The notes under the pieces were generated by a model. It did no database searches, was not told the origin of the DNA, and saw nothing but the letters and a program-made list of their open reading frames with translations. The position numbers and the translations under genes are program-made. A stretch of 64,000 nucleotides of DNA from Thalia democratica. Its lineage: Eukaryota. The stretch is taken from positions 72,416,001 to 72,480,000 of the forward strand of contig OZ241827.1 of assembly GCA_965202585.1 (NCBI GenBank). The letters run 5' to 3'. Below are positions 1 to 64,000 of the stretch, one piece after another; the first letter of the stretch is position 1; each line of letters opens with the position of its first letter.

Positions 1-95
1 CTCGTCGCAGTCGCACGTGTAGTACTGGCTCGGGTCCGCCTGACACCTGCCGTGGCCTCCGCACGGAAGCGTCGAACACGGGTCTCCCTCGATCG
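1..95 (-). CDS. NID: Nidogen exon 28 (EGF, truncated by window edge)
   Basis: CAG acceptor; [31 protein letters not shown]... Confidence 0.88.
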
Positions 96-3000
96 CTGTG
101 TGGAGAATGACTAATTTATTATATACTTGATTTGGTAAGAATAATACTAATGTTCTTTTTTTTATAGAGCATTGATCTCTCCGATTGCTGCGCGAATGTG
201 TTTAAGTAGCTACTAGAGTTTTTGATAAAATTACTAACTATATTGTTGTTTTTTTTGTCAATTTTCACGCACGGATCTCTTTTAACTATTGTGTGTAAAT
301 AAACAATTTTTCTACATATTAGTTGTTATGGAGTTAAATGTACTTAAGTTAAACAGAAAACACCGTCAAACCTTTATTTTAAAATATTTAAGTCTAAACA
401 CTGCTTACAACTGGTTTAAAATTTTACTTATTTTTGGTTTATAATCTGTAAAGTTTTGTTTACTGAAAACATTTTGTTATTCTTATCAGCTGGCTAATCT
501 CTTTAGCCTGTTTATTTCAACTTCCCCTTATCATAACGATACATAAGCTGTTTGTTTAGCTGCTTTCAGAGAGCGCAAAATTTTGCTTAAGAACCACTTG
601 AAATAGGTCAAGAAGTTTATATGAAGAAGAAAATTTCACAAATAGTCGAGGAAATAAGTAAGTTTTACAACTAAGCAATTTTAAATGAGTGAAAATGGCA
701 AGTGTAACTAAATTTTTGTCCAAAATATTTTATTTAAATCTTAACAACTATAAATTCAACGTAATGTAGCTTTAAATGGTAAAAGTAAAGCAACAGCTTA
801 TATTAAACGTTATTTTACTAAGTTATTTTTACTTACTTTAAAACAAAAATAAATTCATAAGTTAAACTTACAAGGTTTTATATATTAAAACATCCAAAAT
901 TTTTATTACAAAAGCTTTGCCATTTTTCGAGCTTGTATAAAAGATCAACTAGCTTTTCTTATAAACTGTTATTGCAATCTTTTGTCTTTGAATTTTCAAA
1001 CTTCCATAATCTTAAATTTTACTAACATCTACCAGTTTTCTGTATTTATTTACACTTTTTGTTTAACATGTCTCATATACTGTATAAACTATTTTATCCA
1101 ATTTATATTAATGATATTTTTTTAAATTCGACTAACGTTTACAGTCGGCTTTCCTGTTGACGAAAACCTCCTTGAAACCCGATTGGCACCTGCACCTGTA
1201 GAAGTCTCCTGATTGCGGGGTGCACTCTCCCACTCCACTGCACACGTTCGGCACCTCGTTGCAAATATCGCTTGCTTCTGTTTGTGAGGGGGGCTCGTTA
1301 AAAAAAATTAGAATATTTGTTATTTGAAATTATTTTAAGAAGAACTGCAAGCTAACAACTGTTATTAAGAATATTAACTATTGAGTTGATAATTCATTCG
1401 TATATGTTTTTTTTGTAAAAATTCCTATTAATCGCAATAAACGTCTTATAAAAAACAAGCTCCTATATTAAATCGAAGATAATTCTAAAAAAACTTATAA
1501 ACTATACAAACTTATAAGTAAATCATTGTCATCAAAATTATGTAAAATCAAAACATTAAATATAGAAAAATAATTTACTTTCGCAGATGCTGCCACGTCC
1601 GGTGTTGGTTTCGAAGTAACCTGACGGGCACCTGCACCTGTGGTGGGCGCCAGGCCTGTCCACGCACTGTCCGACGCCTCCGCATGGGCTGGGCTGGTCG
1701 CAAGTCGAAAATCCAGTGTCCTCACCTCTGCTTTGGTCCCTGTCGCGGTTCCTATCCTGGTTTCTATTTTGATCTCTGTCTTGTTCTCTGTTCCTGTCTT
1801 GTTCACGGTCTCTGTTTCTGTCTTGATCGCGGTCTCTGTTTCTGTCTTGGTCTCTGCCCTGGTCCTGTCCGCGGTGCCCGCTCCTGCTCTGGTCCTGCTC
1901 CCTGCTCCTGTCTTCTTCTTCGTACCTGTTGCTGCCTTGGTTCGACTCGACTTCGATCGTGATCCCTTCGTCGTCTTCGTCGTAGTCGGCTATTGGAAAA
2001 AATTAAAAATCAAAAAAAAAAATTATAGTCTGTATAAGCAATTTTTAACCTGGAGAAAAGTTTTAGGGGTTAATTTTCTCTATTAAAAGTTATGTAAATA
2101 AATTAATCTTAATTTTCCATTTGGTTTATAAGTTAGTGTTTAGCTGTAGTCCTTTATAAGTTAGATTAAATCAATAACGTTTTTTATTTAATTTTTTTTT
2201 TATATGCTCAAAGTTCAAAGACTCTAGTTCTTTTTTTCAAAATTTAACACTACCTTGTATGTTGGGGGCAAATTTAGTAATTACCTTCCATAAAATAAGA
2301 AAGGTTAAGAATCGCTGTTCTATGTGGGTAAAATTTGATGATGTTGATAAAGTTAATCCTACTAGTGATATTTGTTTCTACAAAAACTGTTTCTTTAATA
2401 CCCTTTTGATGAACGGCTCATTAGTATAATTTAATCATATTTAAATAGAATGATGTTAAACGATACGAAGTAGAAAATTCTATTTTAATGAGGTTTTTTT
2501 ACTTATGGGCTCATTGAGCGAAACATTGTTTAAGAAAAAAGCTTTTGAAAAATAAAATTTTGATATTTAGTTTTCTTTGCTGAGAATGAGAACTATAATT
2601 GCTTTATTGACAAATATAAACATAGAGTAAAACCGGTCTTTGAAAATGCACTTGTTAAGAACTTCAAATATAAATTAATATTTCAGTATTTTTTCTGAAC
2701 TTTCAATTTTGATAACAACTAATGTTTTAAAAGTCAGTTTTGCCTATTTCTTATCGGTCAATGTACAAACTCAGTTCTTTGTTGCTATTTATAGGCTGGT
2801 AATGAAGTGTGAAATTGTCAATTTAATAGCTGCCAGAATGTAATTGAGACGCATCTTGCGCACACAAATACATCTTGTGATGTAACAATGGTACATGAGT
2901 TTTTTGTTTGATGTAGACTTATGAAAAGTTACGTAACAATAAACCTCTGCGGTCGGTTTTGAAATTTTCATCGTTATCAGGAAAATTTTATGTAGTTGTG

Positions 3001-6000
3001 TAATAACAACTTTCGGCGCAGAGACGTTTTTTACAACTTGAAAGAAAAAGTATTGCTTTGTTCTTATAAGATTAATATTTCACGTTTCGAACATGTTTTC
3101 ACTCAACGTTTTAAGTATTGTATTAAACTTCTAATGTTTCACACAGAAGCGTGCTTGAAAATAAAAGTTCAATTTAATGATTTAGTACTTATAGAAAATT
3201 TACACTCCAAGTTAAAAGCAAAATTTTATCAGATTAAAATTGCACGTTTTTATCCGAAACGCATTTTGCACAGTTATTGATTTCACAAATCTTGTAAAAA
3301 ATATTATTTTTGCGCTAATTCTGTCACGCAAGCTGCGAACGTATTAAATAACAACCATATAAGGTCGCTTGAGTTCTGCAATAAAGTATTTGAACAACAA
3401 CCGATACAAAAAATTTGGTATAAAATTAGCAAAGCTTGCCATGTATTCCTGAAAGTTTTAAAATCGAGTAATTGTGCTTACTAAACAGTTGTCAAGAGTT
3501 TTTGGGTACAATTAATGTTAATTACATAAACTGAAAATAATATTAAAAATCATACTTGAACAACTACATGTGTAATTTTATTATATTAGTATTTGTTTCT
3601 GTTGAAAGTCAAGTTTGTAATTAAATATGAGCCACATCATAGTCATTGTTAAAAACAACTATCATTTTATAGGATAAACCTTTTAAGACAACGATAAAAA
3701 CCAAAATAATTTGACAAAACGAGGTAAATAAACAATAAAAAATTAAAAAGATAAAAATATCAACTCACCAGTACAAGTGATTATCTCGCTGTCGAAATCT
3801 TCCCTGTACCCTTGCGGGCACCTGCACCTGTGCCTGTTGTTGCCACGGGCAACGCACTCCCCGACCCCGCACGGGTTCACTTCCCCATCGCACGGGCCTA
3901 CGTCGGATCTACTGGGCTGCCTGTCCGGTCCGGGCTCTCTTTGCGGAGATCTTTGTGGTTCCGAGGCGTCTGTTGTTTGATGATAAAAGGTTTTAAAGTT
4001 TCACTAAAAAAATTACTTACCACAAAAACTTTTGTAGGTAAAGTTAATCATTAAAATTATAACTTAATTTTTTTGAAAGTAAATAAATATAGGTTAACAA
4101 CTTTTACCACCAGTCAACCTGTTTCAACGAAGTTTTGCTTTATAAACTTAACAAGTAAAAGAGTTTTGATCACCATATTAACTAATCATGTAAAGAAATT
4201 AAAAGTATTTGAGTTGGTGTTTTTAATTGTATTTAGCTTATAATAAAAATATCATTACCAGCACAATCTAAATTCTTACTGAAAAAAAATCATTTAAACG
4301 AAAAATAAAAGAAGATGTTAAGCAAAGTGCTTTAAAAAAACCTCCATCACAGTTCATTTTGTTGACACAAACAGTTTCATCGAACAGTAATTTCAAACTT
4401 ATATTTTTAAATACAACAATAAAATAACAAATTTCAAAAAATAGTCATCACATTTGATAATTTTAACTCTCATAACAGTTTCATTTATTATTGTTTTTAA
4501 TAATAAAACAACAAAGTACCTCCATCACAGTTCATGTTGTTTACGTCTACTGTCATGCTGCCCTCAACCATCTGTCCCTGCTGGTCGACGCAGTAGCAAG
4601 CTCTTCCGTCCTGGATGCACTGCTTGCTGTAGTACGACCCGTCGTCTTTACACCTTGGAACGTCCGGGGATCCGGCCTCACTTGCTAATCTTTGAGCGAT
4701 CTGACACAGCGTTTGTTGACCTGGAATAAAAACAAATTAAATAATTCATAATAAGATATTTAGATAACTTGCAGTATATTAAGTTTTTTAATTCTTAAAA
4801 AAATTAACTGTCTATAAACATTTACCCAACAAACCTTGTTTGAATTTAAAGTACAAACAACTAAAAAACAAACGCAAAGACAAAACTTAAACTTATACTT
4901 AATCTTATGAAGTTCATACATACCTCTTAACCTATTTAAAAGCTATAAAAAAAGTTGCCAACTTCGTTTTTAGACTATTTAAAACCAAAAATTAAACAAC
5001 GACTTTAAGCAATAAATTAACTTCCATAGCTAAACACATAGTCCTGTAAAAAACCTAAACTAATAACAAAAAACTTATCTGCCTATCAACTTACACAAAA
5101 CCTAAAAAGAGTAACAATTCCCTTTTTAAAATATTTACAAACAAGTATAAAACATACCATAAATGTATTAACAACAAAGCTAACTTCCTTTGAAGTTTTC
5201 GCAGTCGGGCCTCTCCCCGTACCTGAAACTGTCCTCGATGGGCTCACCGCTGATGGGGTCGGCGCAGTAGCAGGCGTCGGGGTAGCCCAGGCATTGCAGG
5301 CGCTCGAAGTTGCCCTCACTGTCGCACGTGGGTATGGGCACGTCCTGCGACCCCTTGCGGATCTCCTCTTCCGCGCTCCGCACCGCCATTAAGCACAGCC
5401 CCGAGAACATCTCGCCTTCTGTGTTGGAGGAAATGAAACATTATTTAAAAAAATTAAGATACAGCTTTGGAAAGTAGCACTTTTTTTCATTTTTAATTAC
5501 TTAGTTTCTGTAGGGTTTTGGAGTTCTAGAAGACAACTTAAACTGCGTTTGGGAAGCTGCTAGCCTTATTTTGTTTTAGTTTTAAGTTTCAAATTTTTAA
5601 GTTTCTGTTGAAGGAGATAAAATGATGTGATACTTTAAAAACGTTTCGAACCAAAATACAACTCAAAAAAGTTAAGTTGTTTTTACAACAATATGAATTT
5701 ACAACAATTCAAAGAACAATTTTACAAATCATTCATGTGATTTTGTTTTGATTTCTGCAAAGTAAAACTTAGGAAGTTGATATTCGTGTTTGTATGTTAA
5801 AACAATTAATATTAACCACAAAATTACAATGAAATGAACACCAATTGGTAAAAAACCTGGCGCAGTTGGGAACTATGGTTAGCACTAACCAAGTAATTGT
5901 TATAAATAAGAGTCTAGCATCTACAAATGCTTACTTAATTTAATTGCTTAGAATAAACCAGGTAATATAAACCAGGTAACAAGAACAACAAGTATGAACG

Positions 6001-9000
6001 CTTACCGGGCACAGTTGGCCTCCCCCTGCCTTCCACGCCATCATCGCCACCGTCGCAGTTCAGGTTCATGGCCTGGTCCCCGGACTCGGTCCTGGTGCCG
6101 GCCACCTCCTCCCCGCTCTGACCGTCTACGCACCAGCAGAAGTGGCCGCTGTAGTCGAAGTCGCACTGCCTGGTCGCGTAGCTGCCGTCCTCGTTGCACA
6201 TGGCAACGTGGTCGGTTGCTAGGGGGTCCTCCAGCTTGCGTCCCTCTGCCGCGGCGTTCTCCCTGAAGCACTTGGAGTCGACGCCTGGTGAAAAAAGTTT
6301 TGTTCATTTTTTGCATGTTTGTTAACGATTTTTTTTTTCGGGTAATATTGCTGGAGTTAACAAACAACCATATCGGTAAAAAAATTGTCAGTTCATTTAA
6401 AGAAATACTTATATTACATTAAAAGAAAATCTACCTATTAAATAACCCTTAATATAATAAAATTATCTACTTCATAAACATAATAATATTAATATAACGG
6501 CATTATCTATTTTACAAATTTAGCTTTAATGACGCCACGTGATTAATGATGTCACGTTTCAAAAAACGAATTATGACGTCACAACCAATAACTAAATAAA
6601 TTTAATCAATTGTGACGTCACAAAAGTTCGCAATTCATCCTCTCCCGTTCCTTCTCCTGCTCCCTTGGATCTCGAAGCCCGTCACGGGATCGGCGCAGTA
6701 GCAGAAGCCGGGGTCGGTCCTATTCTGCTGCTGGGCGCGCTGGTACTCGCTGTCGCAAGGCCTATTTTCCTTGTGGTCTATTGAGAAAAGCTGGGAATCA
6801 ACGAAGGACCAGTTACTTGATCGAAAAATTCTTGTTGCATGTGCAAAAAATGGTTTTTTAAACATTCAGGTTTCATAGTGTGTTAATATCGAGATTTTTA
6901 GGTGCCGCAAGGCATCTGGTCCTCGTAATCTGTGGAATTAACCGAAGCTGCCTCAGAGTCTTGTCGTATGTGTTAATCTTGGTTGGTGGGCTCGAGATCT
7001 CTTTTTGCACTTTAAAGTTCACGCGGTTGTGCAGCATTACAAGTTTGCAGCAGCTGTTGAGAATTGTTGAACTTGCACACCCCTTTTTAAACTTTCATTA
7101 AAAAAACAAGTTGTGAAGACTCACCATATTAATTGTCTTAATCCTCAACGCAGTGGTTGTTTCAAAAAGAATATTTTAAAACTAATATATTTTACCAAAT
7201 ACGTACATTACCAAATCCGTACAAAACCAACTCACCACCTTTATAATGGCTTTGTTAACAATTTATATTTTTAATATAACAATTTTCCCCGATGCCAGAC
7301 GCAAGGCGATGTAAGTGTAAAAACCAATACATAAAAAACCACTAGATCAGAAGTCGGCAAACTGCGGCCCGCGTGCCAAATGCGGCCCTCAAGACCAAAA
7401 TCTGCGGCCCGCGAGGTATGTTTCAGCTAAAAGCACACTTTTTAAAAAACTTGAAAACAAAGTGTTTTGTACTCAAATTACTCAAATATATTTTTTTTGT
7501 TAAAATCAACTCACCGCCGTAATCGTCCTCGTCCTCGGCGCCGCAGCGGGCGAACCCGTTGACCCTGGTTCCCTCCAGCTCCCGGCCCGTCACCCTGTCG
7601 ACGCACCAGCACGTCGACCCGAAGTTGGTGCACTGCCTCGCGGCGAAGAACCCGTCGTACGTGCACTGGGGGTACTCCAGCGCGTTGTTGCGGTTCCTCT
7701 CGTTGTACAGCGACACTTCGTCGTATCTGTGTGGATAGGTTCATTTGGTTTGAAACAAGGTGCTTAACTGTTATGGTGTTTTTATTCATGTGCAACTACG
7801 ATCGCAAATTTTGGAGTTTATAATTAAAGTAAGAAACGATTGAAATAAATAGAACCCGTTTCTAAATTTTGTAAAGTTGTTTCGGGAACGATTGAAAAAT
7901 ATTCGTTCTGCACGAACAAACAGCTACTGAAAAACGTACGGCACATAAAAATTCAAATAGTTTAAAAAATTATTTATATACAATATGCTCATGTACCCCC
8001 TCACCTCTTTTCGCACTCGCTCATCCGCCTCGTCTCGCCCTCGTCCCTGCCGTCGCAGTCCGGCTGGCTGCCGTCGGTGGTCATGGTCCCGTCGATCAGG
8101 TTGCCCGTGTCCGGCATCACGCACCAGCACACCGTCCTGCTCCGGTCGCACTGCCTGCGCATGAACCTGCCCCCCTCGTCGCACTCCACCTCCCACCGGG
8201 CGTCGCTCCGGATGTCGTTGTTCTCCTGCTTCGACTGGCAGATGGTCAGCACCGGCGAGGCGTCGTCCGCGTCTGCGCAAATTATATGAGTGCTTGGTTC
8301 TGTCTTTTGTAAAATTTATTGTTATAGGAAAATGGTAGTAAAGTGAAATAATATTTGTGGTCTGTACTTATGAGTAAAGCTAGATGCTTAAAGCTTTTTG
8401 TGTGCATCCGGTGTCCGAGCAAACGAAATGAACGAGTGTTATTTTCAATTCTGTTGGACATGTAACATAAAGTTTAGTCCCGTCAACTGTGAAAGCTTTT
8501 ATAGCATTAGTAGTAAAATGTATTTGTTAAGTCTAATTTTGATTTTGTTTGTTCTGATGAATTAGTAGATGATTAAAACCGGTTGTGTTTCTCTTTATTA
8601 TATTGAGAGAAACATGTTTGAGAAAACATATTTTTTTTTAATCTATGTTGTGTATAGAATAGTATGTTTAAGTTTAAAGTGTTAGATTTGTGTTGGACTA
8701 TCCTGTGTTTGCAATACAAGAAGTTTAGTTTTAAAACTTAAGTTTCAAAAGTCTTATAAACAAACTCATTTGATTACATATCATTTTATACATCAAAAAA
8801 TCTACTTGAGCTCGATTGATTTTTGTGTTTTTTATTTACTGTTAAAAACTAACAATTTTTCTCACTTGTGGTATGGTTTATTTGACTTTATTGAGTACTT
8901 AGTGTCTGTACATAGGCATGAGATAAAATCTGCTGTGATAATAATCATTTTAAATAATCTTTCAGTATAATATAAAAAAATTCTAAACACCCAAAAACTT

Positions 9001-12000
9001 ATCTTTGCGTTGTTAAAAGTTAAGTTTTATGTGAGCTTGTTGCATGCTTATGATTTTATTTAATGTTATTATTGGGTGGTATACTATGTGTATTAGTTTG
9101 TTAATTAATAATAAATAATAAATAATTAATGCTTAAGTTATATTGCTATTTCTCAAAATGTTTTTTCTTATAACATACAAAGTTGAAATACTTACTTATT
9201 CAAAGTTTATTTTAGTTAATATTATTAGTTATATTTGTGTATAACTTTTGAGCTTAACCAAATAGTTCAATAAATTTTAAGAACTGTAGTTGTACAGGTT
9301 ATTCTTTCATTACCATCTAGTTTTTAAAGATAGTTTCTATTTAACTATAAGTTTTTGAAAATTTTCCAGCTGGCGACAGCCTTTTTATAGTAAATACATG
9401 TACAAGGTTTTCAAGAAATAAAACTGGCTCCGTATTTTTGTAATCTGAGTTGTTAGATAATTCCAACATGTTTTTAAAATAATTCATTCTGGAAAGTCTA
9501 TGTTGTCAATCCCTAATTTTACAAACTTTTAATCAATTTTAAATAACCTCATTGTAGAAGAAATACATACTTATATTTAAGACTAGCAAGGCTCAGAAAG
9601 GCTTAAGTTTAGTTTTATAAGTAGGTTGATGCACCTATGTTGAACTTAACACCTAATTCAAAACTTTACTATCGCTTGAAGTAAAGCATTTGATTGAAAT
9701 TAGCAAACATTTTACTTTAAATAAACTTTAATAGTTTTGTTTTTAAAAATAGTAAAACGTTTGTGCTTTTTTTTTATCACAACAAAGCAATTGATTGATA
9801 GAACTTTGATGAAAAGCTGGAGCGAAATTTTGAAAATACTTTATATTTATATCGGAAGTTGTTTGATGACGTACAAACTTTAAAAATAAAACACAATTTT
9901 AACCATTCACCTTTTTTTAAATAAAAGTTTATTTGGTCTAAACTAAAAATCTAATGATTTTATTTTCTACCAATTTAGACTTATGATTTAAAAGTTCCTC
10001 TAACATATTTAATCTAGCTGCTTCATTATAGCGTGAACTAACTTCAGTAGTGTCTAAATTAAAAAATCATTTAGAATTAAAGCTTTTGTGATGTAAAAAC
10101 ATTCAGTTTTACAAAAGCAATTAAAGTACGGTTTGATGCAGCTACTACTTATCTTAAAACCACTTATATGATATAAAATTAAATATCACTTCCTAAACCA
10201 TATAGTTTTTTGAATCCATGCCATAAATGTTTCGCCTATATACGACCAGATGTTTTAGCAAACTTTTAATGAATTTAGACTTTTGAAAACTTTCATAACA
10301 AACTGCTTCATTTTATATTTATTTTTCAAATTTTTATCGTTCTAAGGTGAGTAAAACTTCATGACTAAAACTCCAAATTCAAAAACAAGTTTTGACAAAA
10401 ATAAAGTTTTAAAATTGACAAACTATCGCTGCTTCAAGTTCACTATCAAGCACAAATTGTTTCCGGGGATTTATAAAATTGGAAAGTTTATAAGCTTTAA
10501 AGTCAGACTTTAAAATATAATTTAACGACTAATATAAATTATTTTTACCGTTCAATATTTAAAGTTTTATTAAAATTTTACTGTCTGCTGGAAATGGAAG
10601 AATTAAAGAACCTTTAACTTATTTTTATTCTTGAAAAAGTGGTGTAAATGAATTTTTGACTTTAACAAAAGGTCAAATAAAAAGTTTATAACTTTCTACA
10701 ATCTACTGTATAATGAACCCACTTATAAAGAACATCAAACTCTTATTCTTACCCTTACAAAGTAACAATCTTTAGTAATAAATCTCATACAATTTTCTTA
10801 TCATACCCGAACTTGGTTATAAAAATATTCCAACCTTCACTGTCGCTCCTGTAGCAGTTCCTGCCGTCTCCTTCGTACCCCTGCTCGCATACGCACTGGT
10901 ACGCCCCGTCGAAGTTCAGACAGTAGGCGTTGCGCGAGCACACGTTGCTGTCGTCAGCGCACTCGTCCACGTCTGTTACGTCATAATTACGTCATAGTCA
11001 GTTTGTTGCGTCATGATTAGTTACGTCATAGTTAGTATGTGTTGTTGATTGCAAAATTTTGTTTAGCATGATAGTAAGTGGTTATTTTGCTACAATCGTT
11101 GATTATTACAATACAAATAATTATTATAGCAGCACATTTACATAAAATTAAACTATAAATAGTTTAATTATGTAAGTTTTCATAGTCGATTTTCAGATAG
11201 AGACTTAAAATTTGCTTTTAATTAACACGTAACAAAGAAGTTAGTAAAATAAAAATACTGTAGATTACATACTTTTAAGTTATTAACTCTACTTTTTAAA
11301 GTTCAAAACAAATCTCTGTAACATCTTCAACATATTCAAAAACGAGCTATGAAAAATAAAAAATTAAAACTGCTTGAATTTTTACAAATGCATAATCACA
11401 ATTCGAACCAAGAAAGAAATCTCGAGAGATGTTTGTTTATTTGCAGTCACGATTCATTAAAGATGAAAAGCGTACTGTTTTTGCATAAAAAAGAAAAATA
11501 AGCACATGATGCCAACAAAAAAAGAATATTTTTAATAGCTGGATGACAAAATACACGGTTCATTTGGGTAACGACCGTTTTGTTTTATTTGTGACGTAGT
11601 AATTGTGTTTTTTGTTATTGTCACCGATGCTTTTAACACCTAAGGTAAAAGGTTCTAGAAAAAAAGTTTAATTCTTTTTTTAAATAAATATTTAATGATT
11701 TTTATTTTAAAAATATAAAAATGAAGCATCACTTATTTTAAAAGGTATTTCTTTCAGTATGTATGTCAAGAAAAGTTTTTATACTCAGTAATCAATCTCA
11801 GTAATTATAAATCAGATGACATGCAGTTGTTTCAATATTTTTACAAAATACAACGAATTTAACTATTTATTTTACAGCCCAATAAAAAGATAAAAGAAAC
11901 TGTATTAAAACAAAGTGATAAGTATGTTTTATACACAGAATTTTTTGAAACGTTTTTGTACTTAATGATTACCGCTGAATATAATTAATCTAAAAAAATG

Positions 12001-15000
12001 AACAAAAGTATTGCCTATCACCGTTAACAGCACACCACGTTCTAAATAAATTGTTGCACGACTTTTTAAACTCGATTAATTAAAATATTTATGATTTATA
12101 TAAAGATTAATTTAAATAGCAACATGCAGTATATACCAGAGAAATAAGTTAGTATAATGAAGAATTATTAAATTGAACGTTACATTATAAATGCTTTTAA
12201 TTTATTGCTATATATTTTATTAGATGCTTGTAAAATCAAAAAGTTAATATCTGCAAACTAAAATTAGACTAGACTTTTGTTTTATAGACGAAAAAACGAG
12301 TATTTTTAGATCAAAAATAAAGGTAAAAAAACACAAAAAGTGCAAAAATAATAGTTTCAAACTGGCTTCATCAAAGGTTTATGATGTTTTATTTACTAAC
12401 TTTAATGCGAAGTTAAAAACGCAATCACTCAGAGTATGAAGGGGTTTTTTTATAAAACAAAAAACTTACGTAAATATTCATTTACACAAAAATATTATAA
12501 ACACCTAACAAAAAATTAATATTCAAAGCGTTCAAATAGGTTAATAGTTATTCTCAGCTGGTTAGTTCACCGAATGTTGGCTACCGAGTTAAAACTATGA
12601 GAAACTCTCAGAACAAGCTGCCACTCTACGATTAAAATGAGTTCGATCTCGGCAGCCAAATTAGAAAAAAGCCAAAACGTCCCGCTCAATCACCTTCGCA
12701 GGTCCTCCTGTTGCCCTGGACCTTCTCGAAGTAGCCCTGGTCGCACTCGCAGCTGTAGCCCGATCCCTCAGGGACGCACTGTCCCGGGCCGCATATGTCG
12801 GGGATGGAGCAGGCGTCCTTGAACTCGTGGATGCCGCTCGCTTTAAATTTAATCGAATGAAACGTTTGTGTAAAGAAGTGTGTCTAGGATCAACTTCTTG
12901 TTGCGCATTTCCAGTAATTTGTTTATTATATTGTAACTTGTTTTAAATTGAACAATTTAAAGTTCTCGACTAAATACGACAACTGAGGATCTCCTATATG
13001 CAAGTATACGAGTGAAACATTGTTTTGTTAGTAATAAACTGTTGAAATAAATATTGGGTAATTTGTTTATTTAAGGAATAGGTTTGGTTATAAGGTAAGC
13101 AAAAAAAAAAGACAGTATTGAAGGCATCTCGCTACAAAAACTTCAAAATAGTACAAAAATCAGTTTATATTTAAAAATCACTACCAACCCTCGCATCTGG
13201 TGGTGTACTGGTCGGTGACCTGGGTGAACCCTTGCGGGCACTCGCAATGGTACTCGCTATCGCCGTCGGGGACGCAGGTTCCGATGTCCCCGCAGATTCC
13301 CTTCACCTCGCACGGTTTCTGCACCGACGGTATCCTGCCTTCGTTTCTGTAGTCTGTGGAGAAGAAAGTAGTTTAATTCTTTATTTACTTTAGTTTTAAA
13401 ATTTTCAAAAGTTTTATTTTTTTTGGTAATTTTTTGTAAAGCGATTATATGAAACATATTTTTTCTTCTTTAGTATTTAATAACTTAAGTACACTTTCAT
13501 GACACCATAAAAAAGTTCTTAGATACATTCGGCTAAAATGCTTCTTTGAGAGCTAAAGTTAGAAAACCGTTTTCTTCGAATTAAAGTAAGTTCAGTGAAT
13601 ATACTTCAACCTTCTCGTTTATATGTACTGACCTCTACAAGTTGGTTTTCTCTGCCTGTTGAGGGTCTCTCTGAAGCCACTGGGGCAGTTGCACTGGTAT
13701 TCCCCGTTTCCGTTGTCGATGCAGGAACCCGCTCCGCAATCGTGATCAGTGCACGCGTCAGTGTTCTCGTTGTACTCTGTTGATTTATAAATTGCAATGA
13801 GTTTTCATATATCATGTCGAACAGTATGCATAGCTGGTTGGATGTGTTTATTAGAGTAAATGATCAACAAAAATATATCTAATTTATTTAAGCTTAATTT
13901 TTCGTACGACTAAATGAACTTAGTAAAGTTAGTTTTTATATGTTGTAACTAAATTTTTTACTTGGCCATGTAAAATGTATACATGAACAAAGTTAAGTAA
14001 ATATTTATTTTAGCCCATTTATCAATTTTTAAATTAATAATATTTATGAATTATTTTTTGAGAAAAAATTGAAAAGAAGTAACAAAAAAACAAAAATATC
14101 ATTTGTTTAAAAAAAGCTTCTTAATGAATTCATAGTACCTAAAAAATGTTTACCAAATAAGAAAATAAGTAAGACTTTTAAAAAAATTTAAAGAGCTTGT
14201 TTTTAGTTGAACTCAAGCTAAGTTATGTTTTAGTCTTTATACAAACCTTTTAATCGGTGTGTTAGTTAGAAATTATGTACAGGTACTATGTTTAAATAAA
14301 ACATTACTTTTCTGTAATTCATGTAAAACATGCGAAGTATTTTAAACATGTTAGTATAAACACAATTAAAAGTAAATGTATTAATCGTTATACTATACTT
14401 GTAGTAAGCATGTAATACAGGAATAGTTTCCTGCTTAGAAATATGAATTTCTTTCAGATGCTGTTCATGTACAACTAACAATGTATGTAAGTTATGTTTT
14501 GACAAGGTATCGGCATGCTTAATTAAAATCTCATTGTAACACAAACTCACAATAACAACTTAAACATACTCAAACATGTCTTATTTTAAAAAGCTTTTTA
14601 AAACATCAAAGTAATTATGTTTTTCAACATAATTGTCTGAAATATCTCAAGTAGTTTTTTTTAGCTTCACTCAATCCAAGCGTCTTTCAGCACCAAAAAT
14701 ATTTTTGATTAATTATCTTTTAATTGTGGTTTCCAATCTAATTTGATAATTTCTTTATACGATTTATCACTTGACAAGCTACTGTTTATTTTCAGACCTC
14801 AAGACTTTTATTACTTTAATTCCAGAAAATTTTAGTCGATTTTAAAATTTTCTGCTTTAGTTTTAAGCAAATAATGGATGTTCTATTCAAGCAAATTATT
14901 TTGATCTTTTTTTATTCTTAGAAGATAACTTTCAACCAATGTTGAAAATTTTATTTTTTTCAAGCCATTATCATTTCAAAGCTTTTTTCAAGAACTCTTC

Positions 15001-18000
15001 CATTTTTAACAACAATACATTTTTCGCATCCAATTCTTTTTCTCATACATACCATCCACGCAAGTCATTTTTCCTTCTTTGTCAGACACTTGTGTGTACC
15101 CCCTGGGACACTCACACCTGAATCTCCACTTGTAGCTGTTGTCCACCACACAGGTTCCCATATAGCAGTCGCTCATTGAGCATGGGTCGCTTTGTCGCTC
15201 CGCTATAATTATTGACTTTTGATGTACCACCGTTGGTTTTGACAGTTACTAAGTAACAAGAAACTTGTGTACTAAAAGAAAAAGTAGTTTTATAACTAGC
15301 TTTTGTTAGACTCGGGGATTTAAAAATAAACAAGATGCCAATAAGTAAGACTTTATATTGGAAGGATGATTTTTTACCGCTTAATAATTCCTTACGTCTG
15401 CAAGAAGCCCTCAGATTGGGTTCAACAAATTCCGTGTACCCTTCAAAACACTCGCAACTGTAAGTGTCCCTCTCAAAGTTGGGTACGCACTTTCCTCCAT
15501 CTCCGCACATGTTGTTCTCGCAAGGCGTTCTTTCGTAGTCGTATTCAATGACGTCATTAGTCCTTGCGTCATCGGTTTCTTCGGTGACAACTGCATCCGA
15601 TGGTGTAATGTATCAAGGTTATTTTTATTTTCAGCTACTAGTTTTATAGTGAACATCATAAATTTCGACTATGTATATGTGCTCGATTTTTTTTGCTAAA
15701 AGCTTTTATTTTTCCTATTCGCAATATACAACCAATGTAAGCAAGTATTAAAATACTCTACGACTAGATTATTTTTCTTTAATAATCATATAAAGTTTAT
15801 TCATACATGCATCCTAAATAGAAAACTCTTATTAAAGAAACAAAAGGTAGAAAACATAAAAATCTATTTATATGTAAAATATTAAAAAATTAACCTACAA
15901 ATAAGACTTCGTTAACTTAAACTACCACAAGTTATTTTTTCAAACACTAATCAGTACATTTTATCTTTTTGCACATATATAAAAATAATGTTCTTACGAA
16001 GGTTGCAGCTTCCGTATCCGTTTTGGTTTCTGGCCTCGTAACCGGCTGGGCAGATGCAGTAGAAAGTGGTTGTCCTGGACACGCAGGTTCCGGGTCCGCA
16101 GGGGTTCACTTCGCACGGGTCGATGGTAACCTCGATTGTTTCGGTGGGTGAAACTGTGATGAAAAAAAGTAAATAGTACATATACTTAACAAAGTAGTTT
16201 ATAATCATACCGCACACTCGACATTAAATAAAACATAGAAAAATAAGTTCCTTTAATTAGTAGCCCTACAGTAAACCGAAAAACAACTTAATTTAATTAC
16301 TCGTAGCATTGTAAAAACTGCTAAAATAATAAATTTTAATTTTCATTTATGTTACTTTGAATTTTTAGCGTTTCCACAAACTTACAATAATTACAAAAAT
16401 ATAACCAACCTTCAGTTTCCTGGCAGTCGAAACCCCCTGAGATCTGAACCTCTCTGAAACCCGGCGGGCACCTGCACCTGAACCTGTCGCCGTAGTCCAC
16501 GCACTCACCCTCGCTGCACCTGGGCTGCTGGTCGCAGATGCCGACCCTGGACGGCTGGTCGGGAATGTAGGCGACCTCAGAGTCCGACACTGGAGAAAGG
16601 AGTGTTGGTTGTTACTTTTGATTTAATTTACTTATAATTAATGTTGAATATATGAGCGTTGTATGGTTTATATTTTTTCAAATTTGAAGATATAAGTTTA
16701 ACTGATAGTCAAGCTTCTCCTTATTTAACTGGACGGTTGGTCGGGAATGTAGGCGACCTCAGAGTCCGATACTGGAGAGCAAATGTGTTAATAAGTAAAC
16801 TGTTCATGAAATATTTTAACCTTTTCATACAAAATAAGATTTCACAGAGTTTTCTATGCAGTTAAACATTTTATAGCTTACTGAGTAACACTTATTGTCA
16901 GCATAATTTGATCTGAACCTTTTGTTTACATCCATTAAGTTTAGGCTTTAAAATTTAAGTTAAAAAAGCATCTACCTTCAACTTTGGCGTCTTGTGCCCA
17001 TCTGACATTCGAAGAGTCGGACTGAACGAAGAAGTTTGACATTCTCAATCTCAACTTGCTTGGGACCTATTTGAAAACAGTGTTTTATTATATTTTGTTA
17101 ACAACGTACTTGGTTAAGAATACTAGTTATTTTCTACTTTTAGGTTTAAAACATAATTTGTGTAGACTTTTTTAGGTAATTTTTGTATTTAAATTTAAAA
17201 AAATTGTGTGACTAACATTGTTGCGAGATTCGGCACACTCGTTGAAGATGATTTCATCAGTGACGTCATAAACGTATTCTTTTCCGTCAACAGTGAAAGT
17301 GTTTTGTCCGCTCATCCTGATACGCCCTGAAAACATTTAAAGTAAAAAAAAAATTATTATTATTACATTACATAACTTTCTTTAAAACTATTTACATGTA
17401 ACACGTTATTTTATTGTATTTATATAAAACTATGTCAATTAAAAAAAAAAGTTAAAATTATTTAAACAAAATAGTGTATGTTTAAAATTTAATAAGGTAT
17501 ACACCAGATCCTTTTTACTCAAATTATTATTATCATTTTAAGCAAAAGTATAACATAAACCTGAACTTATATCAACCAAAAGTCATTTATTAAGAATAAA
17601 ACTTAAAATTTTGATAGCAAAGAAGTACTTTAAGTATTCGTTTATAAGTTTGCTAAATAAATCGATGGAAATTATTTTGTTATCTTAATGTTTTTATCCA
17701 ATGTTCATGATACAATACACTACACATAAAAACAAACCGGATCCCTCTCTCATGTAAACGATCTCGGTATCCTGAATCTCCACCCTCTGATCCTTGGTGA
17801 TCCTGGGCAGGGTACCCACGAAGGTACCCGATCCGTCCACGACCATCTCGCCGTTCCTGAAGTAGGCGCCGGTGAACCTCTGTGAAAGATCGAACCTGTA
17901 ACCTCCTTCGGTGAACTTCATCCTCAAAGACCTCTGGAACTTGCCGCCTGGGATGTTGTAAAAGTTAAGGTTAGTTACCTGTTTGAGATTAGTTTGAAAT

Positions 18001-21000
18001 GTATCATGCTTATGAGTAATGTTTATTTTGTAGGTTTTGTTAATGTGCACATATGTATTAATTAGATTGCTTGAAACCTATGTATTACAGTTTTCTTGCT
18101 TTTAGATTATCCGTTTTATCTAAGATGAGAGTTTAAGAAAAGAATTTTACAAAAATTTTTATGAAACTATAATTTAAACAGAATCACCAAACGTTATAAA
18201 ACTAAAGTCAAGAATGTAATTTAACACTTGCTATCTATACACAAGTTATACAAATAAAAACAAACCAGTGTAATCGAACCCGTTGATGGCGGGCTTCTCC
18301 GCATCAGCGAACATCCAGGCTGAGATCTGCCCGATGGGGTACAAGGCCCTCAGCACGGCCCCCAGATCCTCGGGTACGGGGGACAGGGCCGAGTGGGCCC
18401 GTCCCTGGTCCACGATGCTGAACCCCTGGAAGTCGGACTTGACGTGGAACCTCTCGTTTTCCATCGTCTCCATGGATCTCACGTCCACCGTTCCGGTGAT
18501 GCTCCCGTTGATCATCAGGTTCTGGTCTGGAAAATTAGTTTGTTTTATATAAATATTAATAAATAAAATTATTTTATAAGAAAGTAGTAATTTGTTTTAT
18601 TCTTATTTTCAATTTTGATTAAATTTATTTATATTGTATTTCTTTTAATCTTTTTTAGATCGCTCATTTTTATTGTGCTCCCTTGATCATAAGTTAATAG
18701 TCTGGAAGTAAACAAAAATAAAATAATTCTAACTTTAAAGCAAATTACTTGTGTTTTCTATTTTCATATAAAGTGAGAATTTGTTGTTATAAAGTTAGAT
18801 TTCTTATAAGTTACTTGTCATATTTCAGTTGACTGTTACAATTTAATTAAAATCAAACAACGTTGTTTTTAAATATTTTAATTATTTTTTGTTATTGCAA
18901 TAGCTTTAGTTGATTAAATTAATATTGCTTTGTGCAAGACACCTGTGTCTTTAATTGTCATATAAAAGTATAACTTATTAATCAAAAGTTTATAATAAAT
19001 TGCGATTTTGTTTATTAAAAGTAAATTTTCTGAACTTATTTGACTTAAATTCAAACATCATGTCATGTTAGTTAGTTTGATATTGTAAAAAGTTATAAAA
19101 ACATCTTTGTTCTGTTTGCAAATCTTTTTTATACAATTGTTTACTAATTGATTTATGACGAAAAGTGTAGTAAAATTTATTCTTCATATAAATTTTGTAT
19201 TAAATTATTTATAACACACTGTAAATAAAAAAAAAAGGTTCTTATGTAGTAAAACCGCGAAAAAAATTACAAACATATTCTACATTTTTCTCAGTAATAA
19301 AAAATACTTAAAATAAATTTTATAAAACGAAAATCATTACTCATTTGGAAACAAATGTAAGTTTTAAATTGCAATTACTAAAAGTTCAAAATTTAGAATT
19401 TTAACACATCAAACGATACTTTATACACGAAGTTATATAACTTAGGAATTTTTAAATTGCTCGTTAGCGTATTTTTTGTCTAGACGGAAAGATATCCAAA
19501 TCTCCGAGTAATATCTAAATCTTTGAAAAGTCCTAATGTTCGGAAAAGCTTTGAACTTTACAAAAAGAGATCAGGAAATTACAATCTAAGACATGCAATT
19601 ACTAAATCGTTTCACATCAAAAAATAGACAGAAAGATCTACAACGAACGGAAACATTAATTATGCATAAAAACGGAAATTTTAGGTTAAAGTAAATTTTC
19701 TTTTACAATGAAAGCAAATCAATTAAAATGTTTAAGAGGAAGCAGATGTAATTGAGTAATGTGTTTGCAGAAGATAGCCTATCGCGTTGTGCAAATTAAA
19801 CTTTGGTCAAAGAAGTCTCTAATGTAAAGACAAACATTGCTCAATAGCGAATACTGCATTGTGGATAAAATTACAGCAGAGATAATAACAATTGAGCAAT
19901 TTTTTTAAATTGTAATAAAAAAACAGAATTTGTAAGTCTTAACGAAAATGTTTTTATTAAACATTAAAGTTTTAAAATCAAAACTTAAAACAAGTATAAT
20001 TCTTTTATACAAATATCTCAATTTTTTAAAAATATTATATATACCTTGAATGTTATAGATTGCTTCGTTAGTTTGTTTTATTACATTAAAAGTAGACATA
20101 CTGCAGTTAAGTCCGAACTTTTGTGTTATAAAGTAAATAATATATCCATTTCGATCGTAATTAGTAGTGATGTTTTTTTATGAAAACAAAATTATTCAAA
20201 AGAAGATACTACTTCAAATTAGATCAAAAATACAGTATTGATCAAAAATAGTTTTACAATAAAACTAAATAAAGCCATAATCAAATTTGTAAATCATCGT
20301 TATGTCTATGCGATATATAAAGTTAGTCACTGAAATCCGTATTTATTTTAACATTAAGGGAAAACATAACTTTGTCAATGTAGCTTACAATAAAACTTTA
20401 TTTCTTGTATTAAAAATTTAAACACATCTTACTGATATCAGCACAAAATGATAAAGAAAGTATTTATTAAGACATTCTTACCTTTATCAGCGCAAATTCT
20501 TCCGTTTCCAACAAATCCTTCTACGCATTGACAGCAGTAACCGTATCTGAAAGAGTATTACATAAATACAAGTGTTCAATTTATTTTGATTGTTTTAAAA
20601 AATAACTATTTTGTTCTTGTGTTATTATTTTAATTGTTTCATAAAGTTACCGTGCCTGAGAAAAAAAATCAAAGTGTCACATTTAATTACTTTTATTATT
20701 ATAAAATATCATATCATCACTTTGAAATTTTTTGTAAAGTAGAAACAAAGAATTTAAATTATCGTAATTTGATCATTTTACAAAACACCTTGTCTGATTA
20801 TTTGGGTCTTTTTAATCAATCAACTATAACTAGAATAATCAAACGTTTTCAAACAGTTTACAAAAAAAAAACACACTTTAGGTTTATTCAACAAACTTAT
20901 TGTTTTATTTTAACTAACGCCATTAAACAAAAGCATCACCCTAAATTTTTAATAAAAAAAACAAACTTGTGGTTGACGCATACAGAGTTGTTGACGTTGC

Positions 21001-24000
21001 AAGCGTTGTTTACGTCACGTGCACAAAAATTCCCCTGCTTGTCTTCTACGTAATCGCTGTCGTCATCATCAGACACTGATGAGAAATAGATGGTTTCAAT
21101 TAAGTATTATTAAGTTCGTTTTAGCGTCAATACTGAAAGTTTAACTTAAAATACTGGTGAAGAATGTTTTTTCTGAATTGTAATTGTTGTATTTATCATA
21201 ATTGTTCTTAATTTTTAAGAAGTTTATTTTATCACTTAAATTAATAATTACGTGATTGTTCTTGTCATTTAGAATACTAGAAATTATTAAAATTGTGTAA
21301 AAGATTAAAAAATGTTTGTTGAGAATCCAAAAATAAACGTTTGATTATTAATAGCTTTTTGAACACTTCTAAAGTTTATAAAGTAATCTTTTTAAAGAAA
21401 ACTCAATTCAGTTTTTTAACAATCTCGATATTGTTATAATGTAATGAAAAATTTATTTTTAGTGGTCAAATAATCCTACAGGCGTTATCAACACAGAGCT
21501 AATGTAAGAGCAACCATAAAACGACATTATCAACGTGCTTCTTTCATTGCATGCCAGTTTAAATTTGCTGCTTTGAAACACTATCACATGAAAATCTGGT
21601 TTGCCACACACAAACGTAAAATGATTGACGTTTCAGATAAGTCTTTTGGTGTATATCAAAATCTCAAGTACCCCTTTAATAGCTTTGTTGTGATTCATTT
21701 TGCGTTATTTATAGTTTATAGTTATTATAAGTTTTTAAATAATTTACTGTTTTTTGAAACTTTTTTATTAGTAAATGTGTTTTTGTGGTTAAACTTTAAA
21801 TAAACTATTCAAAATGCTTTAGTAACAAACTAAACTTTAATTTAACTTTATCCAAAAACAGAACTGATTTTAAAAGTTTTCTTTTATCTAGCATTTATTT
21901 ATTGATATAACAAAGCTTTGAAGTCTATTTTATTAAATCAAATATTTGCCAAATAAAAGAAAAAATGCTGTGTACTCAACCAAAGTTTGAACCGCAATTT
22001 AAATAGTTTTGTTTGTTTTCGCTTATTATTTGCAGTCGGCAATTCGCATAACAAATGTAAACTTTACCTTATGACGTGCATGATTTGATTAACAAACATT
22101 TCAGTTTAATTGTCTGCATTTCAAAACGGTTATTTCGATTTGTTTGGTTGTACTATAAATTTGTTATCAGTTACATTTAATTTTACGGTGATTTAATCAA
22201 ACTTTTTTTTAGTTATCTACCATAAATATTTATGAGAAAATCAATTAACCTAATGAAATTACGAAAAAACAATTTGTGGGAACTTAGTACAAATGTGTTT
22301 TTTTATTGGTGTTATCTTCCTTGTCTTATCAGAAAATTTAAACTATATTTAAAATTGAAGCTTAACTTTTAATTTGTTTGCAATTAAAGTTTAATTTTAG
22401 TAACATTGCGGCTGTTATCTTGAATAAAGAACTAAAGGTTGTGTATTTCTGTAATATTTTATTTCAGTTTGCTATATATAGATGGTTTTATATTTTACAT
22501 TTTTTAAGCAGTTAAAGATTTAATATGTTAGTTAAAAGAAATGCTGTTTAGATTTGAAACTAGTACACGTAGTTGTAAAATGATAATTAAAAAATATTTA
22601 ATAAGGATAAAATTATAACAAAAAGAAAATGTTAAAGCAGTAGTAACTTAAAATATAATTCTGTATAGTTTACTTAGCATGTAAATATGTAAATTACCTT
22701 GAAATTTGTTAAAAAATACATAAACGTATGTGTTAAATATTTATCCAAATAAAAAAATATTCAAAATAAAATTGAAATTTATAAATATATACTACATATA
22801 GTACTCATAAATTAATAAATTAATACATTGCATATTTATTAAATGTTAATTGATACCCCTAGTCTACAGACTAAGACTGATACTTTTGGTAAGCTAAAAT
22901 GAAATGCTTGAGAAAAATTACACCAGAACTAACATGAAAAATTATCTAAAAAAATTTTACTCACAGTCAACTTCTTGAACGTTGACGAGAGCGTCCCTTC
23001 TGACCAGCCTCCTTTTTTCTGGGTCGACCACGTCGTTGCTGACCCCCTGGCCCCCAATTTGGAAGATCCACTCACCCCTTCGTCTCGTGTTGTCATAACT
23101 ACAAAAAAAGAGTTATAAGTTCAAAAAAAGGTAAACAACTAAGTAAACTAAAAGTTTAATAAGGGATTAATTGCGATTCGTCTTCGAGGTTAAAACTTCA
23201 AATCAAAACAAGTTGACTTGATTTTATCTGCTTTTTATTAACAATTTCGAGAGCAGCTTATCATTAATCTTATCTCGGTTTTTATCAGCAAAAAAAAAAC
23301 GCTGAAAAGTTTTCAGAAAGCAAATAACGTTTTCAACTTTTAGCAGTTTTTAGCAAAAATTAAATATTTCACATGTTTGCCGATTGCGTTAAGCCGCTGC
23401 GCAAACAAAAAGGTGCTTGATATTGTGACGTAACAAAAGACTCGATATTATGACGTCACAATTAAACTCACTCGGCTAAGCTTTCTGTGGGGTACATCTC
23501 CATGAACTTTTCACCGTCCATATTAAATCCGGCCCTGTGTGAAATAATAAATGATATATATTCTGTTTAACATTAGCAAGTTTAAAAATAAAACTTTTGA
23601 ATTCTACAGTAATATAATTGAAAATATAGTTACTCCTAAAACATTTAAAAATGAGTATATTTAGTCAAAAAAGCAACTTATATTGTAAAAAAATTAGTTT
23701 ACAGCCGCTTTTTAATGTTACTAAATAAAAGTTACTTTTTAACTTTTAGCAAATGTTTATAAGAATATACCGAGATTTCAATAAAAATAACTATACTACT
23801 AGATTTGTTTAGTAATTAAGTTCAAACTGCCATGAAAATAACGAATAACTTTTGCAAACCAAAACATTTAACAATTTTTAAAAACAATTAGATCTAAAAA
23901 AAATAATAATCAAATACTTTTTACGGATACATGGAACACATGTATATAAGTTTAAAAAATCACACCAACTTTGCCTGAAACATGTTGGTCCTTGGCACCA

Positions 24001-27000
24001 CTCCGACCGACATCAGTCCCATCTTGCTCTTGGGGTAGAGGAAGATCGCATAAGACCTGCTCCCACTGGATACGATAACCAGCTGAAAGGTGAAGGAGGC
24101 GGGCTGAAATAAAGTTATTATAAAAAATATTCTTGATAGTTTATTTAGATGCTCTACTTTAAATATAAAGGTATGAACTATGAAAAGTGGGCTGAAAAAG
24201 GTAATTGTTGTAAATATTTTGTTTTAACATTGTTTTAAAACGACGTTTCGCTGAACAACAAATAACAAAGACTAAGTTTTCTTAAAACTTAATTTTCTTA
24301 ATTATATTTCATCTCACTTAGAGGATTGCTATCTCTGATTCATATGATCTTATCTAAAACATTTATTATTATTTAGTTTTAATAACTTACAGCTACTTGT
24401 TTTTTTTTTCTGCATTAAATATTTGTTATTTGTTTTTTATGTTTGTTTTGAGAAGCCCTGTGTTTAAAATTTAGTCATGTAATAAAACCCATAAAGTGTT
24501 AAACTTGGGCATAACTAAGTTAGATTACTACAATTAGACATCAAAAATTTGTTACAACTTCGCTAATCTTACGACAAGCAAAAATAAAATGAATAAAAGC
24601 TACAAGTTGAAAACAAAACTATCAAACTATGTTGTTTTATACGTACGGATTAACCTTTTGCGACAGCCTTACATTAACTACTTGACAAAAAATTATTACT
24701 TCTTGACACAAAAAACTCAGCCAAAGTTGCAATAAAAACAAAATTTCACAAGGAGTCAAAAGTTCTGGTTTCCTGTGCGGGAGCGAGTTTGTTTACTTTT
24801 CAAATCTCAAGTACTTTCGTACACCGGTGCTTGTGAGGTGATACTTTTCATAAGAAATATTTGACAGTTCGCTGTTTTGTATGCGGGTGCGCTTAAAGTT
24901 TAAAAAGAGGAAGAATTATGTTTTAGTAACAATTATTCAGGGTGTGTACATCGGTTGCAAAACAAAAACAAGACTTGTATCATACAATACTTGTATCATG
25001 TCGGTATCTTGTACAGCAAGTACATTTAATTGTTTTAAATATGTATCAAAACAAAAACTTTAGTTTTAATTTTAGTGCTACAAGTAGAGTAGTTATTATG
25101 TTGTATCAAAAGTAATTTTATATGTCATCAAAATAAACAGTATTATTACTTAATTACTGCCTTAACGATTTAATTCACTTAATCTAGTTTACATAACGCT
25201 TTTAAAGTATTAAAATGTATAAACATGATAAGCACATTTATCATTGTTATTGCCCACGATTTTAAAAGGTCAATTAACTTTAAAAGCTGTAATTTGTGTT
25301 ATACAAAAATTTTTGCTACCGGTAAAAGAAAATTCGAGAAAGTTTAAAAATTTGGTTTTTCAGAAATTAATTCCTGTTATCTTTTAAAAACTTAATCAGC
25401 GCGAACCGAAAAGTCATTAAAAGATAAATGTATATTATAAAGCTATTAGCATGTATTAAAAAGGATTAATGGTGATGATAAGGTTTTTATTATATTAATT
25501 AAGGTTTCTGTGGTTTACTTAGAGCAGCGTATTTTTATTATTAAAAAATATGAAACTTTCAAGTTTTAAGTTTTTTATTAATCTTAAATTCAATTTTATC
25601 CTTTTGACAGTAAAAACTAAAGCTAAAGCTGCACAACTAACAAAAATTATCTAAGAAGTTTTTCTTTACTGTTGTTGTCTAAAAATAATTCACAGACAAA
25701 TGAAAGCATTTGAACAGCAACTCAAGCATACACTCAAGAACTTCGACATTTCAACAGCTTATGAGAGGTCAGCTTGGCAGCTCTAATTAAAGCAAACTTT
25801 CTCGAACATCAAACAAATAAGCTGAATGTCAAGTCCACTCGAATGTAGAAGAAGGTAAGATTGTTGAGAAAGCAAGCGATTGCAGACAAGATGTTTAGCA
25901 GCAAGTTAGTTGTTTGTTCGAAGACTATGTTTATAAGTTTCAATTAGACCAGCTAATTAGCTTACATACCTTCTTTTAACAAATTTGTATCAGACTAGTG
26001 TTTGTTGTACTTGAACTAATAGAAAAATCATAGTTTTGTTATGGAAGAATTTCATCTAATTAATACACCATTGCAGACAAGTGTTTTAGCAGCAAATTAA
26101 ATTGTTTGTTTGCAAACTATTATATGAAGTTTCGATTTTGATCTCTAGTAATTAAGTTTAAGACCGTATAAAAAAGTTTTGTTAAAGGTTTTGTATAATT
26201 GTTACTAACACATAGCTAGTTTTTAAAATGAATAGAATACAACGTAGTTTAAGAAGAATTTTACCAGTTTAACTAGCCATTGCAGTATATTTAGCAGCAA
26301 ATTATATTTTGAATTGCTATTTCTATTTGTTGTGCAAACTGTCATGATTTTGATCTTCAAATTTTGACCTTAAACAAATATAAAAATTTTAAAAATACTT
26401 AATTTTGTTTACAAACTAGGCTTGTAATGTTTAATTAACTGAATGTTCAATTTAAGGCTTTAAACACAAGAAATGTGAAGATTGTTTTGGTTTTGTTCTG
26501 TTTAATTACAGTTGTATAAAGTAAATTTCACCACTAATTTAAAGCAGTTTATCTTCCTTCTTACTTTAAATAATTAGTGTTTAAAACAACAAGTAAAAAT
26601 TAGACAAAAACCAGACTCACTTTCCTTAATGATGTATTTAAACGTTTAGATATGTTTAAAACATACATAAACCCATAAATTTATTGTTTTTAAAAAATAA
26701 AAATAATAAAATTTGCTTGTTTTCGATCAAATTACTTCCAATTATATTGACAGTTCGATCAAGATTTATTGTTTGATTTCCAACCGCACATTGCCACTGG
26801 AAGTTGTATCTGATTTCAATTAGTCTTTATCGTTCAAGTTTGTGGTTTACATTATGCGAGCTCAAATATTATTTTTGTAGTGAGGGCAGACGGCTGAACA
26901 CTTAGAATTACTCATGCGTTCTAAAGTATTGTTGTTTTTGTCGCATAGATTTGTATTACGTTACGTTAACATTTGTTCACTTTAAGAAAACATAAACCTA

Positions 27001-29878
27001 GCATTATTTGTTTGTTTTACCTTTTAAGATAATTTTTTTTTACTTTAGAGGATAATACTTTTCTTTATACTCGTTAGATATGGTATGTTATACACTTGTG
27101 TAATAATTTTTTTTACAGTTATAACTATTTGTAGTTTTTTAAATAATCAGTAAATAAAACTAAAAAATAATTAAAAATTTTGTATCGTCGACTAAATATA
27201 TTTACAACTTACAGTTCCCTCCAGCGTCATTGTTTTGATAGATATTAAAAATCAGACAAAAATCAGTTAAACAAAAGAAAAATAAATTTGACTATTATTT
27301 CATCCGATTAAACATTTTTACTACTCACTGTTCCCTCCAGCGTGAACCCCTTCACGTTTTTCCACGTGGCGGTGAACACGCTCTGAGCCTCGAAACCCTC
27401 CCCCGCGCTCGGGTAAGACCTCCTGACGTCATCGGTGGCTCTTTCAAGCACGTCATCGTCACGTGTTTCCCCGTACATGATGTGGCCTTCGTCCTGATTG
27501 GTCAGGTCGGCCATGTAGGGGGCGATGATGGCGTCGTAGACGGGGAAGTCCCTCTCCACGATGGAGGCGATGTCGACGTTCTCGGAGGAGAAGGAGATGA
27601 AGCCGTCGGTGTGGACCTGTGGTGTGTTTATTTTTTACTTTATTATATTTTAATGATTAAATTTTTATTTAAGGGGGGTTTCGTTTAGAAATTTTTTTTG
27701 TGCAAAACACTTCAATATTTTAAGCACAAAATGCTAGTACCTACGTTGGTGAAAGGTTTTTGTAGGATAGTATACACTTGTCTTAAGTCAACCTGTGTAT
27801 GAAGTTAATTAAAACTTTGTGGAAATTTCTTAAAAGTAATGCATAATATTATTATTATTAAATAGTTAATGTAGGTAGTTAACAGCTTTTAGATAGCTTG
27901 ACAGCTTATAAAACTAAACCTGTCTTATTATTAATACAATTAAATAATTATTATACTTTAATAACATAATTAAAAAAAACTGTCAAAGTTTTGAGTCAAA
28001 TTTGTTTGTTTCAAACCTAAAATTTTGTATTATTTCTAATGATAACTTTTACAACGTGTTTATTATAGTTATCTAGTTAGAAAATATAAACTGTTATTTA
28101 AATTTTTCTATGTAAAAAATTTTTCAATTAACGAATCTTATTTTCATGTAAAGTTTTTAGCAGAAAATTTAAAGCAAATTGTATTTACAATTGTTTGGTA
28201 CAAATATATGTTAATTTGATATAGTAAAAAAATTATGTTTTTTAGTAAAATAAAACTCACTTTAAAAGTTCAATAAAACATTGTGGTTTATAAACATTCT
28301 TATTTTAATATTTTTTTTAGTTTAGTGTTTGGGATAAAATTAAACATTGAGAACTTAATAGAAAAGTTTTATCTTTTATTATTAATAACAAAAAAAGCAA
28401 TAAAATTAAAAATTGCTTGAAGTGCTTACAACTATGAAAAGTCACTAAATTGGCTTGAAGTAATGAAATTGGTTTCCGCCTTATCAGCTGTATTCCAAAC
28501 AAGTTAAAGTGCAGACAAAAGTTAAAGATTTTAAAGATAATTACCTTGTAAACACGTTTGTAATTGCCACTGCCTTAATTTTTTTTCAACATTTTTTTTA
28601 ACTAAAAGCAAAATCCTAAAAAACCTTGTTTATGAGAGAGTATTCAAGACCATTTTTCAAACTTTATTTAAGCTCAAAGTAAAATTTTGTAGCAGCTTGT
28701 TTATAAAAAATTCAAAACCAAAATGTATTGAATAGAACTAAAAACAAATGTAACCAAAAACTAATGTGATATTATCAACTCCATATCTTGTTACTTGATA
28801 TGGCTTATGTGGGAATAAATACAAATACAATTGCATTACTTGAGATAAAGGCGTTCATAAACGTTTGATACAGAGAAACCTAAAACAAAGATAGTTTTGT
28901 AACTTGAACCTAATGTTTTCATATCAAAAAGTCGTTTGTTTTAATGTGATATGTTTTATGTTGGTACAAATACAATTGACATAGATTGAGTTTATTTTAA
29001 ACAAACTAAGATAAAAAGTTTAATGAAAAAGATGTAATTTTTTTCTAGTCACCACTCAAAATTTACTTTATAGATTAAGTTGTTGGCATACATTTTCGTG
29101 CAAAGTTTTGTTTCAGATTAATTGGTTTTACAACAAGAGTACTCAAGCCTGAAAAATAGGCCTGCGGCCGAAACCTAACTTTTAACAGACTACCTACTTC
29201 AAACGTGACACCTGATAAAATTTTCAACGTGATACGTTTCATCCCAGCATGATCACAATTTGATAGACTCGAGCTTCAAACGAACAGGAAGCAACAGAAG
29301 TCGGCTTACGTTACAAATTCTCGCAATTACACTCTCGGTGCGCAACCTCGTTTTTTCGAGCAAGCGCCGCGGGCGTCGTACGACTTCGAGAATTCCGCTG
29401 AGAAGCTTTCAGAATTTCACGCTCGAACGATTCAGATTGTGACGCCCGATGCATGGTGTTGTTAGAAGGGGGGCGAGTAAAAGGGGGTAATTGCCTTTGG
29501 TATGGATGTTAGTGTTAATTTTTCTCTCTACTTACTGTAAAAAAAACTGCTTTTCTTGAGTTTGATTAGCCTAGAATTTTCGAAAAAAAATTCTAAGAAT
29601 TTTTCTTAACAATGAAGTATTCGGTGCATGTTTCTATCGGGTTTAAAAAATAAAATAAAAAGTTTTTCACAAAAAATAGAAATTTAATTATATCTCACCC
29701 AAACGGACGAATGTGATTGGTTGTAGAAGCTGATGGGGACGTCCAGGCTGATTTCAGGCGACCAGATTCCGTCTGACCTGGGCAGGTGGGTGTCCTGACT
29801 TTTGTCGAACGGGTAGAAGTCCTCTACCTCGAGGCAAGTGGCCGCCGCGGCCAACAGTGCCACCAAAACGACCCTCAT
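1..29878 (-). CDS. NID: Nidogen/entactin, expanded form; 28 coding exons in window, 3' part beyond window start
   Basis: Manually spliced ORF of 4962 nt (1654 codons), all GT-AG with matching phases. Signal peptide + NIDO + EGF + G2F + EGF array + thyroglobulin type-1 repeats; the NIDO plus G2F combination is diagnostic of nidogen. Confidence 0.93.
1137..1277 (-). CDS. NID: Nidogen exon 27 (EGF)
   Basis: [32 protein letters not shown]...ADC; phases 1-1. Confidence 0.9.
1579..1989 (-). CDS. NID: Nidogen exon 26 (acidic + Arg/Asp/Gln/Asn repeat + EGF)
   Basis: DYDEDDEG...[23 protein letters not shown]...[31 protein letters not shown]...SIC; 411 nt open, phases 1-1. Confidence 0.88.
1730..1915 (-). 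repeat. Coding low-complexity repeat (GACAGA/AACAGA/GACCAA units encoding DR/NR/DQ)
   Basis: Direct reading of exon 26; degenerate 6-24 nt periodicity. Confidence 0.85.
3769..3969 (-). CDS. NID: Nidogen exon 25 (EGF)
   Basis: [31 protein letters not shown]...ITC; phases 1-1. Confidence 0.9.
4520..4720 (-). CDS. NID: Nidogen exon 24 (thyroglobulin type-1 repeat 5)
   Basis: TLCQ...[30 protein letters not shown]...MNC; phases 1-1. Confidence 0.92.
5185..5418 (-). CDS. NID: Nidogen exon 23 (thyroglobulin type-1 repeat 4)
   Basis: GLC...[30 protein letters not shown]...PDC; phases 1-1. Confidence 0.92.
6006..6284 (-). CDS. NID: Nidogen exon 22 (thyroglobulin type-1 repeat 3)
   Basis: SKCFRE...[31 protein letters not shown]...LNC; phases 1-1. 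Confidence 0.92.
6635..6777 (-). pseudogene. Defective thyroglobulin type-1 exon (pseudo-exon or truncating alternative exon)
   Basis: Phase-1 acceptor, then [45 protein letters not shown]. It lacks the PxC..GxF..QC core, and a 1-nt shift (GGGAG vs GGGGAG) before ERMNCE gives TGA. Confidence 0.65.
6790..6929 (-). pseudogene. Second, more decayed thyroglobulin-like pseudo-exon
   Basis: CCACAG acceptor, then [39 protein letters not shown]. The order PC..PxC..F..Q..DxVTG follows the TY pattern; two in-frame stops. Confidence 0.4.
7348..7416 (+). mobile_element. One-ended hAT-like MITE terminal fragment
   Basis: CAGAAGTCGGCAAACTGCGGCCCGCGTGCCAAATGCGGCCC resembles Charlie-type hAT termini and the subterminal GGCCCGC repeats of the MITE at 41387; no second end found. 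Confidence 0.55.
7515..7726 (-). CDS. NID: Nidogen exon 21 (thyroglobulin type-1 repeat 2)
   Basis: [37 protein letters not shown]...RC; phases 2-1. Confidence 0.92.
8005..8272 (-). CDS. NID: Nidogen exon 20 (thyroglobulin type-1 repeat 1 and start of repeat 2)
   Basis: ICQ...[29 protein letters not shown]...PDC...SECEKR; phases 1-2. Confidence 0.9.
10835..10972 (-). CDS. NID: Nidogen exon 19 (calcium-binding EGF)
   Basis: [40 protein letters not shown] fits the cbEGF consensus; phases 1-1. Confidence 0.93.
12694..12840 (-). CDS. NID: Nidogen exon 18 (EGF)
   Basis: [29 protein letters not shown]...RTC; AAG acceptor; phases 1-1. Confidence 0.88.
13189..13353 (-). CDS. NID: Nidogen exon 17 (EGF)
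   Basis: [31 protein letters not shown]...TRC; phases 1-1. Confidence 0.9.
13633..13776 (-). CDS. NID: Nidogen exon 16 (EGF)
   Basis: [29 protein letters not shown]...PTC, in a frame not shown in the ORF track; phases 1-1. Confidence 0.9.
15053..15202 (-). CDS. NID: Nidogen exon 15 (EGF)
   Basis: [31 protein letters not shown]...MTC; phases 1-1. Confidence 0.9.
15396..15590 (-). CDS. NID: Nidogen exon 14 (EGF)
   Basis: [31 protein letters not shown]...ASC. The acceptor has a weak pyrimidine tract, so the 5' edge is less certain. Confidence 0.82.
15998..16153 (-). CDS. NID: Nidogen exon 13 (EGF)
   Basis: [28 protein letters not shown]...GSC; phases 1-1. Confidence 0.9.
16410..16589 (-). 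CDS. NID: Nidogen exon 12 (EGF)
   Basis: 6-Cys EGF: [27 protein letters not shown]...FDC; phases 1-1. Confidence 0.9.
16976..17066 (-). CDS. NID: Nidogen exon 11 (end of G2F)
   Basis: [30 protein letters not shown]; phases 0-1. Confidence 0.85.
17217..17326 (-). CDS. NID: Nidogen exon 10 (G2F)
   Basis: [36 protein letters not shown]; phases 1-0. Confidence 0.88.
17738..17947 (-). CDS. NID: Nidogen exon 9 (G2F)
   Basis: [11 protein letters not shown]...SQRFTG...GTLPRI...[11 protein letters not shown]; phases 1-1. Confidence 0.9.
18266..18526 (-). CDS. NID: Nidogen exon 8 (G2F)
   Basis: [12 protein letters not shown]...[15 protein letters not shown]...AWMFA...NGFDYTG; phases 1-1. Confidence 0.92.
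20482..20546 (-). CDS. NID: Nidogen exon 7 (second half of EGF1)
   Basis: [21 protein letters not shown], matching the CC-x-C..G..GNG..C pattern of the nidogen pre-G2 EGF; phases 2-1. Confidence 0.9.
20967..21075 (-). CDS. NID: Nidogen exon 6 (acidic linker, first half of EGF1)
   Basis: [35 protein letters not shown]; donor GTTTGT; phases 1-2. Confidence 0.85.
22965..23098 (-). CDS. NID: Nidogen exon 5 (end of NIDO, linker)
   Basis: [16 protein letters not shown]...[18 protein letters not shown]; phases 2-1. Confidence 0.88.
23472..23534 (-). CDS. NID: Nidogen exon 4 (NIDO)
   Basis: [20 protein letters not shown]; donor GTGAGT; phases 2-2. Confidence 0.85.
23970..24103 (-). CDS. NID: Nidogen exon 3 (NIDO)
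   Basis: [25 protein letters not shown]...; donor GTTGGT; phases 0-2. Confidence 0.88.
25691..25855 (+). mobile_element. Degenerate 3' fragment of an RTE-type LINE ORF2
   Basis: [31 protein letters not shown] resembles, from memory, the K.(F/Y)KD.LK..LK...I.....DRS.W C-terminal motif of RTE-clade LINEs; contains a stop and a frameshift. Confidence 0.4.
25879..26330. repeat. Degenerate tandem triplication, period ~190-210 bp
   Basis: ATTGCAG...TTTAGCAGCAA recurs at 25879, 26070 and 26279 with alignable intervening sequence. Confidence 0.75.
27329..27616 (-). CDS. NID: Nidogen exon 2 (NIDO)
   Basis: CAG acceptor; VHTDGFISF...IIAPYMADL...VFTATWKNV...EGT; donor GTGAGT; phases 0-0. Confidence 0.92.
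29699..29878 (-). CDS. NID: Nidogen exon 1: signal peptide and start of NIDO region
   Basis: [24 protein letters not shown]...[18 protein letters not shown]; donor GTGAGA, phase 0. Confidence 0.9.
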
Positions 29879-29911
29879 GTTTGATTGGTCGTGAAAAATT
29901 GATGTGAAAAT

Positions 29912-29920
29912 CTAAAAGGA
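29912..29920 (-). promoter_or_regulatory. 3' splice acceptor (CCTTTTAG) 33 nt upstream of nidogen ATG: 5'UTR intron or trans-splice site
   Basis: Pyrimidine tract + AG just upstream of the start codon; no upstream donor located. Confidence 0.4.
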
Positions 29921-32900
29921 ACAAGCTGATCGAGATGTAAACTAATCAACTGTAAAAAATTAAAACTGCTTAGTTTGTAATGGTTTTGTTGTATAAATAA
30001 AATAAATAAAAAGTTAATCTACAATATTGAACTATTAATTTAAGTTAAATAAACTAAAAACCAAAAAACATAATAAAATCACCATAATAAGTTAAGTTTA
30101 TAAACGTAAACTCTGAAAATTTAATACTCTTTCAACAAAGCATCAGAAACGCATAGCGCAAGGCAATAAAAACTTTGTAATGACTGATAAGCGATTGACT
30201 GCGCAAAGTAGTGGTTTGAAAACGAGAGAGCGAAGCTTCTTCCATTTCTCTCGTTTTCACCTGTGCTGCCCACACCCAACGTATGTAGCTTGTAACAAGA
30301 TACAGTTTCATGGTTATCTCGTTGCAGTGCTGTTCAAATCTGGTTTTATGCCGAAACTTCTGCCCTTTGATTAACCGAAGCTGCATAGCTTTCGAATTTA
30401 AATACTTTTAAATCGTTTTAACTCAAACTAACCTTAAGTCTTGTGGATTTTTTGAAGTGGTCGTTTAAAAAGGTTTCGGCTTAAATGTTCAGAAATTTTG
30501 AAAAAAAGTGGGTATTGAATGGCTCTGGATAAAATGATCAAAAGAATAAATAAGAAAAAATAGTGGTTTTGTTAACTCCATACGAGAAAACGCATTATGC
30601 GTTTGTCATTTGTCTGAGCTTTTTTATCTTTTCTGTCTTGTCTGGATTATGAAAGTTTAATGCAGGTAGTCAAGACAGGAGGCAAATACGAGCCGAAACG
30701 TTTCTCTTCAAATTTCGCCTGTAATATTTGTTTACTGTCTGGAAAAAAAAGTTCAAGTTGAAAATGCACGGCAAACAAATTTGTTTGCTTTAAATTTGTT
30801 GTTTTCTTCAAACTAGTAAAAAATTAAATTTTTAGTAAAATTTGAATAACTATACATGGTTGAAGAGTACTTACTAACTTTTTTTTATTCTTTATAAGCA
30901 TTCAAATCAACCTATAAAGCTTTATTTCATCATTTTTTAGTTAACCCTTTCATGAAATATTTACTAGTTTAACATTACAATTTTTTTATGAATTAATAAA
31001 GTAAGCTATGAAACGATTAAATGTTTTAATTGGTCTTTATGAACTACTTTAAATAATTTTAATAATTTTTATTCAGTCTGGTCAATATTTATTGAACTCA
31101 AAAACCATTTTACAGTATTTATCTTATGTTGTAATCAAAAACGTTTAGATAACTTTGTTTATACATAGATTAATTTACTTTATTGTTCTGTTTGATCAAT
31201 GTGAAAGTTAATGTAAAGTATAAAGTATTTTGAACCTTGTTTTATATTTTATTGTACTTGTTTGAGCTAAACATAATCTAACTAAGTTTGAAACTGATAA
31301 CTAAAACATTCACAAAAAAACATAAAAAAATAGAACTTTTTTAATTACGTTTATCTCTTTCAAGGGTTCTTGTTGCAAATTTTAACACATAAAAACTTCC
31401 AAGTTTTTGTATATCAATTAACTCAAAAAGTAGTTAAAACTTACTTTATTTAGTTTAATAAACTGTAATGAACTCAAGTTGAAATAAATACAATAAGTTC
31501 TAATAAATGTACAAAATTATTTAATCTAGAAAAAATAGTTATGTGTTTTAATGTATTTCACTGCTTTCATTAAGCATCTTTTTAAAACCAATGTTTTAAA
31601 CAACAAAAACAACAAAGAGTCAGAAACAAATATTTGAAAAACTTCAAACAAAAGAAGTTTGACATTTAATGCTGACAAATAGAATTTTAAGGTTATTTTA
31701 ATCTGTTTATACATGAAGAGCACAACAACACAACAGAGAAATATTAGGTGTACACAAATAATTATTTGATAATTTTTTTTTTGGTTGTAAAACGATTTTA
31801 TCGCAATTTTTTGTTTGTTTTTTAAACATTGTTAGTACTCTTTGTCAGTATTAATATGATTAAATTTAACTTGGCTGTCTTTAAAACTGTTTCCTCTTGG
31901 TTTCATTTGATTTTAAAGTCTTTTTTGTCAAATTGGAATTAATAAAATTTATAAACAAAAGTTACAAACGTTTGTAAGACAATGTGAGAAAATAAAACTT
32001 AATTCTACGTGATTAGTTGTTTAAGCTAGAACATCAAACGTTAAGTTTCGAAAAGTATTACCTTGGTAAATCTTTGATAAAAATAAAATACATAAACAAT
32101 ACTGCTGGAAATTTTTAGCATGTTATTAACATTAAGTAAAAACTATTTTTGCCAAGCTAGTTTTTTTTTTCCAAACTAAAACAATAACTACTTTTCACAT
32201 AATTTAAAACAGATTTATGAAAATAAAACATTTAACTATTTGAATATAATATATTAGCCATTATTTAAACCTAAAACTACAAATAATAATATGCTGTTTA
32301 AAGTAGTTAATTAATATTTTAAGCCAAGCAAATTCAAATTTAAAATAAAAAAATTAATCTTGATAGATGTGTTCAACTGTAGCATTCTATAATATATGAA
32401 TTTAATTCAATTTTGAAGTGTTTAATTTTCTTTTGACTGATATTTGTACCGTCAAACTCTCATGGGAATAAAAATTGTTTTTGCTAAAAATAAATAATAC
32501 AAGAACTTTATAAGGATTCTAAAACTTGGAATTATACTTGATAGCTTTTTATCTATTCAGAATTTAATCAACTTAAACCTTATTAAAAAGATTCCTATTA
32601 CTTATTAAATAGTATTAAGATTAATTATTTTGCAGTACAAAACACCTTTTTTAAGTTTTATAACGAAAACAAATTCAACTACATTTAACTGTAATTAACT
32701 AGTAAAAACATCTCCACATAAACAAAAAATTATAACTGTTAAGAAAATTTTAATTTTAATATAATTCTAAAGAACTTATTCTTTAAGTGAAAAGCCAACA
32801 CTACCACTGAAATAAAATAAATTAAGCTAAAAATGTTTATATTTAAAACTTTAGCAGAGTTTTATAAAAAATTAAAAGCTTTTATGTTTTTTAGTTAAAA

Positions 32901-34064
32901 TCTATGATTAAAAACTGTTTTTTTTTGTACCGCAAAGTTTTAGTTGAAACTGAAACCGTTGTTGAACTAAAAGTAAATTTAACGAAACCTAAATAGTTAA
33001 GTAGTTAGATTGTTAAATTATACAAAGACTTGCTTTTTGTTTTAGCAAACATCAGTTTAACACTTTTGTGGTTTGTAAAAATTTAAATGTTTTTTTTTGT
33101 TTAATTGTTTAAATAAGTAACTATACTAAAATTTTTAGTCACAATCATAATAACAGCTAATATAAAACTTAATAAAACTATAAAAAATAAAAATTTAATT
33201 AAAAAATATTTTAGTCAAAAAGCGTTTGACATTTAAAGTTTTTAACAACTTTTATTTGAAAAACTATAGTTTTAAGTTATTTACGTTTGTACATAAAGTT
33301 CTTCAATTTAAATCTTTAAGTACTGTTATTGTTCAGTAATGTAATTCTTTTTGAATAACAGTTTTGTAAATAATCAAGCTTTTAATGCACCTAAAGATTG
33401 CACCTAAAGATTTATAATGCACTTTTATACGATATATATCTAAAAAATCTGAATGTTTATTTTATAACAGTTAATGTAGGTTAGTTTTTACTTAATAGTT
33501 ACTATAATTTATACTTATTAGTTATTATAGGTTATTTTTTCCTTCATTTAAAAGAAAAACAACGAAAACTAAGATTTATATAAAATTACAAGAGTATTAT
33601 ATTTTATTAAAAAAACGTGTATGTATTAAGTTTAACATTAGTTGGAAAATTACATTAATATATAAATATCAAATTGGTAACAATTGTTGCAATACAGTTT
33701 GTAAACCGTGAACATTTGATAAAAAAAACCTTGTATCACTTAAACAAAAATATTCGTTAAAATAAGAGTGCTTCTAAGTTTTAAATATTAACTTTCCCTT
33801 GATAAAACTTAGTTATAAGTCAAAATAGTATTTTAAAACTATTTTTCTTTAAGCTTTAACATATTCAAAATTGTGTAATGTGATATAAGTTTTAACATAA
33901 AAACTTTAACATTTTTAAGAACAAAAAGTATAAAATAGATGATAAAAATGTTAAAAGACATTCTTAGTGTACAGTTTTAGTCAGTGGCTTAAAATTCGAA
34001 TCGCTTACAAGATGTAAATATCATTTGTCGTAAGTCGTTAAAATACTACAATTGTTTAAAACGT

Positions 34065-34226
34065 ATCCAAGTTATGGCAGGGTTTGCAATTAAATGAATG
34101 GTCATGAATTGCAATGTTTTTGCCAATTCATCTATGGTCTGCAACTGTTCGAAAAGATTGATATGACTCTTCTCTTATACAGGAAAGGCCCTGATCGACC
34201 GAGCAAGTAAATAAACATTTGTTTAA
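34065..34226 (+). promoter_or_regulatory. Conserved non-coding block upstream of A-type genes (copies at 47898-48060 and 59142-59304) with forkhead-like GTAAATAAACA
   Basis: Retained in diverged unit 3 where the upstream flank is not alignable; no shared ORF. Confidence 0.5.
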
Positions 34227-35077
34227 AATTGTCAAAACATTCATTGTCAAAATAGTCGGACACGTGTTACAAAATTATAATAAAAATATGCCGGTTTAAT
34301 TACTGTTATTGAGTGACAACAAATTATCAAAGTTGAATTTTGTATACTTTTAAAATTTTTTACATCATTTGACTTTGTTTAAATGATTATTAATTAATTA
34401 GCTTTAAGTAATTTATTATTTATAGTCTGCAAAACTGTAATTAGGGAAAACAATTAAATAGTAAGTTTCTAAGTTTAATAACTTTTGTTTTAAAGTGAGA
34501 AAAATGAACATAAATTTAAGTAAAATCATTGGTGTATCATATTAACATACTAGTTTCTGTTGGTTTATTGTATATACTAGTATGTTAGTCCGCAAATTAA
34601 GATTTTAAAAGTTCAACTTCAAAAAGTTTTATACATTCTTGTTGTTGAAGTTTTATTACAAGTATTTTGTTTTATGTTCTAAATGTAATTTATCCCAATT
34701 TAAGAAACAACAGTATACTGTTAGGTTGTCTGGAATATATATTAAACGTAACTTTCTAGACTAACTAACCTGTAATACTGCATAGTCGTTTTAATTACTG
34801 TGTGCTACTTTATTCAAGCAATTTACTTTCAGTTAATCATTTTATAGTAACTTTTAAGCAATGGTGTAATGCGTTTTTACTTTATGATAGAAGTTATAGG
34901 GCTAATGTAGCTTTTTTAACGAAACAAATGTTTTATCTATATTCCTTGAGTAGAACTGTTTTTTTATAAATACTAATATCTCATACCAGTGTCAATTATT
35001 CTAATGCATAAAGAACCAATTTTTAAAACAATTGAATGATCTACTTTGCTCTGCTTCGCTTGAACATAGAGCATTAA

Positions 35078-35227
35078 ATGTCTAATTCAAAACAAAACTT
35101 CACATTATACCTTGATTACAATCTAGACTTTGCTTTAGACGTTGATTTTAATAATAAGCTTAATAAAAAACTACAAAATAATTTACTGGAATTCGGCTTT
35201 CTACTACTTGCTTGTAGACTTTTTAAC
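35078..35227 (+). CDS. Candidate leader (signal-peptide) exon of receptor A1
   Basis: MSNSKQ...KLNKKLQNNLLEFGFLLLACRLFN followed by GTGAAG (phase 0), matching the phase-0 acceptor at 36653. The hydrophobic part is conserved in the B leader with synonymous changes. Confidence 0.5.
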
Positions 35228-36652
35228 GTGAAGAAAATATTTTTAGTCAAAAGTATTTAAAAAGTTTAACAGTTTCGGTTCTTTTTAAATTATAGTTGAT
35301 ATTTTTATCACAAATTGTTGGTACTATGTCATTAAATATTTATTTTAGTGAAATTTAAGTATACACATAGTCTAAGTATATCTAACTATAAACGTAAAAA
35401 CAAGCAACAGCTTTAAAATAAATTAATTTTTAAAAATTTTAGTAGTTTATAGAATTTTATTTTTGTTCTAGTTTAGATTCACTTTACTTAATATAACCAA
35501 TTTATCATAGAGCTTAAGTACGTTCAACAGTACTAAGTATCTCACATAGTTATTAAAATGTTTTAGAAGTGTGTCATGTTTTAACTGAAACTATTTTAGT
35601 AAAATTGAAGTACAACATAAAAACTTTTCTTTACACAATATTAGTTGCAAACTGTAAAAAAATTTTAATTAAAGATTACCAAAGCTGTTTGTACAACTAC
35701 GCAACAACTTTAAAATTTTTACTAAAAATATTTTTATATTTAACAGTTTAACTAAATAAGGTAGTAAATACCAAATAAATTCTAACTACACAAAAGAAAA
35801 CTTTGTTACTCATTTAACAACTTAGCTACGTATCACAGTTTCATTAAATTTTATGTCACGATTTTTTACCAATGTACAAAAACAAGGTATGATGCTTTAA
35901 ATAAGGCTTTTTTGTACTAAAGATATTTTTAATTTAGTTGAATTTATTTGTTTGGTGATTAATTCTAATTAGTTGTTTTTTTTTTTGTTATTTTACTTTC
36001 TTAAAACAGTTGTTAAACAACCAGTTGATCTTTATAGTATTTTTATACAGTTTGCTTTAGTTTTGTATTTTGCTGCTTAAACTTTTTGTTGATGTTTTAA
36101 AAAAAGAGTTGTTTGGTTTGATTATTAGAGTATTTAAGTGACACAATTAAACAAGAATTTCAAAATTAAAATCAAGTTTATAATTTTTATTTTGGTATTT
36201 TAATTCTTACCAGAAAGTAAAGTATAAAAACTAATATACAAAGAGTTTCTTAAGTTCACATAAAAGATTTTTTTGTGATGACTATAAACAGTTTAAACTT
36301 ATATATTGTAACTTCAAATGTAGCTTTAGTTTTTCTAAAAACAATCTTTCAAAGTGATTTGTACACTATCTTCAAAAATTAAAAAATAAACCTAAAAATT
36401 TGATACTTTATGACTTATTTATGTTATGTTTTTTTTTGGAATATAAAGAAAATAATATATTTATTAGTCTTTTAAAATTCTAATTTAAAATAATTATTTA
36501 ATTTTCACAGCTTTTATCATTAAAACAGCTTTACATAAATACTTTTAGTTTATAACCAAAAGTATAAAAAAGGTTGTAAAATAAACTTAGCCAAAGTGTT
36601 ATAGTTCTTCTGTTTTCTCTAAGTATAAGAAATTTAATCAACTTGTTATCAG

Positions 36653-37885
36653 ACACTAAATATCAAAATGGATTGCAAATATATTACAACTGGTGAGATA
36701 AAGCGATTGAGGTGCGATGATTTCCTGTTTGTTTACGAGTATTTCACTTTCGAAGAATCCGTTGAATTCTGCAGAAATCAAAATTACCAGTTTGCCAAAA
36801 TCAACGTCAAGGATGGTAAAATGGATGATAAGGAGTTGAAGAAGTTTGTAAATGTAATTAGGGGCTCCTACCGAGTAGGATTGAAATTAATAAACAAAAA
36901 TGGAACTTGGTCTAGAAACTGGTTTGATGGCGAAAAGTATGATGAAATATCCAGTGGTGAAATAAAAGTTTTAAATGAGTATCACGAAAATGATAGTTGT
37001 TACGACGTATTTGTAAACATATACGAAAGTCGTATCTACAAAGTGAAGTGTGTTGACAAAACTATGTTTTTATGCAGAAAGCCAGAAAATAGTTTAACAA
37101 CAAAATCGTCCAAAAGATTTTCCTATTCACAAATTACTAAAAATCCACGTATTAATCTTGGTCAGGAAACAACTTCTCCATATTTGTATGAAACCTTGAA
37201 AAATGTTTCTTTTAGTGACACTACCAAATCCAAAGTTGGTTTTACTAAGACATCCACAGACATAACAACTTCAAAACCAGCTAGGTTTAAGACACCTATA
37301 AGCACAACAAACTCATTTTATTCATCAAAACGTATGATCAATAATCCCTTTGTTACAACTACAAAATCCGGAGTAGTTTCTTTTACAAATAAAGCTATTT
37401 CAAAACCAGGTAGTTTTTTAAACAATAGTGAGTTCATAAAAAATAAATTTTTATTGATCGGAATGGGTTCTTCGTTGTGTTTTCTTTTTATTATTTCCCT
37501 TTTTTTACTTGCTTACATCTACCACAACAAAAGAAACATAAGAAACAAGAAAAATAAGAGAAATAAAAATATTGGAATGTCAGAGGTCAGGTTCTCACCA
37601 GTCGCAGTTGAGGAGCACCAGTTTTATGACGTCACAGCGAATAACGACATAAAGAATGACATCACACCAGTTGTAAGTGTGAAGCGAGACATTGCAGCAT
37701 CGCTTCCAATATCGTGTGATATTTGTCATGACGACGTCACAATTCCTTCTTGTTCAGTTCATAATGACGTCATAATACCATGTAATGCATGTCGTAATAA
37801 AGTGAGCAAGTTGAAAATAGAAAATGACAAAGATTCAGTTAATCTTTCTCAAGACTTTAGTTTTTGGGTTCACGTTGAAGAATAA
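36653..37885 (+). CDS. C-type-lectin-like domain + Ser/Thr stalk + TM + cytoplasmic tail receptor (copy A1), main exon
   Basis: 405-aa ORF from 36668, open to a TCAG acceptor 15 nt upstream. CTLD hallmarks FTFEESVEFC, YRVGL, WFDG, C..C..FLCRKP; TM LLIGMGSSLCFLFIISLFLLAYIY followed by a basic KRNIRNKKNKR stop-transfer. Confidence 0.85.
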   Translation, partial: TLNIKMDCKYITTGEIKRLRCDDFLFVYEYFTFEESVEFCRNQNYQFAKINVKDGKMDDKELKKFVNVIRGSYRVGLKLINKNGTWSRNWFDGEKYDEISSGEIKVLNEYHENDSCYDVFVNIYESRIYKVKCVDKTMFLCRKPENSLTTKSSKRFSYSQITKNPRINLGQETTSPYLYETLKNVSFSDTTKSKVGFTKTSTDITTSKPARFKTPISTTNSFYSSKRMINNPFVTTTKSGVVSFTNKAISKPGSFLNNSEFIKNKFLLIGMGSSLCFLFIISLFLLAYIYHNKRNIRNKKNKRNKNIGMSEVRFSPVAVEEHQFYDVTANNDIKNDITPVVSVKRDIAASLPISCDICHDDVTIPSCSVHNDVIIPCNACRNKVSKLKIENDKDSVNLSQDFSFWVHVEE

Positions 37886-38594
37886 AGAGTATTTTCTTGC
37901 TAACAAGTATTGACTGAAAATTAAATACACATATATATATATTATTGAAACTAAACTATTGTACATTGATGTTCATTAAAAATATTTTACCTGTTTTACA
38001 AATAATTGCACTAAAGTTGTTAAGTATGTTTATACTCTACTTAAACTGACATTTTTCATATCATACGCTAGTATAAGTTATAAACTTTAGTGCATTTTAA
38101 ACATTTGTTGTTGTTGCATTAAAAAAAATTTCTAAATAGTTCATTACAGTAAGTTAAGCATTTTAAATACATAATATAGTGTTTATAAATACTTTGATGC
38201 GTCAGTTTTTTTTAAGCAAACAACTATTATTCAATAAAAGTTTCATACTTATCAAAAACTATACACAAGTGAGTCATAATACTCACTTGTGATAATTTTA
38301 AATTTTTGCTGTTTTGTTTAGTTTTGTATAAACGGGATGAATAAAAAAATTATAGCCTACTAATAAGAAGTTTGTAACATTTAAGTAAATTCTATATTAT
38401 ATATATATATATACATTTATATATACTATTGGAAAAGTACGATTTATAAAATACTGGTACATATGTTTCATAAAGCTTTAATCATCAGCCACTTAAATTC
38501 ATTATTTTAAAATCGCACGTTTCCAATAAATTATTCTAAAGTCCTTCAAGTGGGCTCTGTAGAAGGTGTTCAAGTTTGAACAATAATCTTATTT

Positions 38595-38629
<35 letters not shown>

Positions 38630-38630
38630 A
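38595..38630. repeat. (TA)n microsatellite (paralogous copy 52414-52445; shorter one near 38393-38425)
   Basis: Direct reading. Confidence 0.9.
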
Positions 38631-39171
38631 AACAGTATTGTTTAAGACGTCTATGAAATTTTAACTTGTATATGACATACACTGCTGAGCATAAATAGAT
38701 TTGTAGTTAAAGCACAATCACTCATTAATTGCTTCTTGTCACTTAGTTAACTGAAAAAGGTCGTCATGGACCACCAATAGTAAGAAGAATCTGAACCTAA
38801 CCAACTCAATAGAATCATTGGGATGACTGAGGCAAAATTTAAGTGATGGACTGAATTATCACTCGAAAATTCGACTTGCAGCAGTCATCTATAATAATTA
38901 AACTAAGTACCCCAGACTTTTAAGTTTTGGGATGTTTAAAACACCGTGTTTAAGTTAAAATCTGGGGTGTTTAAAATGTTAAAGTATTCAAACTTGCTAA
39001 CGGACGCCACAGCAGAAAAAGGAGGAAACGAAAGATCATCGACAATTTTGTCTGTATGCTTCAAGTTTCTTAAATTAATGACACAGTTCAACGGAGTTTT
39101 CATAAAATGAACATAACTTGCAAAGATAGATATTTTGTTTTAAAAATTTATATAATGTATAGTTTATTAAT

Positions 39172-39232
39172 ATGCTACAAAACAATTTAATAGAATTGGG
39201 ATTTTTGCTACTTTCTTGTAGAGTTTTTTGTC
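39172..39232 (+). pseudogene. Leader exon of receptor B1 (signal-peptide-like)
   Basis: MLQNNLIELGFLLLSCRVFC + C|GTAAAA (phase 1), matching the CTAAC...TTTTTTTAG acceptor at 40613. Confidence 0.55.
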
Positions 39233-40613
39233 GTAAAAAGATAATGGCAAACCTATATGTAATTTTTTTTCAAAAACTTCTTTGTTTAAACAAATTTAGA
39301 TTAATCTTTCAAAATTTTATCTGGCATTTGGATCATGAGTTACTTCGATTTCTCAGTTAGTGAAACCAATGTATAGTGTATACAAGTTAAAAATGTTTAA
39401 ACGAGTACTTAAATTAAAATTCTAAAGTTTTAAAGTACTAATTGGTTGATAGGTGTTTTAAAATACTGTTTTAGATCTACGTTAATTTTGTTATATATAA
39501 GACTTTTTTTTATTATTAACGTCATATAGCTTAAGTACATTTTAAAAAAACTGACGTATATAGAGTTTACAATTTATTTTAATACCTGAAAACAGTGTTA
39601 AGTTTTTTACCAATACGAATAAAAAGTATAAAAGTATAACATAAGAGTAGTAAGTAGTTTTTTTTATACAAAAAATTAAGTATAAACTGCAAATACATTT
39701 CAAAACAATTAACTTTTAAATAGTTAAAAAGTGGTATAAAAAGTAGATGAGCATTAAAAAAAGACTTTCAAACTTTCAATGATTAAAAATAAAACATACT
39801 TTTTTAGAGTTTTTATTAAAGTATAATTTTTTTTTGGTAAAATGTCCTTACGCATAAAAAAAATATTTAGGTATTACATCATGTATTGTACATCAAGTCA
39901 AGAATAATTTATAGAACCTTTAAAATCTCAATGTGGAATTATTTAAAAAAAAGCTTGTTTTTACGTTTTATAAAACTGTTTTTTTTTTTTTTTGTGTAAA
40001 TTTGAAGTTTCAATTTAGTTAGGATTTTCGACCAATACTTTTTAATAGAAAACTTTTATTAGAATAAATCGCTGGTAAACAAGGTTTATTGTTGAAAATA
40101 TCGTTTGAGATTTGAATTTAATTTATAGTTTATAATTTTTAATAAAAGTTGAATTTTTGGTAATGATAGGTATCTGGTTTTGAATTGGTTCCCTGTGGAG
40201 GGAATAATCTAGTTTAAATATTGAAAATTTTTAACTTTAGTTTTAGTTTTAGTTTTTTTAAAACTTAATTTGAAATGTTATTTTTTATATAAAGCAAAAA
40301 ATATTTTTTATAGTCAAGTTTGAAAACAAAAGACGACTTATGGGTTCTTTTTATAAGTGTTGAGTTAAACATAATATATAAAAAAAACTATTTCAAAAAT
40401 ATTTATTCTTTGTCTTTATTTTATTTTCAACATATATCCAAAGTATTAGTGCATAACTAGTACTTTTAAATTTAATAAAAAGTTTAGTTATTGTTTTTGT
40501 TCTGTAAGATTAAAACAAGCTGAAAAATTTATAATTTTCTTGTTTTTATTTTACAAAAATTGTACAATTTTTGAAACTTTGACTTAATACCCTAACTGTT
40601 TTATTTTTTTTAG

Positions 40614-42772
40614 CATTAGTTTCGCAATTAGGTAAACAAAATAATATTGAATGTGCGTGGTCGTTAAAACCTGAGTGATCAATTTTCATCAGTTAATAAT
40701 TATTTGAGATGAGTAGTAAACTCATTGACTTCGATGTTTACAAATGCGGTGGGCTTCTAATTGTTTTTAAACCGTTGAGCTTCGAACAATCAGTCGGAAA
40801 CTGCAGAAATCGTCACAATCTATCAGCTGGCTAAGATAAACGCCAAGCAAGGCGAGGTTGACGATGACAAGTATGAGAAGTACACAAACGGAATAAAAGG
40901 TCTTTTCCGTGTAGGTTTGAAATTTGTGAACGAAAGTGGTACTTGGTCTGGAATGTGGATTGATGGTGGAATGTACGACGAAATGTCTAGCGGTGAAATA
41001 AAATTGTTCCATAAGTACCATGAAAACAGTAGTTGCTACGAGGTAGTTGTAAACATGCAACACAAAAATCGAATTTCGAAAGTACAGTGTGGTGACACAG
41101 GTATTTATCTATGTACAAAGCCAAAAAATAATTTGACAACAAAATCATCTGCAAGGATTTCTTATTTAACAATTACTAAAAAGCAACAAGATGATATTTG
41201 TATAAAAGCTTGAGTCTGAGCCTGAGTCTGATTTAGTCCCTATTGAGACATTTATAAATGCAACAACTTCAAAATCAGCAAGTATTAAGGCACCTATAAA
41301 CACAAAAAAATTATCATACTTACCTAAAAATAGAAACAGACGTACATTTGTTACAACTACCAAATCGAGATTAGTTTCTTCTAAGGTAGGGGTGGGCAAC
41401 GTTTTTCAATCAACGGGCCGGATCCAGAAATATTTAGTCTTTTGCGGGCCAGAGCATTTTGAATTAGTTATTTACCGGATCCAGTGTCCGGATCCAGTAA
41501 ATAATGACTTTTTAAATCCGAATCCGACTAGATACTAATTTTAAGTCGAGATCCGGATCCGGTCGGATTCTAATTAAAATGTAAGCTTCGGATCCGGCCG
41601 GAATCTAGTTATATTGATACAGTGGATCACTTTTTTGAATCCTTAAAATTCACAAATCTTTCTCAAGTCTGACAACTTAAGATATATATTGAGACATGTC
41701 ATATGTTAAAACAATGTCTATAATTATAATTGACATTGTAATTGACAAAGGTACGTATGTAAAACATCGTACTTAAAAAACACTTTGCTTGGGGTAATTT
41801 GACAAAATGATATTCCAACTAAGTAAGAACAACACAAAATATTAGGACAAAATGGTGTATTTATTAGAGCACATTAATTTACAAAGTCATTTTTTAGCAA
41901 TTTTTTGAAGTCGAATTCTTACAGTTTTGATTTGTAAAAATATGATGCAAAGTTTTATAAAAACTTTGTAATATTGACCCTTCGCGGGTCTGTCACTTCG
42001 CTTGCGGGCCGGTCATTTTCATTTGCGGGCCGGATCCGGCCCGCGGGCCGTACGTTGCCCACCCCTATTCTAAGGCATCATCAAATTCAACTATTTCAAA
42101 GCTAGGTAGCTTTTTATACACCGAATCATATATATGTGAATCTATTAACAAAACTTTATTGATTGGAATAAGCTCTGCTTTGTGCACATTTTTTTCCCTT
42201 TTTTTAATTGCTTACATCTACTACATCAAAAGCAACAAACAAAACAAGAAAAACAAAAGAAATAAAAATATTGGAATTTCAGAGATCAGGTTCTCACCAG
42301 TCGCAGTTGAGAAGCACCAGTTTCATGACGTCACACAAACATCTAACAACGAATTCACAAAGAATCACGTCACAGCAGCTGTAAGCATGAAATGTACAGA
42401 CATTGCAGCATCGCTGCCAATTTCGTGTGATGTTTTTCATAATGACGTCACAATTACACGTAATGTTTGTCATGATGACGTCACACTGAAAAAATTCGCG
42501 TCGACAACAGATGATGTCAAAACAGATGCATGTTTAAAACGTGCAAATTTAGATAATGATGTAGCATCGCTTCCATTTTCGTGTGGTATTTGTCATGATG
42601 ACGTCATAACTCCGTCTTATTCTAGTCGTAATGACGTCAAGTCATCAGATTTGAATAAAGATTCAGTTGATCATTCTGATGGTCACAATAAGTGAGTGAG
42701 ATGAGTACTGAAAATAACATAGAAAATCCCGATGAAGATTATAGCTTTTGGGTTCACGTTTCTGAGTACTGA
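40614..42772 (+). pseudogene. CTLD-TM receptor pseudogene (copy B1), interrupted by MITE
   Basis: Homologous CTLD/stalk/TM/tail. Stop at 40676, frameshifts near 40815, 41200 and 42690, and a 681-bp insertion; ends DYSFWVHVSEY*. Confidence 0.85.
41387..42067. mobile_element. Non-autonomous hAT MITE, 681 bp
   Basis: 16-bp perfect TIR TAGGGGTGGGCAACGT; 8-bp TSD TTCTAAGG at 41379-41386 and 42068-42075; empty site with single TTCTAAGG in B2 (~55171); CCGGATCC/GGCCCGC subterminal repeats; no ORF. Confidence 0.95.
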
Positions 42773-45079
42773 TTACTCTTGTGCCTACCATAATAAGACT
42801 AAAACTTTCTAATAACATAAAAATACTTTTTTCTTTGAAAAAAAGAACTGAGTCTTATGTTTGACAACGACATTTGATACTTTTTTTTTTCATTTTACAA
42901 TCATTTGCATTAAAATGTTTCAATTTATTTAGAGACTTTACTGTATTTCAAATATTTAACCTTTTAAAGCTAATGAAAATCATAAGGTTAAACGTATACT
43001 GCCGTAAATTTGATTAAACGTATATTTTAAGTTAAATTAACGTTTATATAAGATTACGACGTAATAATACAATATTTATAATTATAAAAAGTATGAAATT
43101 GTTTCTAAACAATAGTTAATTTTCTTCAGAAAGAGTCATATATCAAAATTTTAAGCACACTATATACACTTTATTGTACTAATTAAGATTATTAATACTA
43201 TTTTACTTTAAAGAACACTTTATCTATTTGTTTCTAAACATATCAATATAAATCGTATAGTATTTTTCACTTTTTTATTGTGTTATGAGATTAAAAATCA
43301 GTTTCAATAAAGTTTTGAAATATACTTTATAATTTGAAAAACGGATACATATAATTTTAATGAAAATCAATGTACAAAATTTAATTTTTATGTTTATAAC
43401 TTTTTTTTTTTGAGTTATTAGTGAATACTTTATTTGTTTGCTTACTTTAGTCTTTGTTGCTTTGTTCATACTAATAAAAATAAAAGACTTTTAGTAAAAC
43501 TTCGAATAACTATTTCTGATAGAAAAATACTTAATATCGTTTTTTTTTTTTCAAATATTAACCATAGAGCTGTGTATGTTTTTTTATTAAATCTTTTCAT
43601 TACATTTTTACTAGCTTAACACTATTTATTTTCTATAAATTAATAAACAAAACTGAACCGATTTAATGTATTAAATTAAAAATATTTGTTGTTTTAATTG
43701 GTCTTTATGAACTACATAAATTACTTTCGGTAATCTGTATTTAGTCAATATGTATTATACTCAAAAAATATTTAAAAATATTTACCTTTAGCTGTAATCA
43801 AAAAAGATTTGATAACCGTGTTTGTACTTAAATTTACTTTATTATTTTGTTTCAACAATGTGAACTAAAAACTAAAGTAAAGTATAACATCTTTTGAACA
43901 TTGTTTTATATTTTATTTTTCTTTTTTGAGCTAAGTATAATATAAACTGAAATTTGAGTTTGAATTTAAAACTGAAATCTGAAAACTTTACAAAAAAATA
44001 ATATTTTTTTTATATGTTATATCTTTCAGAAGTTCTTCCTGCTTTAACAATCTCATAAAAACTTCCAAGTGTTTGCATATCAATTAATTCAAAAAGTACT
44101 TAAAATTTACCTTGGTTAAAAAAACTTCTATAAACTTAAATCAAATTAAATAAAACTCATTCTAGAAATTTAGAAATTGTTTAAACTAAATTGAAAACCT
44201 GTGTTATCAGTTTTCTAGGACTTGACTAAAATCATAAACCATCTTTTAATACCATTGTTTCAAACAACAATAACAACAAAGAGTCAAAAACAAATGTTTA
44301 AAACTTCAAACAAAAGAAGTTAGACCTTTAATATTGACAAATCGAATTTTAAGGTTATTTTAATCTGTTTATACATAAAGTGCACAATGGAGAAACATTA
44401 GGTGTACACAAATTACTATTTGATAAATTTATTTTTATTTCGTAAAACGATTTTATCGCAATTTTTTTTTTAAACATTGTTAGTGCAAACACTTTTTGTA
44501 AGTACATAATAATTTGATTAAATTTTACTTATAAGTCTTTAATACTGTTTACTCTTCGTTCCATTTGATTTTTAAATCATTGTTGTCAAGTTGAAATTAA
44601 TAAAATTTATGAACAAAAGTTACAAACGTTTGTAAGACAATGTGAGAAAATAAAACTTAACTCTACTAAATTAGTTGTTTAAGCAGAAAATTATTAGCGT
44701 GGTATTTACTAAAAACTATTTTTACTAAATTAGTATTTTAATCAAACTAAAACAATAACTACTTTTCACATAATTCAATACCAGTTTATAAAAATAAAAC
44801 ATTTAACTATTTGAATAAAAAATACTAGTCATAGTTTAAACCTAAAACTAGAGGTACTAACATGTTGTTTAAGGTTGGTAATTAATATTTTAAGCCAAGC
44901 ATTTTAAATTTAATATGAAAACTTGTTGCTGCTAGATATTCTGTGATATTCCATAATACAAAAATTTAATTTTCCATTGATTGTTTAATTTTCTTATGCT
45001 GATATTTGTACCGTCGAAATCTCATGGGAATAAACATTTTTTTACCTAAAAATGAATAGATTTATACTTGAGGTTCTAA

Positions 45080-46400
45080 ACTGAAAAAAATAGTTCTAAA
45101 CTTATTTAAGAATAATGAAACAAATATGCAAGATTAATTAATTAAGATTTTTATTTGCAAAACTAAGTTTCACCCTTTTAGGGAGCTTCAGTTAAAATTT
45201 AAACCTGAAAAATAAAAGTTCAACAAAACATGGAAGATACTTTAAAGCAAAACAAAATAAGTAAATTAGAAATTGTAAATTATGTTAGTTAGAAAATTAA
45301 TCAATAATTTGAATAAAATACTAAATAAACCTTATGGGTTACGGCCCTTTAAAAACTGAATGTGAAACTGATATATTAAAGAAAACATTAATGGCTCAAA
45401 GTTTAAGGAATAAAACAAGCTACTTACATACTATGATATACAAGGAAATTTTCGAGTCTTTAAATTGAAACTTACTTATACTGAATGTAAAACTTTTAAC
45501 TTTAAAAAAAATACTAGCTTGAAGGCAATAAACTAAATAAAATTAAAACTATAACACACAAAGGATTTAAGTCTTTAACTTTAAAAAATAACTTATACTG
45601 AATAGGCTACTGGAACTTTAAACTTTTAAGTTTGTTAAAAACTTTTAACTTTAAAAAAAATATATAGTGGCATAGAACTAAAAAACAAAGTAAATAATTT
45701 TTATATTATAATAAATAAAAAGTTTTGAGGCTTAAATACGAAAACTGAATAACTAGAACTACTAAGTAAATTGAAAATTTTATTTAGGTGTTGAACATGA
45801 AACTACTAGATTTAAAAACACAATAAGATAAAAGTGAACAATAAACTAAATAACTTACATAATACCATACACAAAGGGATTTAAATTAAAATTTTAACTT
45901 GATAGGCTACTAGCTGACTGAACTAATTGAATCGAACTGATTGAAAATAGCATTGAAAATTTTTGAATTGTATCGCTTCTATTATTATGACGTAACTAAT
46001 GTATACTTCTTTGATTTAATTTATTGCTAGTATGATTAGTTTTTTTAGTTCAAAGCTGAAGTTTTATTAAGTTATCTAAGTAGGACTAAAATCATTGTGC
46101 ACTTATAAAAGAAAACGAATTTAATTAATTAAAATAAAATGACATGCAAAACTAGCTAGCAAGCTCTTAAGTCTTAAAGTTAAGTTTTTTAAGTGTCGAC
46201 AGTTAGCAAACAGTTTGTGTTTTTTGTTTTAGTTGTTTTTTTTATTAGCTCTGGCTATTTCTAGCTTTTCTAGGCTGCAAGTGCTACATATACAGTGGAT
46301 TTTTCTTACCTCCCCGATGTAGTTAATGATATACCGTTTAATATTATGTTTAATACTATTTAAAAAAAAAGAGTTTATTAATTAAAATGAATGACAGAAA
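45080..46400. other. ~1.3-kb segment present in unit 2 but absent at the equivalent point of unit 1, with internal degenerate direct repeats
   Basis: Unit 1 goes from ...CATGGGAATAAA... (32460) to ...AGAATTTAATCAA... within ~100 bp; unit 2 takes ~1.4 kb; edges approximate. Confidence 0.55.
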
Positions 46401-48900
46401 AACTTTATAAATAATTCTAAAATATAGAATTAGACTTGACATGTACTTATAAATTTAGAATTTAATCAATTTAGAACTTATTAAAATGATTCTTATTATT
46501 TGTTAAATAGTATTTAGATTATTTTTTCAGTACAAAACACCTTTTTTAAAGTTTTATGACGAAAACAAACTCAACCACATTAAATTGTACTTAACTAGTA
46601 AAAACATTTCCACACTAATAACAAATTAAAAAATAAATAATTTTTTTTTATGATTCTAAAGAATTTAATATATAAGTTAAAAGCCAACATTACAACTGAG
46701 ATAAAATTAGTTAAGCTTTAAAAGTTTAAATTAAATACTTAGGCAGAGTTTAAAAAAAAGTTTACTAACCTTTATGTTTTTTAGTTAGAATCTGTAAGTA
46801 AAAAATGTTTTATTTTTTGTACCGCCAAGTTTCAGTTGAAACTAAAACCGTTGTTAAACAAATGGTAAATTTGATAAACCCTAAGCTGTTAGATAGTTAA
46901 ATTATATAAAGACTTGCTTGTAGTTTTAGCAAACATCAGTTTAACAATTTGGTGGTTTTTAAAAGTATCAGCTTTTTTTTTTTTTTTTTTTTTGAAATTA
47001 CTTAAATAAGCAACTGTACTAAACATTTAAGACACAACCATAATAACAGCTAATAACAAACTTAATAAAATTACAATTAAATAAATGTTCAATTAAAAAA
47101 TTTCTTAATAGAAAAATGTTTGACATTTTAAGTTATTAACAATTTAAAATTCAAAAAGTGTAGTTTTAAGTTATTTAAGTTTGTACATAAACTTCTTTAG
47201 TTTGAATATTTAAGTACTAATATTTTTCAGTAAGCAATTAATTTTTATAAAAATTTTGTGTATAATCCAGCTTTTAATACATCTAAAAAGTTATACGATA
47301 TATATCTAAAAATTCTGAGTGTTTGTTTTATAACAGGTCTACTTACTCAGTTATTATATGTTAGTTTTTTCTTCGTTTAAAAGTAACACAACCACAGTTA
47401 AGATTTTCTACATAAAAGTACAGGATTATAATGTTTTATAAAATATTTTTATTTGTATTAAGTCTAATATGAGCTAGATGATAACATTATTAGATAAATA
47501 TCAAATTGATAATACTTATTTCAGTTAAATTTATAAACGGTAAAAATTTGATTACAAAAAACTATTACCGTTTTAACAAAAATGCCAGTTAAAATAAGAG
47601 TGCTTTTAAGTTTTTAGTATTAACTTTATCTGGATAAAACATAGTTATAAATTGAAACACTACTTTAAAAACGATTTTTCTTCAAGGTTAAACATACTAA
47701 AAATTGTTAAACGTAACATAAGTTTTAACATAAAAACTTAAACATCTTTAAGAAACAAAAGTCTATCTTAGAAAAAAAATGTTAGAAGACATTCGCTTAG
47801 TGTACAGTTTTAGTCAGTGGCTTAAAGTTCGAATCGCTTACAAGATCGAAAAATCATTTGTCGCGAGCCGTTAAAATACTACAGTTGTTTAAAACGTATC
47901 CAAGTTGTGGCAGGGTTTGCAACTGAATGAATGGTCATGAATTGCAATGTTTTTGTCAGTTCAACTACGGTCTGCAACTGTTCGAAAAGATTGATATGAC
48001 TCTTCTCTTATACAGGAAAGGCCCTGATCGACCGAGCAAGTAAATAAACATTTGTTTAAAATTGTCAAAACATTCATTGTCAAAATAGTCGGACACGTGT
48101 TACAAAATTATGATAAAAATATGCCGGTTTAGTTACTGTTATTGAGTGACAAAAAATTATCAAAGTTGAATTTTGTATACTTTTAAAATTTTTTACATCA
48201 TTTGATTTTGTTTAAATGATAATTAATTAATTAGCTTTAAGTAATTTATTATTTATAGTCTGCAAAACTGTAATTTGGGAAAACAATTAAATAGTAAGTT
48301 TCTAAATTAACTTTTATTTTAAAGTGAGAAAAATGAACATAAATTTAAGTAAAATCGTTGGTGTATCACACTAACATACTAGTTTCTGTTGGTTAATAGT
48401 ATATACTAGTATGTTAGTCCGCAAATTAAGATTTTAAAAGTTCAACTTCAAAAAGTTTAATAAATTCTTGTTGTTGAAGTTTTATTACAAGTATTTTGTT
48501 TTATGTTCTAATTTATCCGTAGTTAAGAAACAACAGTATACTGTTAGGTTGTCTGGAATATATATTAAACGTAACTTTCTAGACTAACTAACCTGTAATA
48601 CTGCATAGTCGTTTTAATTACTGTGTGCGACTTTATTCAACCAATTTACTTTCAGTTAATCATTTTATAGTAACTTTTAAGCAATGGTGTACTGCGTTTT
48701 TACTTTATGATAGAAGTTATAGGGCTAATGTAGCTTTTTTAACGAAACAAATGTTTTATCTATATTCCTTGAGTAGAACTGTTTTTTTATAAATACTAAT
48801 ATCTCATACCAGTGACAATTATTCTAATGCATAATGTACCAATTTTTAAAACAATTGAATGATCTACTTTGCTCTGCTTCGCTTGAACATAGAGCATTAA

Positions 48901-49050
48901 ATGTCTAATTCAAAACAAAACTTCGAATTATACCTTGATTACAATCTAGACTTTGCTTTAGACGTTGATTTCAATAATAAGCTTAATAAAAAACTACAAA
49001 ATAATTTACTGGAATTCGGCTTTCTACTACTTGCTTGTAGACTTTTTAAC
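48901..49050 (+). CDS. Candidate leader exon of receptor A2
   Basis: Near-identical to 35078-35227 with the same AAC|GTGAAG donor. Confidence 0.5.
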
Positions 49051-50473
49051 GTGAAGAAAACATTTTTAGTCAAAACTATTTAAAAAGTTTGACAGTTTTG
49101 GTTCTTTTTAAATTATAGTTGATATTTTTATCACAAATTGTTGGTACTATGTCATTAAATATTTATTTTAGTGAAATTTAAGTATACATATAATCTAAGT
49201 ATATCTAACTATAAACGTAAAAACAAGCAACAGCTTTAAAATAAATGAATTTTTAAAATTTTTAGTAGTTTATAGAATTTTATTTTTGTTCTAGTTTAGA
49301 TTCACTTTACTTAATATAACCAATTTATCATAGAGCTTAAGTACGTTCAACAGTACTAAGTATCTCACATAGTTATTAAAATGTTTTAGAAGTGTGTCAT
49401 GTTTTAACTGAAACTATTTTAGTAAAATTGAAGTACAACATAAAAACTTTTCTTTACACAATATTAGTTGCAAACTGTAAAAAAATTTTAATTAAAGATT
49501 ACCAAAGCTGTTTGTACATCTACGAAACAACTTTAAAATTTTTACTAAAAATATTTTTATATTTAACAGTTTAACTAAATAAGGTAGTAAATACCAAATA
49601 AATTCTAACTACACAAAAGAAAACTTTGTTACTCATTTAACAACTTAGCTACGTATCACAGTTTCATTAAATTTTATGTCACGAATTTTTACCAATGTAC
49701 AAAAACAAGGTATGATGCTTTAAAAAAGGCTTTTTTGTACGAAAGATATTTTTAATTTAGTTGAATTTATTTGTTTGGTGATTAATTCTAATTAGTTGTT
49801 TTTTTTTTTGTTATTTTACTTTTTTAAAACAATTGTTAAACAACCAGTTGATCTTTATAGTATTTTTATACAGTTTGCTTTAGTTCTGTATTTTGCTGCT
49901 TAAACTTTTTGTTGATGTTTTAAAAAAAGAGTTGTTTGGTTTGATTATTGGAGTATTTAAGTGACACAATTAAACAAGAATTTCAAAATGAAAATCAAGT
50001 TTATAATTTTTATTTTGGTATTTTAATTCTTACCAGATAGTAAAGTATAAAAACTAATATACAAAGAGTTTCTTAATTTCACATAAGAGATTTTTATGTG
50101 ATGACTATAAACAGTTTAAACTTATATATTGTAACTTCAAATGTAGCTTTAGTTTTTCTAAAAACAATCTTTCAAAGTGATTTGTACACTATCTTCAAAA
50201 ATTAAAATATAAACCCAAAAATTTGATACTTAATAACTTATTTATGTTATGTTTTTTTTGGAATATAAAGAAAATAATATATTTATTAGTCTTTTAAAAT
50301 TCTAATTTAAAATAATTATTTAATTTTCACAACTTTTATCATTAAAACAGCTTTACATAAATACTTTTAGTTTATAACCAAAAGTATAAAAAAGGTTGTA
50401 AAAAAACTTAGCCAAAGTGTTATAGTTCTTCTGTTTTCTCTAAGTATAAGAAATTTAAACAACTTGTTATCAG

Positions 50474-51706
50474 ACACTAAATATCAAAATGGATTGCAAA
50501 TACATTACAACTGATGAGATAAAGCGACTGAGGTGCGATGATTTCCTGTTTGTTTACGAGTATTTTACTTTCGAAGAATCCGTTGAATTTTGCAGAATTC
50601 AAAATTACCAGTTTGCCAAAATCAACGTCAAGGATGGTAAAGTGGATGATAAGGAGTTGAAGAAGTTTGTAAATGTAATTAGGGGCTCCTACCGAGTAGG
50701 ATTGAAATTAATAAACAAAAATGGAACTTGGTCTAGAAACTGGTTTGATGGCGAAAAGTATGATGAAATGTCAAGTGGTGAAATAAAAGTTTTAAATGAG
50801 TATCACGAAAATGATAGTTGTTACGACGTATTTGTAAACATATACGAAAGTCGTATCTACAAAGTGAAGTGTGTTGACAAAACTATGTTTTTATGCAGAA
50901 AGCCAGAAAATAGTTTAACAACAAAATCGTCCAAAAGATTTTCCTATTCACAAATTACTAAAAATCCACGTATTAATCTTGGTCAGGAAACAACTTCTCC
51001 ATATTTGTATGAAACCTTGAAAAATGTTTCTTTTAGTGACACTACCAAATCCAAAGTTGGTTTTACTAAGACATCCACAGACATAACAACTTCAAAACCA
51101 GCTAGGTTTAAGACACCTATAAGCACAACAAACTCATTTTATTCATCAAAACGTATGATCAATAATCCCTTTGTTACAACTACAAAATCCGGAGTAGTTT
51201 CTTTTACAAATAAAGCTATTTCAAAACCAGGTAGTTTTTTAAACAATAGTGAGTTCATAAAAAATAAATTTTTATTGATCGGAATGGGTTCTTCGTTGTG
51301 TTTTCTTTTTATTATTTCCCTTTTTTTACTTGCTTACATCTACCACAACAAAAGAAACATAAGAAACAAGAAAAACAAGAGAAATAAAAATATTGGAATG
51401 TCAGAGGTCAGGTTCTCACCAGTCGCAGTTGAGGAGCACCAGTTTTATGACGTCACAGCGAATAACGACATAAAGAATGACATCACACCAGTTGTAAGTG
51501 TGAAGCGAGACATTGCAGCATCGCTTCCAATATCGTGTGATATTTGTCATGACGACGTCACAATTCCTTCTTGTTCAGTTCTTAATGACGTCATAATACC
51601 ATGTAATGCATGTCGTAATAAAGTGAGCAAGTTGAAAATAGAAAATGACAAAGATTCAGTTAATCTTTCTCAAGACTTTAGTTTTTGGGTTCACGTTGAA
51701 GAATAA
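50474..51706 (+). CDS. CTLD-TM receptor (copy A2), main exon
   Basis: 405-aa ORF from 50489; 5 aa differences from A1. Confidence 0.85.
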   Translation, partial: TLNIKMDCKYITTDEIKRLRCDDFLFVYEYFTFEESVEFCRIQNYQFAKINVKDGKVDDKELKKFVNVIRGSYRVGLKLINKNGTWSRNWFDGEKYDEMSSGEIKVLNEYHENDSCYDVFVNIYESRIYKVKCVDKTMFLCRKPENSLTTKSSKRFSYSQITKNPRINLGQETTSPYLYETLKNVSFSDTTKSKVGFTKTSTDITTSKPARFKTPISTTNSFYSSKRMINNPFVTTTKSGVVSFTNKAISKPGSFLNNSEFIKNKFLLIGMGSSLCFLFIISLFLLAYIYHNKRNIRNKKNKRNKNIGMSEVRFSPVAVEEHQFYDVTANNDIKNDITPVVSVKRDIAASLPISCDICHDDVTIPSCSVLNDVIIPCNACRNKVSKLKIENDKDSVNLSQDFSFWVHVEE

Positions 51707-52410
51707 AGAGTATTTTCTTGCTAACAAGTATTGACTGAAAATTAAATACACATATATATATATTATTGAAACTAAACTATTGTACATTGATGTTCATTAA
51801 AAATATTTTACCTGTTTTACAAATAATTGCACTAAAGTTGTTAAGTATGTTTATACTCTACTTAAACTGACATTTTTCATATCATACGCTAGTATAAGTT
51901 ATAAACTTTAGTGTATTTTAAACATTTGTTGTTGTTGCATTAAAAAAAATTTCTAAATGGTTCATTACAGTAAGTTAAGCATTTTAAATACATAATATAG
52001 TGTTTATAAATACTTTGATGCGTCAGTTTTTTTTAAGCAAACAACTATTATTCAATAAAAGTTTCATACTTATCAAAAATTATACACAAGTGAGCCATAA
52101 TACTCACTTGTGATAATTTTAAATTTTTGCTGTTTTGTTTAGTTTTGTATAAACGGGATGAATAAAAAAATTACAGCCTACTAATAAGAAGTTTGTAACA
52201 TTTAAGTAAATTCTATATTATATATATATATATACATTTATATATACTATTGAAAAAGTACGATTTATAAAATACTGGTACATATGTTTCATAAAGCTTT
52301 AATCATCAGCCACTTAAATTCATTATTTTAAAATCGCACGTTTCCAATAAATTATTCTAAAGTCCTTCAAGTGGGCTCTGTAGAAGGTGTTCAAGTTTGA
52401 ACAATAATCT

Positions 52411-52448
<38 letters not shown>

Positions 52449-52986
52449 AGTATTGTTTAAGACGTCTATGAAATTTTAACTTGTATATGACATACACTGC
52501 TGAGCATAAATAGATTCGTAGTTGAAGCACAATCACTCATTAATTGCTTCTTGTCACTTAGTTAACTGAAAAAGGTCGTCATGGACCACCAATAGTAAGA
52601 AGAATCTGAACCTAACCAACTCAATAGAATCATTGGGATGACTGAGGCAAAATTTAAGTGATGGACTGAATTATCACTCGAAAATTCGACTTGCAGCAGT
52701 CATCTATAATAATTAAACTAAGTACCCCAGACTTTTAAGTTTTGGGATGTTTAAAACACCGTGTTTAAGTTAAAATCTGGGGTGTTTAAAATGTTAAAGT
52801 ATTCAAACTTGCTAACGGACGCCACAGCAGAAAAAGGAGGAAACGAAAGATCATCGACAATTTTGTCTGTATGCTTCAAGTTTCTTAAATTAATGACACA
52901 GTTCAACGGAGTTTTCATGAAATGAACATAACTTGCAAAGATAGATATTTTGTTTTAAAAATTTATATAATGTATAGTTTATTAAT

Positions 52987-53047
52987 ATGCTACAAAACAA
53001 TTTAATAGAATTGGGATTTTTGCTACTTTCTTGTAGAGTTTTTTGTC
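52987..53047 (+). pseudogene. Leader exon of receptor B2
   Basis: Same sequence as 39172-39232. Confidence 0.55.
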
Positions 53048-54423
53048 GTAAAAAGATAATGGCAAACCTATATGTAATTTTTTTTTCAAAAACTTCTTTG
53101 TTTAAACAAATTTAGATTAATCTTTCAAAATTTTATCTGGCATTTGGATCATGAGTTACTTCGATTTCTCAGTTAGTGAAACCAATGTATAGTGTATACA
53201 AGTTAAAAATGTTTAAACGAGTACTTAAATTAAAATTCTAAAGTTTTAAAGTACTAATTGGTTGATAGGTGTTTTAAAATACTGTTTTAGATCTACGTTA
53301 ATTTTGTTATATATAAGACTTTTTTTTATTATTAACGTCATATAGCTTAAGTACATTTTAAAAAAACTCACGTATATAGAGTTTACAATTTATTTTAATA
53401 CCTGAAAACAGTGTTAAGTTTTTTACCAATACGAATAAAAAGTATAAAAGTATAACATAAGAGTAGTAAGTAGTTTTTTTTATACAAAAAATTAAGTATA
53501 AACTGCAAATACATTTCAAAACAATTAACTTTTAAATAGTTAAAAAGTGGTATAAAAAGTAGATTAGCATTAAAAAAAGACTTTCAAACTTTCAATGATT
53601 AAAAATTTAACATACTTTTTTAGAGTTTTTATTAAAGTATAATTTTTTTTTGGTAAAATGTCCTTACGCATAAAAAAATATTTAGGTATTACATCATGTA
53701 TTGTACATCAAGTCAAGAATAATTTATAGAACCTTTAAAATCTCAATGTGGATTTATTTAAAAAAAAGCTTGTTTTTACGTTTTATAAAACTGTTTTTTT
53801 TTTTTTTTGTGTAAATTTGAAGTTTCAATTTAGTTAGGATTTTCGACCAATACTTTTTAATAGAAAACTTTTATTAGAATAAATCGCTGGTAAACAAGGT
53901 TTATTGTTGAAAATATCGTTTGAGATTTGAATTTAATTTATAGTTTATAATTTTTAATAAAAATTGAATTTTTGATAAAGCTAAGTATCTAGTTTTGAAT
54001 TAGTTCCCTGTGCAGGGAAAAATCTAGTTTAAATATTAAAAATGTTTAACTTAAGCTTTAGTTTAAAAAAAAATTATTTGAAATTTAGTTTTTTAATTAC
54101 AGCAAAAAATATTTTTTATAGTCAAGTTTGAAAACAATGACGACATATGAGTTTTTTTTTTGGTTTTAAGTGTTGAGTTATACATAATATACTAAAAAAA
54201 ACTATTTCAAAAGTATTTATTCTTTTTTTTTCATTTTCAACACACATCCTTAGTATTAAAGCATAACTATTACTTTTAAATTTCATAAAACGTTTAACTA
54301 TTGTTTTTGTTCTGTAAGATTAAAACAAGCTGAAAATTTTACACTTTTCTTGTTTTTGTTTTACAATAATTGTACAATTTTTGAAACTTTGACTTAATAC
54401 CCTAACTGTTTTATTTATTTTAG

Positions 54424-55874
54424 CATTAGTTTCGCAATTAGGTAAACAAAATAATATTGAATGTGCGTGGTCGTTAAAACCTGAGTGATCAATTTTCATC
54501 AGTCAATAATTATTTGAGATGAGTAGTAAACTCATTGACTTCGATGTTTACAAATGCGGTGGGCTTCTAATTGTTTTTAAACCGTTGAGCTTCGAACAAT
54601 CAGTCGGAAACTGCAGAAATCGAAACTATCAGCTGGCTAAGATAAACGCCAAGCAAGGCGAGGTTGACGATGACAAGTATGAGAAGTAAAAAAAACGGAA
54701 TAAAAGGTCTTTTCCGTGTAGGTTTGAAACTTGTGAACGAAAGTGGTCTGGAATGTGGATTGATGGTGGAATGTACGACGAAATGTCTAGTGGTGAAATA
54801 AAATTGTTCCATAAGTACCATGAAAACAGTAGTTGCTACGAGGAAATTGTAAACATGCAACACAAAAATCGAATTTTGAAAGTACAGTGTGGTGACACAG
54901 GTGTTTTTCTATGTAGAAAGCCAAAAAATAATTTGACAACAAAATCATCGCAAGGATTTCTTATTTAACAATTACTAAAAAGCAACAAGATAATATTTGT
55001 ATAAAAGCTTGAGTCTGAGTCTGATTTAGTCCCTATTGAGACATTTATAAATGCAACAACTTCAAAATCAGCAAGTATTAAGGCACCTATAAACACAAAA
55101 AAATTATCATACTTACCTAAAAATAGAAACAGACGTACATTTGTTACAACTACCAAATCGGGATTAGTTTCTTCTAAGGCATCATCAAATTCAACTATTT
55201 CAAAGCTAGGTAGCTTTTTATACACTGAATCATATATGTGTGAATCTATTAACAAAACTTTATTGATTGGAATAAGCCTTGCTTTGTGCACATTTTTTTC
55301 CCTTTTTTTAATTGCTTACATCTACTACATCAAAAGAAACAAACAAAACAAGAAAAACAAAAGAAATAAAAATATTGGAATGTCAGAGATCAGGTTCTCA
55401 CCAGTCGCAGTTGAGGAGCACCAGTTTCATGACGTCACACAAACATCTAACAACGTCACAAAGAATCACGTCACAGCAGCTGTAAGCATGAAATGTACAG
55501 ACATTGCAGCATCGCTGCCAATTTCGTGTGATGTTTTTCATGATGACGTCACAATTACACGTAATGTTTGTCATGATGACGTCACACCGAAAAAATTCGC
55601 GTCGACAACAGATGATGTCACAACAGATGCATGTTTAAAACGTGCAAAATTAGATAATAATGTAGCATCGCTTCCATTTTCGTGTGGTATTTGTCATGAT
55701 GACGTCATAACTCCGTCTTATTCTAGTCGTAATGACGTCAAGTCATCAGATTTGAATAAAGATTCAGTTGATCATTTTGATGGTCACAATGAAGTGAGTG
55801 AGATGAGTACTGAAAATAACATAGATAATCCCGATGAAGATTATAGCTTTTGGATTCACGTTTCTGAGTACTGA
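54424..55874 (+). pseudogene. CTLD-TM receptor pseudogene (copy B2)
   Basis: Stops at 54486 and 54687, 6-bp deletion near 54745, 1-bp deletion near 54950, shared frameshift near 55010; TM/tail ORF 55236-55874 is intact. Confidence 0.85.
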
Positions 55875-58800
55875 TTACTCTTGTGCCTACCATAATAAGA
55901 CTAAAACTTTCTAATAACATAAAAATACTTTTTTCTTTGAAAAAAAGAACTAAGTCTTATGTTTGTTAACGACATTTGATACTTTTTTTTTTCATTTTAC
56001 AATCATTTGCATTAAAATGTTTCAATTTATTTAAAGACTTTACTGTATTTCAAATATTTAACCTTTTAAAAGCTAATGAAAATCATAAGGTTAAACGTAT
56101 ACTGCCGTAAATTTGATTAAACGTACCTTTTAAGTTAAATTAACGTTTATATAAGATTACGATGTAATAATACATTATTTATAATTATAAAAAGTATGAA
56201 ATTGTTTCTAAACAATAGTTTTTTTTTTTTCAGAAAGAGTTATATATCAAAACTTTAAGCACACTATATACACTTTATTGTACTAATTAAGATGTATTAA
56301 TACTAATTTATGGTAAAGAACACTTTATCTATTTGTTTCTAAGCATATCAATATAAATCGTTTAGTATTTTTCACTTGTTTATTGTGTTATAAGATTAAA
56401 AGTATCAGTTCCGATACAGTTTTTGCATATACTTTATAGTTTTTAAAGCAAATAACGGATACAGATAATTTTAATGAAAAACAATGTAAAATTTTTTTTT
56501 TATGTTTATAACTTTTTTTTTGAGTTTTTAGTGAATACTTTATTTGTTTGCTTGCTTTAGACTTTGTTGCTTTGTTCATACTAATAAAAAATAGACTTTT
56601 ATTAAAACTTCGAATAACTATTTCTGATAGAAAAATACTTACTATCGTTTTTTTTTATGTGTTAACCATTAGAGCTCTGTTTGTTTTTTATCTATTTTTT
56701 CATTAATTTTTTATAGTTTAACACTATTTCTTTTCTATTAATTAATAAAAAATAACTGAACCGATTTAATGTATTAAATTAAAATTGATTGTTGTTTTAA
56801 TTGGTCTTTGTGAACTACTTTAATTACTTTCGGTAATCTGTATTCAGTCTAGTCAATATGTATTATATTCATAATATAATATGTACTTAAATACTTTATT
56901 GTTTTGTTTTAACAATGTGAACTAAAAACTAAAGTAAAGTATAGATCTTTTGAACCTTATTTTATATTTTATTGTTCTTTTTTGAGCTAAGTATAATCTA
57001 AATGAGTTTAAAACTGAAATCTGAAAACTTTACAAAACATTTTTTTCCTTTTTAAATGTCTATGTCTTTTAGAAGTTCTCGTTGCTTTAACTACCTCATA
57101 AAAACTTCCAAGTGTTTGTATATAAAATAATTCAAAAAGTACTTAAAGTTTACCTTGGTTAAATAAATTGCTATAAACTCAAATCAAATAAAAAAAACGC
57201 ATGTTAGAAATTTAGAAATTGTTTAAACTAAATTGAAAACCTATGTTATCAGTTTTCTAGGACTTAACTAAAATCATAAACCATCTTTTAAAACCATTAT
57301 TTCACACAAAAATAACAAAAAGTAGTCAGAAACAAATGTTTAAAACTTCAAACAAAAAAAGTTTGACCTTTAATACTGACAAATCGAATTTTAAGGTTAT
57401 TTTAATCTGTTTATACATGAAAAGCACAACAACACAACAGAGAAACATTAGGTGTACAAAAATAGTTATTTAATAATTTTTTTCGTAGTTCGTAAAACGA
57501 TTGTATCGCAATTTTGTGTTTGATTTTTAAACACTGTTAGTGCAAACACTTTTTGTTAGTAATGATTTGATTAAATTTTACTTATAAGTCTTTAATACTG
57601 TTTACTGTTTGTTTCATTCGATTTTTTAATAAATTGTCAAGTTTGAGTTAATAAAATTATGAATAAAAGTTACAAACGCTAGTAAAACACAATAAACTAA
57701 TAATTTAAAGATATTATTTTTTGTATGAATTTTTATTTATAAAGTTATTCAGTTTGGATCTTAAATCATTTTAATAGTAGTGTATTGCTGATAATCCAAT
57801 TTTTTACATCGAAAAACTTTGAGCTTTCAATAAACTCCAAATGCTTGTTTTTACAATGTTATTGCTTAATTATGTATTAAAATAAACTTAGAAAAAATTT
57901 CAAAAAAATTCATATATTTCAGTGATAAATTTATAGAAAGTAAGCATTCGATAAAAAAAAATATTTACAGTTTAAACAGAAGTTTTTTTTATGGAGGCTA
58001 CTTGTAGTTTTTGAATATTTACTTTGCCTGAACTCAAAATAACTATAGCATAAAACATTTGAATGAATCTTTGCTTTTAAATGGCTATATTTTTTTTCTA
58101 AAAGTTTAAACTTTTTAATAAGCAAAATAAGTTTATAAATACCTAGCTCTTTTGTTTACTTGTGTTGGCAGTAAAGAAAATTAATCATTTTTTATTATTT
58201 TTAGGTAACGTACAAAATACTTTATATATACTTTATGGTACTGTTCATACAATTAGGTTATTGTTTTACTTGCTTAAAGGATGTGCGTTGCTTTGATAAT
58301 AAATTATGTATTACTACTTAAGTTATCTACTAACTTAAACTACTGTCTGAAAAGAGCTTAAATAGCATTCTTCAACAGTAGTTTTCAGACTTTTTTGTCG
58401 TAAATACAAATAGTACTATATAAAAACCAAAAATACTTTCCAATATCTCAAAAATAAACTTTCAGAGTTTATTTTATACGTAGTTTATACCAGGGACAGC
58501 TATAGACTGGCTACCTAGTGCTACCCCAAAAAAAAAGTTTAAATTTGTTACTTAGTACGTTTTTAATTCAGGCATATAAAATACGTGTTGTTACTTCCTG
58601 CTTAATTTATAAAATTAAGTGCTAAGCAGCACAGCATAAAATCCACAACTTGGAAACAGCTGTAAATAGCATATAAAAATATCCTTTTTTTTATAGTTCA
58701 ATAATAAGTTTATGACTAGTGTAAGTTTATTTAAAATCTAGAAACTTTTTATTGTTCATCCAACGTAGAAACTTTACTTAGAGAAAACATATAATTTAAT

Positions 58801-60113
58801 GACAAAAAATACGCTTAAAATATTACTTCTGTAAGCTTAAATTCCAAGTTTCTGAAGGAAAACCTCGCAGTTTAAAATATTAATTTCAAGAAAATTGATA
58901 ATAACAAAAATATTATAGAAAAGAAAATAATTATTAGAATACATAAAAACTATATTTAATCGACTCTATCATTACCTTAAAAATATGTGTATATTAATTA
59001 CAAATATTTGAAAGTGATGCTTTTTCAATTAAAGTAATCTGAGTATTTAGTTTTACTAGCTGGTTTTAAACTAGAGTGGACTCTAGAATTAAACTACCAT
59101 TGGGCGTGAGTCATTTTACTAAATGATGTTAAGTTTATTTTATCCAAGTTATGGCAGGGTTTGCGATTCGATGAATGGTCATTAACTGCAACGTTTTAGC
59201 CAATTCATCTATGGTCTGCAACTGTTCGAAAAGATTAATATAATGTCTCTCTAATACATAAGAGGCCCTGATCTACCGAGCAAGTAAATAAACATTTGTT
59301 TAAAGTGTTTCTATACAGTTTATGTCAAAGTAGTTGCAAGTTTATGCCGGTTTAGTTTACTGTATGTGAATGACAAAAAGTTAACAAGGTTGAATTGTGT
59401 ATTCTTTTTAATATTAGTTAGATAGATCACTTGATTTGGTGTAAACAATAATGAATTTATGAGCTTAAAGTAGTTTGTTAGGTTTAGTTTGCATTACTAT
59501 AACTTTGAAGAATAATTTTAGAAGTAAATTTGTGAGTTCAATAACTTCTTTTTACAACGACATAAATGAAATTATTTCATGTAAAATCATTAATATATCA
59601 CAATATATTACTGGTTTCTGTTGGTTTATTGTATATACTAGTACGCTCGTCCGCAAATTGTTCAACAAATTTTAAAAGTTCAACTTCAAAAAGTTTAATA
59701 TATTCTTGTTGTTGAAGTTTTATTACAAGTATTTCGTTTTTTGTTTTAAAGCTAATATATCCCTAATTAAAACAAAACAGTATGCTGTTAGGTTGTCTTG
59801 AATATATTTTAAACATTACTTTCTAGACCTATTAATTTGTAATAATGTGTAGTCGTTTTAATTACTGTTTGCTTCTTTAATCAATCGATTTACTGTCAGC
59901 TAACCTTTTTATATAATTTTGTTTTACTACGGTTTTATTTTATGGTAGAAGTTATTAAGTCCTATGTGGCTTTTTTTACACAGAAAAATGTTTTGTCGAC
60001 ATAACCTGTTTTTTTTTATAAACAATAATTTGGCCCGCCAATAAATAGTATTCTGATTAATAAAGAACCAAGTTTAAAACAATTGTCTGGTTTGTTTAAC
60101 ATTAAAAAACGAT

Positions 60114-60239
60114 ATGCGAGACCTTGTATAAAATCTTAACTTTGATTTGGACGTTAATTTCAATAGAAAGCTTGTTAGGGAAACGCAAAGTAATTTACTT
60201 GGACTGAGCTTTCTATCCCTTGCTTTTAAAGTTTTTGAT
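60114..60239 (+). pseudogene. Decayed leader-exon homolog upstream of copy C
   Basis: Gapless codon alignment to the A leader (NLNFDLDVNFNRKL..QSNLLGLSFLSLAFKVFD), but TAA at 60129 and the donor GT replaced by CA. Confidence 0.45.
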
Positions 60240-61514
60240 CAAAAAAAAACAATTTAATTAAATTAACCGTAAAAACTATTTAATAATTTTTTTTTGCAAA
60301 TATTATTTTTGTGTTTGTGTCATAAATTGACTTCAAATATTCACTTAAATTGAATCTAAGTATACAAACAATCAACGTAGAAACAAGCAACATTTTCAAA
60401 ATATATAATTTTTTAAGCAATTATCAGTTTATAGATACTAAAAAAGTTACTTAATTTTTTCTAAAACCTAAGAAGTTTGTCAAGTTTTTAGTAAACTGAT
60501 TAAAGCAGAATTAAAGTATAACATAAAAGTCGAATGAAAAGTTTATCTTTTAATACTATTTGCAAACTGATTACAATTTTAAAATTACAGATTATCAAAA
60601 TTGCTTAAAAATATAAGCAACAAATCTAAAAACAGTTACTAGAAATACTTTTAAATGCCTTATGTTTTATATCTCTAATTAAAGTTTTAATTGACAAAAA
60701 AAAATTATTTGCGCCAGCAAAATGATGTTACACATTAAACGATTTACCTAGTGTCAGAATTTCTTTTAACCTAATGGCACGAGTTATTAATCAATTGTAA
60801 AAAACAAGACTTGATACTTTAATAATTGTTTTTTTTATGATAGTTTTTGTCATTTTACTTAAACACTAACTCTTATTTTTTTGTACCATTCTAAAATAAC
60901 TTTTAAGATGAGTAAAATATTTTGTAGCTCTTTTTTAAATTTGAGCATAATTTATTTAAGTTTTAACTCTAGTATTCAAAGTTTTTGTTTATATACAAAA
61001 TAAATTTGTCAAAATTGACCATTAGAATATTTATAAGTTAACAAGAAGTTTAATTTATAAAATTCATAATTTTTTTTTACATTCTTACAAGAAAATAAGC
61101 ATACAAGCTTATATACAAAGCCTTGTTTGAGTTTAGATAAGAGACGTTTATGAGACTATTATAAATATTTTGATATTGTTACTACTAACATAATTTATTT
61201 ATTCTTTAAAAAAATATTCATTATTACTTATTAAATATTTTCAATACGTAAAAAAATTATCTTAAAAGTTTAATACTGTATAACATATTTATTTTCTTAT
61301 TATTTTATAATGAAAACTACAACTACATAATTTTAAATTTTTAACAACTTTAAATAAAAAATATTTTTACAATTTCTAACAACAAAACAGCTTTTAAAAT
61401 GTACTTTCAATTTGTATGCGAAAGTAAAAGGTGAAAAAAAATACAAAAAATTGTTGTAATTATTTAATTTTTCTCCTGGATATAACTAGTTAAGGTTGAT
61501 CAAATTGTCGTCAG

Positions 61515-62798
61515 ATACAAAATATTGATATGATCTGTAAATATTTTAAAACTGAGGTGATAAAGCGTCTGAGGTGCGACAACTTTCTGTTTGTTAACGA
61601 GTATTTCACTTTCGAAGAATCCGTTGAATTCTGCAGAAATCAAAATTATCAGCTCGCCAAGATCAATGTCAAGGATGGTAAAGTGGATGACAATGAGTTG
61701 AACAAATTCATAAATATATACCAAATGGGTTTGAGGGGCTCTTACCGAGTAGGATTGAAATTTGTGAATAAAAATGGAGCTTGGTCAGGAAAGTGGTTTG
61801 ATGGCGAAAAGTATGATGAAATTTCCAGTGGTGAAATAGAAGTTTTAAATGAGTACCACGAAAATGATAGTTGTTACGATGTTTTTGTAAACATATACGA
61901 AAGTCGTATCTACAAAGTGAAGTGTGTTGACAAAACTATGTTTTTATGCAGAAAGCCAGGAAATAGTTTAACAACAAAATCGTCCAAAAGATTTTCCTAT
62001 TTACCAATTACTAAAAACCCACAAGATACAATCTCGCCATATTTGCATAAAAGCTTGAAAAGTGATTATTTTGGTGACACTACTAAATCGGAAGTTGGTT
62101 TTATTAAGACATTCACAGACATAACAATTTCAAAACCAGCTAATACTAAGGTACATATAAGCACAAAAAGTTCATCTGAACGTGTGAACAACCATACTTT
62201 TGGTACAACTACCAACTCCAAAGTAGTTCCTTCTAACACATCTACAAATACAAAGATTTCAAAACCAGTGAGTTTTTTAAACAATGGTGAATCTATAAAC
62301 AATAACACTTTATTAGTCGGAAAGGGTTCTGCATTGTGCTTACTTTTTACTTTTTCTATTTTTTTACTTGCTTACATCTACCACAACAAAAGAAACATAC
62401 GAAACAATAAAAACAAAACAAAGCAAAATATTGAAATGTCGGAAATCCGGTTTTCACCAGTCGCAGTTGACGAGCACCAGTTTTATGACGTCACAAAGAA
62501 TGACGTCACATCATCTGTAGGTGAGGTACGTACAGGCATCGCAGCATCGCTTCCAATTTCGTGCGATGTTTTACATGATGACGTCACGCTGAAAAACGTC
62601 ATATCGACAGCAAATGACGTCACCACTGCACCTGAATCTGGCCGTAATGACGTCTTATTAACAAATAATGCCGATTGTAATAAATCAAGCAAGTTTGAAA
62701 CAGAAAATGATAAAGATCCAGTTGATCCCGATGCACAAAACGATAAAGTTAATGTTTCTCAAGACTTTAGTTTCTGGGTTCACGTCGATGAATGTTGA
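61515..62798 (+). CDS. CTLD-TM receptor (copy C), main exon
   Basis: 422-aa ORF from 61530, open to a TCAG acceptor 15 nt upstream; same architecture, ends QDFSFWVHVDEC*. Confidence 0.8.
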   Translation: MQNIDMICKYFKTEVIKRLRCDNFLFVNEYFTFEESVEFCRNQNYQLAKINVKDGKVDDNELNKFINIYQMGLRGSYRVGLKFVNKNGAWSGKWFDGEKYDEISSGEIEVLNEYHENDSCYDVFVNIYESRIYKVKCVDKTMFLCRKPGNSLTTKSSKRFSYLPITKNPQDTISPYLHKSLKSDYFGDTTKSEVGFIKTFTDITISKPANTKVHISTKSSSERVNNHTFGTTTNSKVVPSNTSTNTKISKPVSFLNNGESINNNTLLVGKGSALCLLFTFSIFLLAYIYHNKRNIRNNKNKTKQNIEMSEIRFSPVAVDEHQFYDVTKNDVTSSVGEVRTGIAASLPISCDVLHDDVTLKNVISTANDVTTAPESGRNDVLLTNNADCNKSSKFETENDKDPVDPDAQNDKVNVSQDFSFWVHVDEC

Positions 62799-63541
62799 AC
62801 ACTTTTTGCAACCAAGTATTAACTTAAAACTTAAAAATTATTAATTGTAAAATATTGTACACAGATGATTTAAAAATTATATTTTTATACTCTTTATTCT
62901 TCCGTAGTTACAAGAAAATTAAATTCAAATGCTTCTTTACAAAGCGTTTCGTAACTTAATATAAAATATTTTAAATAATAATTTTAAATTAAACCAATAA
63001 CAAATTTAAACAGTTCTCTTTCGTCACACACTTCAACGGAGCTCTGTAAAATATATGTTAATTTAATAAAGAAAGAGTACTTTCTAAATTTGTTTAGATT
63101 ATTTAATCCAGTAAATTTGTTTCGCTAGGATCTTTATTAGCAATCGCTTAAATTTATATTTTGAATAGTTAACTTTATGTTGTATAAATTTTATATATTT
63201 AAAAATTTGTTTAAAACAAAGTTCTAATGTGATTTGTTTATTATTTTGATACTTTAAATTTTTGTTTTAAATTTAACACTTAAAATATGTTTGTAATCTG
63301 TTTATTTCGCAATAAAAAGTAAAGTTACTTGTTAATTAGTACTTTGATATTCTAATTAAAAAGACTATTTAATTTTTACAAATTCTACTATTAAAACAGC
63401 TCTAGATATGTTAAGCTTTATTTTAACCATTTTTATTTTAAAAGCAACAGTATAAAAAAAGTTGTAAAGTAAATTTAGCCAAATTGTTGTAACTATTTCA
63501 TTTACTAAAATGTATAAAAATATTATTCATTTTTTCATCAG

Positions 63542-64000
63542 ATACTAAATATACCGATTGATAGTAAGGCACCTACAAAGACAAAAAACGCATTGTATTC
63601 ATCTATAAGTATGAACAATCATACCTTTGTTACAACTACTGAATCCGACGTAGTTTCTTTTAAGACATCTACAAATACAACGATTTCAAAATCAGACTAT
63701 ATTTTTAACACTGATGTATATAAACGTGAATCTATAAACAACAACACTTTATTGATTGGAATAAGCTCTGCTTTGTGCCTAATTTCTTTTTTTTTTTTCT
63801 TATTCTACTTGCTTACATCTACTACATCAAAAGAAACAAACAAAGCAAGAGAAATAAGAGAAAGCAAAGTATTGAAATGTCGGGAATCCGGTTCTCAACG
63901 GTCGACGTTGAAGAGCACACATTTTATGACGTCACAAAAACATCTAACAACGTCTCGAAGAATGACGTCACAACAGCTGTGAGCGTGAAACGTACAGAGG
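63542..64000 (+). other. Lectin-domain-deleted paralog (copy D): stalk + TM + tail, runs off window; frameshift in a 12-T run
   Basis: Acceptor TCATCAG|ATACTAAAT homologous to A and C; open frame ILNIPIDSKAPT...NNNTLLIGISSALCLIS. One extra T in the run at 63787-63798 would restore LLAYIYYIKRNK...FYDVT. Confidence 0.7.

Follow-up and report, generated by a model that had tools for sequence, protein, structure and literature searches.

The 64,000-nucleotide stretch of Thalia democratica DNA analysed here (the window) carries a birth-and-death cluster of genes whose products are membrane proteins bearing a non-canonical lectin-like domain. A preliminary description had recognised at least six tandem paralogs in units of about 13 kb, and self-BLAST agrees with it: all six copies (A1, B1, A2, B2, C and D) were found where it had placed them, and the region from 30.8 to 64 kb comprises about 2.5 tandem units of about 13.8 kb each (Table 1). 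Positions 30780-32034 align with 43437-44691, 32467-41386 with 46363-55179 (93.5% over 8.9 kb) and 42068-44639 with 55172-57689 (89%); the match of 34064-37925 to 59141-62835, in the third unit, is at about 71%. Between 30 and 64 kb the only ORFs of at least 120 aa are family copies, and at a GC content of about 27% the estimated chance of a 415-codon open frame is about 1e-16 per start position. The cluster continues for about 42 kb beyond the window end, and its total of about 70 kb holds 15 copies, of which 9 are broken and 6 have open frames, half of the latter (A1, A2 and C) being inside the window.

Table 1. Features of the cluster within the window (positions are those of the window)
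Feature	Position	Strand	Details
Tandem unit 1 (A1 and B1)	30780..44690	+	self-BLAST and direct-repeat families D1-D18
Conserved proximal upstream block of A1	36623..36667	+	'gtataag' at 36623-36629, then 'ttatcag' ('cag' at 36650-36652), 15 nt before ATG
A1, intact single-exon gene, 405 aa	36668..37885	+	ORF; lectin-like domain 1-145, Ser/Thr stalk, TM ~262-280, tail of 125 aa
B1, pseudogene	40742..42766	+	tblastn; pieces in frames 2, 3, 1 and 3, coding sequence split by a transposon
Non-autonomous hAT-like MITE inside B1, 681 bp	41387..42067	.	read from the sequence
Tandem unit 2 (A2 and B2)	43437..57689	+	self-BLAST and direct repeats
A2, intact gene, 405 aa	50489..51706	+	ORF
B2, pseudogene in one frame	54519..55874	+	three in-frame TAA stops
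Unit 3, more diverged (C and start of D)	56547..64000	+	self-BLAST; start near 56547
C, intact gene, 422 aa	61530..62798	+	ORF
Very high-copy repeat between C and D	63049..63172	.	summed contig depth ~33,000 vs ~100-500 around it
D, frameshifted fragment (stalk, TM and tail, lacking the lectin-like domain)	63527..64000, on to ~64314 past the window	+	

Intact, pseudogenised, transposon-disrupted and domain-deleted copies do lie side by side, as had been claimed: A1, A2 and C are intact, B2 carries stops, B1 is split by a MITE and D has lost its head. The A2 and A1 proteins differ at only 5 residues (98.8% identity). B2 has lost Cys3 (MSSKL) and retains the transmembrane (TM) segment and a tail ending in EDYSFWIHVSEY. 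The MITE in B1 has the terminal inverted repeats TAGGGGTGGGCAACG and CGTTGCCCACCCCTA and is flanked by an 8-bp target-site duplication, TTCTAAGG, at 41379-41386 and 42068-42075; self-BLAST identifies B2 as the corresponding empty site. The element is young; a first look gave 2669 candidates genome-wide, and one copy on contig C4 is 100% identical over 647 bp. An open frame is no guarantee of function, since F, a copy beyond the window, lacks the otherwise conserved Cys115.

The lectin-like domain scored 25.6 bits in C and 21.8 bits in A1 against Pfam PF00059 (Lectin_C; gathering threshold, 22.6 bits), and its AlphaFold model (pLDDT 82) has the double-loop alpha/beta lectin-like fold. The model of the full-length protein is folded over residues 1-145, has a helix at 259-299 and gives pLDDT values below 50 for residues 146-265 and 296-422. 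The six cysteines of a long-form domain are present (C3, C16, C35, C115, C132 and C140), five of them invariant and C115 nearly so among 11-15 aligned copies; their positions suggest C1-C4 and C2-C3 pairing and an extra N-terminal, long-form pair. R[VI]GLK and WxxxWxDG are also invariant in the aligned copies. Upstream of C115, where EPN or QPD would be expected, neither tripeptide occurs in any copy (C has L-N-E at residues 106-108), and there is no WND, the position aligned with the WND of DC-SIGNR reading [IV]-Y-[KR] or Y-K-V. The alignments therefore uphold the earlier reading of this domain, in which the four core cysteines and the GL and WxDG motifs were kept and EPN/QPD and WND were absent. 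Because the Ca2+/sugar triad is missing, the ligand is probably a protein or another Ca-independent ligand. In structural comparison the top 19 rows were group V domains, but their Z values differ by less than 1 from those for Mincle, langerin and CL-K1.

A1, A2 and C bear out the proposed gene structure of a lectin-like domain, Ser/Thr stalk, TM segment and long tail in one exon; the stalk is disordered, the TM helix is followed by a basic patch, and the disordered tail measures 125-190 aa. The predicted product would be a single-pass membrane glycoprotein with the lectin-like domain from residue 3 and then a mucin-like stalk. Net charge is +1 to +8 in the 15 residues after the TM helix and -1 to +3 before it, and because the C-terminal flank is so strongly basic we predict that the N-terminus lies outside and the C-terminus inside, a topology drawn from charge bias and mucin-like composition only. 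Tails share a near-C-terminal motif, [DE]x[FY]SFW[IV]xV[SE]E, a juxtamembrane EMSEIRFSPV...FYDV block and repeated SLPISCD..H(D/N)DV units, and the conserved short motifs persist down to 30% identity in tails that otherwise evolve freely. Such an acidic, disordered tail would work via short linear motifs. As the preliminary description had noted, a canonical ITIM or ITAM is missing: a motif scan of the window tails found no ITIM ([SIVL]xYxx[IVL]), ITSM or ITAM (YxxL/I(x6-12)YxxL/I), and the ITIM and ITAM patterns were without a match in A1, A2, C, E, F, G, the C6 copy and the Tara homolog. The window tails thus bear no recognised signalling motif.

The window proteins appear to lack a signal peptide, because translation starts at a conserved methionine (M-x-C) with in-frame stops just upstream, and as a consequence they would not be ordinary type I receptors. 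An alternative would make them ordinary after all, with a short upstream leader exon in 35078-36667 that encodes a signal peptide and is spliced to the 'tcag' acceptor before the ATG. A1, A2 and C, in which the 15 nt from 'cag' to ATG keep the frame and contain no stop, are compatible with such an exon, and N-terminal signal peptides occur in the distant Ciona relatives P0036 and P0051 and in metagenome protein P0043; however, E, F and p7 have a 16-nt spacing and an in-frame TAA, and G, p10, L031 and the metagenome contig L034 have a stop immediately or shortly ahead of the ATG and no AG between the two, an arrangement of stop and ATG that extends over the E/F, G/p10, L029 and L031 lineages as well as L034. 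Moreover, 18 of the 19 copies that were checked keep the start methionine, as do most metagenome proteins with a full-length N-terminus, even at identities as low as about 30%; the RefSeq Clavelina model likewise starts just before the lectin-like domain, and there is little room for a leader where neighbouring genes are separated by just about 500 bp (D to p7, a fragment to E, and E to F). We consider the leader exon unlikely. The block upstream of A1, which is conserved among paralogs and metagenome relatives, is a candidate 3' splice or trans-splice acceptor, or a candidate TATA-plus-initiator core promoter. For an N-terminal domain of 260-290 aa (about 180-430 aa across the superfamily) to cross the membrane without a signal peptide is unusual.

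The preliminary description had called for dN/dS by domain, and the values did not reveal domain-wide diversification. Omega is 0.17-0.31 in the lectin-like domain, 0.75-1.2 in the stalk, 0.25-0.53 in the TM/juxtamembrane segment and 0.46-1.2 in the tail, with purifying selection acting on the lectin-like domain. Domain-wide constraint of this kind is unlike an arms-race binding site. The sequence exchange that had been suspected among the copies is evident in C, a mosaic with an A-like lectin-like domain (up to 99% nucleotide identity), a G-like TM/juxtamembrane segment (92-94%) and an E-like distal tail (98-100%); in the comparison of C with E, dS falls from 1.43 for the lectin-like domain to 0.043 for the tail. 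Domain-wise gene conversion is therefore real, and the cluster would have evolved by it together with tandem duplication, pseudogenisation and transposon hits.

Two alternative explanations concern function and assembly. One holds that the cluster is a decaying, largely non-functional relic in which the open frames belong to recent duplicates still to acquire stops, which could account for the 9 broken copies out of 15, the loss of Cys115 in F and an omega of 0.67 between E and F in the lectin-like domain. Such a relic is very unlikely, given that old lineages separated by a dS of at least 1 (A/C compared with E, G, the C7 cluster and the Tara homolog) give an omega of 0.2-0.3, that the short tail motifs are so widely retained, and that orthologous lineages occur in other marine samples, P0013 grouping with E/F and P0022 being A-like in the tree of lectin-like domains. 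The other is an assembly artefact, the A1/B1 to A2/B2 duplication being two divergent haplotypes placed in tandem; unit identities of 89-93.5% and the young MITE difference could also fit very divergent alleles. We regard this as extremely unlikely, as the window is a single gap-free stretch with no run of N, junction sequence and the third, diverged unit come next without a change of phase, and the wider cluster has many further real paralogs; the main conclusions would be unaffected even if that one duplication were false.

The tandem cluster of the preliminary description is real, but it is only one of several, with at least 56 genomic matches in all, on seven chromosome-scale contigs (C2, C4, C5, C6, C7) plus two small ones. 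A search of 5.8 billion proteins returned one match, and the family profile matched 57 of 1.84 billion representatives, namely marine metagenome contigs and uncharacterised ascidian proteins; one-to-one orthology to a conserved receptor family, which would have contradicted the earlier proposal, was seen neither in these searches nor in the tree of lectin-like domains. Public assemblies have no record of the exact window proteins, and no RNA run was found that contains the locus. Four of the metagenome contigs come from Tara Oceans project PRJEB4352, and in the tree the metagenome sequences are interleaved with the genomic clades; this mixing, paralog dS values from 0.03 to more than 1 and the coexistence of intact and dead copies are the signature of birth and death. 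Judged from these searches, the window genes are members of a large, undescribed, lineage-private tunicate family. Tails differ among its branches: among the 8 paralogs from other clusters that were examined, an ITIM consensus (VTYMEI, VIYMEV, VTYIEV, IAYIEI or STYAEI) is present in 7, a hemITAM-like DDVYTVV or DDVYASI is seen in three, and a single paralog contains 9 YxxM motifs. None of these three motif types occurs in the 7 proteins with the SFW-type tail, and by sequence the window genes are a tyrosine-motif-free 'W-tail' branch of the larger superfamily.

We conclude, with a probability of roughly 0.6, that the locus is a tandem cluster of lineage-private, single-exon, single-pass lectin-like membrane proteins whose role is most likely recognition, since other branches carry ITIM-consensus, hemITAM-like and YxxM-repeat tails. 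The proteins may act in cell-surface recognition that feeds into or modulates immunoreceptor-type signalling or trafficking, and by analogy an immune or recognition role is plausible. Possible but doubtful is a non-immune function, in which they would be membrane-anchored mucin-like adhesion, glycocalyx or endocytic proteins (for instance of the mucous feeding net, tunic or gamete surfaces) and clustering would reflect the easy tandem duplication of intronless genes. A long neutral stalk (omega about 0.8-1.2) beside a conserved lectin-like domain (about 0.2-0.3) is in keeping with that function, as are window tails free of tyrosine signalling motifs and a layilin-type architecture among the protein-language-model neighbours, but the sister-branch motifs are typical of immunoreceptor signalling, and rapid turnover with domain-wise conversion fits recognition-receptor loci, if not exclusively. 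A bolder form of the recognition reading, which we think fairly unlikely, is that pelagic tunicates possess a large undescribed immunoreceptor-like superfamily built on a signal-peptide-less N-terminal lectin-like domain that is brought to the cell surface along an unconventional, reverse signal-anchor route, with tail types split by cluster. Individual clusters would then supply ITIM (inhibitory), hemITAM-like or YxxM-repeat (activating-like) and tyrosine-free versions, conversion would recombine heads and tails, and the W-tail genes might be decoy or trafficking-type partners acting via the SFW[IV]xV motif.

The locus offers an intronless, rapidly shuffling, tunicate-private receptor family whose closest relatives are confined to ocean metagenomes, and a natural tail series (ITIM, hemITAM-like, YxxM and tyrosine-free) on one kind of ectodomain. 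A disulfide-bonded ectodomain of 180-430 aa without a signal peptide would, if confirmed, be an unusually large reverse signal-anchor substrate. Should the genes prove unexpressed or merely adhesive, they would be another lineage-specific lectin-domain expansion.

The only named relatives are XP_026695952.1 of Ciona intestinalis (LOC113475686) and XP_076813959.1 of Clavelina lepadiformis (LOC143460337), which hhalign aligned over the lectin-like domain with a probability of 97% (E = 4e-11 and 4.5e-10, respectively). Both share [FY]R[IV]GL and W.DG..[YF] with the window family and have the same order of lectin-like domain, Thr-rich stalk, TM segment and Tyr-containing tail; the Clavelina protein likewise lacks a signal peptide, whereas the Ciona protein has one. 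Identity is only 24-27% and does not extend beyond the lectin-like domain, the tails cannot be aligned, and neither protein has a described function. Layilin, CD302, chondrolectin and CLEC14A/CD93 also have an N-terminal lectin-like domain, TM segment and cytoplasmic tail in this order, and the layilin (0.90) and CLEC14A (0.78) clusters are among the nearest protein-language-model neighbours. These are conserved single-copy vertebrate genes whose products have signal peptides and extra domains or different tails, and protein-database and profile searches gave no specific sequence relationship to them.

Among tunicate membrane receptors with a lectin-like domain, the CD94/NKR-P1-related CiCD94-1 of Ciona is described as having a domain that does not bind carbohydrate and as expressed in blood cells, and the likewise CD94/NKR-P1-related BsCD94-1 of Botryllus as type II; both are described as CD94 orthologs rather than expanded tandem families (PMC5465252). 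By these descriptions they stand apart from the window genes, and neither is among the 57 profile matches. The Fester co-receptors (FcoR), which serve allorecognition in Botryllus schlosseri, are type I, multigene and clustered, vary in copy number, and have ITIM (VIYMTI, VAYAIV) and hemITAM (EDDVYAIL) tails (PMC12582321). The sister-branch tails (VIYMEV, VTYMEI, DDVYTVV, DDVYASI) resemble these in short motifs only; the FcoR ectodomain is of the immunoglobulin superfamily and not lectin-like, and the window copies have no tyrosine motif of any kind. Such receptor families of invertebrate chordates bear on the repeated origin of NK-type and allorecognition systems from unrelated domains with a shared tail logic. 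Receptors of the group V NK gene complex (NKR-P1, Ly49, NKG2D/CD94, LOX-1, Dectin-1 and CLEC9A) are type II, in contrast to the present proteins with their N-terminal lectin-like domain (residues 3-145) and C-terminal tail, and if the bolder reading is true the superfamily would parallel the vertebrate NK gene complex by convergence but with the orientation reversed.

The AT-rich stretch of the window from 30 to 64 kb (GC 21-31%; the window has no N runs) holds only six ORFs of at least 120 aa, which are mutually related and all lie on the plus strand, and lowering the threshold to 75 aa added only short ORFs overlapping the family genes. Since a 415-codon open frame is expected by chance at about 1e-16 per start, as estimated from base composition, the six related ORFs are genes. 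Self-comparison arranged them in tandem units, in accordance with the preliminary description, which had proposed a tandem cluster of at least six paralogs with intact, pseudogenised, transposon-disrupted and domain-deleted copies side by side; these states are found in A1, A2 and C, in B2, in B1, and in D, respectively.

Features of the receptor-like gene family in the window (window coordinates) and its further locations in the genome
Feature	Position	Strand	Description
Tandem match, 8.9 kb	32467-41386 vs 46363-55179		93.5% (self-comparison)
Tandem match	42068-44639 vs 55172-57689		89% (self-comparison)
Third unit	from ~56.5 kb		about 71% identical (self-comparison)
A1	36668-37885	+	intact, 405 aa
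A2	50489-51706	+	intact, 405 aa; differs from A1 at five residues
C	61530-62798	+	intact, 422 aa
B1	40742-42766	+	broken, pieces in frames 2, 3, 1 and 3; split by 681-bp element
B2	54519-55874	+	single frame, three TAA stops; Cys3 lost
D	63527 onward	+	stalk, TM and tail only; frameshifted
MITE in B1, 681 bp	41387-42067		15-bp terminal inverted repeats TAGGGGTGGGCAACG; 8-bp target-site duplication TTCTAAGG
Further clusters	C7 31.30-31.42 and 34.5 Mb		genome search
Further cluster	C4 100.49-100.56 Mb		genome search
Further clusters	C2 58.8, 64.9, 75.6 Mb		genome search
Single copies	C5, C6, small contigs		genome search

When the mapping was extended 60 kb past the window (C2:72416001-72480000), the cluster on C2 comprised 15 copies on both strands (window coordinates 36.7-105.8 kb); the frame is open in six (A1, A2, C, E, F and G), and the other nine are frameshifted, stopped or fragmentary. 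At least 56 family matches were found in the 801-Mb assembly. D and the copy p7 are arranged head-to-tail about 500 bp apart (window plus extension 63527-66166, C2:72479527-72482166), as are a fragment, E and F, with gaps of about 500 bp (90450-94578, C2:72506450-72510578), and such closely spaced genes might be co-transcribed.

The MITE that splits B1 reads as hAT-like from its sequence, and its interior contains subrepeats rich in GGATCCGG. The corresponding site in B2 is empty, indicating that the element inserted after the units had duplicated. More than 2,600 candidate copies were counted genome-wide at first look, and one copy on C4 matched at 100% across 647 bp, which suggests recent or ongoing mobilisation. 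We rejected a transposon- or virus-borne origin of the gene family, given that this MITE is the sole transposon and that the units carry no other ORFs of at least 75 aa except short overlapping ones. A nidogen-like multi-exon gene neighbours the cluster (7423-18050, minus strand). It has exons of the G2F (E = 5.5e-10), thyroglobulin type-1 (E = 4.9e-13) and EGF types, and those near 6-8.3 kb have a GC content of 43%, far above that of the surroundings. Two GC-rich segments (1495-2086 and 5994-6367) carry ORFs that overlap on the two strands and have translations of low complexity; they probably represent GC islands of a simple-sequence or exon-flanking kind.

When 11 full-length and 15 N-terminal protein sequences were aligned, residues M1, C3, C16, L20, F21, F28, S31, C35, A43, R73, G75, L76, K77, W85, W89, G92, Y95, C132 and C140 were invariant and C115 nearly so. 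Judged by this cysteine set and the WIGL-like and WxWxDG-like motifs, the N-terminal head is a long-form C-type lectin-like domain. Nothing similar to EPN/QPD precedes C115, and WND is absent, its position reading Y-K-V; thus the core cysteines and GL/WxDG motifs are kept and the EPN/QPD and WND motifs missing, just as had been described. The ligand would accordingly be of a protein or Ca-independent class. The Pfam Lectin_C model scored C at 25.6 bits and A1 at 21.8 bits (cut-off 22.6). AlphaFold2, run from a 15-sequence alignment, gave the domain a pLDDT of 82, and the Foldseek comparison with PDB and Swiss-Prot models that the preliminary description had called for returned lectin-like domains only (E down to 2e-6). 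Mincle, langerin and collectin CL-K1 were within one Z unit of the top group V structural matches, so that any lean toward the NK type is weak. The full-length model of C is folded at 1-145 and disordered at 146-265 and 296-422, with a helix at 259-299. Net charge is about 0 before the TM segment and +1 to +8 after it; together with the mucin-like stalk, this bias predicts an N-terminus outside and a C-terminus inside.

All copies share an M-x-C start, so that the domain's first cysteine is the second residue after the Met. Of the 19 genomic copies examined, 18 keep this Met, as do most metagenome proteins that begin with the lectin-like domain. An in-frame stop lies upstream, with no AG intervening before the ATG, in E, F and p7 (TAA at -12), in G and p10 (nearby, and directly adjacent in p10), in L031 and the metagenome contig L034 (TAA immediately 5' of the ATG) and in the examined locus L029 (TAA at -18). 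The conserved Met and these stops argue that translation begins at M-x-C, and the family proteins would, from their sequences, have no signal peptide. A hidden leader exon, spliced in frame upstream of the ATG, is formally possible for A1, A2 and C only; distant relatives in Ciona do possess signal peptides, but the stops without an AG contradict such an exon in several lineages, and the Clavelina RefSeq models also have no signal peptide. Seven short contigs carrying relatives were judged genomic by their non-coding flanks, including four that belong to a Tara Oceans project with a marine metagenome listing; none is a cDNA, and a spliced leader therefore cannot be seen there. Most lineages, including relatives with only about 30% protein identity, have a conserved 'ttgtt(a/t)tcag' 10-45 nt 5' of the ATG, a candidate for either a 3' splice or trans-splice acceptor or an initiator; 'gtataag' occurs 27-28 nt before it in A, E and F. 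With initiation at M-x-C, a disulfide-bonded domain of 260-290 aa would have to cross the membrane without a signal peptide in the predicted topology, which is unusual. Pro-neuregulin is a precedent for membrane crossing of this kind.

A motif scan of the window's tails detected no ITIM, ITSM, ITAM or YxxPhi, which upholds the earlier claim that canonical ITIMs and ITAMs are missing. The tails have a conserved juxtamembrane block, EMSEIRFSPV..FYDV, repeats of SLPISCD..H(D/N)DV with two to five [ND]D[VI] strings, and a conserved near-C-terminal [DE]x[FY]SFW[IV]xV[SE]E. The last is kept in B2, a copy on C6, the Tara homolog and the profile-search proteins P0002, P0004, P0008 and P0019, at 30-40% overall identity; we presume that it could be LC3-interacting-region-like (W-x-x-V after acidic or Ser residues) or an AP-2 or PDZ motif. 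Pfam matches to tail ORFs were all sub-threshold (Cytochrome_C7, C1_4, STE3), and a haem or zinc-finger tail was rejected because the CxxCH-like strings behind this noise vary between copies. Paralogs of the sister clusters elsewhere in the genome are likewise intronless with an M-x-C start. Their tails bear N-[ND]-x-[TIAV]-Y-x-E-[IVL] at a conserved position, fitting the ITIM consensus in seven of eight examined, repeated Y-x-x-[VI]-[DN]-K, and the hemITAM-like DDVYTVV and DDVYASI. One gene on C4 (L046, C4:100548000-100553000, minus strand, 1117-2691) has nine YxxM in a 305-aa tail that ends in DDVYASINKK, mostly within a repeated [NT]YEFMEG unit, which we take to be a PI3K-type SH2 motif. 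It shares its cluster with ITIM-consensus members, a possible activating/inhibitory pairing. P0004 and P0008 combine heads that group with the tyrosine-tail branch and a W-type C-terminus, indicating either an exchange of tail types or an ancestral W motif.

Nei-Gojobori dN/dS, by protein part as earlier proposed, was 0.17-0.31 in the lectin-like domain (E vs F, 0.67), 0.75-1.2 in the stalk, 0.25-0.53 in the TM/juxtamembrane part and 0.46-1.2 in the tail. Selection is thus purifying in the head, while the stalk evolves freely and the tail is held only at its motifs; from these values, positive selection across the lectin-like domain as a whole was rejected. Gene F (L006:1495-2814, C2:72509259-72510578) has an open frame with Cys115 changed to Gly and Cys132 left unpaired, and this loss and its high head ratio against E may reflect early decay. 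Within one pair, dS varied wildly between domains: C vs E gave 1.43 in the head and 0.043 in the tail, and C vs G gave 0.096 in the TM region. In sliding windows C resolved into an A-like head (up to 99% nucleotide identity), a G-like TM/juxtamembrane part (92-94%) and an E-like distal tail (98-100%). This three-way mosaic bears out the sequence exchange proposed among the copies and is direct evidence that paralogs lying 25-45 kb from one another have undergone domain-wise gene conversion or recombination. The maximum-likelihood tree of lectin-like domains contained the local clades {A1, A2, C, B2}, {E, F, p7}, {G, G', p10} and {C7 copies}. Sequences from metagenomes were interleaved with these clades (P0013, for instance, beside E/F), so that the family lineages are older than the split from related marine species.

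A word-indexed search of 5.8 billion proteins recovered one relative, on a Tara Oceans scaffold (39% identity), and a family profile run against 1.84 billion representatives matched no more than 57 proteins at E <= 1e-3, which places the family far from mainstream lectin-like domains. The profile matches looked up came from marine metagenome assemblies (four from Tara Oceans, PRJEB4352) and ascidian genomes, a distribution that makes a pelagic tunicate the most likely source of the window. A genome search for the GH6 domain of cellulose synthase, a tunicate marker, gave no match, but neither did its controls. Literature searches retrieved no description of the window's family, and the exact C and A1 proteins had no match in public assemblies. 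The run search found no RNA run covering the locus; it returned three runs of unrecorded type, taken as DNA because their contigs span coding and intergenic sequence alike. Mapped on 58001-64000 at a 90% threshold, they showed the C locus to be present in two samples, each from a different study (short contigs, 98-100% identity); at this threshold paralogs may account for some of the variants through cross-mapping. Summed contig depth rose to about 33,000 over a short, very high-copy repeat between C and D (63049-63172), compared with a few hundred in its vicinity, and all three runs had numerous loose contig ends there.

We rate the family as lineage-private lectin-domain proteins with unusual biogenesis and tails; its structure, evolution and distribution were observed directly, and a receptor role is what we infer for it. 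By analogy, the clustered, fast-turnover receptor genes, the non-sugar-binding head and the ITIM-type sister tails would be in keeping with an immune role. The tails of the Botryllus FcoR allorecognition co-receptors (VIYMTI/VAYAIV and EDDVYAIL; PMC12582321) resemble those of the sister branches in short motifs, a lead rather than proof of common signalling. The uncharacterised ascidian relatives XP_026695952.1 (Ciona intestinalis) and XP_076813959.1 (Clavelina lepadiformis) are homologous to the window family in the head only (hhalign probability 97%) but share its architecture.
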